This document shows, one piece after another, positions 1-64,000 of a stretch of DNA of 64,000 nucleotides. The DNA lies in the IMG/VR virus record IMGVR_UViG_3300005617_000581; one strand, written 5' to 3'. The number at the start of each line of letters is the position of its first letter. Within the stretch, counting starts at the first letter, position 1. The DNA comes from a virus. Made by a program: the position numbers and the translations under genes. Under the pieces are notes generated by a model. It saw nothing but the letters and a program-made list of their open reading frames with translations. It searched no databases and was not told where the DNA came from.

Positions 1-66
1 TTGAACGACGCCGAGCGTAAATCCGCCGGCGAACCCCTGACAATCGATCGCCGTGTATACCACGAG

Positions 67-516
67 CTAGACTGTATCACCAGCGCCGCAGTAACGCGTA
101 CTGCAGGTCACGGCTGGATCGTCTAGGGCGCGGTGACACCAAGGACACTTGGACGAGACGCCGTCGTAGCCGTCGGCCTGGCGCTTAGCGTTGAGACGAC
201 CCTTCGTCTCGTATCGGGCAAATACCTCGCGCGCGAGCTCGACCGGATCGTCGCCGAGCGCCAGCAGCATGTTGATCCAAAAGTGCAGCACGTCGACCAG
301 CTCGCCGACGTACGCGTCGCGCTCGATGTGCCGCGACGTTGCCCACGACTTCCAGCCAACCTCGTCGAGCGCCTCACACAGTTCCATGATCGCGGCCTGC
401 TGCATCTCGCGAATGTAGACGACGCGCTCGGCGGCGAGCATCCGCTGAAAGTTACGTCCGAACGACTCGGTCTGTAGGTCGTGCTGGAGTCGGAACAGTT
501 CCTCAAACCTATCCAT
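67..516 (-). CDS. MazG-like all-alpha nucleoside triphosphate pyrophosphohydrolase (possible dCTP/dUTP-clearing enzyme) with C-terminal Cys-rich tail
   Basis: The ELCEALDEVGWKSW and EL(a)DVLHF helices match the MazG/dimeric-dUTPase EExxE and WKxW pattern. There is a C-terminal CPWC...CSTRYC segment. It is translationally coupled to the upstream gene by an ATGA overlap. Confidence 0.5.
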   Translation of the reverse strand: MDRFEELFRLQHDLQTESFGRNFQRMLAAERVVYIREMQQAAIMELCEALDEVGWKSWATSRHIERDAYVGELVDVLHFWINMLLALGDDPVELAREVFARYETKGRLNAKRQADGYDGVSSKCPWCHRALDDPAVTCSTRYCGAGDTV

Positions 517-1208
517 CAGCGTTGCGCCTCATTCTTAATGATCTCGGCGATTGCCTCGGGCGTTCCGAGGTCGCGCGAACTTACCAACACGGTTCGGTTT
601 CGACCGCCGTGCATGAACTGGGCGAGGTACGGTCCGATCGGCAGCTCGTGACCCGGCTCGACGAAGTGAATCATGCGGTTGAGCACCGAGTAGATGTTGT
701 CGATGCTGCCGACGAACGGCCCGACCCAGCACGGAACGAACAGCTCTTCGGTGTGCGGTAGTACCTTCTCGCGCCAGACGTTGTCGTCGTCGAGGAACGT
801 GTACCGCTGGGCGTCCTCGACGTTCAACATGCGGACGCCGATCGCGCCGTTGTGCACGACCCGCCGGACGTCCTCGTCGGTCGACAGGTTGTCGCCGAGC
901 AGCACCAGCACCCGATCGTCATCGGCGCGACAGGACGTTACGCCGTACAACAGCGCGTGTCCGGGTCCGCGCGGAGACGGCTGCAGGACGAAGAAGACCT
1001 CGTCGACGTCCTCTACCTCGCGCACGATGTCGATCGAATTCTCGGGCGCGACGACGACGACGATCCGCTCGGCGCGCGCCTCGCGCGCGAGCAGCACCGC
1101 ACGGCGTACCAGCGAGACGCCGTCAATCTTAAGCAGTGGCTTACCATACGGACCGGTGATCGACTCGATACGCCGGCCGCGACCTGCGGCGAGAACTACC
1201 GCATCCAT
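516..1208 (-). CDS. Nucleotidyltransferase (sugar-phosphate / MobA-GlmU-like NTP-transferase fold)
   Basis: The N-terminus VVLAAGRGRR...GKPLL is the classic G-rich NTP-transferase signature. Length is 230 aa. Confidence 0.55.
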   Translation of the reverse strand: MDAVVLAAGRGRRIESITGPYGKPLLKIDGVSLVRRAVLLAREARAERIVVVVAPENSIDIVREVEDVDEVFFVLQPSPRGPGHALLYGVTSCRADDDRVLVLLGDNLSTDEDVRRVVHNGAIGVRMLNVEDAQRYTFLDDDNVWREKVLPHTEELFVPCWVGPFVGSIDNIYSVLNRMIHFVEPGHELPIGPYLAQFMHGGRNRTVLVSSRDLGTPEAIAEIIKNEAQR

Positions 1209-2074
1209 CGTTCGACCTCCTCGACCAGCTTGTTAACGAGGAGCTGGAGCTCGTGTCGAATAGGTTCGGCCGGCGCCGTTCGGACGCCGCGCGCGGTATG
1301 GATCGCCGCGAAGTAGACCGCGGCGCGCGCCTCGTTCAGGTCGAAGCCGCGGTCGTCGTCCAGCCACATGTTGAGTACCTCGGCCACGGCGACCCGCGGT
1401 GGGTGGACGTCCCACTTGTCGGCGACCTCGCGCCGGTTGTAGCGGATCCGCTCGTAGCCGACGGCGGTCTGGATGACGCGGCCGACGTCGAGAGCCTCCA
1501 CGTCCGGCAACGCGGAGCAGCTCGGAATCGGATCGATCAGAACCCACGAGGGCTTGGCGAACGGCAGGTCCTGACGATAGAGCAGGTTCTCGGCGATCGG
1601 ATCGCCGTGGGTCAACGCGCGTTGTAGCGACGGCCAGTCGATCGACGCGGCGTAGCGGTCCAGCGTCTTGCGGTGCTGCGCGAGTCCGGCCTGGTTGAGC
1701 AGCTTAGCGACGTAGCGCCGGTGCTGGCGCGCGTTGTAGTAGTTGAGAGCCTCGAACCCCATTCCACGCAACCCAAATCCCCACAGTCCGACCTGAAGGT
1801 TGTCGAGAATGATCTGACAGATGTTCGCCCGGTCGCAGATCAGGTCTTCCAGCTCGGGCTGCTTCAGCAGCTCCATCTCGTAGCCGTTCGCTAGCACCCG
1901 ATAGACCTGCGGAAGAGACGCAACAGTGGTGTGGTTGCGCAGCCAGATTCCCTGGTCGCGGACGCGCGTTCCGGTACGCGGGGCGTCGAACTTCTTAACC
2001 TCGTCCTTCTCGAACACCAGCGTGGCGCCCGAGGAACCGGTCTGGATGTTAGTCTTGATGTCGTCGTTACTCAC
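1196..2074 (-). CDS. APH/choline-kinase-fold phosphotransferase (possible anomeric sugar kinase)
   Basis: It has the Brenner motif HGDPIAENLL and a downstream VLIDPIP (D-x-D/E) typical of aminoglycoside/choline/hexosamine kinase-like kinases. GTG start with a 13-nt overlap with the next gene. Confidence 0.5.
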   Translation of the reverse strand: MSNDDIKTNIQTGSSGATLVFEKDEVKKFDAPRTGTRVRDQGIWLRNHTTVASLPQVYRVLANGYEMELLKQPELEDLICDRANICQIILDNLQVGLWGFGLRGMGFEALNYYNARQHRRYVAKLLNQAGLAQHRKTLDRYAASIDWPSLQRALTHGDPIAENLLYRQDLPFAKPSWVLIDPIPSCSALPDVEALDVGRVIQTAVGYERIRYNRREVADKWDVHPPRVAVAEVLNMWLDDDRGFDLNEARAAVYFAAIHTARGVRTAPAEPIRHELQLLVNKLVEEVERWMR

Positions 2075-3429
2075 AGTCCCAACCTCGACTCGATGATCTT
2101 AAGGTAGTCCAGCGCGGCGATCGCGTCCTCGAAGTGTCGCCGCTGAAGCGTTACGGCCCACGTCCAGACCTCGCGGTCCACGTGAACCATGCGCACGCGC
2201 CGCGCGAGCTCCTTCGGCGACTTGACGCGCAGGAAGTCGTGTAGCTCCGTCGGCGCGCCGTTCAGGACGTGGTCCTGGTCGTCGTAGCGCGGGTGAAAGA
2301 AGCAGACGACGCCGAGGGCGAACGCCTCCCACGGCTTAGCGGTCGCCCAGCCCGAACCGGACGCGGGGGTCGTCAGCGTGCTGTGAACCGTGTGCATCGT
2401 CCCGGGGTAGTCGGCGAGCGGCAGCGGCTCGATCTCGCGGTTCAGGATCCGCCGCGACGCCTCGGACCAGTGCCCGTGCACCCACGCCGGATCCAGGGGG
2501 AGCACGTACTCCTGGAGCGCGCGCAGCCGCGACCTCTGCGGGGCGACCTCGCGCTTGGTCTCGTTGACGACGATGCCGAACGCGGCGCGGCCGTCCCAGG
2601 TATCGTCGAACTGCAGCGTATCGCCGAACGGCGTTCCAGGAATAAGTGACGAGATCTCGAGCCGCGCGTAGACGTTGCGTACCCGCGATTCCCAGATGCC
2701 GTCGTAGCTCTTCGCGGGAAACGCGGCGAGCAGTTCGTCGCCGCGGCCGTAGCGCTCGTGCTTCGCCGTCGAGGTGAACGTGTACTGCGACAGTACCGGG
2801 TGGCACCACGCCCACGCGGCGTCGCGGAACTTGACGTAGTTGCGCGCGTCCGAGTTGAGCAGCACCTCCTCGCGCGCGATCGGGTCGACGTCGCGCCACG
2901 CGTTGACGTTGTGCAGCAGGTAGCCCGCGTACAGCGTCGCCCAGTCGTACGGCTTCGTCAGCGTCGACCGGTCGCGGATCGACGGCAGCGGCGAGTTCGA
3001 CGTGCCGTGCTGGCCGATCCACATGACGATCTCGTCGAGCGACGCGAACGTATCGCGTGTCAGATCCACCATGAGCTGACGAACCCTTAGGTGATCGTCG
3101 ATCGTCAGGTTCGAGTAGTTCAGCCCGTCGGCGTTGAGCCGTTGACGCAGGATCGGCGCCCAGGTGCGCCACGGATTGAGGACGTTCTCGGGTAGACCGA
3201 CATCGGTTGGCTCCTCGCCCGAGTTGCGGCCCACTAGGAGGAAGTCGACGTCCGGGTGTCGTTCGGCGAGCAGCTTGAGGGTCGGTACCATCTCGTGATC
3301 GCCGCCGAGGCTGCCGCAGTTGGCGAGCTGAAGCGGCATGCTGCGGCCGAGCTTCGCGTAGCCGATGATCTTCCGTCTCACTTTCGTCTCCCTCTCGTGG
3401 TGACCGAGGAGGACTGCGTCCTCGGCCAC
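2071..3429 (-). CDS. Hypothetical 452-aa protein; possible Rossmann/GT-B-like transferase acting with the adjacent kinase and nucleotidyltransferase
   Basis: The N-terminus KIIGYAKLGRS...DVDFLLVGRNSGEE is a Rossmann-like beta-alpha-beta. It sits at the head of the nucleotide-modification gene block. No decisive motif was found. Confidence 0.3.
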   Translation of the reverse strand: MAEDAVLLGHHERETKVRRKIIGYAKLGRSMPLQLANCGSLGGDHEMVPTLKLLAERHPDVDFLLVGRNSGEEPTDVGLPENVLNPWRTWAPILRQRLNADGLNYSNLTIDDHLRVRQLMVDLTRDTFASLDEIVMWIGQHGTSNSPLPSIRDRSTLTKPYDWATLYAGYLLHNVNAWRDVDPIAREEVLLNSDARNYVKFRDAAWAWCHPVLSQYTFTSTAKHERYGRGDELLAAFPAKSYDGIWESRVRNVYARLEISSLIPGTPFGDTLQFDDTWDGRAAFGIVVNETKREVAPQRSRLRALQEYVLPLDPAWVHGHWSEASRRILNREIEPLPLADYPGTMHTVHSTLTTPASGSGWATAKPWEAFALGVVCFFHPRYDDQDHVLNGAPTELHDFLRVKSPKELARRVRMVHVDREVWTWAVTLQRRHFEDAIAALDYLKIIESRLGL

Positions 3430-3469
3430 CGTACCAGTTCTAACCTACGCCCCGCAAGTCGGTCTTGAT

Positions 3470-4024
3470 CTAGCCGACCGGCGTCGTGAACGGGTCGTCC
3501 GGCGCTGGAACCGACGGCTGACGTCCGAGCTCGGCCGCGACCGCGGGCGGCGTAGAAGGCGACGACGGGCCGGCTGCGGCGGGCACGACGAATCCGCCGA
3601 GCTGCCCGCCGGAGCCTCCGCCGGGACCTCCGAGGGCCTTCTTGTACTCCTTGATGTTCTCCCGCATGGTGCCGTTCCACTCGCGCGGTTCGACGACGGC
3701 GACGGCCCGGCGGCCCAGCAGCGCCTGCGCAATGACGTCCAGCGGGGCGTTCGAGTTGCGCTGGAAGAAGCCGCTGTCCAGGCCGAAGATCGCCATCTGG
3801 CCGAAGAAGATCCGCATCGCGTTGCCGTTCTCGGCCGAGATGACGAACTGGTCGAACAGCGTCTGTCCCGCCTTCGGACCGGACTCGACGCGGTGCTTAA
3901 CCTTGATCATGGGTTTGTCGTTGGACGACTTCGTGGCGACGGATTCGACGACCACGACGGTGAACTCACCCTCGAGGATCGTTGTGGCGTCCTTGTGGAG
4001 GCTCGCCCAGTTGATGGTCGACAA
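3470..4024 (-). CDS. DUF669-like phage single-strand DNA-binding protein candidate with Gly/Pro-rich C-terminal tail
   Basis: 184 aa lying directly downstream of the Sak4-like ATPase, which is a conserved phage pairing. It has a low-complexity GGPGGGSGGQLGG tail. Confidence 0.4.
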   Translation of the reverse strand: MSTINWASLHKDATTILEGEFTVVVVESVATKSSNDKPMIKVKHRVESGPKAGQTLFDQFVISAENGNAMRIFFGQMAIFGLDSGFFQRNSNAPLDVIAQALLGRRAVAVVEPREWNGTMRENIKEYKKALGGPGGGSGGQLGGFVVPAAAGPSSPSTPPAVAAELGRQPSVPAPDDPFTTPVG

Positions 4025-4034
4025 CGCGTACTCC

Positions 4035-4802
4035 TTACCGGTTGGGATAGATCGCGGCCAGCATGTCCGCGATGTTCGGTTCCTGGATGATGTCGGGAAG
4101 CCGCCCCTGAACGCGCTCGCCGACGACGTACGCCGGGTTGATACCGGCGCCGATCAACAGCTTCTTGTGCTTGACGTTTCCCTCCGAGCCCGCCTCGACC
4201 TCGGTGTAGAGGACGCCGCAGATGTCGACCCAGTACGGAAGCGTGTCGCGGATGCCGCCCTGCATGAACGGCCGCCACTGGCCGTTGTGCATCGCCGTCT
4301 CGCAGTTGAAGACGACGCACCGGATCGTGTTCGGCTGGAGCGTCAGGTCGCGGAAGCCGCGGATCAAGCCGTCCATCTGGTCGAGCAGCTGTCCCCAGCG
4401 CTGCTGGTCCATCAGCGCCGAACCGGTCCGGATGTTGGCCTTGCACCGGCGCTGGATCTCGGTGATCGAGTCGAGCACGATCGAGACGAAGTCGTTGTCG
4501 TACTGGGTCAGCGCCTGAAAGACCGCGACCATCGTCTGCCACGAGTCGACGTGTACGCGCGCGACGTCCCACGTGCCGTCGTAGCGTGGGATCGGCTCGG
4601 TGACCGGGTTCCACGTGATCTTTCGGAGCGGCTTCGTGCCGCGGTAGCCGATGTGATCTATGAACTTCCAGCTACCCTCCGCGTCGATGACGAGGATCGG
4701 TGCCGGCGCGGTCGACGACAGCGTCGACTTACCCTCCTTGGACGCCGAGTGGATCAACATCGAGACGACGTGATCCTTATCGATGACGCGCTCGTACGTC
4801 AC
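4035..4802 (-). CDS. RecA-like NTPase (AAA_24 / Sak4-like recombination ATPase)
   Basis: Walker A is SASKEGKST, followed by a RecA-like core. Position between the SSB-like gene and the Cas4-like nuclease fits this call. Confidence 0.55.
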   Translation of the reverse strand: MTYERVIDKDHVVSMLIHSASKEGKSTLSSTAPAPILVIDAEGSWKFIDHIGYRGTKPLRKITWNPVTEPIPRYDGTWDVARVHVDSWQTMVAVFQALTQYDNDFVSIVLDSITEIQRRCKANIRTGSALMDQQRWGQLLDQMDGLIRGFRDLTLQPNTIRCVVFNCETAMHNGQWRPFMQGGIRDTLPYWVDICGVLYTEVEAGSEGNVKHKKLLIGAGINPAYVVGERVQGRLPDIIQEPNIADMLAAIYPNR

Positions 4803-5785
4803 TCAACCTCCCTCTCGATTCGATCCCCGTAGTAGTCCAGGGGATCGTGCCTTACGTACATGTCCTGGATCGCGTCCTCGACGCGTGAGCCGTCGTCGAA
4901 CATGCGGCAGATCTTAAAGAAGTCACACTTCCACACACAGTCGCGCGACGGGCGCGACGGCACGACGTCCTGCGACGGCTGGCCGGGACCCGTGGATAGG
5001 AACAGCGACGCCTGGACGATCTGGCCGATCGTCCGGTCGAGCTGGCGCCGGTAATTGGCAACCTCGTGTTGGTTGTGGTCGATCGCGACGCGCCCGTAGA
5101 ACGGGGGCCGCGCCTTGTCGGTTCGCTTCACCTTGCGCAGCATGTTGTACAGCGCGCCGGTCGCGCGCTCGAGCGGATCGCCCGGCTGCATCCAGTCGAT
5201 CAGGTGGTAGTGCAGCATCTGCTGGTTGATGCCGAGCGTCGCGTCCGTCAGCGACTGGACGCTCTTATGGTCGATGAAGCCGCGGCGTCCAGCTTCTGGG
5301 TAGAAGATCTTAGCGTCGAGCTTGCCGATGTAGCGAACCTGCGCGCCGTACATCTTAAGCAGCGGCGACTCGACGTAGGTCTCGGCCGCGACTACCTCGA
5401 ACGCCTGGTCGGCGCCCGTCTCCTCGATCCAGTCGAGGTACCCCTCGATCATCGCGCGCTCGAGGTCGAACACCGAGTGGAGCTTAAGTACCTCCTGCGA
5501 CCACCTGAAGTGGTCCTCGTCGTCCCGCGGTTCGTCCAGTCCGGTCTGGATCGCGTCCCGCTGCTGCGCGACGCGCAGCGCCGTCAGCGCGCCGGTCGTC
5601 TGCGCGGGATCGTAGTGCGACGCCAGCGCAACGTGAATCCGCGTACCGGTCGAGCGCGCGTCGGACGTCGTCGTCGCGCGCGGCTTAAGTGCTCTATGCC
5701 AGCCCAGCCACCACCTACGCGGGCAGTCCTTGAACGTCTGGACCTCGGAGTTCGACGCGAGAAATACACCGTCGACGAACGTCAC
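4799..5785 (-). CDS. Cas4/RecB-family PD-(D/E)xK exonuclease with Fe-S cysteine cluster
   Basis: There is an N-terminal CPRRWW, an IDHK (D-x-K) motif, and a C-terminal CVWKCDFFKIC triad, giving the four-Cys Cas4-type arrangement. Confidence 0.6.
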   Translation of the reverse strand: MTFVDGVFLASNSEVQTFKDCPRRWWLGWHRALKPRATTTSDARSTGTRIHVALASHYDPAQTTGALTALRVAQQRDAIQTGLDEPRDDEDHFRWSQEVLKLHSVFDLERAMIEGYLDWIEETGADQAFEVVAAETYVESPLLKMYGAQVRYIGKLDAKIFYPEAGRRGFIDHKSVQSLTDATLGINQQMLHYHLIDWMQPGDPLERATGALYNMLRKVKRTDKARPPFYGRVAIDHNQHEVANYRRQLDRTIGQIVQASLFLSTGPGQPSQDVVPSRPSRDCVWKCDFFKICRMFDDGSRVEDAIQDMYVRHDPLDYYGDRIEREVE

Positions 5786-7662
5786 TTCACATCTCCTAGG
5801 TTGCTATCCATGATTCGCTGTTCCTCGTCGTCGAGCTCGTGCGTCGACAGTCCCGCCGCGGCGAGCCGCGCGCGGTCGCGGGTAATCTCCTCGAGGCGCA
5901 TCGCCTTCTCCCACAGGCGACCGACCTGCGTCTCCTCGACCGTGCCCCGCGCCACGAGGTCCATGACCTGGATCGACTCGTGAACCTCGGATCCGATGCG
6001 GTGTACCCGGTCCTCGGCCTGGACGTTGTCGACCATTGACCACGAACGTTGCATGAACACTATCAGGTCTGCGGCCGTCATCGTCAGTCCCGTACCACCC
6101 GCCTTCAGGGTAAACAGCAGCACCGACAGCTGTCCCGACTGAAAGCTGTTCAGGATCGCGTTGCGTTCGTACGTCGACTGACCGCCGGTGATTAGGCCGT
6201 GGTGAACGTGCAGCTTCTCGAGGCGCGCGGCCGCGAGTTCGACCAGCTGGCGGTGCTCCGCGGCCGCGACGAACGGCCGCCCGGCGCGTTCCTCGACGAT
6301 CTCGACGAGCGCGTCGACCTTCGGCGACGGGTCGCACATGCGGTAGCCGTCGGGTGTCGAGTGCATGGAGGCGCTGGAGAACTGTAGTAGCCGGATCTGC
6401 GCCACGAGGTCGTCCTTGGCAACCATCAGGGAGCCGTCCTCGAGGCGCGTCACCAGCGACTCCTCGATCTCGCGGTAGGCCTTGAACTGCTTCGGCGTCA
6501 GCTCGACGTGGCGCGTCGTCCGGACCTTGGGCGGCAGCTGCGGCAGTACGATCTTCTTGAGCATCCGGCGAAACCTCGGATCGAGGATCTGATAGAACTC
6601 GTCCTTGTGCTCCGGGTTGACGCCCTTAACCTCGAGTCCGCCGTATGTTCCCCACGCGAGTAGGCAGTAGCGGTCGACGAACGCGGACCTACGCGGGTAC
6701 TCGACCGGGTCGACGAAGTGCCCGATCGACCACAGCTCGGACGGGTCGTTGGCGATCGGCGTCCCGGTCAGCGCGAGCCGCCGCGTCACGGTTTTACCGT
6801 GGCCGACGGCCCAGCACGCGCGCGTCTGCTTCGCGTGGGGATCCTTGATCCGGTGCGCCTCGTCGACGACGACCGTCCTAAACGCGATGTCGTTGAGCTG
6901 GCGCGGGTGCACCTCGCAGCGCGCCGCGGTGACGCGCGGATCCTGTCCCCCGCAGTCCGGACACGACGCGAGTCGGATCGAGCCGAACGGCGCGAGCCGC
7001 GAGTGGCCACGTACCGCCTCGATGTTGATGATCACCAGCGCGGAGTCGTCCTGCGCGGCCTCCTTGAGTATCTTCGCGCGCTCGGCGGCCGAGCCGTTGA
7101 TGACGTACGACCGGGCCCACGGGAACCACTTCCACGCCTCGTCGCGCCAGTTGAACTTCGTCGAGTTGGGGCAGATCACCAGCGCGGGAAGCGCGTCCTC
7201 GAGTTCGTTGAGCAGCGTCAGTACCTGGATCGTCTTACCCGTGCCCATCTCGTCGGCGAGCAGCGCCGAACCGGCGACGTGCAGCCAGTCGACGCCGACG
7301 CGCTGGAACGGGTAGAGCCTTCCGACGTCGCGGTCCGTCTGGCTGAGCTCGCGCAGCAGCAGCGACGGCTCAACGCGATCGCGCCGGTGCGCGACGATCA
7401 ACGCGCGCAGTCCGTCGCCGTACGTAATCGTCGGAAACATGTAGCGCAGCTGGACGCACGACGCCCAGGACGGCGACAGCGTCCACGCCTTGGTGGTCGA
7501 GTTCCAGCGCGCGCCGGGAATGCGCTTAATCTGCTCCTTCTCGTTCCACAGCGTCTGGACGACGATCCGGTCTTCGACGAGCTCGGCGTGGGGCACCGGG
7601 TGAACCTCTCGTTCTCTAGATTCCGACGATGCTGGCGAACGTCTCGGGAAACAGCGAGGCAA
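5782..7662 (-). CDS. SNF2-family DNA helicase/translocase with inserted zinc finger
   Basis: Motif I is LADEMGTGKT, motif II is DEAHRIKD, and there is an inserted CPDCGG...CEVH zinc finger. The C-terminal helicase domain has QSTYERN. Confidence 0.7.
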   Translation of the reverse strand: MPRCFPRRSPASSESREREVHPVPHAELVEDRIVVQTLWNEKEQIKRIPGARWNSTTKAWTLSPSWASCVQLRYMFPTITYGDGLRALIVAHRRDRVEPSLLLRELSQTDRDVGRLYPFQRVGVDWLHVAGSALLADEMGTGKTIQVLTLLNELEDALPALVICPNSTKFNWRDEAWKWFPWARSYVINGSAAERAKILKEAAQDDSALVIINIEAVRGHSRLAPFGSIRLASCPDCGGQDPRVTAARCEVHPRQLNDIAFRTVVVDEAHRIKDPHAKQTRACWAVGHGKTVTRRLALTGTPIANDPSELWSIGHFVDPVEYPRRSAFVDRYCLLAWGTYGGLEVKGVNPEHKDEFYQILDPRFRRMLKKIVLPQLPPKVRTTRHVELTPKQFKAYREIEESLVTRLEDGSLMVAKDDLVAQIRLLQFSSASMHSTPDGYRMCDPSPKVDALVEIVEERAGRPFVAAAEHRQLVELAAARLEKLHVHHGLITGGQSTYERNAILNSFQSGQLSVLLFTLKAGGTGLTMTAADLIVFMQRSWSMVDNVQAEDRVHRIGSEVHESIQVMDLVARGTVEETQVGRLWEKAMRLEEITRDRARLAAAGLSTHELDDEEQRIMDSNLGDVK

Positions 7663-8080
7663 GCGCGAGCAGCACGTGGCGCTGCGCGGCGTTCGCGTGC
7701 TGGTCGCGGGACGCGACGTACCAGCCCAGGTCGCGCAGCCGTTGATTAGACGCGATCCTTACCGCGGGACCCGGGTTCTGGTGCACCAGCTGCGCGCCGA
7801 GTTCGTTCGCGATCGCGTCGACCTGGCCGAGTACCTCCAGCGCGTGAGGCTGACGCGTCTTACGCGATCCCTGGACGAACCTCTCGATCGCGAAACACGT
7901 CGGACCCTGGGGTGTCGAACGCGGCGGCCAGTGGTGGTCGTCGAGCATGCGCCGGATCATCGTCCCGACGGACGACGCCTGGACCTCGGAGGTTTCCGGT
8001 CGGACGCAGTCGTCGCACCAGAGCGCGAGGCCGGTGACCTTGCCCGGATCGACGCCGAAGATAATCACTCGTCGACCCAC
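7616..8080 (-). CDS. RuvC-like Holliday junction resolvase
   Basis: The N-terminus IFGVDPGKVTGLALW matches the RuvC GIDPG-TG motif. Length is 154 aa. Confidence 0.65.
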   Translation of the reverse strand: MGRRVIIFGVDPGKVTGLALWCDDCVRPETSEVQASSVGTMIRRMLDDHHWPPRSTPQGPTCFAIERFVQGSRKTRQPHALEVLGQVDAIANELGAQLVHQNPGPAVRIASNQRLRDLGWYVASRDQHANAAQRHVLLALASLFPETFASIVGI

Positions 8081-9840
8081 TCCTTCTTGTCGCCCCAGCG
8101 TTCGCCGTACGAGACCGACGCGGTGATCGGCACCTCAAACTGCTGGTCGTCGTTCATCACCTGGCGCAGCGCGTGGACGGCGTCGGGAACGTCCTCGTTC
8201 GGTACCTCGAGGAAGATTTCGTCGTGGACCGGCGCGACCATGTAGTCGCCGAGTCCCGCGTCGGCGAGCTCGATCTGCTTACGCTTGAACAGCGCCGCGG
8301 CCCAGCCCTGGATCAGGTAGTTCACGAGCGCGTACTCCTTGCCGGGATCGGCCGGGTGCCGCCGGTCCGTCAGCGGGCAGACCGCGTAGGCGACTCCCTC
8401 CTCGTCGCGCCGTCGGACCGAGTCGCTAAAGACCTGCTGCGCGAACTTCTCGATGCCCGGGTATGCCGCGTTGAGTCCGTCGTTGACGTAGCGCATCTGG
8501 TCGTATGAGACGCCGGCCGTCGCGGCCTGGCGCGCGACACCCGCGCCGTAGATCTTCGCGTACATGGCGTTCTTCGTCGGCTGGCGCCGCGGGTCGGACT
8601 TGACCAGCGACGGATCGGAGAAGATGTTGCGCGCCACGGTGACGAAGAAGTCCTCAGGCGCCCGAAACGCGGCGACGAGTCCAGGATCCCGCGACATGAT
8701 CGCGAGGCCGCGCATCTCGATCTGGTCGAAGTCCGCCATCAGCAGCGTGTGGCCGGGCCGGGCGCGCACGCAGTTGCGGACGACCGTCGCCGCCGGGTTG
8801 TGCTCGTTTTTACGTGGTAGGTTCTGCAGGTTCGGGTGGTCCATCGAGCAGCGGCCGGTCCGCGTTCCGAGCGTGTTGATCGACGGGTGAACGCAGCCGT
8901 CGGACTGCGTGTGTTCCAGGTAGAACTTGAGGTACGTCGACGCCATCTTCTGGTACTGGCGCCGCCGTAGGACGGCCTGCGCGAGAGGGTGGTCGATTCC
9001 GTCGAGGACGCCCTTGTCCAGCGAGACGGCGCCGGACTTGGTGGCCTTGGAAAACTGGAAGCCCGCGTCCGCGAGGACGCGGATCACCTCGGCGTTGGAC
9101 CCGGGCTTGATGCCGTACTCGGCGGCGCACCAGCGCTCGACGCGCTCGGCGTAGTCGTTGAACAGCCCGTAGTTGTCGCGTACGTAGTCGACGTCGATCG
9201 GCGCGCCGTGCGCCTCCATCCGCTGCGCGACCCACTGGTACTCGTTCTCGAGTTCGTACGCGCGCGGCGCCTGGTCGAGCACCTTCGGTAGGTGGATGTC
9301 GCTGAGCCGCCGCGTCAGCACCGTGTCGAGCGCGCCGTAGAACCAGTACCCGGGATAGTCGGACGGTATCGTCGCCCACGTCCAGCCGTTCTCGGACATG
9401 GCGCGCTCGAGGACGCCCTGCGACGCGCGCGCCCGCGGGTCGACGTGCCGCGCGGCCTGGTTCTTGAGGGCGCGGGACTGCGTCGGTTCGAGGACGTGCG
9501 CCATGACGCCGACGTCACGAATCCGCGACCGGTCGACGCGGACCCCGGCCTGGTCGAGGAACGACCAGTCGAACTTAGCATTCATCATGTCGACCGGCCC
9601 GACGTGCTCGGCGACGGCTCCGGCGAACAACCCGGACCAGCGTCGCCAGGGCAGCGCCCAGCCGTCGTCGGCGTCGCCGATCTGGACGAGGCGGACGTAG
9701 TCGCCCGAGTGCCAGTAGAAGCCGGTCGTCTCGGTGTCGATCCCCAGCGGCTCGCCACGGCGCGCGCCGATCCACTCGGCGAACGCGCGGACGTCGTCGA
9801 GCGACTCGACGAGGTGCATCCGCGTGTCGTCCAGCGTCAC
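8065..9840 (-). CDS. polA: DNA polymerase I (family A) with 3'-5' exonuclease domain
   Basis: Exo I motif is LGIDTETTG. Pol motif A is DFDQIEMRGLA, motif B is RRQPTKNAMYAKIYGAG, and motif C is VHDEIFLEV. Confidence 0.85.
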   Translation of the reverse strand: MTLDDTRMHLVESLDDVRAFAEWIGARRGEPLGIDTETTGFYWHSGDYVRLVQIGDADDGWALPWRRWSGLFAGAVAEHVGPVDMMNAKFDWSFLDQAGVRVDRSRIRDVGVMAHVLEPTQSRALKNQAARHVDPRARASQGVLERAMSENGWTWATIPSDYPGYWFYGALDTVLTRRLSDIHLPKVLDQAPRAYELENEYQWVAQRMEAHGAPIDVDYVRDNYGLFNDYAERVERWCAAEYGIKPGSNAEVIRVLADAGFQFSKATKSGAVSLDKGVLDGIDHPLAQAVLRRRQYQKMASTYLKFYLEHTQSDGCVHPSINTLGTRTGRCSMDHPNLQNLPRKNEHNPAATVVRNCVRARPGHTLLMADFDQIEMRGLAIMSRDPGLVAAFRAPEDFFVTVARNIFSDPSLVKSDPRRQPTKNAMYAKIYGAGVARQAATAGVSYDQMRYVNDGLNAAYPGIEKFAQQVFSDSVRRRDEEGVAYAVCPLTDRRHPADPGKEYALVNYLIQGWAAALFKRKQIELADAGLGDYMVAPVHDEIFLEVPNEDVPDAVHALRQVMNDDQQFEVPITASVSYGERWGDKKEWVDE

Positions 9841-10343
9841 CGGTTGCTCCTGTCGAGGAATATGTCGGTGGACAGATCCTTATTGACGACGACGACGAGC
9901 CCGCAGTCGCGCATGAACCGGTACGAGTCGTCGCTGCGCCGGTGTTCGTGTTCCCGCTGCGAGTCCACGACGACGAACTGAAGGCCGGAGTTGGCGATGA
10001 GTTTAGCACAGGGCGTGCAGACGTGACTCGTGACGTAGAGCGTTCCACCCATGCGCAGCGTGCGGTCGCTCATGGTGATCGCGTTAGCCTCGGCGTGAAG
10101 CGCCGGGCAGTCCGAATAGTCGTTCGCCACCGGTTCGCCGTGGTTGCGACCGCGGGTGCACCAGTTGCCACAGCGCGCGTCCGCGTGGTCGAAGCCGCGT
10201 GGCGGTCCGTTGTATCCCTCGCCGATGACCTTACCTTCGACGTCGGTGATCAGCGCGCCGACCTGGTCGCGTTCGCATAGGCTGCGCTTCCCAAGGTCGC
10301 GCGCCATGGCGATGCGTACCTGGTGCCACGACGGTCGGGTCAC
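9837..10343 (-). CDS. dCMP deaminase
   Basis: Zinc-ligand motifs CPALHAEANAI (HAE) and CTPCAKLI (PCxxC) are both present. Confidence 0.8.
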   Translation of the reverse strand: MTRPSWHQVRIAMARDLGKRSLCERDQVGALITDVEGKVIGEGYNGPPRGFDHADARCGNWCTRGRNHGEPVANDYSDCPALHAEANAITMSDRTLRMGGTLYVTSHVCTPCAKLIANSGLQFVVVDSQREHEHRRSDDSYRFMRDCGLVVVVNKDLSTDIFLDRSNR

Positions 10344-11191
10344 TTCGCGACCACCAGCTCGGCGAACGTGTCCAGGTACCAGCGTTCGCTGTCCGTGGGC
10401 AGCGCGACGCTGCCGTTGCGGATCGCGCGGGCGCGCTGGCGGACGTCGTCGAAGTTGTCGCCGCCGTTGCCGATCCCGAAGTCGGGATAGCGTTCCTCGG
10501 TCGCGAGTCCCACCCGGTCAGTGACCTGGTACGACAGGTTGACGTGCTCGTGGTAGAGGTGCATCGACCACGCGGTGTGTGTGTACGTCCCGGGAAGGAC
10601 GCCGAGAACGTTGGCCAGCGTCAGCTGCAGCTGCGTGAACTGGAACATGTCGTACGGCAGGCCCAGCCACGCGTCGTTGGAGCGCATGGTGACGCGCATG
10701 TTCAGCGAGTCGTGGCGCGGACCGAGGCTGAAGCCGAGCGCGACGGTGCACGGGTAGTCGGCCTTGTTGCGGTAGTGGTTGTCCAGGTGGGAATCCCACA
10801 GCGTCACGACCGCTTGGCGACTCCACCAGTCGTCGCGCAGCTTGTCGACGACGAAGCCGAGCTGGTCGGCGACGCGCTCGCCGTAGGCGCCCCAGAAGTG
10901 GCCGTTGGGTTCGAGAAACTTCTTGAAGCTCGGGGCGATCCCGACCAGCCAGTCGGGATCGGAAAACCCGCCGATCAGCTGGATCGCCTCGGCGGCCGCG
11001 ATGCGCGCGTTGAGTCCCCGGCCGCAGCCGGTCGGCAGCGCGAACAGCGGCGACTCGACGTGGATCGTGTAGTCGTCCAGGTTGTACGTCAGTCCGTTGC
11101 GGGACGGGCGGCGCTGGCCGCGGCGGCGGAGGTCCTCGAGGACCTGGGGGTAGACGTCGCGACAGTAGCGACCGTCGATGAGTCGGGCCAC
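10340..11191 (-). CDS. Thymidylate synthase homologue (ThyA fold), possibly a pyrimidine hydroxymethylase/methylase with altered base specificity
   Basis: The catalytic Cys context YPCTVALGF is present. The RSNDAWLGLPYDMFQF block aligns to ThyA R(S)xD..LGxPFN, but carries Asp (PYD) where ThyA has the uracil-specifying Asn. Confidence 0.7.
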   Translation of the reverse strand: MARLIDGRYCRDVYPQVLEDLRRRGQRRPSRNGLTYNLDDYTIHVESPLFALPTGCGRGLNARIAAAEAIQLIGGFSDPDWLVGIAPSFKKFLEPNGHFWGAYGERVADQLGFVVDKLRDDWWSRQAVVTLWDSHLDNHYRNKADYPCTVALGFSLGPRHDSLNMRVTMRSNDAWLGLPYDMFQFTQLQLTLANVLGVLPGTYTHTAWSMHLYHEHVNLSYQVTDRVGLATEERYPDFGIGNGGDNFDDVRQRARAIRNGSVALPTDSERWYLDTFAELVVAK

Positions 11192-12159
11192 GTTCCTAGG
11201 TCCTCCTGCTTAGTAAGCGCGAGCGCGATCAGGTTACCGTACTCGCCGCGCTTAAGATGATGAAAGCGCCGGACGTACTGCGGGTGAGGTACGACGCCGT
11301 GGGGCACCGCGAGCTGCGCGAGTCGTCGCTGCGCGTTGCGGCCGAGCGCGACGGTACGCGGGCGTCCGAGCGAATCCCACAGCCGGCGCGGATCGTCGAC
11401 GTCGCACGCGTTGGCGAGCCCGTAGCGGATCGTCGTTCCCGCGTCGGCGAGCGCGCCGCGCAGGAAGTGTCCCGACGTACCCGGGAACGGCAGGAACGCC
11501 GGATCCGTGTTGGCGCGCGCCTCACGGGACGACGGGTCGACGTGGCGCAGCTCGTGGCGGACGTCGCCGAACAGCAGGAACTCTGGGTGCCGAGGTCCCG
11601 AGTACGTCGTCGTCACCAGGTCGACGACCGTGGACTCGCGGACGTGCGCCAACTTGACGACGCGTTCGACCTCCGAGTTCAGCGGCGACGACCACTGGTA
11701 GAACTGCTGCAGCTGGAACGAGCGCAGCCGCACGTCGCGGTAGGCCCTGTCGACCAGCGGCAGCTCGTCGAGCAGCGCGTCGACGTCCTCGCCGCGCTCG
11801 GCGTAGACGCGCCGGTACGTCGCCAGGTCGCCGTAGACGTAGACCACGAGGGCGCCGAGCCGGGCGAGCAGGGACTCGATGGCCCACCACGCGGCGTCGT
11901 CCAGCTGCGAGACGCGACCGCGCAGGGCGGGATAGACGCGCTCCCCCCAGTGCCAGCGGTCGAGGATTAGGTGCGGCGACCTGCCGGGTCGATACCCCGA
12001 GATCGGCCGGAGGTACTCGTCCAGTGGGTGGCCGACCGGGGGTCCCTTGTGCATCCGGACGACGCCGCGCGCGTGGTCGCGTTCGTCGAGAAATTCTTCC
12101 AGTGCCTCGGCGAGCGTCGTCTTACCGCCGCCGTCCGGGCCCTCTAGGATTATGAGCAC
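11089..12159 (-). CDS. Thymidylate-kinase-like P-loop kinase fused to a divergent uracil-DNA-glycosylase-superfamily domain
   Basis: The N-terminus LIILEGPDGGGKTTLAEAL is the dTMP-kinase signature. C-terminal LPFPGTSGHFL and HPQYVRRF resemble UDG family-4 motifs (PFVGxAGxLL, HPSxxxR). There is an approx 100-nt overlap with the downstream ThyA-like gene through a low-complexity tail. Confidence 0.5.
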   Translation of the reverse strand: MLIILEGPDGGGKTTLAEALEEFLDERDHARGVVRMHKGPPVGHPLDEYLRPISGYRPGRSPHLILDRWHWGERVYPALRGRVSQLDDAAWWAIESLLARLGALVVYVYGDLATYRRVYAERGEDVDALLDELPLVDRAYRDVRLRSFQLQQFYQWSSPLNSEVERVVKLAHVRESTVVDLVTTTYSGPRHPEFLLFGDVRHELRHVDPSSREARANTDPAFLPFPGTSGHFLRGALADAGTTIRYGLANACDVDDPRRLWDSLGRPRTVALGRNAQRRLAQLAVPHGVVPHPQYVRRFHHLKRGEYGNLIALALTKQEDLGTWPDSSTVATVATSTPRSSRTSAAAASAARPATD

Positions 12160-12683
12160 CGGTGCCTCATCGCCGGGTGGAGTACCTCGTCGTCGCCGCG
12201 CGCGAGCTCGACGAGCCGCTCGAGCCAGCCGACCCAGTAGATGGACTCGGTGGGTCGCCCGGGTAGTTCACCCTCCGGCGACGGCTCGCTGGTAAGCGCG
12301 TGGTCGCGCGCCGCGCGCAGCCGGTACGTCCGATGGAGGTAGCCGGTCTGCTCGGCCGTCGAGCGCTCGCGGCCGAACCAGTACGACTGGACCTGGTGCC
12401 GCCCGCGGTAGCGCGAACGGCGCCCCCAGTTGCGCGCTGCGCCCGCGACGTCGGCGAGTCCTAGGGCTAGCCACGACGTCGCGTCGCGGGTCGTAGCGAC
12501 GGCGCGACGCGCGCCTGCGGCGATCCGGCGCCGGACCTCGGGAAGCTCGGCGACGAGCTGACGCGTCGGCGTCGGCTGCGCGTAGATCGGGACGTCGTCG
12601 ATAGAAACGAGGAGGTCGCCGTCCCCGGTGGACTCGGGGACGGCGACCTCGGATTGGATTGGCAGTGCTGCGACTGTGGTCAC
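12150..12683 (-). CDS. Hypothetical protein
   Basis: 177-aa ORF in the leftward operon with a 10-nt overlap with the downstream gene. No recognisable motif. Confidence 0.45.
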   Translation of the reverse strand: MTTVAALPIQSEVAVPESTGDGDLLVSIDDVPIYAQPTPTRQLVAELPEVRRRIAAGARRAVATTRDATSWLALGLADVAGAARNWGRRSRYRGRHQVQSYWFGRERSTAEQTGYLHRTYRLRAARDHALTSEPSPEGELPGRPTESIYWVGWLERLVELARGDDEVLHPAMRHRCS

Positions 12684-12738
12684 TTGGGGGCCCTTCGGTT
12701 GAACTGGAGCAACCTAGGTATCCTACAACCGACCGATG

Positions 12739-13800
12739 CTATTGCATCAGCGTTCGCAGCGTCTCGGACAGGGCTTCGTACTTGGCGACCTTGGCGAGCA
12801 TCTCGTCCGAGACCGTCGGCGAATCGGCGATCTTCTTGAGTTCGCCGCGCAGCGCGTCGAACTGGCGCTGGACGTTGGCCGTCGTGACGATGAGCGTCGC
12901 GAACGCGTCGGCGAGCTGGTCGAGAATGCCGTAGACGGCCGCGAGGTGCGCGGACAGCGGCGTCCCGGTCGCTGCTGGGTGCTGTTGGGTAGGTGGTGTC
13001 ACGGTAAAGTTTATCCTCGTCTCTCGTTCTCGCTTGAGCTGTTCCTCGAGTTCCTGGCGCGCGGCCTCGGCGGCGCGGGCCGCGCGAACGGCGATCATCC
13101 GGGTGGAGTGAATCTTCAGGTGCGCCCGGATCGAACCCGGGTTGAATCCCCACGTCGTGCACTCGGGCGCGTTCGGCGAGTTGCACATGAACACGGTCCG
13201 GCCGTCCTCGAGGAGCGTCTCGAGGACGGTGCTCGTCGTGTACGGTCCGTGCGCGTTGCCGAACGGCATGACGGCGGGCTGCGCCGCGATCACCCGCGAA
13301 CCGTCGATCAGCGTCCGCGACGGCGCGCAGAACAGCGATACGTACGGACGGTCCGGGCGCGCGTCGTGCGCACCCGGGTCGACCAGCGCCATCCGGCGGG
13401 GTTGCTGGTGCTGCTGTGCGTCCGTCTCGGACGCGGCCGGTTCGTCGGGTTCGGTCCGCGAGCCGTCGCCTCCCCCGTTCGCGATCATCGCGGCGTTGAT
13501 CTCGTCGATGCGCGCCTGGTTCGCCGCGCGGTCGGCCGCGATCTTCAGCAGTCGGTTGTTCTCGCGTACCCGCGCCGTGGCGGCCTCCAGCTTGGCCAGT
13601 CCGTGTCGGTTCGCCTCGGCGATCGCGTTCTTTTCGACGTAGCCGCGGCCCGTCGGCGTCGACGCGAACGTAAACAGCAGCTTCGCGCGCTGGTCGAGCA
13701 CCTTGTAGTGTCCCGAGTTCGAGTAGACGACCTGCCAGCCGACGTCCTCGCAGCGTTCCTTGAGCTTGAGCGGCCACTCGCGGCCGGTGCTAACTCCCAC
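12739..13800 (-). CDS. Hypothetical protein with coiled-coil regions
   Basis: 353-aa ORF containing a C2H2-like FMCNSPNAPECTTWG..H..H segment and K/E-rich helical stretches. Confidence 0.45.
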   Translation of the reverse strand: MGVSTGREWPLKLKERCEDVGWQVVYSNSGHYKVLDQRAKLLFTFASTPTGRGYVEKNAIAEANRHGLAKLEAATARVRENNRLLKIAADRAANQARIDEINAAMIANGGGDGSRTEPDEPAASETDAQQHQQPRRMALVDPGAHDARPDRPYVSLFCAPSRTLIDGSRVIAAQPAVMPFGNAHGPYTTSTVLETLLEDGRTVFMCNSPNAPECTTWGFNPGSIRAHLKIHSTRMIAVRAARAAEAARQELEEQLKRERETRINFTVTPPTQQHPAATGTPLSAHLAAVYGILDQLADAFATLIVTTANVQRQFDALRGELKKIADSPTVSDEMLAKVAKYEALSETLRTLMQ

Positions 13801-14164
13801 TCTCTTCTCCCTCTCCTCGTAGATCGGCGTACAGGTCGCCGCCGCCGTCGGTGAACGGGGCCGTTCGCCAGTGGTAGTCGACCTCGACGAGGTACGCCAG
13901 CGCGAACGCCACCGAGTCGTCGCGGTATCTGTTCGATACGTTCATTGCGGCGACGGCCGTCGGGTCCCGGTCCGCGATCTGCTCGACGAGTTCGTCGAAC
14001 TGCGGCGAGTTCGGGGATACCCGCGCGTCGTGCACGGCCTGACGGCGCGCCCGCTCGAGCGCGTCGTCGACGTAGGCGCGCGCTCTGCGAAACTTGCCCA
14101 GCGACCGAAGCATGTCGCGGTACAGGTGCCGCGCGTTGACCAGGGGGCCGATGTTGTTTACCAA
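13790..14164 (-). CDS. Hypothetical protein (start is either TTG at 14164 preceded by a start-associated sequence, or upstream ATG at 14242)
   Basis: ORF track gives 13790..14242. An in-frame TTG at 14164 is immediately preceded on the minus strand by GAGAGGAGACGAGAAC, matching the conserved start motif of this genome. Confidence 0.4.
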   Translation of the reverse strand: MVNNIGPLVNARHLYRDMLRSLGKFRRARAYVDDALERARRQAVHDARVSPNSPQFDELVEQIADRDPTAVAAMNVSNRYRDDSVAFALAYLVEVDYHWRTAPFTDGGGDLYADLRGEGEESGS

Positions 14165-14330
14165 GTTCTCGTCTCCTCTCAACTCGGAACCTCGGGGGAC
14201 CGGGCCGCGGGCTAGCCGGTCCGGGCCCCGGAGGTCCGTCACGCCAAGCAGCCTGGGGATTCAAACCCCCGACCACCCGACGCCTAGTAATTGTACCGTA
14301 ACACAATCGTATGATCGTGTAAAACCGGGA

Positions 14331-14417
14331 CTAGTGGCGGCGTCGACCCAGCGCGTAGACGAGCATCGCGAGCCCGGTTACGACCAGTAGGACGCCGACG
14401 ACGAACAGTCCGTTCAC
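14331..14417 (-). CDS. Possible 28-aa membrane peptide
   Basis: GTG-initiated hydrophobic ORF (VNGLFVVGVLLVVTGLAMLVYALGRRRH) lying 4 nt after the upstream stop. Below the ORF-track size cut-off. Confidence 0.2.
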   Translation of the reverse strand: MNGLFVVGVLLVVTGLAMLVYALGRRRH

Positions 14418-14420
14418 GGC

Positions 14421-14894
14421 TTAGACCACCGCCCGGTTGACGTACGCGTCCCGGATGTCCGCGTCGAACTGGGACGCGACGGCCAGGGCGCGCGCGTGCT
14501 GCGGCGGCATGAACGTCTCGCCCGGCCGGTCCCCACCTGGGGGACGCCGAACGGTCAGGAACTCGACGACCTCGTACGCCGATTGGGTCTCGAGGACCTT
14601 CTCGAGCGTTACCTCGCCGGGCGCGCGCGACCGGCCGACCCGGACGACGACGTAGTCGTCGCGACTCGGCTCCACGTGGTGACGCCGGTAGATCGCCAGT
14701 TCGATCCAGCGGCACGCCGAGCACGTCGTGCCGCGCGGTACGACGCCGTCGGCGTCGTGCGGCCTCGCGTTGTGTCCTATCTTTTGACTGGAGGCGACGG
14801 CGAGGACGCGGCCGTCGAACTCGTAGCTTCGACCGTCGGCCGTGAACGTGATCCGGTGCAGTTCGCCGACGGCGAACCTAGGCATGGTAGTCAA
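14421..14894 (-). CDS. Hypothetical protein (first gene of leftward operon)
   Basis: 157-aa ORF whose start abuts the divergent control region. Confidence 0.45.
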   Translation of the reverse strand: MTTMPRFAVGELHRITFTADGRSYEFDGRVLAVASSQKIGHNARPHDADGVVPRGTTCSACRWIELAIYRRHHVEPSRDDYVVVRVGRSRAPGEVTLEKVLETQSAYEVVEFLTVRRPPGGDRPGETFMPPQHARALAVASQFDADIRDAYVNRAVV

Positions 14895-15071
14895 GTCAAT
14901 TCTCCTCTCATCTCCTTGTTGGTCTTCGGTTTCGGGTCGGTCCCCGCGGATAAAATCAGCATATGTTTTAGCCCCGAAACGCGCCCCCGGGATCGTCTCT
15001 GGCGAGTTCGATCCCGGGGGCGACGCGGTCCCTGGGGAGGACCGTGGAGCCCCGAAGGAGGCGCCCAGCTG
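14895..15071. promoter_or_regulatory. Divergent intergenic control region between leftward and rightward operons, carrying a 13-bp inverted repeat and an AT-rich near-palindrome
   Basis: CGCCCCCGGGATC at 14982-14994 pairs with GATCCCGGGGGCG at 15010-15022 across a 15-nt spacer. TAAAATCAGCATATGTTTTA lies at 14951-14970. The RBS GAAGGAGG precedes GTG at 15072. Confidence 0.4.
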
Positions 15072-17522
15072 GTGACTACACTACCACAAGCCCCGCTAGA
15101 ACCCCGCGACCAGGGGGAACGTATACTCGCGGCCGCGCGGGAGCACGCCGCGGCCGGAGTTCGGATCTTTCCGGTCCACGGACTGCGGCGCGTCGTTGCG
15201 CCCGAAACCGGGGGACTCGACGTCCGCACGGAGCTACGGTGCGGCTGCGGCGACGCCGCGTGCCCCAACCCCGGTAAGCACCCCGTCGGGCTGCTCGTCC
15301 CGAACGGGCACAACGGCGCGACGACCGAGCCGGGCACGATCGACCGGTGGTTTAGGCTGCCGTCGGCCCGCGACGCCAACGGCTGGATCCCGTACAACAT
15401 CGGCGTCGCGACCGGGCGCGGACTGGTCGTCGTCGACGCCGACGTCAAGCAGGCGCGACCCGACCTGCCGACGGGACTGGACGTACTGGACGACTGGGAG
15501 ACGTGGACCCAGGGGACGACGCTTCCCGACACGCTGACGATCCGCACCGGCGGCGGCGGCCGCCACCTGTGGCTGCGCGTCGATCGGAACGTCCGCGTCG
15601 CGGCGCGCAACCGGGTACTGCCCGGGATCGACCTGAAGGGCGACGGCGGCTACGTCCTGGCGACGCCGTCGCTGCACGTTTCGGGCCGCTACTACGAGGT
15701 AGCGCGCGACCTGGAGGCCGCCGAGGCGTCCGTCGAGCTGGTCGCGTGGCTGCTAACGGTCCGCGGCGGCCGCTACGTCACCAAGCGCGCGGGCGACGCC
15801 GCGGGCGTCGTCCCGGACGAGTACGACTTTAGGGCGATCGTCGGCGGCGTCCGCGGCTGCGCGGCCGGGCATCGGGACTACTTCGTCAACGACCTGTGCT
15901 TCAGGCTGCGGCGCGCCGGCTCGACGGTCGAGGAGGCCGCCCGGGCCCTCAGGCGCGAGTGGCTGCGCATGGAGCAGCCCGCGGGCGACGAGTTTCCGTG
16001 GGAGTCCTGCCTGTACAAGCTGCGCCGCGTCTGGGACGAGGTCACGCCGCAGGAGGTCGTCGACATACCGGCGTGGCGACCGCCGTCGGCCGCGTCGGCG
16101 ACGTCCGGCGCCGTCGAGCCCGAGGACGACGACGGACTCGGCGGGCTGTCGGCCGCCGAGGCGCTGGTCCGGCCGGAGCTGACGTTCCTGCTGACGGACA
16201 CCGGCAACGGGATCCGGTTCGCCCAGCGGATGCGCGAGGTCGTCCGCTACTGCCCGGGCGAAAATAGGTGGTACACCTGGGACGGACTCCGGTGGCGGCT
16301 GGACGCCAAGCGCGAGTCCTTCCTCCTAACGGAGGAGGTCGTCAAGGACCTGTACGTCGAGGCCTCGCGGCTGCCCGAGCACGAGCGCGACCGGGTCGAG
16401 CGCTGGGCGATCACCAGCCAGTCCGTCGCCCGCCGCGAGGCGATGCTGTCCGCCGCGGGGGCGCAGCCCGGGATCGCGATCGAACCGGACGACATGGATC
16501 GGGACCCGTGGCTGCTGGTCGTCCGCAACGGGACGCTGGACCTGCGGACCGGCGCGCTGCGCGCGTCGGACCCGCGGGACCTATGCACGCGGCTCGCCGA
16601 GGTCGACTTCGACGCCGGGTCGCGGGCGCCGCTGTGGCTGAAGCACGTCGAGTTCGTCACCGACGGCGACGACGTGCTCGCCGAGTGGCTGCGCAGGGCC
16701 GTCGGCTACACGCTGACGGGACTGACGGACGAGCAGAAGCTGTTCTTCCTGTGGGGCAACGGCGCCAACGGCAAGTCCACGTTCGTCGACGTCGTCGCCT
16801 CGATGCTCGGCTCGTACGCCGCGCAGGCGGACGCGGGACTGCTGGTCGGCGAGCGCGAGCACCCGACGCAGCTCGCCGGGCTGCGCGGGGCGCGGCTCGT
16901 CGTCGCGGACGAGACCGAGGCCGGGCGCAGGCTCGCCGAGCGCCGGATCAAGGCCCTGACCGGCGGCAAGAAGGTCCGGGCGCGCTACATGCGCCAGGAC
17001 TACTTCGAGTTCACGCCCCGCTTTAAGATCTGGATCACGGGCAACCACAAGCCGGAGGTCGCCGGTACGGACGGCGGGATCTGGCGCCGCCTCAAGCTCG
17101 TCCCGTTCCGCGCGACGCTGGACGACGACCGCCGGATCCTAGGATACGACGAGGTGCTCCACCAGGAGCTGCCGGGCATACTGAACTGGGCCTTAGACGG
17201 ACTCGCCGCCTGGCGGACGATCGGCGGACTCGGCGAGCCCGAGGTCGTCGGCGAGGCGACGCGCGAGTACCGGTCGGAGGAGGACACGATCGGGCTGTGG
17301 CTGTCGGAGCGCGCGGACCTGGGGGTACGGGACGCCGCCGCGGCGAACGCGCAGCTGTACGAGTCCTACCGCTGGTGGTGCCACGCCAACGGGATCCAGG
17401 ACGTCCGGTCGAACGTCGCGCTCGGCCGGGAGCTCGCCGCGCGCGGACTCAGGCGGGAGATCGTCAAGCTGGACGGCAAGACCACCCGCGTCTGGTACGG
17501 CGTCGCGCTGCGCGAGCAGTAG
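15072..17522 (+). CDS. Bifunctional DNA primase-polymerase / D5-type helicase (prim-pol N-terminus, P4-type primase C-terminal NTPase)
   Basis: The N-terminus GVRIFPVHG...HPVGLLVPNGH is prim-pol-like. The C-terminus has Walker A GNGANGKSTF and Walker B LVVADE. Start is placed at in-frame GTG 15072 with the GAAGGAGG RBS. The ORF track opens at 14496, but that stretch overlaps the divergent minus-strand gene. Confidence 0.8.
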   Translation: MTTLPQAPLEPRDQGERILAAAREHAAAGVRIFPVHGLRRVVAPETGGLDVRTELRCGCGDAACPNPGKHPVGLLVPNGHNGATTEPGTIDRWFRLPSARDANGWIPYNIGVATGRGLVVVDADVKQARPDLPTGLDVLDDWETWTQGTTLPDTLTIRTGGGGRHLWLRVDRNVRVAARNRVLPGIDLKGDGGYVLATPSLHVSGRYYEVARDLEAAEASVELVAWLLTVRGGRYVTKRAGDAAGVVPDEYDFRAIVGGVRGCAAGHRDYFVNDLCFRLRRAGSTVEEAARALRREWLRMEQPAGDEFPWESCLYKLRRVWDEVTPQEVVDIPAWRPPSAASATSGAVEPEDDDGLGGLSAAEALVRPELTFLLTDTGNGIRFAQRMREVVRYCPGENRWYTWDGLRWRLDAKRESFLLTEEVVKDLYVEASRLPEHERDRVERWAITSQSVARREAMLSAAGAQPGIAIEPDDMDRDPWLLVVRNGTLDLRTGALRASDPRDLCTRLAEVDFDAGSRAPLWLKHVEFVTDGDDVLAEWLRRAVGYTLTGLTDEQKLFFLWGNGANGKSTFVDVVASMLGSYAAQADAGLLVGEREHPTQLAGLRGARLVVADETEAGRRLAERRIKALTGGKKVRARYMRQDYFEFTPRFKIWITGNHKPEVAGTDGGIWRRLKLVPFRATLDDDRRILGYDEVLHQELPGILNWALDGLAAWRTIGGLGEPEVVGEATREYRSEEDTIGLWLSERADLGVRDAAAANAQLYESYRWWCHANGIQDVRSNVALGRELAARGLRREIVKLDGKTTRVWYGVALREQ

Positions 17523-17657
17523 GGACTCGGCGGGGACCGAGGTAGGGGACTCGTGTAGATGTTGGTAGATACGTTGTGCGCGGGTTCGCGGGTTGAGAAA
17601 TCGAGGTTGGTGCGCGCGAGAGCGTAACGGGAGGCCCGCGGGCGTAACCTGAATGTG

Positions 17658-17696
17658 AGTGAGAGGTGGGTTGCGGTTACGGACGGGTTACGGACG
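17658..17696. repeat. Iteron-like direct repeats GGGTTGCGG-[GTTACGGACG]x2-GGGTTGCGG
   Basis: Read directly. The tandem GTTACGGACG units are flanked by two GGGTTGCGG copies. Further CGTAACGG/GTTACGG copies occur at about 17619, 17643, 17797 and 17925. Confidence 0.5.
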
Positions 17697-17744
17697 AGGG
17701 TTGCGGGAGTGAGGGGCGTGATAAATCATGTGAGTGAGCGCGCT

Positions 17745-17935
17745 GAGCTGGTATCAGGTAGTAGTAGATCTAGTATTAGTGAATAAAAAAGTTACGGATA
17801 ACAGATTTAAAGCCCGCAACGAGTATAGTGCGCGCGACTACTGGAGATAGTTGACTACGCTCGATAGGATCACGACGAGCTGGGGAAACGAAAATCACTA
17901 TAGAGCAATGCACGAGTAATGTGTACCCGTAACGG
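17745..17935. promoter_or_regulatory. AT-rich non-coding core (candidate replication origin / early promoter region) downstream of primase gene
   Basis: The approx 450-bp gap 17523-17970 has no credible ORF. GC drops sharply (GTAGTAGTAGATCTAGTATTAGTGAATAAAAAAG). It is adjacent to the iteron-like repeats. Confidence 0.35.
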
Positions 17936-17970
17936 GATCGGGGGGACTCGGGCGGAAGGAATCGAGGAAC

Positions 17971-18714
17971 GTGGCAGGTAATCGACGTCGAATCTGGGGC
18001 TGGGAACCCGGGATGTCGACCGAGGAGCTCGCCGAGATCGAACGGTCGATCCGGGACGCGCAGGAGTTCATTCGGACGGGGAGGTACCTGCGGGTCGAGG
18101 TAGACAGGGACCCCAACGGGGAGGTAGTAGGCTGGGAACTACCTACGGGAAGGGGACCGGACACGCCGCCGTGCGGCGAGTTCCTGCGGTCGGATCCGAC
18201 GCGGACGTGCACGCGGTTCGCCGGGGCGGGGACGCAGCACCCGGGGGTAGGTCCCTGCGCGTGGCACGCACGAGGACTCGGACGAGGAACGGGAGCGTGG
18301 ATAGTGGCACACGCGTTCGCGCGGGCGCTCGACGTCAGTCCCTGGGAGGGGCTGCTGACGGCGGTCAAGATCGCCGCTGGGCGCGTGGCGTTCATCGAGG
18401 CGAAGCTGGGTGAGGCATCGTGCGACGATGACCTGCTTCCGTCCGGGTACCTATGGCACTGGGTCATACAGGCGGAGAAGTGGCACGAGCGCCTCGCCAA
18501 GGTGTCGAAGCTCGCGATCGACGCGGGCGTCGCCGAGCGCCTGGTTAGGCAGCTGGAACTCGAGGCGCAGCTGATGCTGCGCGCGACGTCGATCACGCTG
18601 GACGAACTGGGACTCGACGACGACACGAGGAGGCGAGCGCTGGGTATTATGAGTCGCACGCTCCTCGCCTTGGAAGCGGAGGAGTCCGGCGTAGTAAGGG
18701 AAGACGAGGAGTGA
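17971..18714 (+). CDS. Hypothetical protein (alternative ATG start at 18013)
   Basis: 247-aa ORF that is the first gene of the rightward small-gene block. Confidence 0.5.
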   Translation: MAGNRRRIWGWEPGMSTEELAEIERSIRDAQEFIRTGRYLRVEVDRDPNGEVVGWELPTGRGPDTPPCGEFLRSDPTRTCTRFAGAGTQHPGVGPCAWHARGLGRGTGAWIVAHAFARALDVSPWEGLLTAVKIAAGRVAFIEAKLGEASCDDDLLPSGYLWHWVIQAEKWHERLAKVSKLAIDAGVAERLVRQLELEAQLMLRATSITLDELGLDDDTRRRALGIMSRTLLALEAEESGVVREDEE

Positions 18715-18887
18715 CGACTCACGTGGAGCTCGTTGAGGACCTATCCGTTGACGAGGTCGTCGAGATCTTAAACGCCGCGTACGACCGCTACGACTACCCG
18801 CAGCTCGACAGGTACGTCATCGAGATGCTGATCAACCTCGCCGAGCGGGACGGCGTCAGGTTCTACCGAAAGTGGAGTGACAGGTGA
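18711..18887 (+). CDS. Hypothetical small protein (58 aa)
   Basis: GTG start overlapping the upstream stop (GTGA). Acidic protein. Confidence 0.35.
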   Translation: MTTHVELVEDLSVDEVVEILNAAYDRYDYPQLDRYVIEMLINLAERDGVRFYRKWSDR

Positions 18888-18981
18888 GTAACCGCGTTAA
18901 GATCAGGCCGCAACACCCACTGGCGGTTCCGTCCGTCGGGCGTAAGCGTCGGCGCAGGCATAAGGCGAGGAAGATCGTAAG

Positions 18982-19101
18982 ATGAACCTAGTCTGGCTGG
19001 CCGTGGCGTTCGTCATCGGCGTATCGATGGGAGCGATCATAACGATGGCGCTCGTCGCGGCGTCGATCCGTAGGCAGTTCCGGAACCACTTTTGGTCATA
19101 G
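18982..19101 (+). CDS. Possible 39-aa membrane peptide
   Basis: ATG ORF MNLVWLAVAFVIGVSMGAIITMALVAASIRRQFRNHFWS, which is one transmembrane helix. Confidence 0.3.
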   Translation: MNLVWLAVAFVIGVSMGAIITMALVAASIRRQFRNHFWS

Positions 19102-19113
19102 GGGAGGAACCTG

Positions 19114-19437
19114 ATGATCCAAGTCTTTCGCTACGAGGTTCCCGTCGACGAGGCGTGGCACGCGTACGATCTTAACGGCCCCGTGCTGCACGTCGGCTGC
19201 CGTAAGGTCGACGTCGTCGAATTTTGGGCGGAGGTCCACGGCGGCGTCCTGCCGGTCGTGCGCCGCCTGCGCGTCTACGGCACCGGCCAGCCGGTACCCA
19301 GCGGCGCGGCCTACCGCGGCACCGCGCTGACGCCGCCGTTTCTCAGCGGCAGCGCCGCACACGGCATTCAGGTCGCGTACGGCACCCTGGTCTGGCACCT
19401 CTACGAGCACCCGCTCGACACGGTGTCGGAGTCCTGA
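19114..19437 (+). CDS. Hypothetical protein
   Basis: 107-aa ORF with RBS GGGGAGGAA upstream. Confidence 0.5.
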   Translation: MIQVFRYEVPVDEAWHAYDLNGPVLHVGCRKVDVVEFWAEVHGGVLPVVRRLRVYGTGQPVPSGAAYRGTALTPPFLSGSAAHGIQVAYGTLVWHLYEHPLDTVSES

Positions 19438-19486
19438 GCTATCGTGATCGACGCGAAATATTTCGCCGAGGAGAGGAGAACGAGAC

Positions 19487-19948
19487 GTGAACCAGGAAAG
19501 AATTCGCCTGTGGGTCGAGGCCCTGCGCTCCGGTAGCTACAGGCAGGCCCGCCACAAGCTCAAGGTAGCCCTGCGCGACTCGGACGGAAATTTGACCGAG
19601 GACGTCGGCTACTGCTGCCTCGGCGTCATGTGTGAGGTGGCGATCGCGAACGGCCTGAACCTGGCCACCGAGGAGGAACCCGGCGACGCCGAGCCGTACT
19701 ACCGCTACGGCGTCCCGGGTCGGCCCGAGTCGTGGTCCGGAGGCTACCCGCCGAGCGTCGTCCTGGACTGGTACGGCATCGGCGGCACCGCTGACGGCGG
19801 CCCGATCTACGTCGGCAGCCACCCCGACGGGAAGCGCATCTACGCCGTCGAGGCGAACGACGACATCCGCTGGGACTTCAACAGGATCGCCGACGGCGTC
19901 GAGCGGATCTACCTGACCGATCCGACCGCCGAGGAGGTCGCGTCGTGA
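19487..19948 (+). CDS. Hypothetical protein, paralogue family member 1 (RYCCLGV family)
   Basis: Shares ER(I/V)xLWVxALRSGxY ... RYCCLGVxCEVA..NGL ... DWYG ... FxRIAD..ExIYL with three neighbouring genes. GTG start preceded by GAGAGGAGAACGAGAC. Confidence 0.6.
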   Translation: MNQERIRLWVEALRSGSYRQARHKLKVALRDSDGNLTEDVGYCCLGVMCEVAIANGLNLATEEEPGDAEPYYRYGVPGRPESWSGGYPPSVVLDWYGIGGTADGGPIYVGSHPDGKRIYAVEANDDIRWDFNRIADGVERIYLTDPTAEEVAS

Positions 19949-20364
19949 GCGTGAACAAGGAGCGGGTCGCGCTGCTCGTCGCGGCGCTGCGCTCGGGACG
20001 CTACGCCCAGGGGCGGGGCGCCCTGAAGCGCCAGCGTCCCGACGACCGGTACTGCTGCCTCGGCGTGGCGTGCGTCGTCGCGGCCGAGAACGGCCTGCAG
20101 CTGCGGACGGAAAATTTCGTAAACGCCGTCAAGTTCGGCGATCCCGGCGACTTCGCCGCCGACGCCAGCTGGTCGATCCTGCCGTCGTCGGTGCGCGACT
20201 GGTTCGGGTTCGTCCTGGGTGATCCGATCCTCACCGGCGAGGACGGCCGGAACAAGGGCGCCGCCGTCTGGAACGACGACTACGCGCGCGACTTCGCGTG
20301 GATCGCCGACGCCTTCGAGCGTACCTTCCTTACCGATACGCCGAACCAGGAGGTGCCGTCGTGA
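19945..20364 (+). CDS. Hypothetical protein, paralogue family member 2
   Basis: Same motif set as member 1 (RYCCLGVACVVA, DWFG, FAWIADAFE). GTGA-type overlap start. Confidence 0.6.
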   Translation: MSVNKERVALLVAALRSGRYAQGRGALKRQRPDDRYCCLGVACVVAAENGLQLRTENFVNAVKFGDPGDFAADASWSILPSSVRDWFGFVLGDPILTGEDGRNKGAAVWNDDYARDFAWIADAFERTFLTDTPNQEVPS

Positions 20365-20774
20365 ACGTCGACCGGGAGCGCGTTAAGCTGTGGGTAGACG
20401 CCCTGCGCTCGAGCGAGTTCGAGCAGGGATACAGCCTGCTCAGGACGCCCGAGGGGCGCTACTGCTGCCTGGGCGTCGCCTGCGAGGTCGCGCGCCGTAA
20501 CGGCCTCGAGCTGGACAGCTGGAAGGACGAGGACGGCGACGTGGCGTACGGCGAACGCCACGGCTCGGACTGGTCGACGACGCAGCTGCCGGGCCAGGTC
20601 GCGGATTGGTACGGCTTCGTCGACGACGCGGGCAACTCCGTGGTAGATCCGCCGCTCGGCCGCGGTCCCGACGCCTACGTCGCGACGTTCGTCAACGACT
20701 CGCTGGACGCAAATTTTTCGCGGATCGCGGACCTGGTCGAGCAGATCTACCTGGCCCCGAAGGAGGAGAAGTGA
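20361..20774 (+). CDS. Hypothetical protein, paralogue family member 3
   Basis: In-frame GTG 20361 overlaps the upstream stop. Motifs RYCCLGVACEVA, DWYG and FSRIADLVEQIYL are present. Confidence 0.6.
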   Translation: MNVDRERVKLWVDALRSSEFEQGYSLLRTPEGRYCCLGVACEVARRNGLELDSWKDEDGDVAYGERHGSDWSTTQLPGQVADWYGFVDDAGNSVVDPPLGRGPDAYVATFVNDSLDANFSRIADLVEQIYLAPKEEK

Positions 20775-21151
20775 CGGACAACCTACCGGCGGTTACCGAC
20801 GAGCAGGTCGCGGAGCTCGAGCGGCTCCACGCCGAGAACCGCGGTCGCGACGCCGTCGCCCTGCGCGAACCGGAGCGCGATCCGAACCGGCGGCGTACGC
20901 TTCCCGCGAACGCGTACGTCCGGCCGGGCCTCGGGGACCTGCCGCTGTCCGTGCAGCTGCGGGCGGCGTTCCGGCTGCTCAACGAGACGCTGCTGCCGCT
21001 GATCGACTCGGTCGAGGAGCAGCAGCCCGAGGTGCTGCAGTGCTCGGTCTGCCAGCGCAACCTCGGCGGCTGGCCGCTGCGCGTCCTGGAGGAGCACTAC
21101 TTCCAGCACACGTGGCTGCAGCGGCGCCTGGCGAAGATCGGAATCCGGTAG
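20771..21151 (+). CDS. Hypothetical protein
   Basis: GTG 20771 overlaps the upstream stop. About 126 aa with a CSVCQ segment. Confidence 0.45.
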   Translation: MTDNLPAVTDEQVAELERLHAENRGRDAVALREPERDPNRRRTLPANAYVRPGLGDLPLSVQLRAAFRLLNETLLPLIDSVEEQQPEVLQCSVCQRNLGGWPLRVLEEHYFQHTWLQRRLAKIGIR

Positions 21152-21160
21152 GAGGTCGCC

Positions 21161-21412
21161 GTGGCCTACACGCACGGTACCGCGGGAACGTATGGGCGCG
21201 GCTGCAGGTGCGCCGAGTGCCGCGAGGCCTGGCGGGTCTACAGCGTCGCCCGGCGCGCGGTTCGCGCCGAGCTGCTGCGCAACGATCCGACGCTGGTCGC
21301 CCACGGCCGGACGTCTACCTACGACAACTGGGGCTGCCGGTGCGACGAGTGCCGCGTCGCGGGGTCCGAGACCCTCCGGCGGCGTCGCCGCCACCGTCAC
21401 CGGTTTAGCTAG
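21161..21412 (+). CDS. Small Cys-rich protein with duplicated GTxGYxxGCRCxxCR motif (putative zinc-binding nucleic-acid-binding protein)
   Basis: AYTHGTAGTYGRGCRCAECREAW and GRTSTYDNWGCRCDECRVAG are two copies of one motif, followed by a basic tail RRRRRHRHR. Confidence 0.45.
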   Translation: MAYTHGTAGTYGRGCRCAECREAWRVYSVARRAVRAELLRNDPTLVAHGRTSTYDNWGCRCDECRVAGSETLRRRRRHRHRFS

Positions 21413-21436
21413 GAACGATCAGACAGGAGGAACAAG

Positions 21437-21901
21437 GTGACTAACCGCGAACGTATTCAGAAGTTCGTCGACGGGCTGCGCTTCGGCGGCTACCGGCAGT
21501 ACTACGGCGGCCTCGGGCGCCGCGAGCCCGGGACGGGCGACCGGTTCTGCGCGCTCGGCGTGGCCTGCGAGGTGGCCCGCGCGAACGGCCTGGACGTCGG
21601 CGTCGACTATTCGGCGTTCGGCGGCTTTGTGAGTTACTACGACCCGGCGGATCCGACCCTTAAGACGGCGGAGGTGCTGCCGCGGCTGGTCGCCGACTGG
21701 TACGGCGTCGCCGAGCTGGGCATGCCGGTCGGCGTGACGCACGACGAGGTGCTCGCGCTCAACCCCGGGATCGTCTTCGGCCCGGGCTACGACGGCCGCG
21801 CGACGGACCTGGTGTCGCTGAACGACGGCGTCCGCCTGACGTTCGCGCAGATCGCGGACCTGGTCGAGCGCACGTACCTGAAGGAGGACGACCCGGTCTA
21901 G
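21437..21901 (+). CDS. Hypothetical protein, paralogue family member 4
   Basis: Contains RFCALGVACEVARANGL, DWYG and FAQIADLVERTYL. Separated from members 1-3 by two unrelated genes. Confidence 0.55.
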   Translation: MTNRERIQKFVDGLRFGGYRQYYGGLGRREPGTGDRFCALGVACEVARANGLDVGVDYSAFGGFVSYYDPADPTLKTAEVLPRLVADWYGVAELGMPVGVTHDEVLALNPGIVFGPGYDGRATDLVSLNDGVRLTFAQIADLVERTYLKEDDPV

Positions 21902-22064
21902 CACCGTGTCGAACCGGCGTGCTACGGTGGTCGTAAGTTGCAGAATCCACGATCACCGCCCGACGTGCCCCGGTCCGAGTTCACCAGCTCGGCCGGGGCT
22001 CCGTCAACTTCGAGGATTGGCGAGTGAGGAAACCCGACACGATGTCGTCGAACGGACTACCCTG

Positions 22065-22616
22065 GTGCGCGTGACCGACTTTTTCGTCGCCGCGCAGGCG
22101 ATCCGCTACGACGGCACGAACGCCGTGGCAGTTAATGCGTTCGTTCAGACCGCCAACGTCCAGGTAGGTACGTACCTGGGCTGGGAAAACCCGACCGTCA
22201 CCGAGAACGCCGGGGTGTTGACCGTTACGACGCGCCCGCCTGAGTGGGCGCTGCCCCTGCAGGTCGCGACCGGCCAGTGGCTGGTGCTGGAGGACTCGCG
22301 GTTCCAGGCGTTCGACCACCCGGTGTTCACGGCGCTGCACCGCCGAAACCAGCCGAACATCACGACCGTCGCGGCGGCGCCCGTCCCGGGTATCGCCGCG
22401 CTGTCCAGCGTTCAGGTCAACGTTGACCTGCCGCTGGCGTTCTCCGCCACCGGCGCGTACCAGGCCACCGCGTACCTGGTCGGAGCGACGGCGGGAATCT
22501 CGATCGGACTGGTCGGCAAGCTCGACGTCGACACGGTGCGGGTGCGCGTCGACGCGACCGTCGCGTTTAGCGGCTCGGCGCAGGTCCTCGTCGTGGCGAC
22601 GGGGGATCCCGCCTAG
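22065..22616 (+). CDS. Hypothetical protein
   Basis: The ORF is open from 21906, but the first plausible in-frame start is GTG 22065/22071. A 165-bp gap with a hairpin precedes it. Confidence 0.4.
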   Translation: MRVTDFFVAAQAIRYDGTNAVAVNAFVQTANVQVGTYLGWENPTVTENAGVLTVTTRPPEWALPLQVATGQWLVLEDSRFQAFDHPVFTALHRRNQPNITTVAAAPVPGIAALSSVQVNVDLPLAFSATGAYQATAYLVGATAGISIGLVGKLDVDTVRVRVDATVAFSGSAQVLVVATGDPA

Positions 22617-22634
22617 GAGGTAAAAATCCAAGAT

Positions 22635-22919
22635 ATGGAACCCGGCGTGTCGGCTAGGTTGCGCTACGTCCGCACGAAGCGAGGCGAGCTGCGCTGTGCC
22701 TCGCCGTGGTGCAAAAAGATCATCTACAACACGCAGGCCGAGGCCGAGCGGGAGGCGCGCTACCTGGCGCGCCTGCGCGACGAACCGGTGATGCGGGCCT
22801 ACCGCGACCACGGAGGCTGGCACCTGACGTCGCGGACGAACGAGGACGTGCAGCGTAAGCGCCTGCTCCACCACATCTACTGGATGTTGTGGCGCGAACT
22901 ACGAAGGAGGGCGTCGTGA
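22635..22919 (+). CDS. Hypothetical protein
   Basis: 94-aa ORF with RBS GGAGGT. Confidence 0.45.
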   Translation: MEPGVSARLRYVRTKRGELRCASPWCKKIIYNTQAEAEREARYLARLRDEPVMRAYRDHGGWHLTSRTNEDVQRKRLLHHIYWMLWRELRRRAS

Positions 22920-23281
22920 CTCGACAGCTACTGTTCTCGGTTACGCTCAAGGACTGCGAGGTGCAGCACTTTCGCTCCGGCGGCAAGGGTGGCCAGAACC
23001 AGAACAAGCGCGACACCGGCTGCCGGATCATTCACCACCCGTCGGGCGCGCGCGGTGAATCGCGCGAGGAGCGCTCGCAGCTGCAGAACAAGCGCGCCGC
23101 GTTTAGGCGCATGGCCGCGACGTCGCAGTTTAAGATCTGGATCGCGCGCCAGACGTTCGAGTACGACCAGCGCAGCCGGCTCGGCGATCCGACCAAGCGG
23201 TGGTCCGGCGAGCTGCGCGACGAGGACCTACTGATCGAGGTTCGGCGTCACGGTATCTGGCACAGTGTCGAAAACCTATGA
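22916..23281 (+). CDS. GGQ-motif release-factor-like protein (ArfB/YaeJ-type peptidyl-tRNA hydrolase domain)
   Basis: HFRSGGKGGQNQNKRDTGCRIIHHPSG matches the class-I release-factor GGQ catalytic loop (SGxGGQxVNKxxSAVRxxH). GTG start overlaps the upstream stop, with RBS AAGGAGG. Confidence 0.6.
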   Translation: MTRQLLFSVTLKDCEVQHFRSGGKGGQNQNKRDTGCRIIHHPSGARGESREERSQLQNKRAAFRRMAATSQFKIWIARQTFEYDQRSRLGDPTKRWSGELRDEDLLIEVRRHGIWHSVENL

Positions 23282-23325
23282 TAGGGTCTACCCGGCCTAG
23301 AAAACCACGAGAGGAGAACGAGAAG

Positions 23326-23730
23326 ATGGACGAGCACGACAAGCACGACATATACCGGCGGGTCGCGCGCGGCGCGGCGCTGCTCGACGAGCAGGTTCCC
23401 AACTGGCGCGACCGGATCGACGTCGACCGGCTAAACATGAGGTCCTGTGAGAACTGCGTCCTCGGCCAGCTGTACCTCAACGAGTACGGCGCGCACGACT
23501 GGTCCGCGGGCCTGCAGGCGCTGGGCCTCACGGCCGGCGACACCGCGGACGAGGACTTCGATGACCTGCCCGGCTGTCCCATTGGGAGCGCGGCCAGCTA
23601 CGGGTTCGCGGTGTTCGACGACGAGTTCGAGACCTACGTCGCCGTCAACGACGCGCTCGGCGTCGCGTGGCGCGCGCTGCTGCGCGGCGACGAACCTACT
23701 ATGGCCACCGACGAGGAGGTAACGTCGTGA
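23326..23730 (+). CDS. Hypothetical protein, paralogue pair member A
   Basis: AALLDEQVPNWRDRIDVDRLNMRSCENCVLGQLY is repeated in the next gene. Preceded by CGAGAGGAGAACGAGAAG. Confidence 0.55.
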   Translation: MDEHDKHDIYRRVARGAALLDEQVPNWRDRIDVDRLNMRSCENCVLGQLYLNEYGAHDWSAGLQALGLTAGDTADEDFDDLPGCPIGSAASYGFAVFDDEFETYVAVNDALGVAWRALLRGDEPTMATDEEVTS

Positions 23731-24068
23731 CTACTAGTCCCCTCCTGGACCACCGTGTTCGCGCGGGGATCGCGCTGCTCGACGAGTCCGGACCGACGAA
23801 CTGGCGCGCGCGCGTCGACGTCGATAAGCTCGACCTGGAGAACCCCCGCAGCTGCGTCCTCGGCCAGGTCTACGGGACGTTCGACGACGGAATGGCCGCG
23901 CTGGACCTCAGCTTCTTCGAGGGGGCGCGCTACGGGTTCGTCACCGGCCTCGGGCTGCGCTACGACCGTGACTCCTGGCGTAACCTGACGGACGCCTGGC
24001 GGGACGCGTTCACATCCGTGCCTCCGCGTCGCCGCCGCTGGTTCTGGCCGTTCGCGCGGCGCGCCTGA
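23727..24068 (+). CDS. Hypothetical protein, paralogue pair member B
   Basis: IALLDESGPTNWRARVDVDKLDLENPRSCVLGQVY. GTG overlap start. Confidence 0.5.
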   Translation: MTTSPLLDHRVRAGIALLDESGPTNWRARVDVDKLDLENPRSCVLGQVYGTFDDGMAALDLSFFEGARYGFVTGLGLRYDRDSWRNLTDAWRDAFTSVPPRRRRWFWPFARRA

Positions 24069-24343
24069 TGTCCGATCCACGCGTGACCTGGGCGGGCGTG
24101 ATCGTCCGCCTGTCGGACGGTACGATCGTCGCGACCGAGTTCCCGAGCGGCTTCATTACCGCGGATGTGCACACGCTGCGGCCGTGGGATCCCGGGTCGA
24201 AGAACCAGACGCAGGACGAGGTCCGCATCACGGTGCAGGGCAACGGCCGGATCTGGATGGAGGGTGCCGACGTCGCACGCCGCGGGCACGTGGCGAGCAA
24301 CGTCATCGTCGACGAGCCGTACCGGAAGGAGCTCGAGTCGTGA
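24068..24343 (+). CDS. Hypothetical protein
   Basis: 91-aa ORF with ATGA overlap. Confidence 0.45.
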   Translation: MSDPRVTWAGVIVRLSDGTIVATEFPSGFITADVHTLRPWDPGSKNQTQDEVRITVQGNGRIWMEGADVARRGHVASNVIVDEPYRKELES

Positions 24344-24582
24344 ACACGATCAAGGTCGTGATCGAGCCGTCGACCGACGCGCTGGTCGAGGAGCTGCTGC
24401 CGCTGCTCTGGGAGGTAGATCCCGCGGTGCCGCGCGACATCATCACCGAGATCCGGTCGCTCGGCTACCAGATCGGTCGCCAGGTCGACGTTCCGCTAGC
24501 GGTAATCGAGGCGATCGAGTCCTCGATCGCGCACCCCGAACGCAACGTGCGCCGGGAACGTCCACGGCGAAACGAGGAGTGA
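24340..24582 (+). CDS. Hypothetical protein
   Basis: In-frame GTG 24340 overlapping the upstream stop. 80 aa. Confidence 0.4.
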   Translation: MNTIKVVIEPSTDALVEELLPLLWEVDPAVPRDIITEIRSLGYQIGRQVDVPLAVIEAIESSIAHPERNVRRERPRRNEE

Positions 24583-24585
24583 TTT

Positions 24586-25050
24586 TTGATGGAAATCAGC
24601 GGCTTTGAACGCCCGCTAACGGCGCCGGAGTACGGCGCTAAGACCGCGCAGCTGGTGTTGGAGATCATTCAGCTACACCCCGACATGCACGACCAGCAGG
24701 AGTTCATGTACTGCACAGAGTGTGACGGTAGCGTAAGCGACTGCGTGTGTACCGGCCTCGGCGGCGTCGCGCTGGAGCGTTCGACGTGCAACACGACGCT
24801 GTGTATCGCGGGCTGGACGCAGTTCATTCACGAGGGTCGCGTCGTCGACAGCTGCACGCGGTGCGTGGTCGACAACGTCCATCGCGGTCTACACACCGAG
24901 GTCATTCATGCGGCGGCGCGCTACCTCGGCCTGTCGCTCGGGGACGCCGACAAGCTGTTCTACGCGTCGAACGAACGGGCTCCGGTGGCGCTCGGCTACG
25001 TCGCGCGCGGCGAGCCGATCGACTGGGACGAGGTCTACGCCGGTGCCTGA
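24586..25050 (+). CDS. Hypothetical Cys-rich protein
   Basis: 154 aa with CTECDGSVSDCVC...C..LC...C.RC. Confidence 0.45.
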   Translation: MMEISGFERPLTAPEYGAKTAQLVLEIIQLHPDMHDQQEFMYCTECDGSVSDCVCTGLGGVALERSTCNTTLCIAGWTQFIHEGRVVDSCTRCVVDNVHRGLHTEVIHAAARYLGLSLGDADKLFYASNERAPVALGYVARGEPIDWDEVYAGA

Positions 25051-25339
25051 CGTCGTCGGCATGCACCTCAGCCCGCCACTCGTGGTCCACGACCCCGAGC
25101 GGTGCGCCGGGCAGACCTGCTGCATCCACAACCCGTCCGAGCACCGGATGATCGCGTGGCCGCAGCTGTGGCGGGCGGATCGCTACCTGATGGAGCGCGT
25201 CTGTCCGCACGGGATCGGTCACCCCGATCCGGACGACCTAGCGTATAGGCGCCGCGTCCGCGGCGCGGACGACGCGTACTGGGCGGGCGTTCACGGCTGC
25301 GACGGCTGCTGCGCGGGAGGATATCTTGAACAAGCCTAG
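25043..25339 (+). CDS. Hypothetical Cys/His-rich protein
   Basis: Has CAGQTCCIHNPSEH...CPHGIGHPDPDD...GCDGCC. GTG 25043 or ATG 25061. Confidence 0.4.
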   Translation: MPDVVGMHLSPPLVVHDPERCAGQTCCIHNPSEHRMIAWPQLWRADRYLMERVCPHGIGHPDPDDLAYRRRVRGADDAYWAGVHGCDGCCAGGYLEQA

Positions 25340-25808
25340 GGCCGTCGTCGTCGACGTCGACGGCACGATCACGATCTACTCGGCGGACCGCGCGACGCGC
25401 GCGCGCGACTCGCAGCCGCGCCGTGAGGTCATTGAGGTCGTTTACGCGCTGTACGCGTCGAGCTACGCGATCGTGTTCGTGACGGCTCGGCCGGAGGCGC
25501 AGCGCGCGGCGACGGGTGAATGGATCGCGCAGCACGTCTTTCGTGCCGCGTTCGACGGGGCGCTGTTACTGATGAAGGACACCGGCGACGACGAACCCGA
25601 CGTCGCCTGGAAGCGCCGGATCTACGACGAGGTGATCGAGCCGCGTTACGACGTGCAGCTCGCGATCGACGACATGGAGCGATCGGTGTCCGTCTGGCGC
25701 TCGCGCAACGTCACCGTACTGCAGGTTCGCGCCGCGCACGTTCACCCCGAGGCTCTCGTGAGGTGGCGCGACGCGGAGCACGCGACCGTCCTGGAGGGAG
25801 GAAAGTAG
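25326..25808 (+). CDS. HAD-superfamily phosphatase (polynucleotide 3'-phosphatase / nucleotidase-like)
   Basis: VVVDVDGTIT is the HAD motif I DxDGT. TTG start after GGAGGA. Confidence 0.5.
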   Translation: MNKPRAVVVDVDGTITIYSADRATRARDSQPRREVIEVVYALYASSYAIVFVTARPEAQRAATGEWIAQHVFRAAFDGALLLMKDTGDDEPDVAWKRRIYDEVIEPRYDVQLAIDDMERSVSVWRSRNVTVLQVRAAHVHPEALVRWRDAEHATVLEGGK

Positions 25809-25903
25809 TGACCGCAAAGATCTTTACGTGGATCGCGGCGGGAATCGCCGTCGGCGCGGCCGCGGCGTACGCCGTGCGCCGGTACAAGCAACGACAGGCC
25901 TAG
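25808..25903 (+). CDS. Possible 31-aa membrane peptide
   Basis: VTAKIFTWIAAGIAVGAAAAYAVRRYKQRQA. GTG overlapping the upstream stop. Confidence 0.3.
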   Translation: MTAKIFTWIAAGIAVGAAAAYAVRRYKQRQA

Positions 25904-25905
25904 CT

Positions 25906-26106
25906 TTGTCGACTATCAACGACATGCGTCTACGCGGTCGCGGACGGCTGTCGCCGCCCGCGGCGCGCGGCGACGACGAGCTGCGGCGCGTCCAGCTTCG
26001 GATCGCGCAGCTCGTCGTCGATAATCCGGCGATCGAACCTTGGGCCGAGCGCGCGAACCTGCGCGACGTGCTCGCGGCGCTCGGCCTGCTGCGTAGGATA
26101 GGGTAG
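25906..26106 (+). CDS. Hypothetical protein
   Basis: In-frame TTG 25906 (or ATG 25924). Confidence 0.35.
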   Translation: MSTINDMRLRGRGRLSPPAARGDDELRRVQLRIAQLVVDNPAIEPWAERANLRDVLAALGLLRRIG

Positions 26107-26111
26107 CGGTC

Positions 26112-26468
26112 GTGGCGCTATCGAACGACGAGCTGCGTAGGTACTGGACGGACGGACCGGGCGTCGAACACATCGGCGAACCTGCGGACGCGAGGTACGA
26201 GTACGCGGCGTTCAACGATCCGACCGTTCTCGAGGAGAGTTTCGCGCGGGGCGACATATCGGTCCAGATGCGGTTCGTCCTCGACGAGCCGCTGTACACC
26301 GGAACGCTGTGGTCCGTCGCGCGCTGGGTGCGCCTGATGAACGAGGAACGCGCGGCGAACGGTAAGCTGGACGAGGCTGGGTTAATCTTGATTAAGCGCC
26401 GGACCGTGGTCGAGACGCCGTGGGCGCAGGTATCCTACGACGAGGTCAACGAGTCGCTCGGTATCTAG
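26112..26468 (+). CDS. Hypothetical protein
   Basis: 118-aa ORF, GTG start. Confidence 0.45.
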   Translation: MALSNDELRRYWTDGPGVEHIGEPADARYEYAAFNDPTVLEESFARGDISVQMRFVLDEPLYTGTLWSVARWVRLMNEERAANGKLDEAGLILIKRRTVVETPWAQVSYDEVNESLGI

Positions 26469-26481
26469 GAAGGAAAGATCG

Positions 26482-26709
26482 GTGGGTTGGTTCAAGTCGT
26501 CGCGCAGCGTCTCCAACGGAAACTGCGTCGAGATCAAGTTTAGGACGTCGTCGCGTTCCAGCGGCGGCGAGTGCGTCGAGGTCGCGGCCTGCGTTCACGA
26601 GGTGCTGGTCCGCGACTCGAAGGACCGCGGGGGTCCCGTCTTGCGGTTTACGCCCGCGGAGTGGAAGGCGTTCGTCGACGGCGCGCGCGACGGTGAGTTC
26701 GACCTGTGA
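26482..26709 (+). CDS. DUF397-family protein (actinobacterial; duplicated CVE motif)
   Basis: WFKSSRSVSNGNCVEIKF and GGECVEVAACVHEVLVRDSKDRGGPVLRFTPAEWKAFV match the DUF397 consensus (KSSxSxxxGxCVEVA...VRDSKDPxGPxLxF...W.AF). Confidence 0.6.
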   Translation: MGWFKSSRSVSNGNCVEIKFRTSSRSSGGECVEVAACVHEVLVRDSKDRGGPVLRFTPAEWKAFVDGARDGEFDL

Positions 26710-26774
26710 TCGATTTGACACGGGTGATAGTGTCGACCACGTCATAGTTTTAGGTAAGAGATCGAGAGGAGATC

Positions 26775-27647
26775 GTGATGTTCATTAGTATTTTGATCTT
26801 ATTGTTGGTCGTGGCCGGACTGGTCGCCATCCTCAAGGGCAGCGTCGGCACGGGACAGGACGAGTTTTCGATCCGCTGGATCGGCGGGGTGCTGCTCGGC
26901 ATCGCGTTCGTCGTGTTCCTGCTCGCGACCATCGTGATCGTTCCGACTAAAAACGTCGGCGTCGTGACGGCGTTCGGCCGTCCGACGGGCACGCTTCACA
27001 ACGGCATTCACGTCGTCTGGCCGTGGGAATCGGTTACCGACTACGACGCGACGATCCAGACGTTGTCGACGTCTGACATGCACGTGCGAATGGTCAACGG
27101 CACCGCTACCGCGAACGTCAACGTGACACTTAACTGGCGCCTGGAAGGTGACATTCAGCAGATTCACGTCGACTGGCGCGAGTTTAGCCGCATCCAGACA
27201 TACGTCATTCAACCTCGACTGCAGGACGCGCTGAACAAGGAGTTCATCGACTTCGACCCACTCGTCGCGCTGAAGCAGACTGGCGGTAAGCCGATCTCGA
27301 TGGTGACCATGGAGCAGCGCGTCGCCGAGCGTCTGCAGCACAGCCTGCCCGCCGGTATCTTCGTCGATCACCTGCAGCTGCCGCTGGTCGTCTACCCCGC
27401 GGTCGTCCAGGACGCGCTGAACGCCTACCAGAAGGAACTGGCTAACACGCAGGTCGCGCTGCAGCAGAAGATCACGGCGCAGGCTCAGAAGGACGCGCTG
27501 GATATCTTGTCGCAGGTCCGGATGTCGCCGGAGGCGTTCCTGCAGCAGTGCCTGATCATGACCGAACGCCTGGCGCAGCAGGGTAAGATTATCTCGCAGA
27601 CCTGGTCGTGTGTGTCTGGTTCGGCCGGTACTGTAGCGATTAAGTAG
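26775..27647 (+). CDS. SPFH/band-7 (prohibitin/HflK-like) membrane protein
   Basis: N-terminal TM helix, then a TKNVGVVTAFGRP...HVRMVNGTATANVNVTLNWRL SPFH core and a coiled-coil tail. Lower GC than surrounding genes. Confidence 0.55.
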   Translation: MMFISILILLLVVAGLVAILKGSVGTGQDEFSIRWIGGVLLGIAFVVFLLATIVIVPTKNVGVVTAFGRPTGTLHNGIHVVWPWESVTDYDATIQTLSTSDMHVRMVNGTATANVNVTLNWRLEGDIQQIHVDWREFSRIQTYVIQPRLQDALNKEFIDFDPLVALKQTGGKPISMVTMEQRVAERLQHSLPAGIFVDHLQLPLVVYPAVVQDALNAYQKELANTQVALQQKITAQAQKDALDILSQVRMSPEAFLQQCLIMTERLAQQGKIISQTWSCVSGSAGTVAIK

Positions 27648-27672
27648 GAGGTTAAGGAAGGGACCGAGGTCC

Positions 27673-27861
27673 GTGCCGTCATTCGAACCCGGCACGGGCC
27701 TCCCCTCGTTTGACACGCCTGCTACATTAATCACTATGAGTGCTGTTGCCCAAACCACGATGGACTGGACGTCCGCGACCGTCGTCGCGATCGGCGTCGT
27801 CTTCCTGATCGCGTACCCGATCCTGTCGGCGTTCGGTCGTAGGAAGCCGCCGCGTCGGTAG
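27673..27861 (+). CDS. Hypothetical small membrane protein
   Basis: The C-terminal half is a TM helix (VVAIGVVFLIAYPIL). Start uncertain (27673 or ATG 27736). Confidence 0.35.
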   Translation: MPSFEPGTGLPSFDTPATLITMSAVAQTTMDWTSATVVAIGVVFLIAYPILSAFGRRKPPRR

Positions 27862-27873
27862 TATGATCGCTTC

Positions 27874-29355
27874 GTGCAGCCCAAGACGCGCGCGCAGCTG
27901 TTCGCCGAGCTCGCGGATCCCCCGCAGCTGAAGTGGCGGAGCGATCCGCGCGCGTGGGTGGTTGACCGCGCGCGCGTCGAGGTCTGGTCCCGGCAGCGCG
28001 AGATCCTCGAGGCGGTGCGTGACCACGAGAAGGTCGCGATCCCGTCCTGCCACTCCGCGGGTAAGAGCTTTACGATGGGCCTCCTGACGTGCTGGTGGAT
28101 CGACTGCCACCCCGTCGGCGAGGCCCGCGTCGTCTCGACGGCGCCGACGTCGAAGCAGGTCGACGCCGTCCTGTGGAACGAGATCAACCAGCACCACGCG
28201 CGGATCGGCCTCGGCGGGCGCACGAACAAGAACGAGTGGTACTTCGGTAGGTTCCTCGCGGGCCTGGGTCGCAAGCCACCCGACCACGTACAGGCGGCGT
28301 TTCAGGGTCTCCACGCCCTGTACCTGCTGGTCATCTTCGACGAGGCCTACGGCATTCCGAAGCACCTGTGGGACGAGGGCTCGTCGCTCGCGTCGAACCG
28401 CAACGCGCGGATGGTCGCCGTCGGCAACCCCGACGGACCCGGGGAGTTCGCCGAGATCTGCAAGCCGGGTAGCGGCTGGTACGTCATGCCGATCTCGTAC
28501 CGGGACACGCCGAACTTTACCGGCGAGGACGTCTCCGACCGGCTCAAGGACATGCTCATCGCGCCGACGTGGGTCGAGGACCGGCGTCGCAAGTGGGGCG
28601 AGAACTCGGCCCTGTTCCAGTCGAAGTGCGAGGGACGATTCCCAGCCGAGGGTTCGCCGTGGGACGTCATTCCACACGCCTGGGCCGCCGCGTGCCGCTA
28701 CCTCGACCTGCCGGTCGAGGGCGAACGCGAGGCTGGGATCGACATCGGCGCGGGAAACGACCGTACGGTGATAACGATCCGCCAGGGATCGGTGGTTCTC
28801 GACGTTAGGTGGTTCGTCAGCCCCGACCCGGTGCGGACCGTCGGCGACCTGGCGCTTCACATCCGTGACTGGAAGGTAAAGCGCGCGAAGGTCGACTCGA
28901 TCGGCGTCGGCTGGGGCGTCTACGGCGCGCTCAGCGAGGCCGTTCCGGACGTCGAGATCATTCCGATCAACGTCTCGATGCAGCCGTCGTCGGCCGACGC
29001 GCAGGAGAAGTACCTCAACAAGCGCGCCGAGATGTGGTGGGACGTCGGCCGCGAGCTGATCCGCGCGCGTCAGCTCGACCTGTCGCGGCTGCCCGAGGAC
29101 GTCCAGGACGACGTTATTCACGAGCTGTCGTGCCCGCGCTACGAGATCCTCGACTCGCGGGGTAAGATCAAGATCGAGCCGAAGGAGCGGATCATCGAGC
29201 GCCTCGGCGTCTCGCCGGACCTCGCGGAGTCGCTGCTGCTCGCGTTCGTCCCCGCCAACTGGACGGCCGAGCTGCAGGCGTCGGGTATGCTGGCGATGCC
29301 GTCGCTGCTGGAGGGCCTGCGGCCGTCGGACCTGACGGGCCGACGTAGCTGGTAG
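27874..29355 (+). CDS. Terminase large subunit
   Basis: Walker A is IPSCHSAGKSF. The N-terminal ATPase and C-terminal nuclease-like domain (VGNPDGPGEF...DIGAGNDRTVITI) fit TerL. GTG start lies 9 nt after a TAGTAT -10-like element. Confidence 0.8.
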   Translation: MQPKTRAQLFAELADPPQLKWRSDPRAWVVDRARVEVWSRQREILEAVRDHEKVAIPSCHSAGKSFTMGLLTCWWIDCHPVGEARVVSTAPTSKQVDAVLWNEINQHHARIGLGGRTNKNEWYFGRFLAGLGRKPPDHVQAAFQGLHALYLLVIFDEAYGIPKHLWDEGSSLASNRNARMVAVGNPDGPGEFAEICKPGSGWYVMPISYRDTPNFTGEDVSDRLKDMLIAPTWVEDRRRKWGENSALFQSKCEGRFPAEGSPWDVIPHAWAAACRYLDLPVEGEREAGIDIGAGNDRTVITIRQGSVVLDVRWFVSPDPVRTVGDLALHIRDWKVKRAKVDSIGVGWGVYGALSEAVPDVEIIPINVSMQPSSADAQEKYLNKRAEMWWDVGRELIRARQLDLSRLPEDVQDDVIHELSCPRYEILDSRGKIKIEPKERIIERLGVSPDLAESLLLAFVPANWTAELQASGMLAMPSLLEGLRPSDLTGRRSW

Positions 29356-29368
29356 CCGATCATCATAA

Positions 29369-29432
29369 ATAATTAGCCGAACGTCCGCGGTAATTATTCA
29401 CGACACAGTGCTGTGGTGTGATATAATATAGA
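29369..29432 (+). promoter_or_regulatory. Candidate promoter with extended -10 (TGaTATAAT) and operator-like inverted repeats
   Basis: TGATATAAT lies at 29419-29427. Inverted repeat AATAATTA...TAATTATT lies at 29369-29399 and palindrome CACAGTGCTGTG at about 29403-29414. It sits 45 nt upstream of the 29472 gene. Confidence 0.45.
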
Positions 29433-29471
29433 TAGGCGGGCGAACAGCTCGCCGACCGAGAGGAGAATGAG

Positions 29472-29792
29472 ATGAAGGTCGGAGACGTCCTAACCTGGGA
29501 TTACCAGAGCGACGTATTCCAAGGTCAGTACCAATTGGTCGAAGACCTGGGCCGAGGCACGTGGCGCGCCGAGCACCTAGAGCCGAACGACGAGCTGATC
29601 GAATCTGCTCGCGCATACTACCTGGAGTCCGAGCATCCCTACCTGGACTGGATCGATCCGTTCGGTCCGGAGCGGCGACGCGCTACCCGCCAAGAGTCCT
29701 TCGATGCAGAGATCCTGGATCGGATTGAGCGCGCGGGCCAGACATTCGAGGTCCAATTCGTTTCGGCTGAGCGTTACGCCGCAGCTTTTTAA
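29472..29792 (+). CDS. Hypothetical protein (start-associated-sequence gene)
   Basis: 106 aa, preceded by CCGAGAGGAGAATGAG-ATG. Confidence 0.5.
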   Translation: MKVGDVLTWDYQSDVFQGQYQLVEDLGRGTWRAEHLEPNDELIESARAYYLESEHPYLDWIDPFGPERRRATRQESFDAEILDRIERAGQTFEVQFVSAERYAAAF

Positions 29793-29880
29793 GATTGACC
29801 TAAGAGCGAAACGCCGGGAGGCGTCCGACGGTAGGGCCGTCGCTGAGGATGCTCTCAGAACACAAGAGAAGGAGAACGAG

Positions 29881-30195
29881 ATGTACCAGGGAACGCGCTA
29901 CTACATCCAGCGCCCGACCGGCTACATGAAGGAAGGCGAACCCGAGTGGGTCGACATGGAGTTCGAGCCTGGCAAGATCTGGCGCTCCGGCCGGTTCACC
30001 AGCGCCGCGGACCAGGTCAACCAGATGCGCGACGCGGGCGACCAGCGTCCCCTCCGGATCGTGCACCGCACCTTCCGCGAGGACGTCTGCGGCACCTACG
30101 ACCCGGGCCAGCTGGTCCAGCTCTGGAACGCCGACGCGGACCTCGAGATCAACGATGAATCGTTGAAGTTCGAGGCGCCCGAGGACGAGATTTAA
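29881..30195 (+). CDS. Hypothetical protein (start-associated-sequence gene)
   Basis: In-frame ATG 29881 preceded by AGAGAAGGAGAACGAG. Confidence 0.5.
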   Translation: MYQGTRYYIQRPTGYMKEGEPEWVDMEFEPGKIWRSGRFTSAADQVNQMRDAGDQRPLRIVHRTFREDVCGTYDPGQLVQLWNADADLEINDESLKFEAPEDEI

Positions 30196-30277
30196 AGAGA
30201 TCGAAACCTGATCGCCGGGAGGCAGAGCAGGTCCACCCGTTAGGCGGGTGCCGATGAGATCGAGAGGGAGAAACGAG

Positions 30278-30718
30278 ATGGAACGGTGCAAGATCGATGA
30301 TCTGGTCGTGCTCAACGAGCTGTACGCCACACCGGCGACGCGGGGCGTCGTCTACCGCGTGGTCGAGGTCCGCAAGGTCAACGTCGTCGGCGAGCCCCTC
30401 GGCGGTGGACGTCGACTGGCGGCCAAGCCCTACCAATTCGACCCAGCGCCCGAGGACGCGGCGAAGGTCGCGGTTGGGATTCCCTACGTGCCGCCGCTCT
30501 GGTCCGGCGAGGTCGTGACGATTGCAGGTCCGGGCTGGAAGCAGCCGAGCGACGTGCTTTGGGTCGTCATCAAGGACAACGCGGACCGTAAGGTCCGGGT
30601 CGCCCGCCTCGGCGGCGACGACGGTCGCTACTGGACGGTTCCGCGGGGCATGTTGACGGTCGTCGACAAGAAGCTGCTCCTCGAGGCGGTACTCACCATG
30701 GAAACTTCATCGAAGTAG
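30278..30718 (+). CDS. Hypothetical protein (start-associated-sequence gene)
   Basis: ATG 30278 preceded by CGAGAGGGAGAAACGAG. 146 aa. Confidence 0.5.
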   Translation: MERCKIDDLVVLNELYATPATRGVVYRVVEVRKVNVVGEPLGGGRRLAAKPYQFDPAPEDAAKVAVGIPYVPPLWSGEVVTIAGPGWKQPSDVLWVVIKDNADRKVRVARLGGDDGRYWTVPRGMLTVVDKKLLLEAVLTMETSSK

Positions 30719-30761
30719 ATCATACGAATCCGTAATTCGTGTGATACAATTTAAGAAGGTA

Positions 30762-30842
30762 GGGACCGAAGCTCACGGTGAGCGCAAGCAGCTGCGGCAA
30801 CTGGCAGCTAAGCAGGTTCGGGTTCGACTCCCGACGGTTCCA
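30762..30842 (+). tRNA. tRNA-like element (acceptor stem plus canonical T-arm; anticodon arm non-canonical)
   Basis: 5' GGGACCG pairs with 3' CGGTTCC (7 bp, one G-U). The T-arm is TCGGG-TTCGACT-CCCGA, and D-stem GCTC/GAGC is present. The central hairpin AGCTGC-GGCAACTG-GCAGCT has an 8-nt loop, so the anticodon is not assignable. The element lies in a 400-bp ORF-free region. Confidence 0.4.
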
Positions 30843-31115
30843 CGACCAGCTGCCCAGAAGGGGTGCGATGGGAATCCGGTTTTTAGGCCGGTAGCAACAG
30901 CGGCAGCCAAGAGAGCCCCTTCACAAAGCTCTGCCCGCCGTGTTGGCCCGAGCGGTATGGGGTTGGTTGGGGCAATCGGGCCTCCTAAAAAGTCCGCGTT
31001 GAGGTAACTCCGCGGCACATCTCCAAATCCTGTAAGCGGGTTCGCCGCGCGTTTGGCGCGCGCAGGTTCACGGCCTACGAACTCACGCCTCAATCAACCC
31101 AAAAGGAGGTTCCGC

Positions 31116-31844
31116 ATGGAACACAGGACAGAAGCCGCAAAACTCCGCTCGGAGTGGGCGCACAACGCGTCGGAAGTTATGATCGGCGTGGTGCGGGCGA
31201 TCACCAAGCGCTCAAAGTTGATCACGGGCCTCGCGCTCGGTGCGTCGACCCCACACCAGATCGTCTACCTGCTCGCCCTGTGCGTCCCGCACATGCACCT
31301 GAGTACTTCAGTTGACACCGTTCAACTGGTCCAGAACTACCTGGAAGCCCTGGGGATGATCATCATAGCCCTGGCGGTTCCGATCTGCACCGACATCACG
31401 ATCTACAGCTGCGTCGACACTCTCGGCGCGATGGCTGCGACCAAGACGTCAAAGATTCGTGCGTTCATCTTTCTTCTTATTCCACTCGGCGCGAGTGGTT
31501 TTGTAAACTTCCTCGCGCCGGCGCCGATGATCCTCAAGGGGCTCGCGGCGTTCCTGGTAGTACTCGTTATGATCTCCCAGGGACTTAAGTTCGTCGACAC
31601 GGACTGGGATAAGCTCGAGGAATTTGAGGCACAGAACACGATCGTCGAGGATGCGCCGTCGCGACCGGGACGCCGACCGGTTACGGCCCGTGAGCGTCGG
31701 GCGCGTGAGAGGGATCTCTACGCCGCGATGACCAAGACCGAGCAGTACAAGTGGCGCCTGAAGTGGGACGCCGACGAGCAAAAGCGACTGGCAAAGCTGC
31801 AGACCCAGCTCCCAGCGGTGCCCGAGACGGCTACCGTCGGATGA
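31116..31844 (+). CDS. Integral membrane protein (DUF2637-like) with basic/coiled C-terminal tail
   Basis: In-frame ATG 31116 after AAAAGGAGG. Four hydrophobic helices, then a KR-rich coiled tail. Confidence 0.5.
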   Translation: MEHRTEAAKLRSEWAHNASEVMIGVVRAITKRSKLITGLALGASTPHQIVYLLALCVPHMHLSTSVDTVQLVQNYLEALGMIIIALAVPICTDITIYSCVDTLGAMAATKTSKIRAFIFLLIPLGASGFVNFLAPAPMILKGLAAFLVVLVMISQGLKFVDTDWDKLEEFEAQNTIVEDAPSRPGRRPVTARERRARERDLYAAMTKTEQYKWRLKWDADEQKRLAKLQTQLPAVPETATVG

Positions 31845-31932
31845 GGTACACGAGGACCGCGAAATCTTCGCGGTCCTCGGCTACTTTGGCCGACAAAGTG
31901 ATATTATGAACAGGAAACGAGAGGAGAACGAG

Positions 31933-32982
31933 ATGAAGCTCAATAAGACACGCCGCTCGACGGCGACCCTGCTCGGGGTCGCGTTCGGGGACGCGATGGG
32001 ACGCAACACGGAGTTCGTCTACTCCGTCAAGGAGATCGTGCGCCGCAACCTGGTCGTGTACGACCTGCCGCGCCCGGCCCTGGTCACCGACGATACCGAC
32101 ATGACGCGCTACGTCTGTCGCGCGCTGTTGGCTGTCGACGACGTCGCTAACCTCGAACACGCGTTCGTCGAGCAGTTCATCGACTGGTACGACCAGATGG
32201 ACTCGGGCCGCAAGCCCGGCTCGTCGTGCATCCGCGCGGTGCGCAGCCTGATCGCGGACTCGAAGCACGACTGGCTGAGCAACACGGACCCGTTCGCCAA
32301 GGGATGCGGCGCCAACATGCGCGTCGCGCCGGTGGCGCTCGACACGCGCCTGGTGCCCGACTTCGAGGCCGTCGCGAACGTCGCGCAGCTCCAGTCGGCG
32401 ATCACGCACGCGCACCCGACCGCCCTGGCGGCCGCCGAACTGACGGCGTACGCGATCTGGCTGCTGCGCTGGGAGAACTTCGCGCTCGACGCGCGGCTCA
32501 TCGAGGCGCTGCTCGAACGGTGCGACTCGCAGCGCGGCGTCTACCGCGAGGACGTGCTCGGCGACCTGGCTAAGTATTGGTCCGACCGCAAGGCGATGGC
32601 TGGCTACGGTCGGCGCTGGAAGCCGGTCAACGCTAAGCGCGCGATGCAGCTCGGCTGGGACGAGGTGCTCGGCTCGATCCTCGACGTGTACGACGCGTAT
32701 ACGCTCGAGGACGTCGGCGACGACGTCTGTTCCTACACGGGAGGTGGCTGGATCGCCGAGGAGGCGCTAGCCGGTGCGCTGCTGGCGGCACTGTGGCACC
32801 CCGAAAATCCGGTCCGCGCACTGATGCGCGCCGCGACGACGTCGGGTGACTCGGATTCGCTGGCCAGCATCGCAGGCGCGCTTCACGGCGCGTGCTACGG
32901 GTACGACGCGTGGCCTCACGACTGGTACGCCCGCATCGAATTCGGCGACGAGCTCGCCGAATACGGCGAGCGCTGGGACTAG
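31933..32982 (+). CDS. ADP-ribosylglycohydrolase family protein (ARH/DraG-like)
   Basis: GVAFGDAMG, TEF and VTDDTDMT are the ARH-family Mg-binding signature. Preceded by ACGAGAGGAGAACGAG-ATG. Confidence 0.6.
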   Translation: MKLNKTRRSTATLLGVAFGDAMGRNTEFVYSVKEIVRRNLVVYDLPRPALVTDDTDMTRYVCRALLAVDDVANLEHAFVEQFIDWYDQMDSGRKPGSSCIRAVRSLIADSKHDWLSNTDPFAKGCGANMRVAPVALDTRLVPDFEAVANVAQLQSAITHAHPTALAAAELTAYAIWLLRWENFALDARLIEALLERCDSQRGVYREDVLGDLAKYWSDRKAMAGYGRRWKPVNAKRAMQLGWDEVLGSILDVYDAYTLEDVGDDVCSYTGGGWIAEEALAGALLAALWHPENPVRALMRAATTSGDSDSLASIAGALHGACYGYDAWPHDWYARIEFGDELAEYGERWD

Positions 32983-32986
32983 AAGG

Positions 32987-33148
32987 GTGGACGTCGCGGA
33001 ACTGCTGGACCGAATCGGCCGCTGCGAAGCGTGCGGCCGGTTCGTCGTCGAGGACGAACTAATCGAACTGCTAACCCTGTTGGTCTGTGAAGACTGCCGC
33101 GATGAACTTAAGAGAGAAGGAGAACGAGATGACCAAGATTCACGATGA
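32987..33148 (+). CDS. Possible small zinc-ribbon protein
   Basis: A GTG-initiated 53-aa ORF with CEACG...CEDC. It overlaps the start of the next gene by 20 nt. Confidence 0.25.
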   Translation: MDVAELLDRIGRCEACGRFVVEDELIELLTLLVCEDCRDELKREGERDDQDSR

Positions 33149-33578
33149 ACTACCGGGCGTGCTGACGTGCCCCGAGGGTCACTTTCACGGCTACGTGATC
33201 GTTCACCTAACGTGGGAATCGACGGAGCCGTTCGCGCTCGTCGTCGAGGTTACGCCGCAGGATCGGTGGATGCTCGGTTCGACGGTCCACGGCGTCGCGG
33301 AGCGCGAAACGTTCGCGCAGTGTGCCGCACACGGCGACGTATCGTGCGAGGTCTACGGCACGCCAGGCGCCGTCACGTTCAAGATAAGGGCCACCGAACA
33401 CGAGGTCATGACCATCGCGGTCCCACACGAACTTCCTGACGGCCGCAAGCGCGTCGTGCTGACGGCGTTCGAGCGCGCGTCCGCGATCGGCTTTATCACG
33501 CGGACCTACGACGAGGTTCCGGCCGGCCGCGAGGACTGCGACATCGACCACCTCGCAGCGCGCCTGCTATATTCATAA
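33129..33578 (+). CDS. Hypothetical protein (start-associated-sequence gene)
   Basis: ATG 33129 preceded by AGAGAGAAGGAGAACGAG. 149 aa. Confidence 0.5.
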   Translation: MTKIHDELPGVLTCPEGHFHGYVIVHLTWESTEPFALVVEVTPQDRWMLGSTVHGVAERETFAQCAAHGDVSCEVYGTPGAVTFKIRATEHEVMTIAVPHELPDGRKRVVLTAFERASAIGFITRTYDEVPAGREDCDIDHLAARLLYS

Positions 33579-33607
33579 CTAGCTTCGCAGGCGCTCGGCA
33601 CCCACCT

Positions 33608-33646
33608 AAGGCGCCCTACCTCTACCGAGGTAGGGCGCCTTTTTCG
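33608..33646 (+). terminator. Intrinsic (rho-independent) terminator
   Basis: A perfect 14-15-bp stem AAGGCGCCCTACCTC / GAGGTAGGGCGCCTT with loop TACC, followed by TTTTT. Confidence 0.8.
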
Positions 33647-33669
33647 TCTCCCGGTGTTAGTATCTCCTT

Positions 33670-34065
33670 GTGCTGACGAATCTTTCAACGTGGCTGCCGC
33701 TGCTGCTCGTGATCGCTGCGACGCCGCGCGCCACGCGGATCGTCACCCGGGATAAGCTGCCGCTGATCGCGATACCTCGTGACGCGTTCGTCCGCCGCTG
33801 GGGAGCCTACGAGGACGAACCGAACGACGACGCCGAGACGCGCCGCGAGCGCCGTAAGATCGCGATCGGCGGTAAGGCGACCAACGTCGTCATGTCGTCG
33901 CTAGCGTACCTGTGGGAGTGTGACTGGTGCGTCTCGATCTGGCTCGGCGGCCTGCTGACGTTCCTGACCTGGATGTGGCCCGAAACTATGATCTACGTGC
34001 TCGTTCCGCTGGTCGCGTCGTACGCCGCGGGCTGGAACGCGGACGCCGAAACCAAGGGTAAGTAG
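33670..34065 (+). CDS. Membrane protein (DUF1360-like), leaderless GTG start
   Basis: Two or three TM helices and a CDWC motif. GTG 33670 lies 6 nt after the TAGTAT element at 33658-33663. Confidence 0.45.
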   Translation: MLTNLSTWLPLLLVIAATPRATRIVTRDKLPLIAIPRDAFVRRWGAYEDEPNDDAETRRERRKIAIGGKATNVVMSSLAYLWECDWCVSIWLGGLLTFLTWMWPETMIYVLVPLVASYAAGWNADAETKGK

Positions 34066-34079
34066 GAGGGATCAGCGAG

Positions 34080-35669
34080 GTGGCCGATCGTCCCTCGGCG
34101 CGTACCCGCGTCGCAGCTTCAAGCCACGACGACCGTACGCCGCTCGTCGGCGCGTCGCAGATGCTGCTCGGTCTACCGGGTGAGGACTACGCGCAGCGCT
34201 ACAAGTCGTGGCAGGACGAGCTGTGGGACTACACGCGCAACGTCGGCGAGTACGGCGGCGTCATGGACTGGTTCGCGTCGGGGATCTCGCGCATGCACCT
34301 GGTCGCAGCTGTCCAGCGTCCGGGTGAGCAGCGCGAACCCGAGATCCTGGCCGACGGACCCGCGGCCGACCAGATGCACCAGCTCGCCGCGTACGCCGCG
34401 GGCGGCGAAACACAGTACCTCTATAAGTGGGGTCGACACCTCGGGGTGCCCGGCGTTGGTTTCTTCATCGCGTACGACAGGGACGGCATGCGTCAGTTCG
34501 ACGTCAAGTCCGCCAAGCAGATCAGGCGCTCCGAGAAGCCCTTCTACGACGCGCAGAACCGAATCATTAAGACGCCCAAGGGCGAGGTAATCCGCGGCTT
34601 CGACGTCGAGGTCGCCGAGGGGCGCTGGGAACAGCTTCCCTACGAGTCGCTGGTCGGCCGCATCTACCGGCCGGACGACGAGCTGGACTACGAGGTATCC
34701 TCGTGGTCGCGCGGCGCGCTGACGACGCTACGCGAGATCGACCTGCTGAACCGACACGTCGTCGCTACGCTGCTGTCCCGGCTCGTCTTCAACGGCATCC
34801 TGTTCATACCGAGCGAGGTCACGTTCCCGGTCAACCCGCAGTTCAAGGACGCGCCGGATCCGTTCATCGCGGAGCTGGCGGCCGTCGCGGCGCGCGGCAT
34901 CAAGGACCCGGGCTCGCCGCTGAGCGCGCTGCCGCTGCCGCTGCGCGTCAAGTCGGACATGATCGAGCACTTCAAGCACCTGGTCATCGCGACCGGGGTC
35001 GACCCTAAGATCAACGAACTGCGCGCCGCGGCGATCCAGCGCCTGGCGCAGCAGCTGCCCGCGCCGCCGAGCGCGATGGAGGGCACGCAGGACTCGAACC
35101 ACTGGAACGCGTGGAAGGACTCCGAGGACAACATCAAGCTGTACTTCGGACCGACCATGGAAATCCTATGTGGCGGACACACGGACATCTACCTGCGGCC
35201 GATGTTGAAGGCGGCCGGTCACCCCCTGGAGACCTCCGACGGCGGCCGGATCATCTGCTGGTACGACGCATCGGACCTGATCAACAAGCCGGACAACTCG
35301 GAGAACGCGCGCGACGCGCGCGAAAAGATCGTCATCTCGGACGGGTCGTACCTGCGTCAGCTCGGCATGGACGACGACGACATGGCGACGGACGAGGAAC
35401 GCCGCAAGCAGATCCTGACGACGCTCGCGATCCAGGGGCTTCCTATTCCCGACTCGTACTACCTGCTGTACCCCGACGATAAGCCGGAACCGGGCGTCGA
35501 CCAGCTCGGCAACCCGATCCCGCAACCCGGACTGGCGGCCGGTGGACCGTCGCCTAACGCTGGCCCGTCGGGCGGATCCGCCAACGGTCGACCGGCCGCC
35601 GACCAGTCAACCGTCAAGACGCGCGCGCCGAAGGCTGTACCTACCCCGAGCGGCCCACGGGGAGGTTAG
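34080..35669 (+). CDS. Portal protein
   Basis: 529 aa, first large gene of the head-morphogenesis block immediately upstream of the MuF-like gene. It has an acidic/Gly-Pro C-terminus. Confidence 0.6.
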   Translation: MADRPSARTRVAASSHDDRTPLVGASQMLLGLPGEDYAQRYKSWQDELWDYTRNVGEYGGVMDWFASGISRMHLVAAVQRPGEQREPEILADGPAADQMHQLAAYAAGGETQYLYKWGRHLGVPGVGFFIAYDRDGMRQFDVKSAKQIRRSEKPFYDAQNRIIKTPKGEVIRGFDVEVAEGRWEQLPYESLVGRIYRPDDELDYEVSSWSRGALTTLREIDLLNRHVVATLLSRLVFNGILFIPSEVTFPVNPQFKDAPDPFIAELAAVAARGIKDPGSPLSALPLPLRVKSDMIEHFKHLVIATGVDPKINELRAAAIQRLAQQLPAPPSAMEGTQDSNHWNAWKDSEDNIKLYFGPTMEILCGGHTDIYLRPMLKAAGHPLETSDGGRIICWYDASDLINKPDNSENARDAREKIVISDGSYLRQLGMDDDDMATDEERRKQILTTLAIQGLPIPDSYYLLYPDDKPEPGVDQLGNPIPQPGLAAGGPSPNAGPSGGSANGRPAADQSTVKTRAPKAVPTPSGPRGG

Positions 35670-35670
35670 T

Positions 35671-37812
35671 ATGACGAGGTTTGCCGGTTGGTCTGAGCGT
35701 GAGCTACTCCGGCGTGAGCGGGTGTTTGACGGCCTACTCAACAAGGCGACGCGATCCGTCGGGCGCGTCGTTGCGGCCAACATGCGCGCCGCGCTGACGG
35801 CCGCGGCGGCCCCGGACGACGAGTACGTTCCGAGCGGCTGGCAGCCCGCGGGCGGGGAAGTCGCGACCGCGTGGGCGTACCACGTCGACCACGAGCTGAT
35901 GCCGTACCTCGAGGACGCGTTCCTCGACTCGGCGGCCGACGTCCACGGCGCCGCCGAGCTCGCGGCCGGGGTATCGATCACGAAGGTCACCGACGAACTC
36001 GCGAGCGACTACCTCGCGGCGGCGCGCAACCGACTAGTCGGCGTCGGCGACCTGGTCTGGAACGCGATCCGCGTCGAGCTGTCCAGCGGCTACGCCGCCG
36101 GCGACGGCGTCGAACAGCTCGCGACGCGCGTACGTAAGATCGTCGACGTCACCGAGCCGCGTGCCCGGACGATCGCGCGGACCGAGCTGATCTCGGCCGT
36201 CAACGCGTCGAACCTGCTGCAGGTTAAGATCGCCGGGTTTACCGACGCCGAGTGCTCTAAGTGCTGGCTGGCGACCGACGACGAACGCACGCGGATCGCG
36301 CATCACCAGGCCGACGGGCAGTGCGTCGGGCTGTGGCAGCCGTTCATCGTCGGCGGCGAAGGCCTGCAGTTTCCGGGGGATCCGTCCGGGCGGCCCGACA
36401 ACGTCATCAACTGCCGGTGCAGCCTCGGGTATGAGTTCCACGACGACGATCCGCTAACCGCCGCGGAAGATTTCGGGCTCGACTGGGATCCGACCGAGCA
36501 TCCGCGCAACCCGGCGGACGGACGGTTCGTCGACGTCGTCGGCGCCGTCGAAAGGTTCATCGACGCCGACGAAGCTACCAGGATGCACGTCGCGATGACG
36601 AAGGGTAAGCCCTGGACGAAGGCACAGGACAAGGCCCTGGAGGGCTACGTCACGCGTACGTTCACGCCCGTTAATGGCGTGCTGCGCGGCGAGCAGGAAT
36701 CCGACGAACGAACCGACCAGGAAATCGCGAACATTCACGCCGCGATGAGGCCGACCACGCAGCCGATCCGCGTATCGCGACGCGTGCAGTCGACGGCGTT
36801 CGGAATTCCACCGGGCGTCGGGGCCGACCGCGACTACAGCGGCGACCTGCAGCACCTGGTCGGGCGAACGCTGCGCGAGCCGGGATTTCTGTCGACGTCG
36901 ACCAACGAACGATGGAGTAAGCCGACGCTGGTGGCGGGGCGCATGATCGTTATCGAGCTGGACGTACCGGCGGGCACGCCCGCGGCGTTTCTCGGCGCGC
37001 CCGGCGGACCCGGCATGTCACACGAGAGCGAGCTGCTGCTCGACCACGGCACCAAGTTCGTCGTCACTAAGGTGTTCAAGGAACCCAACGGCCCGACGCG
37101 CGTCTACGGCCGCGTCGTTACCGACACGCTCGTCGCCAAGTACGACCCGAAGGAGCTCCGCGACGACCACGGCCGCTGGACGGATACGCCCGGGTCGGGT
37201 GCCGCCTACAAGATGTTCGACTACCTGGCGGACCAGCGCGACCGGAACGACTTCGAGCGCGAGATGGACGACAACGGCCCCGCGCCGACGACGGAGCAGT
37301 TCAGCGAGCTGGAGCTCTACGCCGACAGCGGCTACGACGACATCAACACGGCGCTCCGCCGAAAGCGAACGCACGGCGAAGATCCGAGTGACGACGTACT
37401 CAACAGCATCACGCTCCTCAGGGACGCCATGCGCCCGACGCCGCGCGACGTTCAGGTACGTCGCCACGTCGAACCGGACGCGTTCGGCATTAAGACTAAC
37501 CACCAGGTCCTACTGAGCAAGCACCACGACTGGTCGAGCGAACTTAAGCACCTCGTGGGAAGGACGCTCGAGGAACCAGGATTCATGTCTACGTCGGTAG
37601 ATCCCAACTGGTCGAGCCACGCGACATACGGAATCATGATCGAGGTCAACGTGCCCGAGGGTACGCCGGCGTACTACATGGGAGGCATGGACGGTCCAGG
37701 CCTCGAAGGTGAGTTTGAGCTTCTCCTTAACGCGGGAACTCGGTTTAAGGTTTTGGACGTGGTACACGAGTCGGGACGGATCACGACGGTGCGCGCGGAG
37801 GTGGTTTCGTGA
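35671..37812 (+). CDS. MuF-like head-morphogenesis protein fused to two tandem C3/VIP2-type ADP-ribosyltransferase domains
   Basis: MuF core has RIAHHQADGQ...NCRCS. ART1 has YVTRTFTPVNGVLRG, VSRRVQ (Arg), FLSTST (STS) and SHESELLL (ExE). ART2 has YDDINTALR, QVRRHV, FMSTSV and EGEFELLL. Confidence 0.75.
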   Translation: MTRFAGWSERELLRRERVFDGLLNKATRSVGRVVAANMRAALTAAAAPDDEYVPSGWQPAGGEVATAWAYHVDHELMPYLEDAFLDSAADVHGAAELAAGVSITKVTDELASDYLAAARNRLVGVGDLVWNAIRVELSSGYAAGDGVEQLATRVRKIVDVTEPRARTIARTELISAVNASNLLQVKIAGFTDAECSKCWLATDDERTRIAHHQADGQCVGLWQPFIVGGEGLQFPGDPSGRPDNVINCRCSLGYEFHDDDPLTAAEDFGLDWDPTEHPRNPADGRFVDVVGAVERFIDADEATRMHVAMTKGKPWTKAQDKALEGYVTRTFTPVNGVLRGEQESDERTDQEIANIHAAMRPTTQPIRVSRRVQSTAFGIPPGVGADRDYSGDLQHLVGRTLREPGFLSTSTNERWSKPTLVAGRMIVIELDVPAGTPAAFLGAPGGPGMSHESELLLDHGTKFVVTKVFKEPNGPTRVYGRVVTDTLVAKYDPKELRDDHGRWTDTPGSGAAYKMFDYLADQRDRNDFEREMDDNGPAPTTEQFSELELYADSGYDDINTALRRKRTHGEDPSDDVLNSITLLRDAMRPTPRDVQVRRHVEPDAFGIKTNHQVLLSKHHDWSSELKHLVGRTLEEPGFMSTSVDPNWSSHATYGIMIEVNVPEGTPAYYMGGMDGPGLEGEFELLLNAGTRFKVLDVVHESGRITTVRAEVVS

Positions 37813-40800
37813 GCGCGCTCAGCGACGGTAAGAACGCGCTGTTCGTCCTCGTCGACGAGGACGAACCGCTGGCGGCCGCGCTGTCGCACAAGCAGGTCAA
37901 GGCGATGGATATCGCTGCTCAGGCGCTTAAGAACCTACCCGGATCCGGCGACTGGGATCCGAAGCTGCACCCGCGGAACCCGAACACCGGGGAGTTCATC
38001 GACAAGGGCACGTCGATCGTTAAGATCTCGAAGGACGACATCGGGCACATCATTGCGCTGGATCCGTCGGCGTTCAACGACTGGTTCATCAAGATAGGTC
38101 CACATACTAAGAAGAGCTGGGACGCGCAGGCGCCGGGTACGCAGAAGATTCTTAAAAACCTCGCGGCTAAGTACGCGGCCGCGGGACAGGGCGCCGACGC
38201 GTTCGACCTCATTCAAGTTTTCGAACACGTGGCAACGCACGGTAAGCTCACTGGCATCAAGTGGGATGCTCCACTCAAGCTGGACGAGCTCGGTCAGAGT
38301 GATTTCTTCGACTGGTTTCACGACATCTTCGTTTCGGGGGACAGCCACCATGATAAGCAGGCCTGGAACGAACTGTCAACGAAGCAAAAGGGTGAGGTCA
38401 TCGCGGAGGTCGCGAAGCTTCTAAGCTCACCTCATACAACCGACGCATACGTTAAGAACCTCGCGAAGAAGATCAACCAGCTCGAGGGTACCCCCGTCCT
38501 GAAGGTCGATACGCCGCCGTCGGCGTTCGTGCCGCAGCCGGCGCAGCCGATCGGCGTCGGAACGGTGCCCGTGGTCGGCGTTCCGTTGAAGATTAACACG
38601 CCGTTCGTCTACAAGACCGCGTTTATGAACAACACGATCATCGCTGAGAAACTGCAGCACGATCCGCCGCTGCGGATAATCTTTAAGAACAGTAAGTTTC
38701 ACATCCAATCGCAGGACGCCAGCGGCACGTGGGCAACGCCGAGCGTGGGGCTGACGCAAAAGCTCGGGATCGCCGGTCCGTACGGTAAGCCGCTCGGTAA
38801 GGGCGAGCTCTATAAGGCGTTTAAGAACGACGTCGGCTGGACGTCGCCCCTCAATACGCAGGCACACTTTAAGACTCCGAGCTCGGCTCCCCCACTGTCC
38901 GCCGAGACTCAGGCCGTGATCGAAGAGATCAAGATGATGTCTGGGCCGGAGTTCGTCGGATTCATGGACGACAACTATGACGAGATACTCGCTATGTGGA
39001 ATACCGCGCCCGACGAGGAGAAGAAGGTACTCAAGGACAAGGCAACCGAAGTCCTAACTCACCCGAAGGCGAATGGGTTCGTCTCGCCGAGCGACAAATC
39101 ATACCTGAAGCCGTACCAGCAGCTCCAGGAGATCGAAAAGCAGGTCAGCAACATGCTGAAGTCGACGACACCTCCCAAGGGGGCTGTCTATGGCACGTCG
39201 ACATTCGCGGTGCCGGGTAACCTGAACACGTACAGTAACGTCAACATCAACCAGTTCTACGACAGCATCACACAGGCCGACTGGGACTCGTTTGACAAGC
39301 CGACCAAGACCTACCTGCAGAAGATCGCGGATCAGTTCGAGCACGACGGTAACGACGAACCAGGCGCCGCGCTAATCGCCTTAAAGAACAACGAGGGACC
39401 CGGTTCGCCTTGGGCGAGCATGCCGACGCTGTCGCAGATGTCGCCGGAGATCTCGAAGATGGATTCGCTGCAGTTTAAGGAGTGGCTGGACAACCAGACC
39501 GCGCAGACGCTGAGCGAACTCAACCACAAGGAGCAGGTTCACCTGTTCGACGTCGCGGCGAACCACACCCTGACGAACTACCTACACGACGTCATCAGCT
39601 CGACGGCGTCGACGTTGACGGATCCACAGTTGTCGCCGCAGGCGAACCCGAACGTGCCGAGTACGCCAAACGTGCCGACGACGCCCGGCGTTCCGGGCAA
39701 CCCGATCCTGCAGTCGATCCACGAAAACGTGCACGTCAACGTCAAGCCGATCGGTCAGATCGGCACGCCGATATCCGACGACCAGGTCGGTGCGTACGCG
39801 TCGATAACGCCGCTCGCGGCGCAGCACATGCAGGCCGAGATGCTTAAGCAGTCCGGTAAGACCTGGACGTCCGCGGAGATCAACTCCGTCGCGAAGTACA
39901 CGACGTCCGAGGGCTACCAGTCGATGAACGCGGTGCTGCGCAACGACCAGGTGCGCATGAAGAAGTTCTCGCAGCAGGCTCTTAAGGCCGCGGGTATGAA
40001 CGCGCGTGATCTTCAAAACGCCATGACGCCGACGACGACGAGCCTGCAGCTGTTCCGAGGAACGGGCGCGCACGCGTTCGGCTTCGACTCGGACCACGCG
40101 CCGAGCCTCGACGCGCTGAAGGCGCTCGAGGGGAAGCTGATCACCGACCGCGGGTTCACGTCGACGTCGATCGTCGACAAGACCGGCGTCGGCTGGGACT
40201 ACACCAAGAAGCCGATCCGCATCGAGATCAAGGTGCCGAAGGGCGCGCCCGCGCTGTACGTCTCGTCCGCGACCCCGGGCTACAAGACCGAGGAGGAACT
40301 GATCCTCGGCGCGGGTACGACGTTCCGGATCGACGAGGTTCGCGCCGCTACCGCGGCCGAGAAGGCGAAGCACGGCGGCGCGCTGGAGCACGTCGTCTCG
40401 GTAACCGTCGTCCCGCGCGCGAATCACCCCGGGCCGAAGAAGTTTCCGTCGTCCGTCGCGTCGCCGCTGTCGGCCGTCGACGCCGCGCAGGTGCCGCAGT
40501 CGCTTAAGCCGAACCCCAGTACGACGGCGACGCCGGGCGCGAAGCCGAAGGTTGGTGGAACGCCGTTCAAGTTCAACACGTCGACCATCTACAAGGTCGC
40601 GTACACGCCCGGCCAGACCGTCGCCGAACGACCGGGGCCCGACGGCGACATTAAGATGGTGTGGAACGTCAAGGGAAAGACGGGTAAGTTCCAGCTTTGG
40701 AAGAACGATCCGAACCTCAACAAGTGGCTGCTCGTCAAGGAGTACGGCAAGGGCGACGCGTACACGGCGTTTAAGAACGACTCGGGCTGGTTCGAGCCCG

Positions 40801-41870
40801 GATCCGTTGGGCAGCCGGACCTGGCGCAGCCGCTCGGCCTAACCGTGTCGCCGAAGAAGATCAGTAAGTACGACGCGAACGCCATCAAGGCCGAGCACGG
40901 CGACACGTACCTGTTTGGGTACGACGAAAAGGAGAGCCTCTACCAGCACTTTAAGAAGAACACCAGCCTCGGCTTCATAATGCTGAATACGCAGCCGCCG
41001 ACCGTCTTTAAGGCCCTCGCCCTGGCCGTCGCCAAGTGGAACAAGGATCACCCGGCGGACCACATGAACATGCTGCAGGGCATTAAGATCATCGACGAGT
41101 TCGGCCACATACACGCGCCCGCCGGAACGCCTAAGCAGACGTTGTGGGAAACCAAGGTCGTCGACTGGCTGACGACCGCGTCCGGTAAGAAGAACGCCGC
41201 CGGGTTCATCAACTGGGCCGAGGACTACGTCAACGCGCCGACGTCGACGACATCGTCCGGTGCGGTCGTACATCTTAAGCTGCCGATCGAGATCGGTACG
41301 CCGGACGCGAGCGAAACGAACTTCCCCGCCATCAAGTCGGCCGAGGCGATGGCCATGCATAAGAAGGCGATGACCAAGCACGGCGTGTGGAACAAGATGC
41401 AGACCGACGTGATCTACGACTACACCGGATCGGGATCCGGATACATCAACGGCGCGCTTCGCAGCGGCAACACGAACGGCAGCGGCTACCAATCCGCCAT
41501 CAAGATGCAGTCCGCGATGTACCCGGCCGAAAAGAGCTTCCAGGTGTTCCGCAACACCGAGAGCGTCGGCGCCGCGTTCAACGGATACACGCTGGAAGAC
41601 TGGCAAAAGATGGTTGGACAGACGCTTCTTGAGCCGGGATTTTCGTCGACCGCGGTCGGTAAGTCGGTGTTCGGGGGAAGAAAGTTCCACCTCGAGATCG
41701 AGGTTCCGAAGGGCACGCCGGGGGCGTACGTCAAGTCCGCGTCGGCCAACGCATACGAAAACGAGTACATAATCGCGGCGGGTACGAAGTTTCGCGTCCT
41801 GAGCGTGGCTAAGAAACCCGGCATCGGCAGCACCTACGGCTTTAACATACGACTGAGGGTGGTGTCTTAG
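37809..41870 (+). CDS. Large polyvalent virion protein (1353 aa) with two ADP-ribosyltransferase domains
   Basis: ART3 has YTTSEGYQSMNAVLR, LFRGTG, FTSTSI and KTEEELILG. ART4 has YTGSGSGYINGALR, VFRNTE, FSSTAV and YENEYIIA. N-terminal HPRNPNTGEFID motif. Lower GC. Confidence 0.7.
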   Translation: MSALSDGKNALFVLVDEDEPLAAALSHKQVKAMDIAAQALKNLPGSGDWDPKLHPRNPNTGEFIDKGTSIVKISKDDIGHIIALDPSAFNDWFIKIGPHTKKSWDAQAPGTQKILKNLAAKYAAAGQGADAFDLIQVFEHVATHGKLTGIKWDAPLKLDELGQSDFFDWFHDIFVSGDSHHDKQAWNELSTKQKGEVIAEVAKLLSSPHTTDAYVKNLAKKINQLEGTPVLKVDTPPSAFVPQPAQPIGVGTVPVVGVPLKINTPFVYKTAFMNNTIIAEKLQHDPPLRIIFKNSKFHIQSQDASGTWATPSVGLTQKLGIAGPYGKPLGKGELYKAFKNDVGWTSPLNTQAHFKTPSSAPPLSAETQAVIEEIKMMSGPEFVGFMDDNYDEILAMWNTAPDEEKKVLKDKATEVLTHPKANGFVSPSDKSYLKPYQQLQEIEKQVSNMLKSTTPPKGAVYGTSTFAVPGNLNTYSNVNINQFYDSITQADWDSFDKPTKTYLQKIADQFEHDGNDEPGAALIALKNNEGPGSPWASMPTLSQMSPEISKMDSLQFKEWLDNQTAQTLSELNHKEQVHLFDVAANHTLTNYLHDVISSTASTLTDPQLSPQANPNVPSTPNVPTTPGVPGNPILQSIHENVHVNVKPIGQIGTPISDDQVGAYASITPLAAQHMQAEMLKQSGKTWTSAEINSVAKYTTSEGYQSMNAVLRNDQVRMKKFSQQALKAAGMNARDLQNAMTPTTTSLQLFRGTGAHAFGFDSDHAPSLDALKALEGKLITDRGFTSTSIVDKTGVGWDYTKKPIRIEIKVPKGAPALYVSSATPGYKTEEELILGAGTTFRIDEVRAATAAEKAKHGGALEHVVSVTVVPRANHPGPKKFPSSVASPLSAVDAAQVPQSLKPNPSTTATPGAKPKVGGTPFKFNTSTIYKVAYTPGQTVAERPGPDGDIKMVWNVKGKTGKFQLWKNDPNLNKWLLVKEYGKGDAYTAFKNDSGWFEPGSVGQPDLAQPLGLTVSPKKISKYDANAIKAEHGDTYLFGYDEKESLYQHFKKNTSLGFIMLNTQPPTVFKALALAVAKWNKDHPADHMNMLQGIKIIDEFGHIHAPAGTPKQTLWETKVVDWLTTASGKKNAAGFINWAEDYVNAPTSTTSSGAVVHLKLPIEIGTPDASETNFPAIKSAEAMAMHKKAMTKHGVWNKMQTDVIYDYTGSGSGYINGALRSGNTNGSGYQSAIKMQSAMYPAEKSFQVFRNTESVGAAFNGYTLEDWQKMVGQTLLEPGFSSTAVGKSVFGGRKFHLEIEVPKGTPGAYVKSASANAYENEYIIAAGTKFRVLSVAKKPGIGSTYGFNIRLRVVS

Positions 41871-42859
41871 TGGGAGCTCTAACCGAGGATACACCCTTCG
41901 AGTTCGAGGTGGTACCGGACCAGGGATACACGACGGACGAGGCCTACGCGCTGCTCGCGGGCCTCGGCCCAAACACGTCCGAGCTGCCCGCGCCGCAGAC
42001 GGCCGCCGGATTCAATCCGCGTCAGCTGCGCGACTGGCACGGCCGCTGGGAAAAGCTTAAGCAGTCGTTCAAGCCCGCCGGTAGCGGCGACAAGTTTAAC
42101 TTCATCGAACACCTTGGGCGCGTAGAGCGCGCGGTATCCGAATCGCACAAGGCGCTGTCGACGGAGAACACGCACACGTACAAGGGAGCGTGGCTGCCGG
42201 AGCGCGACAAGCTGCACCGCCAGATCGTCGACGACCTCTACAAGCAGGCCGCGAACGTCCCAAACCAGGGACGCGCGATCATGCTCGGCGGACCGGCCGG
42301 AGCGGGAAAGAGCACCGTGCTTGAGGGTAAGCTGCGTGTCAAGCCGGGTAGCTTCCTGGTCATCAATCCGGACGACATCAAGGAGGAGCTGGCGCGCCGC
42401 AACCTGGTGCCCGAGATTCCCGGGTACGACGACCTGTCGCCGATGGACCGGACGACGCTGGTTCACCGCGAATCGGTTCGGATCGCGGACATGCTGGCGG
42501 ACCGCGCGTATCGCGATCGAAAGAACCTGATCTGGGATACGACGATGACGCGTTCGGACCTAGCGCTGTACCGCATCAAGCGGATGCGCCAGAGCGGCTA
42601 CGACGACATTCGAGGCGTCTTCGTCAACGCCGACGACCACGTCGCGATCCAGCGCGTTCGCGCACGCTACATGCGGGGCGCGCACGACTACAGCCAGGGA
42701 AAGGGCCTCGGAGGTCGGTTCGTACCGCAGGCCATCCAGGACCAGATGTCGACGGGCGAGACGCGCGCGTCGTTCAAGTACGTCCGTAGGTACTTCGACG
42801 ACTGGAAGATGTACGACAACTCGGGAAGTTCACCGCGACTGCACTCGGAGAAGAACTAG
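41870..42859 (+). CDS. Zeta-toxin-like P-loop kinase
   Basis: Walker A is IMLGGPAGAGKST and Walker B-like is FLVINPDD. An N-terminal approx 100-aa extension carries the LRDWHGRW motif. Confidence 0.55.
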   Translation: MGALTEDTPFEFEVVPDQGYTTDEAYALLAGLGPNTSELPAPQTAAGFNPRQLRDWHGRWEKLKQSFKPAGSGDKFNFIEHLGRVERAVSESHKALSTENTHTYKGAWLPERDKLHRQIVDDLYKQAANVPNQGRAIMLGGPAGAGKSTVLEGKLRVKPGSFLVINPDDIKEELARRNLVPEIPGYDDLSPMDRTTLVHRESVRIADMLADRAYRDRKNLIWDTTMTRSDLALYRIKRMRQSGYDDIRGVFVNADDHVAIQRVRARYMRGAHDYSQGKGLGGRFVPQAIQDQMSTGETRASFKYVRRYFDDWKMYDNSGSSPRLHSEKN

Positions 42860-43095
42860 TGGCAACGGTACGACAGCTTCTCGACGGATACGCCGCGCGT
42901 CGGGTAACGCTCGACCAGCTCGCGGCGAACTTTCGCGCGCGTCGCTGGCCGACGACGGTCGTCGACGAGTGGGCCGTCGAGGATCCGCCGCCGGGCGACG
43001 ATTCCTTCGACGTCGTCGCGGCGGATTCACGACTAACGGCCGCGGAGTATGCGCGCCTGCAGGCCGCCTACCAAACCGCGGTTTCGTCGACATAG
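42859..43095 (+). CDS. Hypothetical small acidic protein
   Basis: 78 aa with GTG overlap start, immediately downstream of the zeta-like kinase. Confidence 0.4.
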   Translation: MATVRQLLDGYAARRVTLDQLAANFRARRWPTTVVDEWAVEDPPPGDDSFDVVAADSRLTAAEYARLQAAYQTAVSST

Positions 43096-43131
43096 TGATA
43101 ACGTAAATCACCAGCACCGGGAGGTGATTTA

Positions 43132-45165
43132 ATGCCCTGGGAAGTTCGCCCGCGCGACGGTAAGTTCTGCGTCGTTAAGATCGCCGACAGTAGCGTCGTC
43201 GCGTGCCACGCGACGTCGGACAAGGCGAACGCGCAGGTGCGCGCGCTGTACGCGTCCGAGGCAAACGCGGCGCTGGACGCGCTGGCGACGTTTACCCGCG
43301 AATCCGACGTGAACATTCCCGTCGGCGGCGGGCACAACCTGCGCGACTACTGGGTCCGTGGTGAGGGCGCCGCCAAGATCCGCTGGAACACCGAGGGCGA
43401 CGGCACGCGCTGCATCAAGCACCTGCGGAAGTACGTCCGCGACCCGGGTGGACTGTGTCAGGAGTATCACCGCATGGCGACCGGTAAGAGCATGCATCCC
43501 CACCCCGGACGGCTGACGGAGGCTGAGGAGATGGAAGAATTCGCGGACACACCGGCCGAGCCCTACGGCGACGTCACGTACGCCGACCCGGGGTACCGCG
43601 GCCGTAAGCGCTACCCGATCGATACGCCGAAGCACGTTCGCGCGGCGTGGGCGTACATCAACATGCCGAAGAACGCCGCTAAGTACTCGACCGACCAGCT
43701 TAGGTCGATCAAGGCGAAGATCCAAAAGGCGATGTCTGGAATCGGCGCCGAGGTCGCCGCGGACGACGAGCTGGTTACCGCGGCCGGCTGTCCGCCGGGG
43801 CACCACAAGATGCCCGACGGCAGCTGCATGGCCGACGAGGACATGCAGGACTACGCGGTGCACATCGACGACGAGGGCGACGACGCGACGCCCGACGAAC
43901 CGTGGGAGGGCCCCCTGGTCGTCGAGGACGTCGAATCTGGCGACGGCCGCATGTTCTCGGCCGGGTCGCTCGACTGGGCCGACCTGCCGCAGCCGCTGAT
44001 GTACCAGCCCGCTAACGTCGGCGGGCACAACGGCTCGATCATGGTCGGCGAGATCCAGCACATGCGCCGCAAGGGCGCCGTCATCCACGGCCGCGGTCGA
44101 ATCTTCGGTCACATCGTCGACGGGGAGCACGGGGACGACGTACTGCAGATGGTTCGGACCGGCGGTGTTTCCGTCGACGTCGACAGCGTTAAGAACGCCG
44201 ACGTCGAGATGATCTACGCGGCCGACGACAAGGAGGGTTTCTTCTCGAAGCCCGAGATGACCGTCTACCATCGAGGTCGCATCCGCGGCGCGACGCTGGT
44301 CGCGTTTCCCGCGTTCGCCGACATGAAGCTCCAGCTTCTTAATGATCAACTAACGGCGTCCGGCGACGGAGGCTGCGATTGCGAGGACCGCTATGTCGAG
44401 CCGATCGTCGCGGCCGCGCACGCGATCACGATTCCGGACCTTCCGCCGCGCGGGTGGTTCGACGAGCCGACGGACGTCGAGCTGTCCGGCGCGCTGACGA
44501 TCACCGACGAGGGCCGCGTCTATGGAATCCTGGCGCCCGGGGGAACGCGCCACCGTAACCACGACGTCACCGTTCCGTTCCACAACGTCGACTACACCCG
44601 GTTCCACAAGGGCGAGACGATCGTCGACGGTGGAGGTCGCGTCGTCACGGGCGTCATCACCGCCGACTGTGGGCACGCGCCGACGCAGAACTACGGCACG
44701 CTGCAGGCGCGAATGGACCACTACGACAACTCGTGCTCGGTGCTGGCCAACGTCCGCGTCGGCGAATCGGCGAAGGGATACGTCTGGGTCGCGGGCGCGC
44801 TCAACCTGGGGGCGCAGCCTCACCAGGTCGCGCAGGCGCTCGGCTGCGCGCTGTCGGGCGACTGGCAGGGACACCCGGATCGGCCGGGCGTACGCGAGTT
44901 TATCGCGGCTCACCTCGTCCCGGTACCGGGATTCCCACTGGCGCGCACCAAGGCGTCGGTAACGCTTGAGGACGGCGTCGTCACGGCGTCGTGGCTTCCC
45001 GTTCGTCACGAGCCGACGCGCGAGCTCGCCGCGATCAACGACGCCAAGGCCGAGCTCGCGCGCCGGTTCGGCGTCGACCCGGCGAGCCGAAAGTCCAGGA
45101 TCTACGCCAAGTCGAGGAAGGTGAGGGCAACGTGTGCGCTTGCGGACATAGCCGCACTGAGGTAG
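43132..45165 (+). CDS. Capsid maturation (prohead) protease, HK97 gp4/S78 family, with extra N- and C-terminal domains
   Basis: The central block FSAGSLDW...NVGGHNGSIMVGEI...GVSVDV...RGATLVAFPAFADM aligns with HK97-type protease (IAPGAF...HD...GCSFGF...VSLVTFPAYEDT). Confidence 0.65.
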   Translation: MPWEVRPRDGKFCVVKIADSSVVACHATSDKANAQVRALYASEANAALDALATFTRESDVNIPVGGGHNLRDYWVRGEGAAKIRWNTEGDGTRCIKHLRKYVRDPGGLCQEYHRMATGKSMHPHPGRLTEAEEMEEFADTPAEPYGDVTYADPGYRGRKRYPIDTPKHVRAAWAYINMPKNAAKYSTDQLRSIKAKIQKAMSGIGAEVAADDELVTAAGCPPGHHKMPDGSCMADEDMQDYAVHIDDEGDDATPDEPWEGPLVVEDVESGDGRMFSAGSLDWADLPQPLMYQPANVGGHNGSIMVGEIQHMRRKGAVIHGRGRIFGHIVDGEHGDDVLQMVRTGGVSVDVDSVKNADVEMIYAADDKEGFFSKPEMTVYHRGRIRGATLVAFPAFADMKLQLLNDQLTASGDGGCDCEDRYVEPIVAAAHAITIPDLPPRGWFDEPTDVELSGALTITDEGRVYGILAPGGTRHRNHDVTVPFHNVDYTRFHKGETIVDGGGRVVTGVITADCGHAPTQNYGTLQARMDHYDNSCSVLANVRVGESAKGYVWVAGALNLGAQPHQVAQALGCALSGDWQGHPDRPGVREFIAAHLVPVPGFPLARTKASVTLEDGVVTASWLPVRHEPTRELAAINDAKAELARRFGVDPASRKSRIYAKSRKVRATCALADIAALR

Positions 45166-45173
45166 TAACCACG

Positions 45174-45299
45174 GTGCAGGCGGAGCAGCAGTTGGTCGAA
45201 CAGCAGGCGTACGCGCAGCTGATGCAGCAGACCGTCGCCGACGCCGAACAGTACCTACGCTCGGCCGCGCAGGCCGCGCGCAACGCCAACTCGGAGTAA
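45174..45299 (+). CDS. Possible 41-aa Gln/Ala-rich helical peptide (scaffold-like?)
   Basis: GTG ORF VQAEQQLVEQQAYAQLMQQTVADAEQYLRSAAQAARNANSE lying between protease and capsid genes. Weak call. Confidence 0.2.
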   Translation: MQAEQQLVEQQAYAQLMQQTVADAEQYLRSAAQAARNANSE

Positions 45300-45402
45300 C
45301 CGCAACACGGTGTCGTTTGCACTACGGTGTTGTGGTCGGTAGTATCTCGAACCAGACGGGCCAGGTCGACAGCTTTACGTTTTCCACGAGAGGGTTTGAC
45401 CG

Positions 45403-47127
45403 GTGCCCGAGCACGAGCAGAACCTGAGCCTCCCCGAGGACATCACCGGCCTCGGCGTGGAGGAACTGAATCAATTCATCGCCGCTGCGAGCGCTCGGAT
45501 GTCCGAACTGGCAAACAGCGGCACCGTCGAGCTGGCGGCCGCCACGGCCGAGGCCGACGAGATGGACGCCCTGGCCGGCGAGATCGAACGCGTCGCGCTC
45601 GAGAAGGCCCGCCGCAAGCAGGTCGCCGCCGCGAACCGCGCGAAGAAGGCCGCGGCGCAGGCGCGTATCGAGGCGTCGGACGACGCGGACGAACCGGACG
45701 GCGAATCCGAGGACGACGACGAACCAGACGGCGAACCCGACGCCGAGCTCGCGGACGACGAACCCGTCACCGCGTCGAAGCGGCCGAAGGGCGGCGCTAA
45801 GACCAAGCCGCGCAGCGAGAACGCCAACTTCCGCAACCCGTCGCTCGCCGACGCGCAGCGCCAGGCGCCGACGGTTCCGACGCGCGCGCCGGAGCCCGTG
45901 TTGACGGCGTCGGCCGACATCCCGAACTTCAACCTCGGGCAGAAGCTCGACGGCATGGACGGCCTCGTCGCCGCGATGCAGGCCCGCGCCCGGACGCTTC
46001 CGATCACCAACCGAGGCGACGACGCGCCGCGCGTACCGATCGCCTCGATGGTGCGCGACTTTACGTTTAACCTCGACCCGAACGCGACGCCCGCGCAGAT
46101 CAACGAGGTTCTAACGGCCGCCGCGGACCCGGGCATCCTAACCGCCGCGGGCGGCTGGTGCTCGCCCAGCGAGATCCGGTACGACTTCTTCAACATCGTC
46201 GCCTCGGACGGCGCGATCGACCTGCCGACGGTCGGCATCAACCGCGGCGGCGTCCGCTGGCCGACCAGTCCGTCGTTCGCCGACGTCGTCCTGGGCAACG
46301 CGCTGTGGGTCTGGTCCGAGACGCAGGACATCGCGGCCGTCACGGGTACCGCGCAGTCCGGCACGAAGACCTGCGGTCGGGTTCCCTGCCCGTCGTTCAA
46401 CGAGGCGCGCCTCGGCTGCGACGGCGTCTGTCTAACGGTCGGCAACCTGACCGAGGACGCCTACCCCGAGCTGATCGCCAACCACACCAAGCTGCTGTTC
46501 GCGGCACACGCGCACAAGATGAACCGCAAGTACATCGACGCAGTTCGTACGCTGGGCGCGGGCTTCACGGTTACGAACGGCTCCGCGGGCGCGGGCGTCG
46601 TCGCCAACGTCCTCGGTGCGATCGAACTGCAGGCGCGCGACTACCGCGAGCGCTACGCGATGGCCGAGGGTTCGACGCTCGAGGTTATCGCCCCGCGCTG
46701 GCTGCGCGGCCCGATGCGCTCCGACCTACGTCGGCGCATGGGCGCGCCGACGGACACGCTGTCCGCGACCGACGCGATGTTGATGGGGCTGTTCGACGCG
46801 GCTAACGTCCGCATCCAGTGGGTCAACGACTACCAGGTCCGGACCGCGGGCTTCCCGGGCGTTCCCGGAACGCTGCCGACGGCCTGGCCGCTGACCGTCG
46901 AGATCATGATGTACGCGCCGGGCACGGTCGTCAAGGGCAACGGCCTGCGACTCGACCTAGGCATCATCCGCGACTCGGTGCTCAACGCGACCAACGACCA
47001 CACGGCCGAGTGGATGGAAGAGTGCTGGCTGATCTTCCAGCCCGGCCACGAGGTTCGTCGTCTCACGATCAGCATCTGCCCCGACGGTACGACCGGCGCC
47101 GCGGACCTGACCGAGTGCGGCGTCTAA
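45403..47127 (+). CDS. Major capsid protein (HK97-like) with N-terminal scaffold/delta domain
   Basis: GTG start. N-terminal coiled-coil and acidic repeats DDADEPDGESEDDDEPDGEPD (delta-like), then approx 300 aa capsid-like. Confidence 0.6.
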   Translation: MPEHEQNLSLPEDITGLGVEELNQFIAAASARMSELANSGTVELAAATAEADEMDALAGEIERVALEKARRKQVAAANRAKKAAAQARIEASDDADEPDGESEDDDEPDGEPDAELADDEPVTASKRPKGGAKTKPRSENANFRNPSLADAQRQAPTVPTRAPEPVLTASADIPNFNLGQKLDGMDGLVAAMQARARTLPITNRGDDAPRVPIASMVRDFTFNLDPNATPAQINEVLTAAADPGILTAAGGWCSPSEIRYDFFNIVASDGAIDLPTVGINRGGVRWPTSPSFADVVLGNALWVWSETQDIAAVTGTAQSGTKTCGRVPCPSFNEARLGCDGVCLTVGNLTEDAYPELIANHTKLLFAAHAHKMNRKYIDAVRTLGAGFTVTNGSAGAGVVANVLGAIELQARDYRERYAMAEGSTLEVIAPRWLRGPMRSDLRRRMGAPTDTLSATDAMLMGLFDAANVRIQWVNDYQVRTAGFPGVPGTLPTAWPLTVEIMMYAPGTVVKGNGLRLDLGIIRDSVLNATNDHTAEWMEECWLIFQPGHEVRRLTISICPDGTTGAADLTECGV

Positions 47128-47176
47128 CCGCGTCCCGCCCGACTAGGACGACGCCGACAGAGAGGAGGGTGGCGAC

Positions 47177-48076
47177 GTGGTAAGCATGCGGGATACGACG
47201 TCGCCGCCCGCCTTCCAGCCGCTTCAGACGCGGCTACAGGACGCCGTCGACGGGCCGTACCCGTTCACCGCGCACACGAAGCTCGGCGCGCAGTACCTGC
47301 CCGACGCCTGCGTGTTTCCGCTGCAGACGTCCGCGGCCTGCGTCACCGGCGTCGGCGCCACCAAGATCGCACAGTCCGGGGTAAACTGGCGCGCGACGGA
47401 CCCGTTCATCGTCTACACGTGGCTCGACTGTCCCCTGGTCGGATCCGATCCGGACGAGGTCCGCGAACGCATTCGCGTGGCGCACGAACACGGCGCGCCA
47501 ACGGTCGTCGAAACGGTCTTCTGGACGGGCGGTGATTTCAACGTCTCGCAACACCTGGCCGAGGACACGCCGATCACCGAGGTTAGCGGCGGCTCGATCG
47601 TCACGCTGCAGACCGGCGCTACCACGATCACGGGCACGTACGACGTCGTCGAGGCAGTCGGCGTCCTCGAGGAGACGATGGCCTCGTGCTACGGCGGCAC
47701 GCCGTTGATCCACGTGCCGCGCGGCGCGACGGCGCACCTGGTAAACAGCCAGATCGTCCGCGAACAGGGTCCGAAGCTGGTCACCGTCGGCAACAGGTCG
47801 GTCGTTATTCCGGCGCCGGGATACAAGCGCACCGGACCGGACGGCGCGCAGGCACCCGCGGGACACGCGTGGTTCTACGCGACCGGCGCGGTCAAGATGT
47901 GGAAGTCTAGCCTAGAGTTTTACACACGCGACGTCCGCGAGTTTCTTAAGCGCGACACGAACGACGTCGTCCTCGTCGGCGAGCAGCGCTTTATGCTCGG
48001 CTGGGACTGCTGCCACTACGCGATACTCGTCAAGCTCGGCGGCGTCATCTCTGGCGCCGTTGCATCGCCCTCGTAA
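47177..48076 (+). CDS. Virion structural protein (second capsid-like protein or major tail subunit candidate)
   Basis: 299 aa. GTPLIHVPRGATAHL...KLVTVGNRSVVIPAPG...VVLVGEQRFMLGWD resembles HK97-type capsid C-terminal strands. Confidence 0.35.
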   Translation: MVSMRDTTSPPAFQPLQTRLQDAVDGPYPFTAHTKLGAQYLPDACVFPLQTSAACVTGVGATKIAQSGVNWRATDPFIVYTWLDCPLVGSDPDEVRERIRVAHEHGAPTVVETVFWTGGDFNVSQHLAEDTPITEVSGGSIVTLQTGATTITGTYDVVEAVGVLEETMASCYGGTPLIHVPRGATAHLVNSQIVREQGPKLVTVGNRSVVIPAPGYKRTGPDGAQAPAGHAWFYATGAVKMWKSSLEFYTRDVREFLKRDTNDVVLVGEQRFMLGWDCCHYAILVKLGGVISGAVASPS

Positions 48077-48085
48077 GGAGACGAC

Positions 48086-48769
48086 ATGGTTGCCCAGTGC
48101 GGAGCCGCAGCACAGGGAACGGTGCTGCGTCTTGTCAAGCTCAACACCTGCGGAGCGCCTGTTACCGGCGCCTCGTCGGCCGTCGTCGTCACCGACGGCT
48201 ACATCAGCGTCCAGTCCGAGGCGCAGTACGAGGACGGCGACGCGATCCGCACCAAGAAGGCAAGTGGCCAGCTCTGCATCAACCGGACGGGACCGAATGC
48301 GTACGTCAACTCCAAGCTGACGATCGCGATGTGCGTCCTCGACCCAGACGCGAACACGCTCATCATGGGTTCACGCCTGATCACCTCCGGCTCGGTGACC
48401 GGAACCGGTACCGCGTACGGCTACAACAACGCGGCGGCGCACTACTCGCTCGAAACGTGGCAGCCCATCTCGGGTCAGGGCGCGTGCGACCCGAACACGG
48501 GTCTGCAGCGCTACGTCTACTGGGCGTGGCCGCACGTGTGGAACACTAAGCTGCTCGCGTTTACGATCGAAAACGGCGCGCTGAGCCTCAGCTACGAGGC
48601 GATAACCGACTACCCGTCGGCGCTATGGGGCGACGGGCCGGGTACGGGTACGTCGTGGCTGCCTGCCGTGATCGACACGTCGGTGTACTTCGACGACTTC
48701 CTGTGGAACATCACAACGACGGCACCGCCGACCCCGCCCGCGGCCTGCGGCGCGTTCCTGCTGACGTAG
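48086..48769 (+). CDS. Cys-rich virion structural protein (head-tail connector or tail protein)
   Basis: 227 aa containing 8 Cys. Confidence 0.35.
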   Translation: MVAQCGAAAQGTVLRLVKLNTCGAPVTGASSAVVVTDGYISVQSEAQYEDGDAIRTKKASGQLCINRTGPNAYVNSKLTIAMCVLDPDANTLIMGSRLITSGSVTGTGTAYGYNNAAAHYSLETWQPISGQGACDPNTGLQRYVYWAWPHVWNTKLLAFTIENGALSLSYEAITDYPSALWGDGPGTGTSWLPAVIDTSVYFDDFLWNITTTAPPTPPAACGAFLLT

Positions 48770-48779
48770 GAGGTTCGGC

Positions 48780-49586
48780 GTGACGGCTTATCAGTTTGGG
48801 CCGTGTACGCCGTGGACGCCGACGTGGACGTGCGACATCGACACGATCGTTGGTGCCGCGGCGGTAACCGGCGTCGCGCTCGAGATCGCGTCCGAGGTGC
48901 TGTACCACGCGACGGCGCAGCGGTTCGACGAGTGCTCGGTCACGATTCGACCCTGTCGTCAGGAGTGCGTCAACTTGTTCGGCGCGCTCGGATCGTGGTG
49001 GCAGTACGGCACGTACCCGCGTCCGTACTGGTGGAACGGCACGTGGTTCAACCTAATTTGTGGTTCCGGCTGTCCGTCTAACTCGTGCTCCTGCGTGACG
49101 ATCGACGAGGTCGTCCTCCCCGGACCGGTCGACGTCACGCAGGTCAAGGTCGACGGCGTCGTCCTGGTCGAGAACGTCAACTACCGCGTCGACGACTACC
49201 GCAAGGTCGTCCGGATCGACGGCGTCCTGTGGCCGTTCTGCCAGGACCTGTCGAAGGCCGACACCGAGGTTGGTACGTGGTCGATGACCGTCACCTTCGG
49301 CGAACCTGTACCGGCGCTGGGAAAGCTCGCCGTGGGCGAGCTCGCGCTCGAGGTGGTTAAGTATCTTATCTGCGCGAACGATTGTCAGCTGCCGCAGGGC
49401 GTCGTCGACATATCCCGGCAGGGCATCTCTATGACCGTCGGGGCGATCTCCGAGATCCTCAAGAACGGGTTCATCCAGCTGCGCTGGTGCGACCTGTTCA
49501 TCAGCACGGCGAACCCACACCACCTGCAGGTGCGGTCCGCGATCATCGACCTCGACAGTCCCGACTTTAGGGTGGTAGGGACGTGA
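48780..49586 (+). CDS. Cys-rich virion structural protein
   Basis: 268 aa containing 17 Cys (CSVTIRPCRQEC, CGSGCPSNSCSC). GTG start. Confidence 0.35.
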   Translation: MTAYQFGPCTPWTPTWTCDIDTIVGAAAVTGVALEIASEVLYHATAQRFDECSVTIRPCRQECVNLFGALGSWWQYGTYPRPYWWNGTWFNLICGSGCPSNSCSCVTIDEVVLPGPVDVTQVKVDGVVLVENVNYRVDDYRKVVRIDGVLWPFCQDLSKADTEVGTWSMTVTFGEPVPALGKLAVGELALEVVKYLICANDCQLPQGVVDISRQGISMTVGAISEILKNGFIQLRWCDLFISTANPHHLQVRSAIIDLDSPDFRVVGT

Positions 49587-50128
49587 CGCTAGGCGCGCTT
49601 ACGGCGGCCGCGGTCGTCACCGGCGTCGGTATGTGTATCGACGCGCAGCTCGACGCGACGCCCGAGTCCGGCGGCGGGCTGGGACGCAACCCAACCATGC
49701 GGCGCTGCCTCCTCGTACCGGGAAACATCGCGTGGGACGGCTGCGACTGTGGCCAGCTCGCGCTGACCATCCAGCGTATCTATCCGTCACAGCGTTTTCC
49801 CGGCGACCAGTCCGAGGAACCGGCCACGGGTGGTTGCGCCGTCGGGCCGCGCGCCGTTCAGGCGCTCGCGTCGCTGACGCGCTGCGTACCGGCGCTTAAG
49901 GTCAGCCTCGGCGGACAGGGCGTCATTCCGTCGTGCGCCGATCTACTTCCGGCCGGAATCGTCATGGCCGCGGACGCGTACGCGATGGACCTCGCGGTCC
50001 GGTGCTGCCTCGCGCAGTTTAAAACCGACCGCGTCATCTGGGACTACCGCGTCGGGGGAGTGAACTTCGTCGGTCCGGAGGGCGCCTGCGCCGGGGTCGA
50101 ACTAACGTTTAAGTTCCAGCTGATGTAG
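49583..50128 (+). CDS. Cys-rich virion structural protein
   Basis: 181 aa containing 12 Cys. GTGA overlap start. Confidence 0.35.
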   Translation: MTLGALTAAAVVTGVGMCIDAQLDATPESGGGLGRNPTMRRCLLVPGNIAWDGCDCGQLALTIQRIYPSQRFPGDQSEEPATGGCAVGPRAVQALASLTRCVPALKVSLGGQGVIPSCADLLPAGIVMAADAYAMDLAVRCCLAQFKTDRVIWDYRVGGVNFVGPEGACAGVELTFKFQLM

Positions 50129-50135
50129 GTCGCCG

Positions 50136-50594
50136 ATGCCCGTTCACGTAACGCACGTCTTCAACGAGGCGCAGTTTCAGTTTCTTATACACAGCCCGCT
50201 CGGCGGCGTCGCTAAGGACCTAATCAAGCGCGGTAAGCGGGTAGAGACGCGCGCGAAGCAGAACCTCGGCGGATCGACCGGCAGCGGCCCGCGGCGCATC
50301 AACACCGGGCTGCTCCGCGCGAGCATCACGAGCCAGCTCATCACGCGCAGGAATGAATTGGCGGTACGCGTCGGTACGAACGTCTACTACGCGCGCTGGG
50401 TACACGACGGCACCGGAATCTACGGCCCTCACAAGGTAAAGATCACGCCTAAGACGGCGCGTGCGCTCGTCTTTAGGTCGAAGATCTACGGCGCGAAGCA
50501 CGGAAAGTGGGCCGGAAAGGTCGTCGTCCGATCGGTCAAGGGTATGCGCGGCAACCCGTTCCTCGCCGACGCGATCGGCGCGTTTAACGACTAG
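50136..50594 (+). CDS. HK97 gp10-family head-tail connector/neck protein
   Basis: VGTNVYYARWVHDGTG matches the gp10-family VGTNVEYAxYVEFGT motif. Confidence 0.55.
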   Translation: MPVHVTHVFNEAQFQFLIHSPLGGVAKDLIKRGKRVETRAKQNLGGSTGSGPRRINTGLLRASITSQLITRRNELAVRVGTNVYYARWVHDGTGIYGPHKVKITPKTARALVFRSKIYGAKHGKWAGKVVVRSVKGMRGNPFLADAIGAFND

Positions 50595-50640
50595 TTCATC
50601 ACTGTAGTGAGGTGGAAAAAGTTGAGTTAGCGTCTGTAAG

Positions 50641-51060
50641 GTGCCGGGAAAAGATTTCACCAAGAAGCGCGAACCCGTGTGGTTCACGATAAACGAGTAT
50701 CGGTATGACTGCTATCCATCGCTGGTTCTCGAGGACCTCAAGGCGCTAAGGCAGGTGGTTAAGAGCGGCATCACCGAGGAAGACGCGATCGAGAAGATCG
50801 AGCAGGTCTTTGAGATCATCATGGAACCCGAGTCGTACAAAACGTACATCGAGGTGAAGAAGGATCGTAAGAACGCCTGGGATCACGAACAGCTGCGCGA
50901 CGTTCTCGAGTGGATGCTGGAGACGTACACGGGCCGCCCTACCGAGTCGCCCTCGAACTCTGCGAATGGATCACCGAGCGGCGACACTGGATCCGGTTCG
51001 ACGGCTGGTGCGTCGGTCGAGGTATCGATCCCCTCGGACTCGATGCGGAACGTGCTCTAA
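50641..51060 (+). CDS. Tail assembly chaperone (gpG-like)
   Basis: Acidic, helical 139-aa protein immediately upstream of the tape measure. An overlapping -1 frame ORF is present. Confidence 0.5.
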   Translation: MPGKDFTKKREPVWFTINEYRYDCYPSLVLEDLKALRQVVKSGITEEDAIEKIEQVFEIIMEPESYKTYIEVKKDRKNAWDHEQLRDVLEWMLETYTGRPTESPSNSANGSPSGDTGSGSTAGASVEVSIPSDSMRNVL

Positions 51061-51296
51061 ACCTGGTGCACTGGTGGCTGCTCCACGTTTGGCTCGGCGA
51101 GCCGTACAGCGACGAGGGGCGCGCCGAACGCGAACGGATCGACGACTACCTGTCGGCCGAGGTTCGGCCAAAGGACGAGGAACTACCGAAGCACGGCATT
51201 AAGCCGCCGAGCTTCTGGCGCGGCCCGGCGACCGGTGAGATCGAGATCACCAACGTCGAGGCACTGGCGGCCGCGATGAGGGGACGAAGGGGGTAG
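50910..51296 (+). CDS. Tail assembly chaperone frameshift extension (gpGT-like -1 frame ORF)
   Basis: An ORF in the -1 frame overlaps the last 150 nt of the G-like gene and runs to the tape-measure start. Slippery site not pinpointed. Alternatively an independent GTG 51066 gene. Confidence 0.35.
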   Translation: MDAGDVHGPPYRVALELCEWITERRHWIRFDGWCVGRGIDPLGLDAERALNLVHWWLLHVWLGEPYSDEGRAERERIDDYLSAEVRPKDEELPKHGIKPPSFWRGPATGEIEITNVEALAAAMRGRRG

Positions 51297-51300
51297 GACG

Positions 51301-53232
51301 GTGACGCAGCCGATCGACATCGCGTACGTCGAGATCGTTGCGCGCACCAAGGACCTTCGCCGCGAGATCAAGGACATCACCGAGAACGACGTAAAGAAGC
51401 TCGAAAAGTCGTTCGACGACGCTACGAAGTCGATCGACAAGGAGCTCGAACACACCGCGGTGGTCGCGGATAAGTCGTTTCGAAGTATCTCCGACGACAG
51501 TAAGACGTCGGCGCGCCGCGTTGAGGACTCGTTCGACAACGTGTTCAGTAGGATCGACGACCACTTCCGACGTACCAAAAATCGGATTCACGACGTCTTC
51601 GACGGCATCGACGAGGACGGCCGCAACGCCGAACGACGACTGCGTAACCGGTTCTTCGTTCCCGTCGAGAACGCGCTGCGTCGCCTCGGCAACGTCGCGG
51701 GAGACGTCGGACGCAACCTTGGCCAGCTCTTTAGCTCGCTAGGTGGGTTCGCGGCCGGGCACCCACTGGCGGCTCTGATCATCTTTCTCATTCCTCCGAT
51801 CATTGCGCTTACGGCCGCGCTGAAGGACCTATTCGGCGTCATTGGTTTGCTACCCGCGGGCATCGCGGTGCTCGCGGCGACGATCATTCCGGCCGTCGTC
51901 GCGTTCCAAAACTTCGGCGACGCGCTGTCGGCGCTGGCGAGTGGCGACACCGAGAAGATTAACGAGGCGTTGAAGAAACTAGCGCCCGCCGCGCGCAGCG
52001 TCGCCGTTGAGATGGCCGCGCTGATTCCGATCCTAAAGGACATTCAACTTCAGGTTCAGCAGGGATTCTTTCAGCCGTTGATCGGACGGTTCTCGACGTT
52101 GGCCAAGGTGCTCGCGACGCCGCTTAAGAACGGAATGACGACGGTATCGTCCGCGCTGGGTAACCTGGTTGCGAAGCTGCTGAAGTTCTTCAGCTCGGCG
52201 CAGAGCGTCGACCTGATCAATAAGTTATTCGCGTCGACGGGGCGGATCATCAACGCGCTGGCGGATCCACTGGTTCGGTTCCTCGGAGCTATGTCGAACT
52301 CCGTCGTCGCGGCGCTGCCGTTCGTTGAGCGGCTCGGCGCGGCGTTCGGTAGATTCCTCGATAAGTTTGCGCGCTTCATCAACGAAGGTATCGAAAGCGG
52401 CGGCTTCGATAAGTTCATTGAGGACGCGTTCACGATCACTAAGGAGCTGCTCCAGCTCGGTAAGGCGCTAACAGGATTCCTCGGCACCCTGTTCGCGGGC
52501 ACCGAGGAGTCGGGGCACGACCTGATCCAGACTCTTACCGATCTGACGAATAAGTTAAACGATTTTCTGAATACCGAAGACGGACAGATGGCCCTCAAGG
52601 AGCTGGTCATACTCGTCAAGCTCTTCGGGGCGAGCCTAGAAGCACTGCTTCTACTGTTCATCTCTTCGCAGCAGGTCTTTTCTCAATTCATAGATTTCCT
52701 ACACCTCATTGGCGTGGCCGTCACGGAGCTCGCCATCAACCACTTCGGTATCTTAATTCACGCGGCGGCTGCGGCATTTGGGTGGATCCCGGGACTCGGT
52801 CCTAAGCTACAGAAGGCGGCCGACGACTTCGACGCGTGGGCGGACGAGGTCCTACGTCATATCAACAGGGTAAACAACAAGACGATCACCATCACAATTA
52901 AGGCCGTTTCAAACGCGGTAGCCGTAGGTGCCCTAGGTGGAGCGATGCCTCACCTCGCCGAGGGTGGCCTCGTCAGGGCACGTCCCGGCGGAATCCTGGC
53001 CAACATCGGTGAGGGTCGCGAGGACGAGATCGTTTCGCCACTGTCGAAGCTCAAGGCGATGATCGCCGAGGTAGGAGGCGCCACCTTCGGGCCGGGCGCG
53101 ATAGTGATCAACTTGAACGGGCAGCAGCCAACGCTGTCCGAGGCACGCGGCATCGGCCAGGCGGTCGGACGCGGAGTAATGTCCATCATTGACCGCACCG
53201 ACGTGCAGGCGACCGCGAAGGCGATGTTCTAA
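51301..53232 (+). CDS. Tape measure protein
   Basis: 643 aa, alpha-helical and repetitive, with hydrophobic segments (AALIIFLIPPIIALTAAL). It has a marked AT-richer composition. GTG start. Confidence 0.75.
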   Translation: MTQPIDIAYVEIVARTKDLRREIKDITENDVKKLEKSFDDATKSIDKELEHTAVVADKSFRSISDDSKTSARRVEDSFDNVFSRIDDHFRRTKNRIHDVFDGIDEDGRNAERRLRNRFFVPVENALRRLGNVAGDVGRNLGQLFSSLGGFAAGHPLAALIIFLIPPIIALTAALKDLFGVIGLLPAGIAVLAATIIPAVVAFQNFGDALSALASGDTEKINEALKKLAPAARSVAVEMAALIPILKDIQLQVQQGFFQPLIGRFSTLAKVLATPLKNGMTTVSSALGNLVAKLLKFFSSAQSVDLINKLFASTGRIINALADPLVRFLGAMSNSVVAALPFVERLGAAFGRFLDKFARFINEGIESGGFDKFIEDAFTITKELLQLGKALTGFLGTLFAGTEESGHDLIQTLTDLTNKLNDFLNTEDGQMALKELVILVKLFGASLEALLLLFISSQQVFSQFIDFLHLIGVAVTELAINHFGILIHAAAAAFGWIPGLGPKLQKAADDFDAWADEVLRHINRVNNKTITITIKAVSNAVAVGALGGAMPHLAEGGLVRARPGGILANIGEGREDEIVSPLSKLKAMIAEVGGATFGPGAIVINLNGQQPTLSEARGIGQAVGRGVMSIIDRTDVQATAKAMF

Positions 53233-55754
53233 TGGGAAACTACAACCCACACGCGCCCTACATCCTCGGTCAGGAGTGGGTGCCGATCCGGCAGGCGAAC
53301 TACCTACCGGACGACAGCGCTGAACGCGGATACATCTTCCGACTGCAGCACACGACGACACCGGTTAGTGGCGCGTACTACATCGCGCAGGTACCCGACT
53401 TTCGCGTCGGTAGCGTCAATGACCTGGTCGCCGTCTACCCCGCGACGACCGCAAAACTGACCGGACCCATCAAGAAGGTAAACATCCCGGTATCGGCGAT
53501 CGCCGTCACGGGTGGATCGTTCATAACGACCGACGGGTTCCAGGCACTCAACAACCCGTCCGACGACAAGGCGATCATATTTAACAACTCGGGCTTCTCG
53601 GGAAACGACTTCATCACGTTTCAGTTCGACATGGACGGATACTCGCAGCAGCTGTTCGGCAAGCGCATCCTCGACGTGAAGATCCGCTACTCGATGAAGG
53701 GTATTCCGAGCGAGATCTCCAGCACCGGGCCCATCGCGAGCGGTGTGTTTATGTACGTTGGGTTCGCGAAGAACCTAAGCGACACGTTCTTCTACGGGAC
53801 GCCTGAGGTAGCGCCGATCGTCTCCTTCCAGTTCAACCAACCACACGAGGTCATCAACTCGTTCAGTCTTAAAAACGTCAACCCGTTTTGGGACGCCGCC
53901 GCGACCAACTGGACGCAGCGCGACGTCTATCCGTGGCGGTATCAGGAGCTCAGCCGGTTCCGCGCTACCGAGGGTCCATCCACGAGGATGTGCGTCGCGT
54001 TTCAGAACAGCTTGACCCTGGCGACGACCGCGGCGCGTATGTACTTCATGGACATGGAGGTCACGTACTGTGAGGAGACGCGGCTCGCGTACGGCGGCCG
54101 TCGTACGGCGTACGTCAACGGAACGCCGAACAGCAACGACGCGTACACTGTGGGCCCACAGTTCGTTAGGCTCCGCGACACCAGCTTTAACCTCGGCGCG
54201 TCGCTAACTCCTAACGAATACCTCGTTACGCTCGTTCACACCGACTCTAACTTTGCGAACCTGGACGGTGCCCCGTCGGTCAACGCCGTCCGCGAGTTGT
54301 ACCAGCTACCGACGCAGCGCGGCGTCGAGCTCGACCAGACGCTGGTCGTCAACGACGAGTTCGTGCAGGAGGACACGGACGTACTAACGCACATAACGCT
54401 GCATACCGCGGCCGGTGTCGTCACCGGAGTTCACGCGTACGGCCAGGTCTACGGCGCACCCGTCTACGGGTCGACCAGCCCGATCCAGGAAATCGAGGAC
54501 GACCCCGTCGGATCGGCTGCGCTATTTCCGCAGGTTCGGTTCTACGCGCGTCGCTTCGGCGCGACGACGGTTCCGCTGACGCTCGTCGACGTCGCGACCG
54601 GGTTGTCTACGGCGAGCATCTCGGTGGCCGACTTCGACGCGCTACCCGAGATCGTCGACGGCTGGCGCGAGGTCAACCTACGCTTTGCTACGGCGCCGTC
54701 GTTCGCGACGGCGGCGGGCGACGTCGACTGGAAGTGGACCGCCGCGGGCGAGCTAGCTGGAAACCAGTGGCAGGTCCTAGCGGCGTCCGGTCCGAGCCCC
54801 GTGGGAACGCAGTCGATCGGCAAGGCGACGTACTACGCGCCGCAGGGCGACACGGTCGACCTGACGTGGTTGTCGCCCAGCGTCTCGGGCGCGGCCGAGG
54901 ACACCCTGGGCGACGCTGTATTGATCTTCTCGCAGGATCCGATGCCCGTCTCCGGGTTCGCGCAGACGCGGACGAGCCAGTCGCTGACGTACGCGCAGCG
55001 CTGCGGCGTCACCAGCCCGAACGTGCCGACGGCGCTCAGCTACGTCAACCTGACGTGGTCCGCGCAGGGATTCCTACCGGTGACCGGCTTCGGCCAGTAT
55101 GAGCTGGAGCGCTACGACGCCGTCGACGGGGCCTGGCGGCAGATCATGTCGGCGTCGACGCCGTCCGTCACCGGGTTCGCCGACTACGAGGCCCGCGTCG
55201 GCGTCGCGACGTACTACCGGATCCGGACATGCAACCTGCTCGACTTCTGTGGACCGTGGATCACCGGCGGCCCGATCACCGTCACCGGAAGCGGCGTCAC
55301 GATCGGCGGCGACGGCAACTCACTACTTATGTTCTCTAGCAACCGACAGCCGTCGCTGAACGTCGCGTACACCATGTCGTTCGATACCGAGGTGATCGAG
55401 GCGTTCGCGCTGCCCGAGGCCGACGAGGTACAGCTGCAGCGTATGTACGGTCGCGACTACTTCACGGCGTTCTTCCCAACCGAACGGGGAGGTGAACAGT
55501 TCTCAAGATTGATCTTGGTGAACGCGGGCGCGATCTCGCCGCCGTCGCTACCCGACGCGATCGGCATGCGCGACCTGGCGCACGCGGCGCTGCGCTACGT
55601 CTGCGTTCGCGACGAGCTGGGTAACCGATGGTTCGCGAACGTGCGCGTACCCGAGGACGCCGTCCGTATGAACCGCGAGGTCTACGTCGTACGCGTCGAC
55701 ATCACGAAGCTGACCGATACACCCGATCCGATCAACCCGGGGGTAGTGACGTGA
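53232..55754 (+). CDS. Minor tail protein (840 aa)
   Basis: First large ORF after the tape measure, with ATGA overlap. Confidence 0.55.
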   Translation: MGNYNPHAPYILGQEWVPIRQANYLPDDSAERGYIFRLQHTTTPVSGAYYIAQVPDFRVGSVNDLVAVYPATTAKLTGPIKKVNIPVSAIAVTGGSFITTDGFQALNNPSDDKAIIFNNSGFSGNDFITFQFDMDGYSQQLFGKRILDVKIRYSMKGIPSEISSTGPIASGVFMYVGFAKNLSDTFFYGTPEVAPIVSFQFNQPHEVINSFSLKNVNPFWDAAATNWTQRDVYPWRYQELSRFRATEGPSTRMCVAFQNSLTLATTAARMYFMDMEVTYCEETRLAYGGRRTAYVNGTPNSNDAYTVGPQFVRLRDTSFNLGASLTPNEYLVTLVHTDSNFANLDGAPSVNAVRELYQLPTQRGVELDQTLVVNDEFVQEDTDVLTHITLHTAAGVVTGVHAYGQVYGAPVYGSTSPIQEIEDDPVGSAALFPQVRFYARRFGATTVPLTLVDVATGLSTASISVADFDALPEIVDGWREVNLRFATAPSFATAAGDVDWKWTAAGELAGNQWQVLAASGPSPVGTQSIGKATYYAPQGDTVDLTWLSPSVSGAAEDTLGDAVLIFSQDPMPVSGFAQTRTSQSLTYAQRCGVTSPNVPTALSYVNLTWSAQGFLPVTGFGQYELERYDAVDGAWRQIMSASTPSVTGFADYEARVGVATYYRIRTCNLLDFCGPWITGGPITVTGSGVTIGGDGNSLLMFSSNRQPSLNVAYTMSFDTEVIEAFALPEADEVQLQRMYGRDYFTAFFPTERGGEQFSRLILVNAGAISPPSLPDAIGMRDLAHAALRYVCVRDELGNRWFANVRVPEDAVRMNREVYVVRVDITKLTDTPDPINPGVVT

Positions 55755-56845
55755 GCCGCTGGGCCCGAACGCTGCGAACGGCGACGGCGAACGCAACCCT
55801 GGACCTGCCGCGATCGGTCGGGCAGCGCTCGACGACGTTCAGGTTCTCGATCGTCGACGTCGTCACCGGCTACCGGGTCGAGGTAAACCCGGTGCGTAGT
55901 CCAGCGCCGCAGTGGTCACACGATACGGCGCGGATGATTAAGCGTCAGATCACCGGGCTCAACCTCGGCGTCGCCGATACTGCGCGGTTCAGTAGCGTCT
56001 CGTCGCGGCTCGAGATCGAGATGATCGTCGCGGGCACGTCGTATCCGATGGGACGCTACGTTCCCTACGCCGACCAGCGGCTGCCGTCGACCGGCGGAAC
56101 CCGGTCGATCGACAGCTTCTACGACGAGATGTACATCGTCGACCAGGAGATCACCGAGGGCTTCGGTATCGGCATCGTCACGTCGGGCAGCATCGAGTTT
56201 GGAATCACCGACCTGCTGACGCCGCTGCCGATCACGTTCGACGTCGAACCGTCGACGTACGCCAACGTCTCGTCATGGGGAATCGGGACGCACCGGGGGC
56301 AGATCTGCGAACAGCTCGCGCTCGACGGCGACTACATGTCCCCGTGGTTCGACAACGACGGCGTCATGCGCTTCGTCCGGACGTTCGATCCGATGGATGA
56401 GGTTCCGACGCTGGACTACGACACGGACGGCGGCGTCATACGCAGCGAGATCGTGACGAGCAACACGCTGGTTGATGCGCCGAACAGGTTCGTCGTCATC
56501 TCCAACGGCAGTTCGGCGATTGGCGACGACGCCGAACCCGTCGCGGGAATCTACGACATACCCGATTCGGCGCCACACTCGATCAGCAACCGAGGTGGGT
56601 TCGTCATCCAGAGCACCGATACGCGGCAGCTTCAGTCCAACGCGCAGGCGACGGCGATCGCGCGCAGCCTAGGTATGCGGCACACGCTGGTCGAACAGCT
56701 ACAGCTGCAGACGGCCGCCGATCCGCGCTACGACTCGTATGACGTCGTTCGCTGGCAGGGCGTCAACTGGCTGGAGATCTCGCGCTCGATGCAGCTGACG
56801 AACGGCGCTCCGATGCAGCACATCTTTAGGAGAACCTACCGATGA
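55751..56845 (+). CDS. Minor tail protein
   Basis: In-frame GTG 55751 overlapping the upstream stop. About 364 aa. Confidence 0.5.
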   Translation: MSRWARTLRTATANATLDLPRSVGQRSTTFRFSIVDVVTGYRVEVNPVRSPAPQWSHDTARMIKRQITGLNLGVADTARFSSVSSRLEIEMIVAGTSYPMGRYVPYADQRLPSTGGTRSIDSFYDEMYIVDQEITEGFGIGIVTSGSIEFGITDLLTPLPITFDVEPSTYANVSSWGIGTHRGQICEQLALDGDYMSPWFDNDGVMRFVRTFDPMDEVPTLDYDTDGGVIRSEIVTSNTLVDAPNRFVVISNGSSAIGDDAEPVAGIYDIPDSAPHSISNRGGFVIQSTDTRQLQSNAQATAIARSLGMRHTLVEQLQLQTAADPRYDSYDVVRWQGVNWLEISRSMQLTNGAPMQHIFRRTYR

Positions 56846-57519
56846 CGTCACCTAGAACTCCGTCGATCGACGACGTCGCCGAGGCGATCCGCATCACGCA
56901 CACCCAGGGACAAGATCCGGACCGGTGGGGACTAAGCTTCGGCAGCGTACAGGATCCGAACAACGCGGACATACCTAACGTCATCCTCGACGGCGACACG
57001 GCCTTAATTCCCGCGATCTCACTCATCGGTGTTAACCTCGCCACCGGCGCGCGGGTATCCGTACTCAGCATTCCACCGAGCGGTAACTACATCATAGCCG
57101 AGCAGATGACGCGCGCGGTTAACGTCTTTTCGAGCGTCGTCTTTACGACGACGAGCACGTCATACACAGCCGTCGGCGCGGTGTTCTGCGGCGTCGCGTT
57201 CGTAGCACCACCTAGCGGGCGTGTGACGATTCACTGGTCGGCCGAGGTCCAAGGTTCCACTACCGCTACGGTCTGCCTCGTTAGCCCGCAGGTAGCCACC
57301 GGTAGCGTCGTCGGCTCGGGCTCGGTCGTCACCGGGTGGGCCGCCAACGACAACCGGCAGGTTCGCGCCGACGTGACGACGCCGGTTCGTACGGCGGACA
57401 TGGACATCGTGGACGGCCTAGTGCCGCGACAGATCTACAACGTCGCGCTGTATCACCGCGTCGTCTCGGGTACCGGAACCATCGGACGGCGGCGCATCGT
57501 CGTCTCACCCGTCGGTTAA
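56842..57519 (+). CDS. Minor tail protein
   Basis: 225 aa, Gly/Ser/Thr/Val-rich beta-type protein. ATGA overlap. Confidence 0.5.
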   Translation: MTSPRTPSIDDVAEAIRITHTQGQDPDRWGLSFGSVQDPNNADIPNVILDGDTALIPAISLIGVNLATGARVSVLSIPPSGNYIIAEQMTRAVNVFSSVVFTTTSTSYTAVGAVFCGVAFVAPPSGRVTIHWSAEVQGSTTATVCLVSPQVATGSVVGSGSVVTGWAANDNRQVRADVTTPVRTADMDIVDGLVPRQIYNVALYHRVVSGTGTIGRRRIVVSPVG

Positions 57520-57534
57520 TAGTACAGTAATCAC

Positions 57535-58233
57535 GTGGCCACCGGTGTTAAAACCACGCGCTACGCGGTGATCCCAACACACAATCGGATCGAACAGCTC
57601 ACCGCGCTGATACGTACGCTCAAGGCGCAGAACTGCGACCACATAATCATCATCGACAACGCGTCGGATCCACCGGTATCCGAGCTCTGGCTACGAACGC
57701 AGACCGACGCGCCTACCGTCGTCGTGCGCGACGAGGAACAGCCGCCGAACCTGTATCGAATGTGGAACCGCGGGTTCGGTCTAGTTGAGATGACGGCGCG
57801 GACGTTTCGTGAGGTTACCTGGGACGTCGTCGTTCTCAACGACGACGCCGAGCTTCCCGACGGCTGGCTCGACTACGTCACGTCGGGCCTGCGTCAGGTG
57901 GAATCGGCCGTCGTGGCCTGCACCGATCCGTACGGAACGCTTCATGGGGCGCTGCTTAAGACCCAGCCCGACGGCAACATCCAGACGCGCATGTGCCCGT
58001 GGGCGTTCGTCGTCCGCGGCGAGCGCGGACTACGCGCCGACGAATCGCTGCGCTGGTGGTGGGGCGATACGGACTTCGACTGGCAAGCCTGCTCTGCCGG
58101 AGGTGTGCTGCTACTACCCGGCTACACAACGAAAAACACGTGCGCCAACTCGACGACGCACGGGGCGCTGGCCGAGCAGGCCGGACGCGATGGCCAGACG
58201 TTCGCACAGAAGTGGGGATGGCGGCCGTGGTAG
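57535..58233 (+). CDS. Glycosyltransferase family 2 (GT-A)
   Basis: YAVIPTHNRIEQL...IIIIDNASD...VVLNDDAE has the GT2 N-terminal signature and DxD. Confidence 0.6.
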   Translation: MATGVKTTRYAVIPTHNRIEQLTALIRTLKAQNCDHIIIIDNASDPPVSELWLRTQTDAPTVVVRDEEQPPNLYRMWNRGFGLVEMTARTFREVTWDVVVLNDDAELPDGWLDYVTSGLRQVESAVVACTDPYGTLHGALLKTQPDGNIQTRMCPWAFVVRGERGLRADESLRWWWGDTDFDWQACSAGGVLLLPGYTTKNTCANSTTHGALAEQAGRDGQTFAQKWGWRPW

Positions 58234-58859
58234 TCGCGTATGGCTGCTGCGTCGGCTCGTGGGAGAAGTATCATGCCTACGTCGAGCCGTGGATCTTCGC
58301 CGAAACGATCGGGCGTCCGATCGTTTTGATCGAAAATCCGCCGTCGATCGGCGTGGCATACAACCAGATGCTCGACTCGTATCGGAGTTGGGCCGTCGAC
58401 GCCGTCGTGCTGCTACACGATGACCTAGAGATCACCGATCCACGAGCCGAGGTTAAGTTCCTCGAGGCGCTAGCCACGGACCCGGAGATCGCGCTGGTCG
58501 GCGTCGCCGGTGGGCACGGCGTCGGCTCGCTCGCGTGGTGGAACGCCAACACTGTCGGTCACCAGCTGATCGACTCTGGCATGCTGGACTTCGGCGAGCG
58601 CACCGGCTACGTCGACCTGCTGGAGGGCAGCATCCTCGTCTTCTCACCCTGGGCTGTCGAGAACCTTCGGTTCGACGAGGACTTCGCCGGATTTCACGGT
58701 TACGACGACGTCGCGATGATCGCGCACTCGTACGGCATGCGCGCCTACGTCACCGACGTCGATACACACCACCACACGCAGCTCGGCTTTAAGTCCGAGG
58801 AGAGCGCGCGGGCGTGGTTCGCGGCCGACGAACGATTCCGTCAAAAGTGGGGATTCTAG
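58218..58859 (+). CDS. Glycosyltransferase-like protein (GT-A-like, HDD motif)
   Basis: VVLLHDDLEI is DxD-like. 16-nt overlap with the upstream gene. Confidence 0.4.
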   Translation: MAAVVVAYGCCVGSWEKYHAYVEPWIFAETIGRPIVLIENPPSIGVAYNQMLDSYRSWAVDAVVLLHDDLEITDPRAEVKFLEALATDPEIALVGVAGGHGVGSLAWWNANTVGHQLIDSGMLDFGERTGYVDLLEGSILVFSPWAVENLRFDEDFAGFHGYDDVAMIAHSYGMRAYVTDVDTHHHTQLGFKSEESARAWFAADERFRQKWGF

Positions 58860-60065
58860 ATGCGCCGAACCAGCTGCAGCGCCTGCGGCTACAACGACCT
58901 ACATACGTTCCTCGACCTCGGGCTGTCGCCGATCGCGGACGCGTACACTAAGAGCCCCAACGAACTGGTCGAGATGCACCCGCTTCAGCTGGCGGTCTGC
59001 ACCGGCTGCTGGCTCGTCCAGCTGCTCGAGGTCGTCGACCCAAAGACGCTGTTCGGGACGGGCTACTCGTTCTACTCGTCGGCGTCGGCGCCGCTGTCCA
59101 ACTACCACGCGGACTACGCAGCCGACGTGCTCTTCCGCTACGACGGCCTAGCTCGCCGCGGCGTCGTCGAGATCGGCTGCAACGACGGGGACATGCTGCG
59201 CTGGTTCGCGCAGCGCGGCTGCCCGAGCATTGGCGTCGACCCGGCGACCGGGCCGGTCGACGTCGCGCGACGGCGCGGACTCAACGTCATGGAAACCGAG
59301 TTCACCTTCGACGTCGCCGAGTCGATCGCCGCCGAGGGTGGTAAGCCGGGGATCATCATCGCCAACCACGTCCTAGCGCACGTCGCCGACGTAGCCGAGG
59401 TACTGCGCGGCGTCGCGGCGTTACTGGCCGTCGACGGCGTCGCGTTCGTCGAGGTCCAGTACCTACCCGACCTGCTGACGGGTAACGCGTTCGACCTGGT
59501 CTACCACGAGCACCGCAACTTCTTCTCGTTGACGAGCCTGGAGAAGGCCGCGAAGCGCTGGGGTCTACACGTCGCCGACGCACGGCTTACCGATCGCCAG
59601 GGAGGATCGCTACGCGTCGAGCTACGCCGTACGCGCGGCGCCCTCAACCTCATCGAGAACATACGCGCGTCCGAGTCGTGGCTATCGCAACGCAGCTCGT
59701 ACGACGGCTTTCAGGGGCGGATCGAACGCGTTCGGACGCGACTACGCGACATGTTGATCACATCGGCGACCGGTCACGTCGCCGGATACGGCGCACCCGC
59801 GAAGGCGACGACGCTGCTTAACTTCTGCGGCATCGATTCCGAACAGGTCGGCTTCACGATCGATACGACGGCCGCTAAGCAGGGCCGCTTCGTCCCGGGT
59901 ACCGGCATTCCGATTCGACCGCCTGATGTCATCGAGTCGCGGCGGGTAGATACATTTCTACTACTGGCGTGGAACTACGCGCCGGAGATCATGCGCCGCG
60001 AACTCGAATTCACGCACAACGGCGGACGCTGGATCGTTCCGATCCCGGTTCCGACGCTGTTCTAG
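58860..60065 (+). CDS. SAM-dependent methyltransferase with N-terminal Zn-ribbon (sugar C-/O-methyltransferase-like family)
   Basis: CSACGYNDLHTFLDLGLSPIADAY...CTGCWLVQL zinc ribbon is followed by a class-I MTase core VVEIGCNDG. Confidence 0.55.
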   Translation: MRRTSCSACGYNDLHTFLDLGLSPIADAYTKSPNELVEMHPLQLAVCTGCWLVQLLEVVDPKTLFGTGYSFYSSASAPLSNYHADYAADVLFRYDGLARRGVVEIGCNDGDMLRWFAQRGCPSIGVDPATGPVDVARRRGLNVMETEFTFDVAESIAAEGGKPGIIIANHVLAHVADVAEVLRGVAALLAVDGVAFVEVQYLPDLLTGNAFDLVYHEHRNFFSLTSLEKAAKRWGLHVADARLTDRQGGSLRVELRRTRGALNLIENIRASESWLSQRSSYDGFQGRIERVRTRLRDMLITSATGHVAGYGAPAKATTLLNFCGIDSEQVGFTIDTTAAKQGRFVPGTGIPIRPPDVIESRRVDTFLLLAWNYAPEIMRRELEFTHNGGRWIVPIPVPTLF

Positions 60066-60073
60066 GAGGACGA

Positions 60074-60586
60074 TTGAACCTGAACCTCGGCTGCGGCGAA
60101 CAGTACGCACCCGGCTGGGTCAACGTCGACCACGAGGGCAGTCCGCACCGGCGTGACCAGACCGTCGACCTGACGGGCGAGCTGCCCTGGCCGCAGGGCA
60201 GCGTCGACGCCGTCTACGCGGGTCACCTACTGGAGCACCTAACACTCGACGAGTGTCGCGGCCTCCTGGTCCGGCTTCGGACGTGCGTCAAGCCCGCGGG
60301 TATGATCATGGTGGTAGGTCCCGACGTCGAGGTCGCCGCGCGGATGGAACGCGACGGCGCGACGCTGGAGGTTCCGCTCGACCAGCTGCGCTTCGGCGCC
60401 GGGCGCTGGCTCGGCGACGTGCACCGCTGGGAGTGCACCCTCGCCGGGCTTACCGTTCTGCTGATCGAATCCGGTTGGTCGAAGGTCACGCACTTCGGTA
60501 TCGACGAGGTCGGCGCGTTCTGGCCGGTCGCGTTCCGCGGGCCGCGCTGGCAGGTCGCCGTGCGGGCGGAGGTACCGGTAGCGTGA
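60074..60586 (+). CDS. Class I SAM-dependent methyltransferase
   Basis: In-frame TTG 60074 after AGGAGG. LNLGCGEQ (motif I) and VDAVYAGHLLEHL (Methyltransf_11-like). Confidence 0.55.
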   Translation: MNLNLGCGEQYAPGWVNVDHEGSPHRRDQTVDLTGELPWPQGSVDAVYAGHLLEHLTLDECRGLLVRLRTCVKPAGMIMVVGPDVEVAARMERDGATLEVPLDQLRFGAGRWLGDVHRWECTLAGLTVLLIESGWSKVTHFGIDEVGAFWPVAFRGPRWQVAVRAEVPVA

Positions 60587-61155
60587 AGATGGACGTCACC
60601 GTCGCGATGCCGGCGATCCCGCCGCGGGTCGGCGGACAGCTGTTCCTGGACGCCGTCAACAGCGTACGTAGCCAGACGCTGCCTCCCGAGGGCGGCATCT
60701 CGTGCGCCCTGGACGTCGACCGCAACGGGGCCGCGGTAACCCGCCAGCGCGCCCTGGACGGCGTCCGGACGACGTGGACGGCGTTCCTGGACGACGACGA
60801 CTACTTCTACCCGAACCACCTCGAGACGCTGAAGAACCTGGCGATCGATACCGGCGCGGACTTCGTGTACTCGTGGTTCGACGGCAACAACCCGTTCCCG
60901 ATGCACCGCGGCCGCCAGTTCAACCGCGATGAGCCCCACCATACGACGATGACCGTCATGGTCCGGACGGCCCTGGCGCGCGAGGCCGGGTTCCTGCTGC
61001 CGAACGGCCCGCTTCACCAGGACTGGATGGGCGAGGACTGGCAGTTCATCCTGCGCTGCGCCGACGCGGGCGCGATCTTCGCGGGTTCGGCCGAGATAAC
61101 GTGGCACTACCGCGTCCACGGCACCAACACCAGCGGCCTACCGACGAGGTGGTGA
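60583..61155 (+). CDS. Glycosyltransferase family 2-like protein (paralogue A)
   Basis: AFLDDDDYFYPNHLETL and EDWQF are shared with the next gene. Confidence 0.5.
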   Translation: MKMDVTVAMPAIPPRVGGQLFLDAVNSVRSQTLPPEGGISCALDVDRNGAAVTRQRALDGVRTTWTAFLDDDDYFYPNHLETLKNLAIDTGADFVYSWFDGNNPFPMHRGRQFNRDEPHHTTMTVMVRTALAREAGFLLPNGPLHQDWMGEDWQFILRCADAGAIFAGSAEITWHYRVHGTNTSGLPTRW

Positions 61156-61157
61156 CG

Positions 61158-61745
61158 ATGCTCGACAGCGTGACGGTGATCGTTCCGCACATTCCGACGC
61201 GGGTCGCCGAGCTGGAACGCGCGCTCGCGAGCGTCTGGCGACAGACGCACCAACCCGACGCGGTCATCGTCCAGACGGACAATCGGCGCGTCGGCTCGGC
61301 GCTGACGCGCAACAGGGCGCTGTGCTACAACCTGTCGACCAACTGGGTCGCGTTCCTGGACGACGACGATGAACTGCTGCCGAACCACCTCGAGGCGCTG
61401 CTGAGCCGCGCCGCGCACGACCTTCCGGGGGTCGTCTACTCCGGCTGTCGCGTCGTCGACAGGTTCGGCTTCGAGGTTCCACAGCGTGAGGAGTGGGGGC
61501 GCTTTGGGCAGGAGTTCGACGCGGACCTGCTGCGGCGGCGTTCGTACATACCGGTGACGAGCCTGGTGAGCGTCTACGTCGCGCAGAAGGCGTTCTTCGA
61601 AGCACCGGCCGGCAGCGACTACGACGACTGGGGCTTCTACCTGCGTGCCCTGGACAACGGCGCGCGGTTTGTGCACGTCCCCGAGGTGACGTGGATCTGG
61701 CACCACCACGGGCACAACACGAGTGGGAGGCCCGATCGATGGTAG
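61158..61745 (+). CDS. Glycosyltransferase family 2-like protein (paralogue B)
   Basis: VIVPHIPTR...AFLDDDDELLPNHLEALL...DDWGFYLR parallels paralogue A. Confidence 0.5.
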   Translation: MLDSVTVIVPHIPTRVAELERALASVWRQTHQPDAVIVQTDNRRVGSALTRNRALCYNLSTNWVAFLDDDDELLPNHLEALLSRAAHDLPGVVYSGCRVVDRFGFEVPQREEWGRFGQEFDADLLRRRSYIPVTSLVSVYVAQKAFFEAPAGSDYDDWGFYLRALDNGARFVHVPEVTWIWHHHGHNTSGRPDRW

Positions 61746-61990
61746 AGATTCCCGAGGAACGTAAGGGTGACGGTCCGTGTCAAAACTGTGCACAGGAATA
61801 CTTCGACTGGTCAGCCGATAATGCGTTCTGGAATAATGTCATAGCGGAGTGGAAGGGTGTTGACTGGACCGGAGGGGATCCTGGAGCGATTCTCTGCATA
61901 ACCTGCTTTGGCGTCATCGCGCATAATCTAGGTTACGACATGATCGGCTTTCGTATGACGCCTGAGTGGCGTTGGCAGCGACGTCTATGA
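61739..61990 (+). CDS. Hypothetical small protein (83 aa), lower GC
   Basis: In-frame ATG 61739. CQNCAQEY...ILCITCFG. Confidence 0.35.
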   Translation: MVEIPEERKGDGPCQNCAQEYFDWSADNAFWNNVIAEWKGVDWTGGDPGAILCITCFGVIAHNLGYDMIGFRMTPEWRWQRRL

Positions 61991-63063
61991 AGGTCTACGT
62001 CTTTCCCGCGGACCACCACGGCTGTGGACACTACCGAATGATCTGGCCCGCCGAGGCGCTGATCGCGCAGGGTCACGACGTGCACGTCGTCGCGCCGGAC
62101 GAGCGCGATCGAATGCTCCAGGGCGCGATGCGTGGCGACAAGATGGTCGAGGTCAACATTCCGCGCGACGCCGACGTCATCGTGCTGCAGCGCGTGGTAC
62201 ACCGCTACATCGTCCAGGCGATCCAGCTGATCCGTAAGAAGCGCGTCGCCGTGATCGTCGACATCGACGACGACCTTACGTGCATCCATCCCGCGAACCC
62301 GGCGTTCACGCTCTTCCACCCGAACAGCGGCGATCCCAACTACTCGTGGCAGAATACGCTTCACGCCGCGGAGGCCGCGACGATAACGACCGTCTCGACG
62401 CCCGCGCTGGTTCAGCGCTACGGACGCCGCGGCAACGCGCACGTTCTCTACAACGGCGTTCCGGCGCGAATGCTGGACGTCCCCCGGGTAGATTCCGATG
62501 TCATCGGCTGGGCGGGTTCGGTACCGAGTCACCCGACCGACCTGCAGGCGATGGGACCCGCGCCCGCGCAGCTGATCCAGGCCGGCTGCCGCTGGAGGAT
62601 CGCGGGTCCGATCGTCGGGGTCCACGAGGCGCTCGGCGTTCCTACGACGACCAACATTGAGTCGACGGGCGTGATCCCGAACATCTACCACTGGCCACTC
62701 GCCGTTGCCAGTCTAGGCATCGGCGTCGCGCCCCTGGCGGACACGCGGTTCAACTCCGCGAAGTCGTGGCTGAAGATGGCCGAATACGCCGCGGCGGGGG
62801 TTCCCTGCGTCGGCTCGCCGCGCGCCGAATACGTCCGGCTCAACAAGCTCGGCGTCGGCTGGCTAGCTAAGACGCCGAACGACTGGAAGGCTAAGCTGCG
62901 AACGCTGGTCGAATCGCAGACCGCGCGTGAGGAGCTGTCCGAACGGGGGCGGTTCGTCATGCAGGAGTACACGATCGAGAGGACGGCGTGGCGCTGGATG
63001 GAGACGTGGCAGCGCGCGCTGTCGCTCGAACGTTCGACGCCCCTCAAGCGCGTCGAGGTCTAA
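61987..63063 (+). CDS. Glycosyltransferase, GT-B fold (GT4-like)
   Basis: Start placed at ATG 61987 (MKVYVFP), overlapping the upstream stop. N-domain FPADHHGCGHYRMIWPAEAL, and the C-domain has an E..E..G-type donor-binding region. Confidence 0.5.
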   Translation: MKVYVFPADHHGCGHYRMIWPAEALIAQGHDVHVVAPDERDRMLQGAMRGDKMVEVNIPRDADVIVLQRVVHRYIVQAIQLIRKKRVAVIVDIDDDLTCIHPANPAFTLFHPNSGDPNYSWQNTLHAAEAATITTVSTPALVQRYGRRGNAHVLYNGVPARMLDVPRVDSDVIGWAGSVPSHPTDLQAMGPAPAQLIQAGCRWRIAGPIVGVHEALGVPTTTNIESTGVIPNIYHWPLAVASLGIGVAPLADTRFNSAKSWLKMAEYAAAGVPCVGSPRAEYVRLNKLGVGWLAKTPNDWKAKLRTLVESQTAREELSERGRFVMQEYTIERTAWRWMETWQRALSLERSTPLKRVEV

Positions 63064-63071
63064 AAAGACGA

Positions 63072-63110
63072 AAAAGCCGCACGTCGTTCTACTACGACGT
63101 GCGGCTTCTA
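63072..63110. terminator. Bidirectional intrinsic terminator between convergent genes
   Basis: 12-bp stem GCCGCACGTCGT / ACGACGTGCGGC with a 6-nt loop, flanked by AAAAAGACGAAAAA upstream and TTCT downstream. Confidence 0.6.
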
Positions 63111-63136
63111 CGTGCTGTATAAGAGACGTACGGCGC

Positions 63137-63445
63137 CTACGTTAGCCACGATAGGCCACACGAGACGCAGACCTCGGAGTATCCGTCCGAGAACAACGTC
63201 CGGTTGGCGCAGCCGGGACACGAGCGTCGCTCGCCGCCGCGCTTCAGCGCGCGACGCTCGTCGTCCGTCGTGCCGCCCCAGATGCCGTAGACCTCGGAGA
63301 ACGACAGCGCGAAGTCGAGGCAGCTCGGCTGAACGCGGCACCGCGAGCAGTACGCCTTCGCCGTTTCGACGTGGTCGGGGTCCTCGAAGATCTCGGGGTT
63401 CGCGCCCGCGCAGAGCGCTCGCTTCTGCCACAGGGGCTCCTGCAT
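63137..63445 (-). CDS. whiB: WhiB-family transcriptional regulator
   Basis: Four Cys residues (ALCAG, CSRC, CLDFAL) and the GIWGG turn, followed by a basic tail. It is transcribed convergently with the structural arm. Confidence 0.7.
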   Translation of the reverse strand: MQEPLWQKRALCAGANPEIFEDPDHVETAKAYCSRCRVQPSCLDFALSFSEVYGIWGGTTDDERRALKRGGERRSCPGCANRTLFSDGYSEVCVSCGLSWLT

Positions 63446-63456
63446 CGCCGATCCCC

Positions 63457-64000
63457 CTAGACGCCCGATAGCAGCAGTCCTGCTGTTCGATTGATGCGCT
63501 TGTGGGTTTCACCCTCGAGCGCGTTGATGAACCGCGACTCGGGCGAGCCACCCGGGCGGTACCAGTCCATGTACTCGGAGACCGCGTTGACGAGGCCCCA
63601 CGCCGTACCGGCGTAGGCGACCGTCGGCGACGACTGCCACAGCGACATGATTGTGGCGAGCCGTTCCTCCCACTGGAGCTGCGTCCGCGGCGTCTTCCCC
63701 TTGGGCTGAGGAATGACGATCTTTAGCACCTCGCGGGCCTTGGTCGCCGTCACGCTGCGATCGGCGAGGCGGTCGGCGAGCTCCTCGAAGCGCTTGACGT
63801 AGAGGCCGATGTTCTTGAGCGACGTCTTAGCCTCATCCAGCTTTGCCTTCATCGTGCTGGTGTGCTTGATCGCCCAGCGGTACTTCACGTCGTTGGTGAA
63901 CGAACGCAGCGTCAGTTGGTTCATGCAGCGGCCGCGCAGCATCATGACCGAGACCTCGACGGCGCGCGAGCAGTCGTGGCTGGTGCGCAGCACCGCGAAG
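63457..64000 (-). CDS. Hypothetical protein, 5' end beyond window (partial)
   Basis: The minus-strand ORF is open to the window edge. Confidence 0.4.
   Translation of the reverse strand, partial: FAVLRTSHDCSRAVEVSVMMLRGRCMNQLTLRSFTNDVKYRWAIKHTSTMKAKLDEAKTSLKNIGLYVKRFEELADRLADRSVTATKAREVLKIVIPQPKGKTPRTQLQWEERLATIMSLWQSSPTVAYAGTAWGLVNAVSEYMDWYRPGGSPESRFINALEGETHKRINRTAGLLLSGV

Follow-up and report, generated by a model that had tools for sequence, protein, structure and literature searches.

The gene considered here lies in a 64,000-nt stretch of viral DNA (the window; IMG/VR record IMGVR_UViG_3300005617_000581), and its product appears to join a P-loop kinase to a domain resembling DNA glycosylases, directly upstream of a ThyA-like gene. 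What does such a protein do: does it serve ordinary thymidylate synthesis, act on bases within DNA, or take part in the replacement of a base? Our analysis supports a thymidylate kinase (TMK)-like nucleotide kinase fused to a divergent domain that is assigned, by modelling, to the UDG superfamily (Table 1). Since the fusion always precedes cytosine-modifying enzymes, it probably belongs to a DNA-disguise pathway and is not an ordinary thymidylate kinase. From a GC content of 65%, the host can be assigned no further than "Actinomycetota-like".

Table 1. Features of the fusion gene and its cassette (window coordinates; residue numbers refer to the fusion protein unless a gene is named)
Feature	Residues	Coordinates	Strand	Basis or remark
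Whole fusion ORF		11089..12159	-	356 aa, GTG start
N-terminal P-loop nucleotide kinase domain, YorR/dTMP-kinase-like	1-160	11680..12159	-	Profile, Foldseek, PHROG
Walker A/P-loop GPDGGGKT	7-14	12118..12141	-	G7, K13 invariant in 61 homologues
DRWHWGE	67-73	11941..11961	-	D67, R68, G72, E73 invariant
ERGED, LID-like "RGxD" segment	121-125	11785..11799	-	R122 nearly invariant; aligns with YorR "RVRGDE"
Linker helix between the domains	164-178	11626..11670	-	DSSP helix in model; A171 invariant
C-terminal divergent UDG-superfamily domain (predicted)	~185-326	11182..11607	-	Basic; no Fe-S cysteines
Motif A equivalent LLFGDVRH	195-202	11554..11577	-	Weak hhalign (E 0.086)
PAFLPFPGTSGHFL	220-233	11461..11502	-	Equivalent of family-4 GRPFVGKAGQLL by hhalign
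NACDVD	250-255	11395..11412	-	Asn aligned to base-reading Asn80 of Tth UDGA (hhalign)
Motif B equivalent HPQYVRRF	292-299	11263..11286	-	H292, P293, Q294, R298, F299 61/61; R297 60/61
C-terminal tail and stop, inside next gene	327-356	11089..11181	-	Low pLDDT, atypical codon-position GC
ThyA homologue, predicted dCMP C5-hydroxymethylase (or methylase)		10340..11191	-	MilA match, T4 gp42/ThyA alignment
Asp181 of ThyA homologue (GLPYDMF), at TS Asn177/T4 gp42 Asp179 position		10649..10651	-	Alignment
dCMP deaminase		9837..10343	-	PF00383 E 2.9e-14; PHROG_174 E 7e-33
Family A DNA polymerase (Pol A), fourth cassette gene		8065..9840	-	Conserved cassette
Sugar-1-phosphate nucleotidylyltransferase, same operon		516..1208	-	PF12804/PF00483; TIGR03992 E 1e-18
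MazG/dimeric-dUTPase-type NTP pyrophosphohydrolase, candidate dCTPase/dUTPase, operon end		67..516	-	PF08761 E 1.1e-11; PHROG_18650 E 4e-31

The kinase domain can be placed by both profile and fold. Residues 2-167 match YorR in a profile search of the PDB (2axp/3kb2; E 1.8e-14), and Foldseek also returns YorR, at a TM-score of 0.74-0.76 (normalised to YorR), followed by PPK2 and by TMKs, many of them at E values of about 1e-4 to 1e-5; there is in addition a match to PHROG_761 (E 3e-11). The TMK-type motifs (P-loop, DR-x and an Arg-containing LID) are all present within a TMK-like fold, and by alignment with YorR and TMKs we read DRWHWGE as the putative counterpart of "DR(Y/H/F)", the TMK acceptor-phosphate motif. 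The TMK family models themselves score low: Pfam PF02223 gives 19.8 bits (cut-off 27) over residues 5-51 only, and TIGR00041 gives 22.6, which does not reach its curated cut-off of 83.25. A search of the 64-kb window for P-loop kinases found, beside the fusion, only a primase-helicase and a Zeta-toxin-like protein; the window thus holds no second candidate for a modified-dCMP kinase.

The C-terminal domain is, according to its predicted structure, a previously unrecognised and highly divergent member of the UDG fold. Foldseek with the full-length model gave kinase matches only, and therefore the C-terminal domain was modelled on its own; the separate model has a UDG-superfamily fold of minimal size (~140 aa), of which 118-122 residues can be superposed on UDGs that are 190-220 aa long. 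Detection from sequence failed or was marginal. Searching every PDB sequence with a family profile of the domain brought up no UDG; the Pfam UDG model PF03167 gave 12.3-14.9 bits (gathering score 24.3) and reached E<=1 in only 6 of 43 members (best 2.3e-4); and hhalign of the family profile with an alignment of four family-4/UdgX sequences gave a weak E of 0.086, which is consistent with the fold match. Consequently, the UDG assignment rests on predicted structure.

Conservation within the domain, counted in an alignment of 61 homologues, falls on positions that correspond to the working parts of family-4 enzymes. By the weak hhalign alignment, D199 stands where family 4 has the Glu of GE(A/G)PG, and the segment reads G(D/E)VR(H/N), with Gly and the acid retained and Pro-Gly replaced by Arg-His/Asn (G198 60/61, D/E199 61/61, R201 61/61); the distant AXL3 homologue has GEDFG here. 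In PAFLPFPGTSGHFL, residues A221, F222, S229, G230 and L233 are invariant and residue 225 is F or Y in 48 of the 61. The family-4 segment GRPFVGKAGQLL comprises a base-stacking aromatic and a backbone-contact loop. The base-reading Asn and the motif B His (HPxxxxR) of family 4 are both kept (N250 and H292, each 61/61), and the Asn is followed by two invariant Asp residues (D253 and D255, each 61/61). HPQYVRRF lies outside the segment aligned by hhalign and, in our reading, occupies the position in the fold of family-4 HPAYLLR. Ligands for a 4Fe-4S cluster are lacking, in that a single Cys column (C252) reaches 50% conservation and the N-terminal CxxC region is absent. A loop at residues 203-219 is variable and is modelled at pLDDT 76-79.

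Much of this architecture had been proposed in a sequence-only reading of the window, and the pairing that it suggested, a dTMP-kinase-like P-loop kinase with a UDG-superfamily domain, is supported, the kinase by profile and Foldseek and the UDG-like domain by the predicted model. The dTMP-kinase signature that it saw holds for motifs and fold, although the scores fall under the curated TMK cut-offs. The kinase is of another lineage than T4 dNMP kinase (gp1), with no gp1-type match among its family matches. HPQYVRRF, which that reading likened to a family-4 motif, is conserved, and a UDG fold for the C-terminal region, which the model predicts, is approached only weakly by profile comparison with family 4/UdgX.

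The fusion is not peculiar to this virus. It defines a large viral family of 1636 clusters at 50% identity, with 246 IMG/VR loci; 267 full-length homologues have 306-371 aa. Across the family the joining of kinase to UDG-like domain is nearly invariable, and the C-terminal domain is conserved to the same degree as the kinase. Stenotrophomonas phage AXL3 encodes a distant member (27% identity). A scan of a genome collection found the fusion in three MAG contigs only, and our literature search, in which subscription journals were thinly covered, found no kinase-UDG fusion. The AF2 model of the whole protein has a pLDDT of 91.4 and a pTM of 0.87. Family and PDB searches with the upstream ORF (12150-12683) gave no match.

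At its 3' end the fusion gene overlaps the ThyA-like gene. The overlap of about 100 nt reported from the sequence alone is real, measures 103 nt and recurs in relatives; it looks to be incidental. A frameshift or sequencing error in 11089-11191, for which a check had been proposed, is rejected because contigs independent of this one show the same overlap, the start of the ThyA-like gene has an AGGAGG and lines up with those of its homologues, and the core of the fusion ends at a conserved Trp324. The tail beyond this core is probably incidental read-through. It is modelled at pLDDT 51-60, is missing or short in most relatives, and has a codon-position GC of 0.50/0.90/0.80, unlike coding sequence here, whereas these bases, read in the frame of the ThyA-like gene, give 0.82/0.50/0.88.

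An indication of function comes from the neighbouring genes. The ThyA homologue lies directly downstream of the fusion in 85 of 85 loci, and the order fusion, ThyA homologue, dCMP deaminase, Pol A is found in 83 of them. Its best PDB match is the CMP 5-hydroxymethylase MilA (E 4e-13), and the copy in the window keeps the catalytic Cys (C148) together with D181. An Asp occupies the TS Asn177 position at all 85 loci; among controls, E. coli ThyA and the M6 dUMP hydroxymethylase have Asn at this position and T4 gp42 has Asp. From this alignment the ThyA homologue is predicted to be cytosine-specific and not a thymidylate synthase, and the Asp, as against the Asn of the 5-hmU phage M6, therefore suggests that the pathway concerns 5-modified cytosine and not 5-hmU. 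Further along the operon, the MazG-type gene is homologous to the MazG-like gene in the same position in Actinomycetia phage DSL-LC01, and the sugar-1-phosphate nucleotidylyltransferase could possibly supply a donor for base glycosylation; glycosyltransferase-type genes in the window could instead serve glycosylation of the virion. Two operon proteins (1196-2074 and 2071-3429) have no family or PDB match, and searches of the window found no ThyX, no DSL-LC01 glycosyltransferase and no UDP-galactopyranose mutase. From the gene content of the cassette we infer a T4-type replacement of C by 5-hydroxymethylcytosine, possibly glycosylated, with 5-methylcytosine as an alternative.

The reading that we tentatively prefer, at somewhat less than an even chance, is that the fusion combines a 5-hm-dCMP kinase, in the role of T4 gp1, with an active glycosylase-type UDG module, both within such a cytosine-replacement cassette. 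In this proposal, for which we suggest substrates, catalytic activities and a DNA modification, the pyrophosphatase and the deaminase would deplete dCTP and dCMP, and the ThyA homologue would convert dCMP to 5-hm-dCMP. If C is replaced by way of the nucleotide pool, some kinase has to phosphorylate the modified dCMP; thus, the N-terminal domain would convert free 5-hm-dCMP, and perhaps dTMP, to the diphosphate, filling the gp1 role from another kinase lineage. The UDG-like domain, which retains the motif A acid, the base-reading Asn and the motif B His, would be a base-flipping DNA glycosylase that is catalytically active on phage DNA during its replication. Its most likely targets would be uracil-type bases, either U that arrives via dUTP from the deaminase-plus-kinase route or 5-hmU; the one basis for a uracil-type substrate is the retained Asn. 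Micrococcus phage Kurnik and Gordonia phage GodonK have kinase-only homologues in the same gene position, adjoining dCMP-hydroxymethylase-type genes, and therefore the kinase can do without the flipping module.

An unlikely alternative is that the phage, in the conflict over cytosine replacement, has re-targeted the UDG-fold domain to a non-uracil substrate, the domain either excising ordinary or under-modified cytosine or flipping 5-hmC for the kinase. Against the preferred proposal, the fusion of a repair glycosylase to a nucleotide kinase has no forcing mechanistic reason. Moreover, the two invariant Asp residues, together with the example of Brig1, a UDG-fold enzyme that reads glucosyl-hmC by a Glu (PMC11078745), show that the UDG fold is able to read cytosine derivatives.

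A rather improbable suggestion is that the domain is no glycosylase in vivo and serves as an anchor that ties nucleotide synthesis to DNA or the replisome, or as a shield of modified bases from Brig1-like host glycosylases. In T4 the enzymes of dNTP synthesis are found in association with the replisome, the domain is basic and minimal, and its gene shares a cassette with Pol A (83/85 loci). However, its invariant positions are the equivalents of catalytic and base-reading residues (D/E199, N250, H292), which would be unusual in a purely structural domain. The cytosine-excising form of a re-targeted domain, taken by itself, has a distinctly small chance of being correct: playing as a glycosylase the part that cytosine-specific nucleases have in T4, the domain would attack unmodified C or under-modified 5-hmC and destroy host or mis-synthesised C-DNA, while the kinase supplied the replacement. 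The invariant Asn, typical of uracil and thymine readers, argues against this, as do the kinase-only relatives that lack the domain.

We consider it very doubtful that the kinase acts within DNA, as the sequence-only reading had proposed for 5-hmU or another modified base. Here the UDG-like domain would flip 5-hmC or 5-hmU out of the duplex, and the fused kinase would phosphorylate the CH2OH in situ to create a leaving group for further substitution, in the manner of 5-HMUDK. The 5-HMUDK enzymes show that bases in DNA can be substrates of P-loop kinases (PMC8989533), and the present kinase shares one polypeptide with a base-flipping fold, almost invariably in the family, the arrangement of the two domains being modelled with confidence (pTM 0.87); the two unmatched operon proteins could be downstream transferases. 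Against this, the similarity to M6 gp54, the sole 5-HMUDK member compared, is confined to the P-loop (N-domain HMM 5.7 bits, Walker A only; no tblastn match), whereas homology to nucleotide kinases extends over the whole length. Together with the cytosine-type ThyA partner, this limited likeness leads us to reject membership in the 5-HMUDK family. The kinase-only homologues of Kurnik and GodonK, the lack of an aGPT-Pplase-type match among the operon genes scanned, and the need of a pool-based pathway for a modified-dCMP kinase, for which the window offers no other candidate, also disfavour action within DNA.

It is most improbable that free nucleotides are the target of the UDG-like domain. 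As an N-glycosidase or a binding site it would then sanitise or regulate the pool, in functional coupling with the kinase active site, for instance through destruction of dUMP, 5-hm-dUMP or dCMP. Its fusion partner is a nucleotide-pool enzyme, the domain is minimal, the loop at residues 203-219 could close over a small ligand, and DNPH1, of a different fold, is a precedent for 5-hm-dUMP sanitation. However, the UDG-superfamily enzymes known to us act on polynucleotides, the surface is basic, and a conserved RR follows motif B where other UDGs have a DNA-intercalating wedge. Finally, an ordinary thymidylate kinase within a dCMP-dUMP-dTMP-dTDP module, its C-terminal extension being insignificant, is hardly credible and is rejected: GenBank names the AXL3 (gp29) and DSL-LC01 homologues "thymidylate kinase", next to a "thymidylate synthase", and TMK profiles match weakly, but these scores lie far under the cut-offs, the C-terminal domain equals the kinase in conservation and has, in the model, the fold of a UDG, the uracil-reading position of the ThyA homologue is Asp and not Asn at every locus, AXL3 and L005 carry ThyX in addition, and AXL3 DNA is refractory to all enzymes with G/C in their site.

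Hundreds of phage genes that bear the names "thymidylate kinase" and "thymidylate synthase" probably make up a module for cytosine replacement, and many uncultured actinophage-like viruses, as well as the cultured AXL3 and DSL-LC01, would be flagged as carriers of non-canonical DNA, which bears on sequencing bias, restriction mapping and genome engineering for phage therapy. The UDG-like domain would represent a large branch of the UDG superfamily that escapes sequence searches, has an altered motif A and lacks the iron-sulfur cluster; enzymes of this fold with new specificities have turned out to serve as biological weapons (Brig1) and also as useful reagents. A glycosylase-type module wired to a nucleotide kinase also suggests that the supply of precursors and the surveillance of DNA are physically coupled at the fork. 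Were 5-hmC flipped for the fused kinase, the 5-hmU DNA kinase pathway would have its first counterpart for cytosine; were cytosine excised, only fully disguised DNA would be left.

Among known systems, YorR of the B. subtilis prophage SPbeta and the bacterial and viral TMKs have whole-length homology with the kinase domain and share its P-loop, DR-x and LID-like RG-x-D. Identity is ~20%, the stretch from P-loop to DR is shorter here than in TMK, and neither YorR, whose own function is putative, nor the TMKs carry a UDG-like domain. In the 5-HMUDK systems (M6 gp54, ViI gp67, SP10 gp186, phiW-14 gp37), as here, a P-loop kinase gene adjoins that of a ThyA-family hydroxymethylase in a phage hypermodification cluster (PMC8989533). 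However, that hydroxymethylase is uracil-specific with Asn, where the cassette partner has Asp, and the operon genes scanned here include no aGPT-Pplase, PLP or radical-SAM partners. Family 4 UDGs and UdgX (T. maritima TM0511, 1l9g; T. thermophilus UDGA, 1ui0; S. tokodaii, 4zby; M. smegmatis UdgX, 6ail) are 15-19% identical to the UDG-like domain and have ~190-200 aa and a 4Fe-4S cluster. Unlike these, the domain has an invariant Arg in motif A in place of the Pro-Gly, a variable insert of 15-25 residues after motif A, an invariant DxD after the Asn and HPQ(Y/F)xRRF as motif B, and is always C-terminal to a kinase.

SP-15-like phages (phiLo, 9qhs; YerA41) also have modified pyrimidines and a fused UDG domain. 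There, however, the partner is Pol A, the UDG is a recognisable type IV with demonstrated excision of dU, and thymidine is modified, in contrast to the cytosine-directed cassette described here. Brig1 is a host-encoded, stand-alone bacterial defence glycosylase that excises alpha-glucosyl-5hmC, whereas the UDG-like domain is phage-encoded and fused and retains Asn in place of the Brig1 Glu. A parallel in logic is the T4 hmC pathway (gp1, gp42, gp56, cd and the glucosyltransferases). We know of no T4 counterpart of the UDG-like domain, T4 gp1 belongs to another kinase lineage, and the ThyA homologue is nearer MilA than T4 gp42; the predicted logic and gene set are nevertheless the same, with an Asp-type dCMP hydroxymethylase, a dCMP deaminase, an NTP pyrophosphatase, a kinase and sugar-donor/transferase genes.

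The fusion gene encodes a kinase like thymidylate kinase (TMK), of the YorR type, joined to a C-terminal domain with the fold of the UDG superfamily. An AlphaFold2 model of the protein, built from a 61-sequence alignment, has a mean pLDDT of 91.4 and a pTM of 0.87, with poor prediction confined to the last ~30 residues. When a family profile of the kinase domain is compared with the PDB, SPbeta YorR is the best match (E 1.8e-14, residues 2-167) and many thymidylate kinases come next; Foldseek with the model also places YorR first, followed by TMKs and PPK2. Little or no variation is seen in the P-loop (K13), the DRWHWGE motif (D67, R68, E73) and an RG-x-D LID segment (R122). The domain falls far short of curated TMK models. 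Thus, the dTMP-kinase signature claimed in a sequence-only reading of this DNA stands for the TMK-like fold and the P-loop, but the domain is a YorR-type nucleotide kinase and not a bona fide TMK. The three strings quoted in that reading are all found in the protein (residues 1-15, 223-233 and 292-299).

The relationship of the C-terminal domain to UDGs is hardly detectable by sequence methods. In a Foldseek search of the PDB with a separate model of this domain, the best 25 matches are all UDG-superfamily proteins, confirming the proposed fold. Profile-profile alignment with family 4/UdgX is weak, yet co-linear with the fold: LLFGDVRH (D199) aligns with family 4 MIVGEGPG (Glu41), PAFLPFPGTSGHFL with GRPFVGKAGQLL, N250 with the base-reading Asn80, and VALGRNA with VPLGAVA, while the place of motif B is taken by HPQYVRRF. 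Consequently, the first catalytic motif, which the sequence-only reading took to be apparently lacking, seems to have an equivalent in altered form; among 61 homologues Gly198 is kept in 60, and residue 199 is always acidic (D in 53, E in 8). In the same set R201, N250, D253, D255, H292, P293, Q294, R298 and F299 are invariant, the cysteines needed for an Fe-S cluster are lacking, and the domain is basic (mean pI 8.7 versus 6.5 for the kinase domain). In Stenotrophomonas phage AXL3 the homologue, gp29 (7971-8954 of its locus), has GEDFG as motif A, between the canonical GE(A/G)PG and GDVRH; among the products of nearby genes are the MazG-like "hydrolase" gp30 and the methyltransferase gp31.

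In a word-indexed search the fusion protein had 267 relatives; the listed 120 range in length from 306 to 371 aa, with query coverage of 86-100%. An exhaustive profile search with the C-terminal domain alone gave 1636 cluster representatives with an E-value of 1e-3 or below, 694 of them at 1e-10 or below. Nearly all of the best 150 of the 1636 have lengths of 300-365 aa and carry the domain around residues 160-320; the few entries of 156-240 aa may be fragments or split genes. Three of 156-164 aa (P0132, P0219, P0243) consist of a linker helix and the UDG-like domain and nothing else, and are either split-gene forms of the fusion or fragments. There are 246 confirmed fusion loci in IMG/VR, and since a scan of one genome per prokaryotic species gave only three MAG contigs, the family is essentially viral. 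Among cultured phages it is carried by Actinomycetia phage DSL-LC01 and by AXL3, in both of which the gene is labelled simply "thymidylate kinase". Both folds are already known; what is new is a large, sequence-invisible UDG subfamily without an Fe-S cluster, G(D/E)VR(H/N)...N-x-x-D-x-D...HPQ(Y/F)xRRF, its obligatory fusion to a YorR-like kinase, and recognition of the "TMK + TS + dCMP deaminase" cassette as cytosine-directed. No description of a kinase-UDG fusion was found in the literature searched, coverage of which was incomplete.

The gene lies within a long minus-strand operon (12150-12683 through 67-516) of the window, which has a GC content of 65%; no close cultured relative of the window was found, matches being confined to short stretches of Pol A in phages of Microbacterium and Arthrobacter.

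Features of the fusion protein, its operon and other parts of the window
Feature	Coordinates	Strand	Remarks
Kinase domain	residues 1-160		N-terminal; profile and Foldseek
UDG-like domain	residues ~185-326		C-terminal; separate model, pLDDT 87
ORF without assigned family	12150-12683	-	177 aa; upstream of fusion gene
Fusion gene	11089-12159	-	356 aa; GTG start
ThyA homologue	10340-11191	-	operon member
dCMP deaminase	9837-10343	-	operon member
Pol A	8065-9840	-	operon member
RuvC-like	7616-8080	-	operon member
SNF2 helicase	5782-7662	-	operon member
PD-(D/E)XK nuclease	4799-5785	-	operon member
AAA_24 / RecA-like	4035-4802	-	operon member
SSB-like	3470-4024	-	operon member
Protein without detectable family	2071-3429	-	452 aa; between SSB-like and nucleotidylyltransferase genes
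Protein without detectable family	1196-2074	-	292 aa; between SSB-like and nucleotidylyltransferase genes
Sugar-1-phosphate nucleotidylyltransferase, GlmU-N/RmlA-like	516-1208	-	near end of replication operon
MazG/dUTPase-type (dimeric-dUTPase) NTP pyrophosphohydrolase	67-516	-	last gene of replication operon
Primase-helicase (Prim-Pol / D5_N / DUF5906)	14496-17522	+	1008 aa; divergent from cassette
SPFH/Band 7 domain protein	26775-27647	+	
NDP-sugar C-methyltransferase-like (Methyltransf_13/14)	58860-60065	+	far end of window
GT4-type glycosyltransferase	61966-63063	+	far end of window

The ORF upstream of the fusion gene overlaps its start by 10 nt, and its product has zero Pfam, PHROG, NCBIfam or PDB matches; ORFs of 96-236 aa occupy the equivalent position in three related loci (L003-L005), and the ORF may be part of the cassette. 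The primase-helicase is likewise divergent from the cassette in L004 and L005. The two sugar-related products at the far end could decorate DNA or virion proteins. A toxin-like cluster inside the structural region (31906-32982, 35542-37812, 37809-41870 and 41870-42859, all plus strand), comprising an ADP-ribosylglycohydrolase, a MuF-domain/ADP-ribosyltransferase exoenzyme fusion, a protein of 1353 aa and a P-loop kinase resembling Zeta toxin, possibly encodes capsid-delivered effectors.

The overlap of the fusion and ThyA-like genes had raised the suspicion of a frameshift at 11089-11191. No error was found: the ThyA-like start is GTG 11191 with AGGAGG nine bases upstream, alignment of its N-terminus with homologues begins at residue 1, and an overlap of 103 nt is also present in a contig 99% identical and in relatives that share 43% identity, ruling out a sequence error. 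In the 85 loci the overlap has a median of 13 nt and measures at least 60 nt in 13 of them. The kinase-UDG core stops at the nearly invariant Trp324; after it come 30 residues of low pLDDT whose codon-position GC profile is set by the ThyA frame, which speaks against a functional extension. The overlap is thus probably incidental read-through in GC-rich DNA, with probable translational coupling.

In all 85 loci of the context analysis (80 from IMG/VR and five others) the ThyA homologue directly follows the fusion gene on the same strand, and in 83 the dCMP deaminase and then Pol A come next. Every one of the 85 homologues keeps the catalytic Cys and has Asp in place of TS Asn177 and Thr in place of TS His147, a pattern identical to D179/C148/T149 of T4 gp42 dCMP hydroxymethylase (the E. 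coli ThyA and gp42 reference sequences were confirmed against the PDB). A control, the dUMP hydroxymethylase of phage M6, whose DNA contains 5-hmU, carries the expected Asn. The best solved relative of the window's homologue is the CMP 5-hydroxymethylase MilA (E 4e-13). ThyX, which would be redundant were the ThyA homologue a dTMP maker, is additionally encoded in the carrier L005 and, as gp50, in AXL3 (PMC7504290). Of 37 restriction enzymes, 35 failed to cut AXL3 DNA, and those that did cut recognize AATT and TTAA (PMC7504290), as would fit a G/C base being replaced throughout.

The kinase accompanies dCMP-hydroxymethylase-type enzymes with or without the UDG-like domain. In Micrococcus phage Kurnik (3995-5267 of its locus) the kinase-only homologue is 178 aa long (HMM E 1.8e-23), and the next gene downstream encodes a ThyA homologue with the active-site motif MRSNDAVYGFRNDYAWQ, matching MRSNDVVFGFRNDYAWQ of gp42; Gordonia phage GodonK (5043-6870) pairs a hydroxymethylase-type ThyA homologue with a 260-aa kinase homologue whose C-terminus is unrelated. 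These phages, whose annotations make no mention of 5-modified cytosine, are suggested to carry it as well. The sequence-only reading had suggested a kinase acting on a modified base within DNA, helped by base flipping; the fusion kinase shares with the 5-hmU DNA kinase M6 gp54 only Walker A. Given this limited likeness, the Kurnik and GodonK pairings, and the failure to find a second plausible nucleotide kinase in the window, the kinase probably has the role of T4 gp1, phosphorylating free 5-hm-dCMP (or 5-m-dCMP).

In the UDG-like domain precisely the catalytic and base-reading positions are conserved, and the domain is basic; both points suggest an enzyme that flips DNA bases and is functional. 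Retention of the base-reading Asn favors uracil-type bases as substrate; the cassette deaminase and TMK-like kinase would increase the levels of dUMP and dUTP. SP-15-like phages, whose pyrimidines are modified, carry on Pol A a UDG domain shown to be active, which removes dU in front of the fork (bioRxiv 10.1101/2025.03.26.645540). This preferred reading is tentative, since D253 and D255 beside the Asn are unaccounted for, the motif-A Arg is new, and in Brig1 a family-4-like UDG fold reads glucosyl-hmC via an acidic residue (PMC11078745). The domain could instead be a glycosylase for cytosine or under-modified bases, or it could flip bases to help the fused kinase act on 5-hmC in DNA. Other alternatives are a non-catalytic anchor or shield, set against the conserved catalytic positions, and a free-nucleotide N-glycosidase, set against the basic charge.

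The MazG-type pyrophosphohydrolase and sugar-1-phosphate nucleotidylyltransferase, together with the hydroxymethylase-type gene, suggest that the modification is glycosylated 5-hmC. The stretch of DSL-LC01 matching the operon end encodes MazG and, in place of the two window proteins without detectable family, a glycosyltransferase, a UDP-galactopyranose mutase and a hypothetical protein; those two window proteins are candidate base-modifying transferases. The cassette and operon thus have the same gene set as the T4 hmC pathway, drawn from different lineages.

What the first reader, a model, noticed from the sequence alone, without database searches (positions are those of the whole stretch)
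14156..33131. Conserved 15-16-nt start-associated sequence GAGAGGAGAACGAGA immediately upstream of at least 8 start codons
Near-identical extended Shine-Dalgarno blocks precede a subset of genes on both arms:
- 19471-19486, GAGAGGAGAACGAGAC-GTG;
- 23308-23325, CGAGAGGAGAACGAGAAG-ATG;
- 29456-29471, CCGAGAGGAGAATGAG-ATG;
- 29865-29880, AGAGAAGGAGAACGAG-ATG;
- 30261-30277, CGAGAGGGAGAAACGAG-ATG;
- 31917-31932, ACGAGAGGAGAACGAG-ATG;
- 33111-33128, AGAGAGAAGGAGAACGAG-ATG;
- minus strand 14165-14180, GAGAGGAGACGAGAAC-TTG.

This parallels the start-associated sequences of Cluster K mycobacteriophages (Pope et al. 2011) but with a different consensus. It implies a shared translational control for a regulon of mostly uncharacterised genes.
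Basis: seen in the sequence. Interest (0 to 1): 0.7.

Follow-up and report, generated by a model that had tools for sequence, protein, structure and literature searches.

The report
Phage start-associated ribosome-binding motif
A purine-only sequence containing the ribosome-binding site is repeated almost letter for letter in front of ten early genes of an uncultured phage; it marks genes that start translation on their own after a promoter, a hairpin or a self-cleaving hammerhead ribozyme, resembles motifs already described in mycobacteriophages, and has no tested role.

Summary
All eight listed sites sit where stated, and two more exist (26764-26777 plus strand, 13802-13815 minus strand). 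The consensus GAGAGGAGAACGAG occurs 7 times at edit distance <=1, against 0.2 expected. Ten of the 11 sites at edit distance <=2 end 0-9 nt before a start codon.

The motif has two parts: an extended Shine-Dalgarno sequence (GAGAGGAG) and a conserved purine spacer (AACGAG). It marks a class of genes. All ten lie in the non-structural region, 7 of 10 use ATG, and 8 of 10 follow a non-coding gap of at least 44 nt. Their initiation regions are predicted to be unusually unpaired.

Upstream lie extended -10 promoters (4 sites), hairpins (2), the 3' end of an upstream ORF (2), or type II hammerhead ribozymes (2 sites, 48-51 bits with an independently built model).

Related uncultured phages keep GGAGAWCGAR or a second variant (GTGAGGAGTGAGAAG) in front of mostly non-orthologous genes.

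It behaves like the start-associated sequences of Cluster K mycobacteriophages but has a different consensus. I read it as a cis-acting, structure-free initiation cassette for uncoupled genes. A "regulon" under shared trans control is not shown. Verdict: new variant of a known kind, moderate interest.

The parts
19471..19486 (+). Motif copy GAGAGGAGAACGAGAC, then GTG 19487 (153-aa protein, unknown function). A palindromic hairpin GCGAAATATTTCGC lies at 19453-19466, just upstream.
23308..23325 (+). Motif copy CGAGAGGAGAACGAGAAG, then ATG 23326 (134 aa, unknown). An extended -10-like TGATAGGGT lies at 23279-23287, ending 39 nt before the start.
26764..26777 (+). An extended -10-like TGATAGTGT lies at 26725-26733.
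29456..29471 (+). Motif copy CCGAGAGGAGAATGAG, then ATG 29472 (106 aa). A promoter-like site ACGACA-16 nt-TATAAT with TG lies at 29400-29427.
29804..29854 (+). Type II hammerhead ribozyme 1: GAGC-GAAA-stem III-GUC-stem I-CUGAGGA(U)-GCUC. Predicted cleavage is after C29825. It has one extra U after A9. It ends 26 nt before ATG 29881.
   Evidence: Rfam Hammerhead_II, 19.3 bits, below threshold; 47.6 bits, E 5e-9 with model R1
29865..29880 (+). Motif copy AGAGAAGGAGAACGAG, then ATG 29881 (104 aa, unknown).
30199..30261 (+). Type II hammerhead ribozyme 2: GAUC-GAAA-long stem III-GUC-stem I-CCGAUGA-GAUC. Predicted cleavage is after C30233. The core has C at position 4.
   Evidence: (51.3 bits, E 6e-10)
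30261..30277 (+). Motif copy CGAGAGGGAGAAACGAG, then ATG 30278 (146 aa, unknown).
31917..31932 (+). Motif copy ACGAGAGGAGAACGAG, then ATG 31933 (ADP-ribosylglycohydrolase). An extended -10-like TGATATTAT lies at 31899-31907, ending 26 nt before the start. A terminator-like hairpin lies at about 31852-31878.
33111..33128 (+). Motif copy AGAGAGAAGGAGAACGAG, then ATG 33129 (149 aa). It lies inside the 3' end of a probable 53-aa CxxC...CxxC ORF (32987-33148).
14165..14180 (-). Motif copy GAGAGGAGACGAGAAC, then TTG 14164. This is the first gene of the leftward arm. A GC-rich hairpin lies upstream in the divergent intergenic region.
13802..13815 (-). It overlaps the 3' end of the upstream gene 13790-14164.

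Best explanation
The motif is a cis-acting, lineage-specific translation-initiation cassette. It consists of an extended Shine-Dalgarno block (GAGAGGAG, able to pair over 8 positions with a ...CCUCCUUUCU-3' 16S tail), a nearly pyrimidine-free spacer (AACGAG) and usually ATG. The phage uses it for genes that must recruit ribosomes de novo instead of by translational coupling. Such genes are the first cistron after an early promoter, after a hairpin, or after a hammerhead self-cleavage site that creates a new 5' end. Because the leader is almost all purine it cannot fold on itself, so the ribosome-binding site stays open in a 65% G+C transcript. The near-identity of the copies is best explained by descent and exchange of short leader cassettes within this phage clade, under selection for that property. 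A dedicated trans-acting regulator is not needed. Shown: positions, statistics, gene class, predicted accessibility, upstream elements, conservation in relatives. Inferred: the effect on translation, pairing with the rRNA of an unknown host, ribozyme cleavage in vivo, and the origin of the copies.
For: The motif ends 0-9 nt before start codons at 10 of 11 sites. All 10 motif genes lie in the non-structural region at 12.7-33.7 kb (p=2.6e-4). ATG is used by 7/10 motif genes against 19/64 others (p=0.03). The mean unpaired probability of positions -18..+3 is 0.59 against 0.40 (p=4e-5), and the purine fraction is 0.87 against 0.63. A gap of at least 40 nt occurs in 8/10 against 15/64 genes after correcting 33129 (p=9e-4). 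Most other genes overlap their neighbour by ATGA/GTGA and use GGAGG-type sites. Four of only 13 plus-strand TGNTANNNT matches in 64 kb end 26-45 nt before motif-bearing starts. Two motif sites lie 0 and 10 nt (their start codons 16 and 26 nt) after hammerheads that score 51 and 48 bits with a model built from unrelated phage contigs. In 129 such hammerheads from IMG/VR, 117 are followed by an ORF start at a median of 24 nt, with purine-rich leaders (0.73 against 0.64). Relatives have purine-only leaders at positionally equivalent small genes.
Against: Predicted SD:anti-SD energy of motif genes is not significantly stronger than that of other genes (-11.9 against -10.3 kcal/mol, p=0.19), so SD strength is not what sets them apart. 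Avoiding structure does not explain a conserved C in a fixed position or 5 exact copies of GGAGAACGAG. It also does not explain why the same 10-mer is kept in a relative in front of an orthologue with only 37% protein identity. Two discrete variants of the motif persist across genomes, which looks like sequence-specific constraint. The host, and therefore its 16S tail, is unknown (one search found no prophage relative). My gene calls are home-made. Nothing was measured experimentally.
Confidence: 0.55

Rival explanations
1. The motif is a translational operator. A phage- or host-encoded protein or RNA recognises the conserved bases outside the SD core and co-regulates the ten genes. This is the reader's 'regulon', in the manner proposed but never shown for Cluster K SAS, or of T4 RegA operators (the latter from my own knowledge).
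For: Several bases are conserved that cannot pair with the anti-SD: the C and the GAG of the spacer, and the 5' C of CGAGAGG. The motif is retained in front of non-orthologous genes and across relatives with 64-75% identity in the 493-aa protein encoded at 27874-29355 (which I take to be the large terminase, not checked). There are two discrete variants rather than a continuum. Pope et al. use the same argument for SAS.
Against: No candidate factor was identified. No complementary RNA segment of at least 9 nt occurs outside the minus-strand gene starts. The distance from the motif to the start codon varies from 0 to 3 nt, and indels occur inside the motif. More distant relatives keep only the purine richness. 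The class is fully explained by being uncoupled first cistrons.
Confidence: 0.2
2. The copies are passive products of cassette duplication and recombination. Short leader-plus-RBS segments are carried along when small accessory genes are exchanged, or serve as microhomology for such exchange. The sequence beyond AGGAG would then have no function of its own.
For: Motif genes are mostly small genes of unknown function, flanked by their own promoter, ribozyme or terminator. The three small genes after 29355 have no detectable homologues in relatives, yet the positionally equivalent genes there carry the motif. Motif boundaries are sharp.
Against: No homology extends into flanking DNA or coding sequence, so the duplications are not recent. 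At 37-75% protein identity, neutral 15-nt stretches should have decayed, yet GGAGAACGAG is exact in the L211 orthologue of gene 19487. Two copies are maintained inside the 3' ends of upstream ORFs.
Confidence: 0.15
3. It is a DNA-level element, such as an operator, part of a promoter or another protein-binding site, and not an mRNA element.
For: It lies in intergenic DNA near promoter-like sequences. The ESAS elements that accompany SAS in Cluster K are thought to bind DNA-binding proteins and to contain promoters.
Against: It is strictly strand-specific relative to the gene and locked 0-3 nt from the start codon. It lies downstream of the -10 elements and of the ribozymes, so it is inside the transcript. 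It is not palindromic. The candidate upstream palindrome CGACACNGTGTCG is not enriched (86 matches against 94 expected).
Confidence: 0.05
4. It is a chance resemblance among ordinary AGGAG ribosome-binding sites.
For: GAGAGG is the commonest SD flavour throughout the window, including late genes (about 13 of 19 occurrences precede starts).
Against: There are seven sites at edit distance <=1 against 0.2 expected, and five exact 10-mers against 0.09 expected, all in register with start codons.
Confidence: 0.02

Closest known systems
Start-associated sequences (SAS) of Cluster K mycobacteriophages (Pope et al. 2011, PMC3203893; survey of 188 genomes in PMC12699233)
   Same: A short asymmetric repeat with an AGGAG core and about 10-19 copies per genome. 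It lies a few bases upstream of start codons, in one orientation only, and only in the non-structural arm. It shows a strong ATG bias and precedes genes that follow unusually long intergenic gaps. Conserved bases extend beyond what can pair with 16S rRNA, and the repeat is kept in front of different gene families in related phages. Promoters lie upstream of a subset. Its function is still unknown.
   Different: The consensus differs (GAGAGGAGAACGAG, purine-only, against GGGATAGGAGCCC), with 0 matches to the SAS consensus. No 17-bp inverted-repeat ESAS was found. Two copies follow hammerhead ribozymes, which to my knowledge have not been reported next to SAS. The phage is uncultured and only distantly related to actinobacteriophages (portal about 27% identity).
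SAS-like 26-bp repeat of Citrobacter phage Mordin (PMC4611695)
   Same: It is another phage with its own repeat, containing GGAG, upstream of 8 hypothetical genes on one arm. This is a precedent for SAS-like motifs with other consensus sequences.
   Different: Unrelated sequence, a longer repeat, a Gram-negative host, and no analysis beyond a genome announcement.
Type II hammerhead ribozymes flanking genes in phages and prophages (Perreault et al. 2011, PMC3088659; Rfam RF02276)
   Same: The two elements at 29804-29854 and 30199-30261 have the permuted type II order: stem II 5' strand, GAAA, stem III hairpin, UC cleavage site, stem I hairpin, CUGANGA, stem II 3' strand. They lie in tandem around single small genes, as described for prophages. 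In haloviruses HF1/HF2 a hammerhead lies 13 nt before a start codon.
   Different: Both score below Rfam's gathering threshold. One has C instead of U at core position 4, and the other has an extra U after A9. I found no loop I/3'-tail pseudoknot by inspection.
Synthetic ribozyme insulators such as RiboJ placed before a standard RBS (my own knowledge, not checked here)
   Same: A self-cleaving hammerhead removes the upstream RNA context, so that a defined short leader with an exposed RBS starts the mRNA.
   Different: RiboJ is an engineered part derived from a type III satellite-RNA hammerhead. Here the arrangement is natural, and cleavage is only inferred.

Membership tests
Cluster K start-associated sequence (SAS) | Match to the 13-bp consensus GGGATAGGAGCCC with at most 2 deviations | tested here: not met
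   0 matches in the window on either strand
Cluster K start-associated sequence (SAS) | Many copies per genome, a few bases upstream of start codons, in one orientation relative to the gene | tested here: met
   10 copies; 10 of 11 sites at edit distance <=2 end 0-9 nt before a start
Cluster K start-associated sequence (SAS) | Restricted to the non-structural part of the genome | tested here: met
   10/10 motif genes against 25/64 others lie in 12.7-33.7 kb, p=2.6e-4; none lies from the portal gene (34080) onwards
Cluster K start-associated sequence (SAS) | ATG strongly preferred as the associated start codon | tested here: met
   7/10 against 19/64, p=0.028
Cluster K start-associated sequence (SAS) | Associated genes are separated from the upstream gene by about 50 bp or more | tested here: met
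   8/10 have at least 44 nt of non-coding DNA upstream against 15/64 others, p=9e-4; two copies overlap the end of an upstream ORF
Cluster K start-associated sequence (SAS) | AGGAG core plus conserved positions that cannot pair with 16S rRNA | tested here: met
   Predicted pairing covers GAGAGGAG only; AACGAG is conserved (5 exact GGAGAACGAG copies) and stays unpaired in the duplex. The host rRNA is assumed, not known.
Cluster K start-associated sequence (SAS) | About half of the copies have an upstream ESAS (17-bp imperfect inverted repeats containing a promoter) | tested here: inconclusive
   Four copies have an extended -10-like TGATAnnnT 26-45 nt upstream. A weak CGACACNGTGTCG-like block appears in the alignment but is not enriched.
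Type II hammerhead ribozyme | Conserved core CUGANGA ... GAAA and a UH cleavage site | tested here: inconclusive
   GAAA and GUC are present in both. The first element has CUGAGGA plus one inserted U. The second has CCGAUGA (U4 to C). The C4 form recurs in 5 of 13 hammerheads of this phage lineage.
Type II hammerhead ribozyme | Three helices around the core, with stems I and III capped by loops and stem II open | tested here: met
   Full-length matches to model R1 at 47.6 and 51.3 bits, E about 1e-9. R1 was built from 24 unrelated IMG/VR sequences.
Type II hammerhead ribozyme | Helices supported by compensatory changes | tested here: met
   13 lineage copies: 97.9% of cells paired against 71% in shuffles; 11 of 15 pairs have changes on both sides; the slid controls collapse. 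The alignment was fitted to the model, which favours the structure.
Type II hammerhead ribozyme | Self-cleavage activity | not testable with these tools
   Needs in vitro transcription of 29780-29900 and 30180-30300
Type II hammerhead ribozyme | Score at or above the Rfam gathering threshold (RF02276, 37 bits) | tested here: not met
   No hit at gathering thresholds. 19.3 bits for 29804-29860, and no hit listed at E<=10 for 30199-30261. The canonical copies in L009 were also missed at E<=1.
Ordinary Shine-Dalgarno site | Complementarity to the 3' end of 16S rRNA at 5-10 nt from the start codon | tested here: met
   GAGAGGAG pairs over 8 positions with CUCCUUUC (-12.8 kcal/mol), with 6-9 nt between GGAG and the start. 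An actinobacterial-type rRNA tail is assumed.

The most novel reading that the evidence does not exclude
The phage clade runs a two-layer expression system for its early accessory genes. Promoters or self-cleaving type II hammerheads (including a conserved C4 core variant) create defined 5' ends. A clade-specific purine leader then acts as a recognition sequence for a phage-encoded translation factor. The motif genes would thus form a true translational regulon, and the variants of the motif would co-evolve with that factor.
Probability: 0.12. Interest if true: 0.7.

Novelty: new variant of a known kind. Interest (0 to 1): 0.4.

Why it matters
SAS-type motifs have been known since 2011, but their role was still described as undefined in 2024-2025. 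This case shows the same syndrome in a distant, uncultured phage clade with a completely different consensus: repeat copies, ATG bias, early genes, and long upstream gaps. That argues the phenomenon is a general way for high-G+C phages to mark uncoupled genes, not a peculiarity of Cluster K. The link to hammerhead ribozymes gives a concrete, testable picture of what those ribozymes may be for in phages: making a fresh 5' end a fixed distance in front of a standard ribosome-binding site. That question is still listed as open. The practical value is modest, namely compact natural leader and insulator parts for high-G+C hosts.

Tried and rejected
- Near-identical phage genomes: none in INPHARED. 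The portal protein has only about 27% identity to Gordonia and Mycobacterium phages.
- Host assignment through prophage relatives in 185,579 genomes: no hit. A weak sub-threshold SsgA match for gene 33129 is only a hint of an actinomycete host.
- Rfam at gathering thresholds: nothing. At permissive thresholds, only a 19-bit Hammerhead_II match. I therefore built my own model.
- First alignment A1, mixing 50- and 52-nt hammerheads, misplaced the gaps in stem III and was dropped.
- Stronger SD as the explanation: rejected, because the energies are not significantly different.
- Phage-encoded antisense RNA to the motif: none. All complementary segments of 8-10 nt lie in the minus-strand arm (two mark minus-strand motif copies), opposite the primase ORF or inside genes, and none lies in a plus-strand non-coding region.
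- ESAS-like inverted repeat CGACACNGTGTCG upstream of the promoters: not enriched.
- Pseudoknot between hammerhead loop I and the motif, as described for many type II hammerheads: no convincing complementarity by inspection.
- Minus-strand ORF 14421-14894, which has a motif-like GAGAGGAGAA upstream: rejected as antisense to the primase ORF, whose N-terminus is conserved in L211.
- ARAGORN on the tRNA-like stretch at 30762-30842: negative.


Full report
**Observation.**
- The 15-mer GAGAGGAGAACGAGA has three exact copies. It has seven matches at <=3 mismatches, against 2.85 +/- 1.47 in dinucleotide-preserving shuffles.
- With indels allowed, GAGAGGAGAACGAG has 7 sites at edit distance <=1 (shuffles 0.2 +/- 0.54) and 11 at <=2 (3.3 +/- 1.9). 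Ten of the 11 end 0-9 nt before a start codon.
- GGAGAACGAG occurs five times on the plus strand and never on the minus strand, against 0.09 expected.
- Two further copies were not listed: 26764-26777 (GAGAGGAGATCGTG-ATG) and minus strand 13802-13815 (GAGAGGGAGAAGAG-A-GTG).

**What the window is.** It is a 65% G+C phage genome-like sequence.
- A leftward arm spans about 67-14164. A rightward arm starts with a primase/D5 helicase gene (14496-17522) and includes the portal gene (34080-35669) and a MuF-ADP-ribosyltransferase fusion gene.
- It has no close relative among deposited phages. The portal protein is about 27% identical to those of Gordonia and Mycobacterium phages.
- The same phage occurs in a Logan assembly and two IMG/VR contigs.
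- Relatives with 49-75% identity in the 493-aa protein encoded at 27874-29355 (which I take to be the large terminase; its family was not checked) and 56-65% identity in the portal protein occur in other IMG/VR contigs.
- No prophage relative was found in 185,579 genomes, so the host is unknown.

**Anatomy.** The motif has two halves.
- The 5' half, GAGAGGAG, can pair over eight positions (one G-U pair) with a ...CCUCCUUUCU-3' 16S tail, at -12.8 kcal/mol. GAGAGG is the phage's general SD flavour: about 13 of its 19 occurrences precede starts, including late genes.
- The 3' half, AACGAG (variants AATGAG, AAACGAG, ATCGTG, ACGAGAAC, AAGAGA), fills the 6-9 nt to the start codon and does not take part in the predicted pairing.
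- The whole element is 87% purine.

**Which genes carry it.** I made a home-made gene call based on codon usage, with two starts corrected by hand. On that basis the ten motif genes differ from the other 64 scored genes as follows.

| Feature | Motif genes | Other genes | p |
|---|---|---|---|
| In the non-structural region, 12.7-33.7 kb | 10/10 | 25/64 | 2.6e-4 |
| ATG start codon | 7/10 | 19/64 | 0.028 |
| At least 40 nt of non-coding DNA upstream | 8/10 | 15/64 | 9e-4 |
| Mean unpaired probability, -18..+3 | 0.59 | 0.40 | 4e-5 |
| Predicted SD:anti-SD energy (kcal/mol) | -11.9 | -10.3 | 0.19 |

The gap count treats 33129 as overlapped by a 53-aa CxxC ORF. SD strength does not separate the two classes. 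Most other genes overlap their neighbour (ATGA/GTGA) and use GGAGG-type sites. At least two genes look leaderless: TAGTAT lies 9 nt before GTG 27874 and 6 nt before GTG 33670. Only two motif genes have a recognisable function, an SPFH/Band-7 protein and an ADP-ribosylglycohydrolase.

**What lies upstream.**
- Four of only 13 plus-strand matches to TGNTANNNT in 64 kb end 26-45 nt before motif starts (23326, 26778, 29472, 31933). All have the form GTGATAnnnT. One also has a -35-like hexamer.
- Gene 19487 is preceded by a palindromic hairpin, and gene 14164 by a GC-rich hairpin in the divergent region.
- Genes 13800 and 33129 have the motif inside the 3' end of an upstream ORF.
- Genes 29881 and 30278 are preceded by sequences that read as type II hammerhead ribozymes.

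**Hammerheads.**
- The pattern GATCGAAAC-N25-55-CTGAYGAGATC was taken from the relative L009. It hit more than 120 IMG/VR contigs of every G+C content.
- Nearly all hits fold as stem III hairpin, GUC, stem I hairpin.
- A covariance model was built from 24 of these unrelated sequences. In that seed set 100% of cells are paired and 9 of 15 pairs covary. The seeds were pre-selected for the fold.
- The model finds 30199-30261 (51.3 bits, E 6e-10) and 29804-29854 (47.6 bits, E 5e-9) in the window, and 11 further copies in relatives.
- Across these 13 copies, 97.9% of cells pair, 11 of 15 pairs change on both sides, and stem II covaries (GAUC/GAUC, GGUC/GACC, GGCC/GGCC, GAGC/GCUC).
- Predicted cleavage is after C29825 and C30233.
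- Copy 2 has C at core position 4, a variant shared by 5 of the 13. Copy 1 has an extra U after A9, shared with L007 and L008.
- Rfam misses them at its thresholds.
- In the IMG/VR sample, 117 of 129 hammerheads are followed by an ORF start at a median of 24 nt (114 of them ATG, 94 with an SD). Their leaders are richer in purines than control SD-ATG contexts (0.73 against 0.64).
- Tandem hammerheads flanking single phage genes, and one 13 nt before a start codon, were reported in 2011 (PMC3088659). Their function is still described as unresolved (PMC6765202).

**Relatives.**
- The closest relative is contig IMGVR_UViG_3300005546_000004 (loci L009/L131/L211). It has GGAGAACGA[AG] four times and GGAGATCGAG twice in front of small genes.
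- One of these precedes the orthologue of gene 19487, which has only 37% protein identity but an exact GGAGAACGAGA-ATG.
- L134 has GGAGAACGAGAA-GTG, and GAGGAGAGACGAGAGAAC-GTG before the ADP-ribosylglycohydrolase orthologue.
- L133, L007, L004 and L134 share a second variant, GTGAGGAGTGAGAAG-ATG. More distant loci keep only purine-rich leaders.
- So the property (an SD inside a purine-only leader before uncoupled early genes) is clade-wide. The exact sequence is conserved within sub-clades and in front of non-orthologous genes.

**Mechanism.** The best-supported reading is a cis-acting initiation cassette for genes that cannot rely on translational coupling. A transcript 5' end is made by a promoter or by ribozyme cleavage, or the preceding RNA is closed off by a hairpin. 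A short leader follows that cannot fold because it lacks pyrimidines. It carries an SD at optimal spacing and usually ATG.
- For the two ribozyme-preceded genes, the 3' cleavage product would start with the stem I hairpin, followed by 11-37 single-stranded nucleotides that contain the motif (inference).
- This reading does not explain the conserved C, the exact 10-mer, or the two discrete variants of the motif. These points keep two rivals alive: a sequence-specific trans factor (a true translational regulon, about 0.2) and passive inheritance through cassette exchange (about 0.15).
- A DNA-level role is unlikely, because the motif is strand-specific, in register with the start codon, and lies downstream of the -10 elements and ribozymes. 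Chance is excluded.

**Comparison with what is known.**
- Measured against the criteria of Pope et al. 2011, the motif meets every positional and contextual feature of Cluster K SAS but not the consensus. An ESAS-like inverted repeat could not be shown. It works like an SAS but is not a member of that sequence family.
- A SAS-like repeat with yet another consensus has been noted in Citrobacter phage Mordin.
- In Cluster K the ESAS are now thought to contain promoters, which parallels the promoters found here.
- The hammerheads are new members of a known class.

**Verdict.** This is a real, statistically solid, SAS-like start-associated motif with a new consensus in an uncultured phage clade. 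It marks uncoupled early genes and is in two cases coupled to hammerhead ribozymes. It is a new variant of a known kind, of moderate interest (0.4).

**Limits.** The host is unknown, the gene calls are mine, the relatives are partial contigs, and nothing was tested experimentally.

Noticed in passing
window 29804-29854 and 30199-30261; L009 6876-6925 and 7231-7295; L007 343-393 and 858-922; L133 12707-12764 and 13450-13512; L134 9343-9400, 10090-10139 and 10754-10814; L132 13028-13089; L008 6-67: Type II hammerhead ribozymes lie in tandem around single small genes downstream of the 493-aa protein gene at 27874-29355 (probably the large terminase) in this phage clade. All are missed by Rfam thresholds but score 33-64 bits with a model built from unrelated phage contigs.
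   Followed up: yes
window 30245-30251; L133 13450-13512; L134 9343-9400 and 10754-10814; L007 858-922: Five of the 13 lineage hammerheads have CCGAYGA instead of CUGAYGA (U4 to C in the catalytic core), with covarying stems around it. This suggests a tolerated or functional natural core variant. Three others carry an extra U between A9 and stem II.
   Followed up: partly
loci L011-L130 (IMG/VR): The pattern GATCGAAAC-N25-55-CTGAYGAGATC hits more than 120 viral contigs of 26-66% G+C. In 117 of 129 cases an ORF start (114 ATG) follows at a median of 24 nt. Often the sequence AGAAAC comes directly after the ribozyme, and a stop codon lies just upstream. This looks like a very regular 'stop - hammerhead - leader - RBS - ATG' module.
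   Followed up: partly
window 30742-30750 and 30762-30842: A strong extended -10 (GTGATACAAT) is followed by an 81-nt tRNA-like sequence. It has an acceptor stem GGGACCG/CGGUUCC, a D-like arm, a T arm UCGGG-UUCGACU-CCCGA, and an aberrant long anticodon arm. ARAGORN and Rfam do not call it. Relatives carry real tRNA genes at the same place (26 in L134, 2 in L007, 1 in L132). About 270 nt more of non-coding sequence follow, up to gene 31116.
   Followed up: partly
window 27860-27876 and 33655-33672; also L132 and L133 (ATTAATGTGATAYGAT followed by 6-7 nt and ATG): Apparent leaderless genes: a -10 hexamer TAGTAT lies 9 nt before GTG 27874 (the 493-aa protein gene) and 6 nt before GTG 33670. Relatives have TGTGATAnGAT promoters 6-7 nt before ATG codons.
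   Followed up: no
window 32987-33148: A probable unannotated 53-aa ORF with two CxxC pairs (VDVAELLDRIGRCEACGRF...VCEDCRDELKREGERDDQDSR). It overlaps the motif and the first 20 nt of gene 33129. A T-to-G difference in L002/L003 is conservative (D to E) in this frame.
   Followed up: partly
window 17523-18012: A 490-nt non-coding region lies directly after the primase/helicase gene. It has tandem GGTTACGGACG x2, CGTAACGGGA x2, further GTTACGG/CCGTAAC copies in both orientations, ATGTGAGTGAG x2 and an A+T-rich stretch. It looks like a replication origin with iterons.
   Followed up: partly
window 31933-32982, 35671-37812 and 37809-41870: An ADP-ribosylglycohydrolase gene (with the motif) lies a few kb upstream of two virion-module genes that carry ADP-ribosyltransferase toxin domains (a MuF-ART fusion and a 1353-aa protein). 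This may be an enzyme/antidote pairing.
   Followed up: no
window 19416-19428, 23258-23270 and 29401-29413: A CGACACNGTGTCG-like palindrome lies upstream of three motif-associated promoters or leaders (0, 2 and 2 mismatches). It is not enriched genome-wide at the thresholds tested.
   Followed up: partly

Follow-up and report, generated by a model that had tools for sequence, protein, structure and literature searches.

A stand-alone GGQ domain encoded by an uncultivated phage: a predicted minimal release factor from a family carried by actinobacteriophages

The locus and its gene content

The window analysed here, a stretch of 64,000 nucleotides (IMG/VR record IMGVR_UViG_3300005617_000581), is a phage genome from a metagenome contig with a G+C content of about 65%. 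It encodes a primase/helicase, a DNA polymerase, a large terminase, a portal, a major capsid protein, and a tape measure protein, in agreement with the original prediction that the gene studied here belongs to a phage. None of 50,697 deposited phages is related to the window at the nucleotide level. The capsid protein of the window shares about 33% identity with the capsids of Gordonia and Streptomyces phages, and the capsid matches are mostly records of phages with actinobacterial hosts. We infer an actinobacterial host for this phage from these similarities.

The gene of interest encodes a small protein with a GGQ motif and is found in the interval between the primase and the terminase, within a block of small genes oriented in the same direction (Table 1). 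Four elements led us to place its start at the GTG in position 22916: the Shine-Dalgarno-like motif that precedes it, its 4-nt overlap with the stop codon of the preceding gene, the homologues that share the same first residue in the alignment, and the identical gene call of 121 aa in ENA (ERZ27251806, contig k141_2806559, 68,414 bp). The overlap suggests that the preceding gene and the GGQ gene are co-transcribed and translationally coupled. The product of the former has no match in Pfam, PHROG, or PADLOC.

Table 1. Features of the GGQ gene and of its immediate surroundings (positions are those of the window).
Feature	Position	Strand	Details and basis
Upstream gene, 94 aa, function unassigned	22635..22919	+	Stop overlaps the start of the GGQ gene (GTGA)
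Shine-Dalgarno-like AAGGAGG	22904..22910	+	5 nt before the GTG start; read from the sequence
Stand-alone GGQ (RF-1 domain) gene, 121 aa	22916..23281	+	GTG start, TGA stop at 23279-23281; ORF, Pfam, PHROG, ENA call
Catalytic loop region FRSGGKGGQNQNKRDTGCRIIHHPSG, residues 19-44	22970..23047	+	GGQ codons at 22988-22996
Long helix (predicted), residues 55-88, break at 68-69	23078..23179	+	AlphaFold model, family-profile alignment
Variable, low-confidence linker, residues 89-105	23180..23230	+	Indel-rich unconserved columns, low pLDDT
C-terminal beta-hairpin (predicted) LLIEVRRHGIWH, residues 106-117	23231..23266	+	Homologue alignment, predicted strands

The only RNA-repair-like gene in the window is a PNKP-type HAD phosphatase located 2 kb downstream of the GGQ gene. 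There is no RNA ligase in the window, and the searches with ARAGORN and Rfam revealed no tRNA, no tmRNA, and no other Rfam family in it. A search for defence or anti-defence functions with PADLOC gave no match for the GGQ protein or for four of its neighbours.

A predicted release-factor domain 3 with a C-terminal hairpin

The original prediction had recognised in this gene the GGQ loop of class-I release factors, and the profile searches bear it out. The loop lies inside the ORF, and the protein matches the Pfam RF-1 profile (PF00472) in residues 8-69 (E 1.5e-15, 57.6 bits vs a gathering score of 35) and PHROG 3122, 'RF-1 domain peptide chain release factor', in residues 1-84 (E 3.1e-36). Judged by these scores, the match to release factors is far above chance level.

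The GGQ motif is intact (residues 25-27). We found at least 2,002 homologues in the metagenome protein collection (E ≤ 0.001), and the best 120 of these 2,002 are 104-146 aa long (median 118 aa) and all have the GGQ (120/120). In an alignment of 28 homologues, the invariant residues span the entire catalytic loop (D13, C14, Q17, F19, R20, G22, G23, G25, G26, Q27, Q29, N30, G35, R37, H40, S43, G44, G47, E48, R50, R53, Q55, and N58), and those of the helix are A62, F63, M66, F72, and W75. The conservation extends to the C-terminal hairpin, where W115 is invariant and E108 nearly so in the same alignment, and where the motif E..R..G.W is present in the window protein and in 109 of the best 120 of the 2,002 homologues. 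Because the loop residues are invariant among the 28 homologues and the GGQ is kept in all of the 120 listed ones, catalysis is likely to be retained. The RF-type catalytic domain is intact, and the purifying selection acting on it is strong.

We built an AlphaFold model of the window protein using the 28 homologues (mean pLDDT of 82). In this model, a sheet of three strands (residues 15-21, 32-40, and 45-49) surrounds the GGQ loop, and there are also a long helix (residues 55-67 and 70-88) and a C-terminal beta-hairpin (strands at 108-111 and 114-117). The pLDDT is 90-98 over residues 31-80, averages 51-64 over residues 81-100, and falls below 50 at residues 91-97. In the predicted architecture, domain 3 of a class-I release factor, including its long helix, is joined through a short linker to a small, conserved beta-hairpin. 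The family-profile alignments fit this architecture: residues 12-91 align with 237-315 of RF2 (1gqe_A) and residues 12-105 with 298-390 of mtRF1. The long helix lines up with helix alpha-7 in domain 3 of release factors, and residue 315 of RF2 is the end of that helix, just ahead of the switch loop.

The comparison with RF1/RF2 and mtRF1/mtRF1a shows what is missing: the window protein matches domain 3 and lacks domain 1 as well as domains 2/4, which carry the PxT and SPF motifs. Since these domains are absent, it cannot recognise stop codons, and any release activity of a GGQ domain devoid of a codon-recognition domain must be codon-independent. We also considered that the hairpin could be a remnant of RF domain 4. 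It would fit the HMMER alignment to mtRF1, which reaches profile position 105, opposite 'ERIRTYNF', but the hhalign alignment to E. coli RF1 extends no further than residue 64 of the phage protein. We regard this origin of the hairpin as speculation.

The GGQ domain is of the RF1/RF2/PrfH type

The original prediction had described the protein as an ArfB-type rescue factor. We compared it with the known lineages of GGQ proteins, and the results concur in placing its GGQ domain with RF1, RF2, and PrfH and not with ArfB and ICT1. The hhalign alignment to E. coli RF1 (residues 217-272) is gapless, with 41% identity and a probability of 97.2%. The alignment to ArfB has a probability of 71.8% and requires two gaps in the phage family, one of 20 and one of 4 residues, which face ArfB residues 39-64 at the site of the ArfB/ICT1 insertion, after the second strand. 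The NCBIfam models give the same ranking, with every model under its cut-off: 54 bits for prfB and 49-51 for prfA (cut-offs of 370-423, domain 3 only), 46 for prfH (TIGR03072, cut-off of 166.65, model positions 106-163 only), and 25 for the ArfB equivalog (NF006718, cut-off of 100, E 1.2e-5, residues 8-40 only). When the family profile was searched against all PDB sequences, the scores were 58 bits for mtRF1, about 51 for RF1, 49.7 for PrfH, 46-48 for RF2, 32 for C12orf65 (E 1e-6, nearly full-length alignment), 17 for ArfB (E 0.05), and 12.9 for ICT1 (E 1). The structural comparison with Foldseek placed ribosome-bound RF2 and RF1 on top, MTRFR (C12orf65) at rank 37, and ICT1 at rank 48, and did not include ArfB among the top 50 matches of the model. 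Among GGQ proteins, ArfB and ICT1 thus show the weakest similarity to the phage protein: ArfB is the most distant of the bacterial groups in both sequence and fold, and only the mitochondrial ICT1 is further away by sequence.

The C-terminal part of the protein also differs from that of ArfB. The basic C-terminal tail of ArfB, of about 40 residues, is needed for binding and for sensing the empty mRNA channel; the GGQ domain is inactive without this tail, removal of the last 10 residues abolishes the activity, and residues R118, L119, K122, K129, and R132 are required (PMC3950681). None of these five residues has a counterpart in the window protein, in which the predicted hairpin occupies the place of the basic tail. 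Over its last 40 residues, the window protein carries a net charge of -2 and E. coli ArfB (in a sequence identical to that of PDB 4v95) one of +13; in the best 120 of the 2,002 homologues, this charge ranges from -8 to +4, with a median of -2.

A true ArfB mechanism, in which the C-terminal element enters the empty mRNA channel and licenses the GGQ domain, could be proposed given that both proteins are stand-alone GGQ domains of close size (121 aa vs 140 aa), and given the weak match to the ArfB model and the hhalign probability mentioned above. The missing insertion, the missing basic tail, and the equivalog score largely exclude it from what the sequence indicates, and we deem it very improbable. 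For these same reasons, the name ArfB should not be used for this protein. Hence, the original description stands in what concerns a GGQ release-factor-like protein and falls in what concerns the ArfB type. The window protein may still resemble ArfB and ICT1 in a broad sense, as a stand-alone GGQ domain that acts independently of the codon. Devoid of stop-codon-reading domains and of an ArfB-type tail, it is best described as a predicted minimal release factor.

The resemblance to PrfH (RF-H) deserves a separate comparison. PrfH is a conflict-related rescue factor that has spread horizontally and is linked to RNA repair (PMC9304027, PMC6514570). It shares with the phage protein the RF1/RF2-type GGQ domain, and RNA-repair genes also lie close to the GGQ gene in a few of its relatives. 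However, PrfH has about 200 aa and recognises the damaged decoding centre through a domain 2/4 module, which the phage protein, with its 121 aa, lacks. Furthermore, PrfH rescues ribosomes with damaged 16S rRNA and pairs with RtcB2, whereas Pfam revealed no RtcB family among the scanned ORFs of the window, which were the neighbours of the GGQ gene and the large ORFs.

An actinobacterial family borne essentially by phages

We searched for relatives of the protein in deposited phages using tblastn and obtained 251 records, 206 of which are Mycobacterium phages. The Mycobacterium carriers include cluster C1 (Bxz1, Catera, and others), EniyanLRS (Wildcatvirus), Nanosmite (Reyvirus), and prophages of M. 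abscessus. Annotated homologues in mycobacteriophages are 51-55% identical to the window protein over 94-99% of its length, and the gene is strongly conserved in lytic and temperate phage groups alike. The non-actinobacterial tblastn records that we checked, from Listeria, Salmonella, and human fecal samples, are not members of the family: their matches to the GGQ core are weak, with 32-40% identity, and they are either short sequences with no annotation or a bacterial record matched at the RF2 gene of the host.

The annotated homologues correspond to the PHROG 3122 family of actinobacteriophages, represented by proteins of Bxz1, Catera (gp202), and McGee (gp209) in cluster C1, of EniyanLRS (gp129), of Nanosmite (gp140), and of prophiGD54-2. 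They have the same size as the window protein, the same signature in the GGQ loop (DC.VQ.FRxGGxGGQNQNKRDTG), and the same helix and C-terminal hairpin. The difference lies in the carrier: the window copy is in an uncultivated phage that has no nucleotide match among deposited phages.

Among the metagenome proteins, 338 clusters (50% clustering) reach E ≤ 1e-10. The top 150 of these 338 clusters have 82-216 aa, with the exception of one artefact of scoring (P0124), a repeat protein of 2,837 aa with 22 matched stretches and no GGQ. Peptide patterns specific to the family identified 108 confirmed loci in IMG/VR, and only 20 loci in GTDB (one genome per species). The close loci in GTDB are from Dermatophilaceae, Cellulomonas, Amycolatopsis, and Mycolicibacterium. 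Judging from its distribution in the tblastn, metagenome, IMG/VR, and GTDB searches, this is essentially an actinobacterial family borne by phages.

The annotation of this gene is already routine in hundreds of mycobacteriophages. Burroughs and Aravind, who surveyed the release-factor families of bacteria, list RF1/RF2, ArfB, and PrfH, and the phage GGQ family is absent from their list (PMC6514570). We found no biochemical or genetic work on any of its members in the searchable literature. The window gene is thus a divergent addition to a family that is known and annotated, and is biochemically uncharacterised.

Recurrent association with tRNA genes

We analysed the genetic context of the gene in a sample of 72 non-identical viral loci of IMG/VR. 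There is at least one tRNA within 2 kb of the GGQ gene in 28 loci, and in 16 the tRNAs are found on both sides within this distance, i.e., the gene is inside the array. Twenty loci have at least 10 tRNAs within ±10 kb, and 6 of the 72 have a tmRNA. The density of tRNAs across the sample is 0.82 per kb within 2 kb of the gene vs 0.33 per kb at 2-10 kb, and 479 out of 543 tRNAs are in the same strand as the GGQ gene. When the GGQ proteins were clustered at 80% identity, the association with tRNAs was observed in 14 of the 39 clusters, and the gene was embedded in arrays in 8. The association is therefore multi-lineage. It is nevertheless a tendency and not a rule, since the window has no tRNA and 28 of the 72 loci have none within ±10 kb.

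Some loci illustrate the extent of this association. In one of them (L008), the gene is inside an array of 29 tRNAs and a tmRNA, followed downstream by a T4-type RNA ligase 1 (Rnl1), a PNKP, and an RlaP. In another (L006), tRNAs flank the gene, and a Ro/TROVE protein is encoded upstream. The GGQ gene of Mycolicibacterium palauense is within an array of 21 tRNAs. A gene with an RF-1 domain was also described as the core coding sequence of the G1 tRNA arrays (PMC5966550). In the cluster C1 phages, on the other hand, the gene is found among replication and recombination genes.

We searched with tblastn for Rnl1, PNKP, RlaP, and TROVE and found them near GGQ genes in L008-L010, L047, L060, L072, L006, L028, and L078 only. 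These neighbours are sporadic and restricted to few lineages, which led us to reject a tight link with RNA repair. A conserved partner gene was rejected as well. A small gene overlaps the start of the GGQ gene in EniyanLRS and in Nanosmite, as it does in the window, but no homology links these three upstream proteins to one another (13-19% identity), and tblastn revealed no neighbour from the window, including the 94-aa gene, that recurs beside GGQ genes at other loci. The latter gene is thus local context rather than a conserved partner. In summary, the recurrent neighbours of the GGQ gene are tRNA genes, and no protein-coding neighbour is conserved.

Proposed function and alternatives

The gene, fold, motif, and context lead us to favour, with moderate confidence, the hypothesis that the protein is a codon-independent and ribosome-dependent peptidyl-tRNA hydrolase that supports phage translation. 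[quoted passage not shown] By analogy with the structures of release factors bound to the ribosome, the GGQ loop would be placed in the peptidyl-transferase centre, as it is by RF1/RF2, the helix would span the A site like alpha-7, and the C-terminal hairpin would provide a small anchor close to where the switch loop of release factors lies. The ester bond would then be hydrolysed without codon reading, freeing the ribosome and the tRNA. The catalysis, the mode of binding to the ribosome, and the class of substrate are predictions in this scheme. Lacking any element to sense the mRNA channel, the protein could act on stalls on intact mRNA. A truncated mRNA need not be required, which would suit stalls at sense codons following cleavage or depletion of tRNAs. 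In related phages, the GGQ gene, the tRNA arrays, and the tmRNA would make a translation-maintenance kit. The original prediction had suggested that a phage copy could rescue stalled ribosomes, and such a role in the maintenance of translation is consistent with relatives found inside phage tRNA arrays, beside tmRNA, and occasionally near Rnl1/PNKP/RlaP or Ro. The main weakness of this model is that it must explain how a domain lacking an ArfB-like tail binds to ribosomes and spares those that are elongating.

The alternative that best withstands the data, even if we find it unlikely, is a function like that of MTRFR, which would release nascent chains from 50S-peptidyl-tRNA complexes after dissociation of the stalled ribosome and not on the 70S. 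MTRFR is likewise small, has a GGQ domain that lacks the ArfB insertion, and carries a C-terminal helical extension, and its alignment with the phage family is nearly full-length. It acts on split 39S subunits together with MTRES1, an S4-like protein. However, the phage protein resembles more closely RF1/RF2/PrfH (47-58 bits vs 32 for C12orf65), and the motif in the C-terminal hairpin is peculiar to the phage family. Moreover, MTRFR works together with MTRES1 whereas the phage gene has no conserved partner, and the loci show no sign of ribosome splitting.

Slightly less probable still is a take-over or regulatory factor, which would cause the premature release of host nascent chains, leading to shut-off, or termination at programmed stalls and arrest peptides. 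The protein has no element to sense the codon or the mRNA and hence no obvious restriction to defective complexes. Its gene is in an early/middle block of small genes in the primase-terminase interval, and such blocks are a common site of phage take-over genes. Yet, indiscriminate release would also harm the translation of the phage, the repeated proximity of the gene to tRNA arrays and tmRNA indicates that translation is supported rather than blocked, and the conservation of the gene is strong in both the lytic and the temperate groups.

Finally, the protein could be a non-catalytic mimic, either a decoy that titrates a host factor (e.g., a defence protein or PrmC, the methyltransferase that modifies the GGQ) or a blocker of the A site, given its close likeness to domain 3 of RF1/RF2 (41% identity), to which PrmC binds, and the presence of PDB 2b3t among the structure matches; we give very little credit to this possibility because the GGQ of the 120 listed relatives and the loop are kept, as expected of an enzyme, when a decoy could lose the Gln, and because PADLOC is blank for the protein and its neighbours.

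Codon-independent rescue by the protein raises the question of how a GGQ domain without a codon reader or a tail for the mRNA channel finds the right ribosomes. This question concerns the whole family of tail-less GGQ proteins and not just the locus of the window. To our knowledge, phage-encoded translation factors are rare. A compensation for hosts lacking ArfB is not a general explanation for this one, because 2,245 out of 3,213 genomes of Actinobacteriota carry arfB (PMC11633108).

At the level of the family, a role in counter-defence is plausible. We tentatively propose, as a possibility that we hold with far less assurance than the hydrolase function itself, that the tail-less phage GGQ proteins are distinct release factors for which no stop codon is required and the mRNA channel need not be empty. 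They would act on ribosomes stalled on intact mRNA at hungry sense codons or with cleaved tRNA in the P or A sites, using the hairpin as a new type of A-site anchor, and would counter tRNA-targeting immunity, such as anticodon nucleases and the depletion of tRNAs, alongside the tRNA arrays and the tmRNA. If the family does rescue the stalls caused by tRNA loss, it would add a new component to the means by which phages respond to defences directed at tRNAs, and this would help explain why the GGQ gene is so frequently placed inside phage tRNA arrays.

tRNA arrays and RNA repair genes around GGQ-family members

The richest 'translation repair kit' around any of the GGQ-family members that we have seen is that of L008, one of the other loci encoding a relative of the window's stand-alone GGQ-domain protein. 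Its GGQ gene is embedded in an array made up of 29 tRNA genes and a phage tmRNA (tag EAFVPARSYALVA), and the array is followed by genes for a T4-type RNA ligase 1, a full polynucleotide kinase-phosphatase (PNKP), and an RlaP nucleotidyltransferase. The gene arrangement is the same in the loci L009 and L010. Association with tRNA genes is also found in a bacterial genome, that of Mycolicibacterium palauense (locus L094), where the GGQ gene is flanked by tRNA-Asp and tRNA-Glu within a 21-tRNA array, in agreement with the published 'G1 tRNA array' (PMC5966550).

The window has a PNKP-type gene near its GGQ gene. The product matches the phosphatase domain of PNKP and shares ~29% identity with the corresponding half of the full-length PNKP encoded beside the GGQ gene in L008. 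The kinase domain is absent from this protein, and the window ORFs covered by the scan include no RNA ligase.

In two further loci with GGQ relatives, L006 and L007, ARAGORN called a tRNA-like gene ~170 nt 5' of the GGQ gene; its 'anticodon' is abnormal in having two bases (ga). The call may be false, or the gene may encode a tRNA whose anticodon loop is unusual.

The HMMER search of the clustered representatives ranked P0124 fourth by adding up 22 weak matches to its repeats. This high rank is a scoring artefact: P0124 is a 2,837-aa tandem-repeat protein lacking the GGQ motif, and we rejected it as a member of the family.

Features of the window and of loci with GGQ relatives
Feature	Position	Strand	Evidence
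Thymidylate synthase-like gene and adjoining second gene	window 10340-11191, 11089-12159	both -	Pfam
Four DUF8296 genes (~137-154 aa)	window 19487-21901	+	Precomputed Pfam matches (PF26948), ENA gene calls
Paralogous pair	window 23326-23730, 23727-24068	+	BLASTP, E 6e-13
PNKP-type phosphatase (160 aa)	window 25326-25808	+	HAD_PNKP PF25109, E 1.4e-24
SPFH/Band 7 protein (290 aa)	window 26775-27647	+	PF01145, E 4.7e-18
ADP-ribosylglycohydrolase	window 31906-32982	+	PF03747, E 1.9e-51
Head-region protein, toxin-like domain (756 aa)	window 35542-37812	+	PHROG 3895, E 5e-31
Head-region protein, toxin-like domain (1353 aa)	window 37809-41870	+	PHROG 3895, E 1e-36
L008 locus	1-13105 of ENA ERZ27253680 k141_1744810
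L008 GGQ gene	2761-3105
L008 tmRNA	6301-6659
L094 locus with 21-tRNA array	3839-10411 of NZ_NVQF01000007.1
L094 GGQ gene	10001-10327
tRNA-like gene	L006 9761-9831; L007 1438-1508		ARAGORN

Other genes of the window

Immediately 3' of the GGQ gene lie two paralogous genes, whose products are 58% identical across a 40-residue N-terminal motif (ALLDE..P.NWR.R.DVD.L....CVLGQ.Y) and gave no match in family searches. In the ENA gene calls, the four DUF8296 genes are broken up by two small genes lacking Pfam matches; our own Pfam scan (E ≤ 0.01 to 0.1) did not reproduce the four matches.

Two very large head-region proteins carry ADP-ribosyltransferase toxin-like domains, joined in the shorter one to a head-morphogenesis (MuF-like) domain in a single chain. 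Together with the ADP-ribosylglycohydrolase encoded slightly upstream, they could constitute an injected toxin with its reversing enzyme. The thymidylate synthase-like protein (PF00303 matched in part, E 4e-21) and its neighbour, which has a weak N-terminal match to thymidylate kinase, could form a nucleotide-modification module. The SPFH/Band 7 protein, encoded just upstream of the terminase gene, is phage cargo of an uncommon sort.
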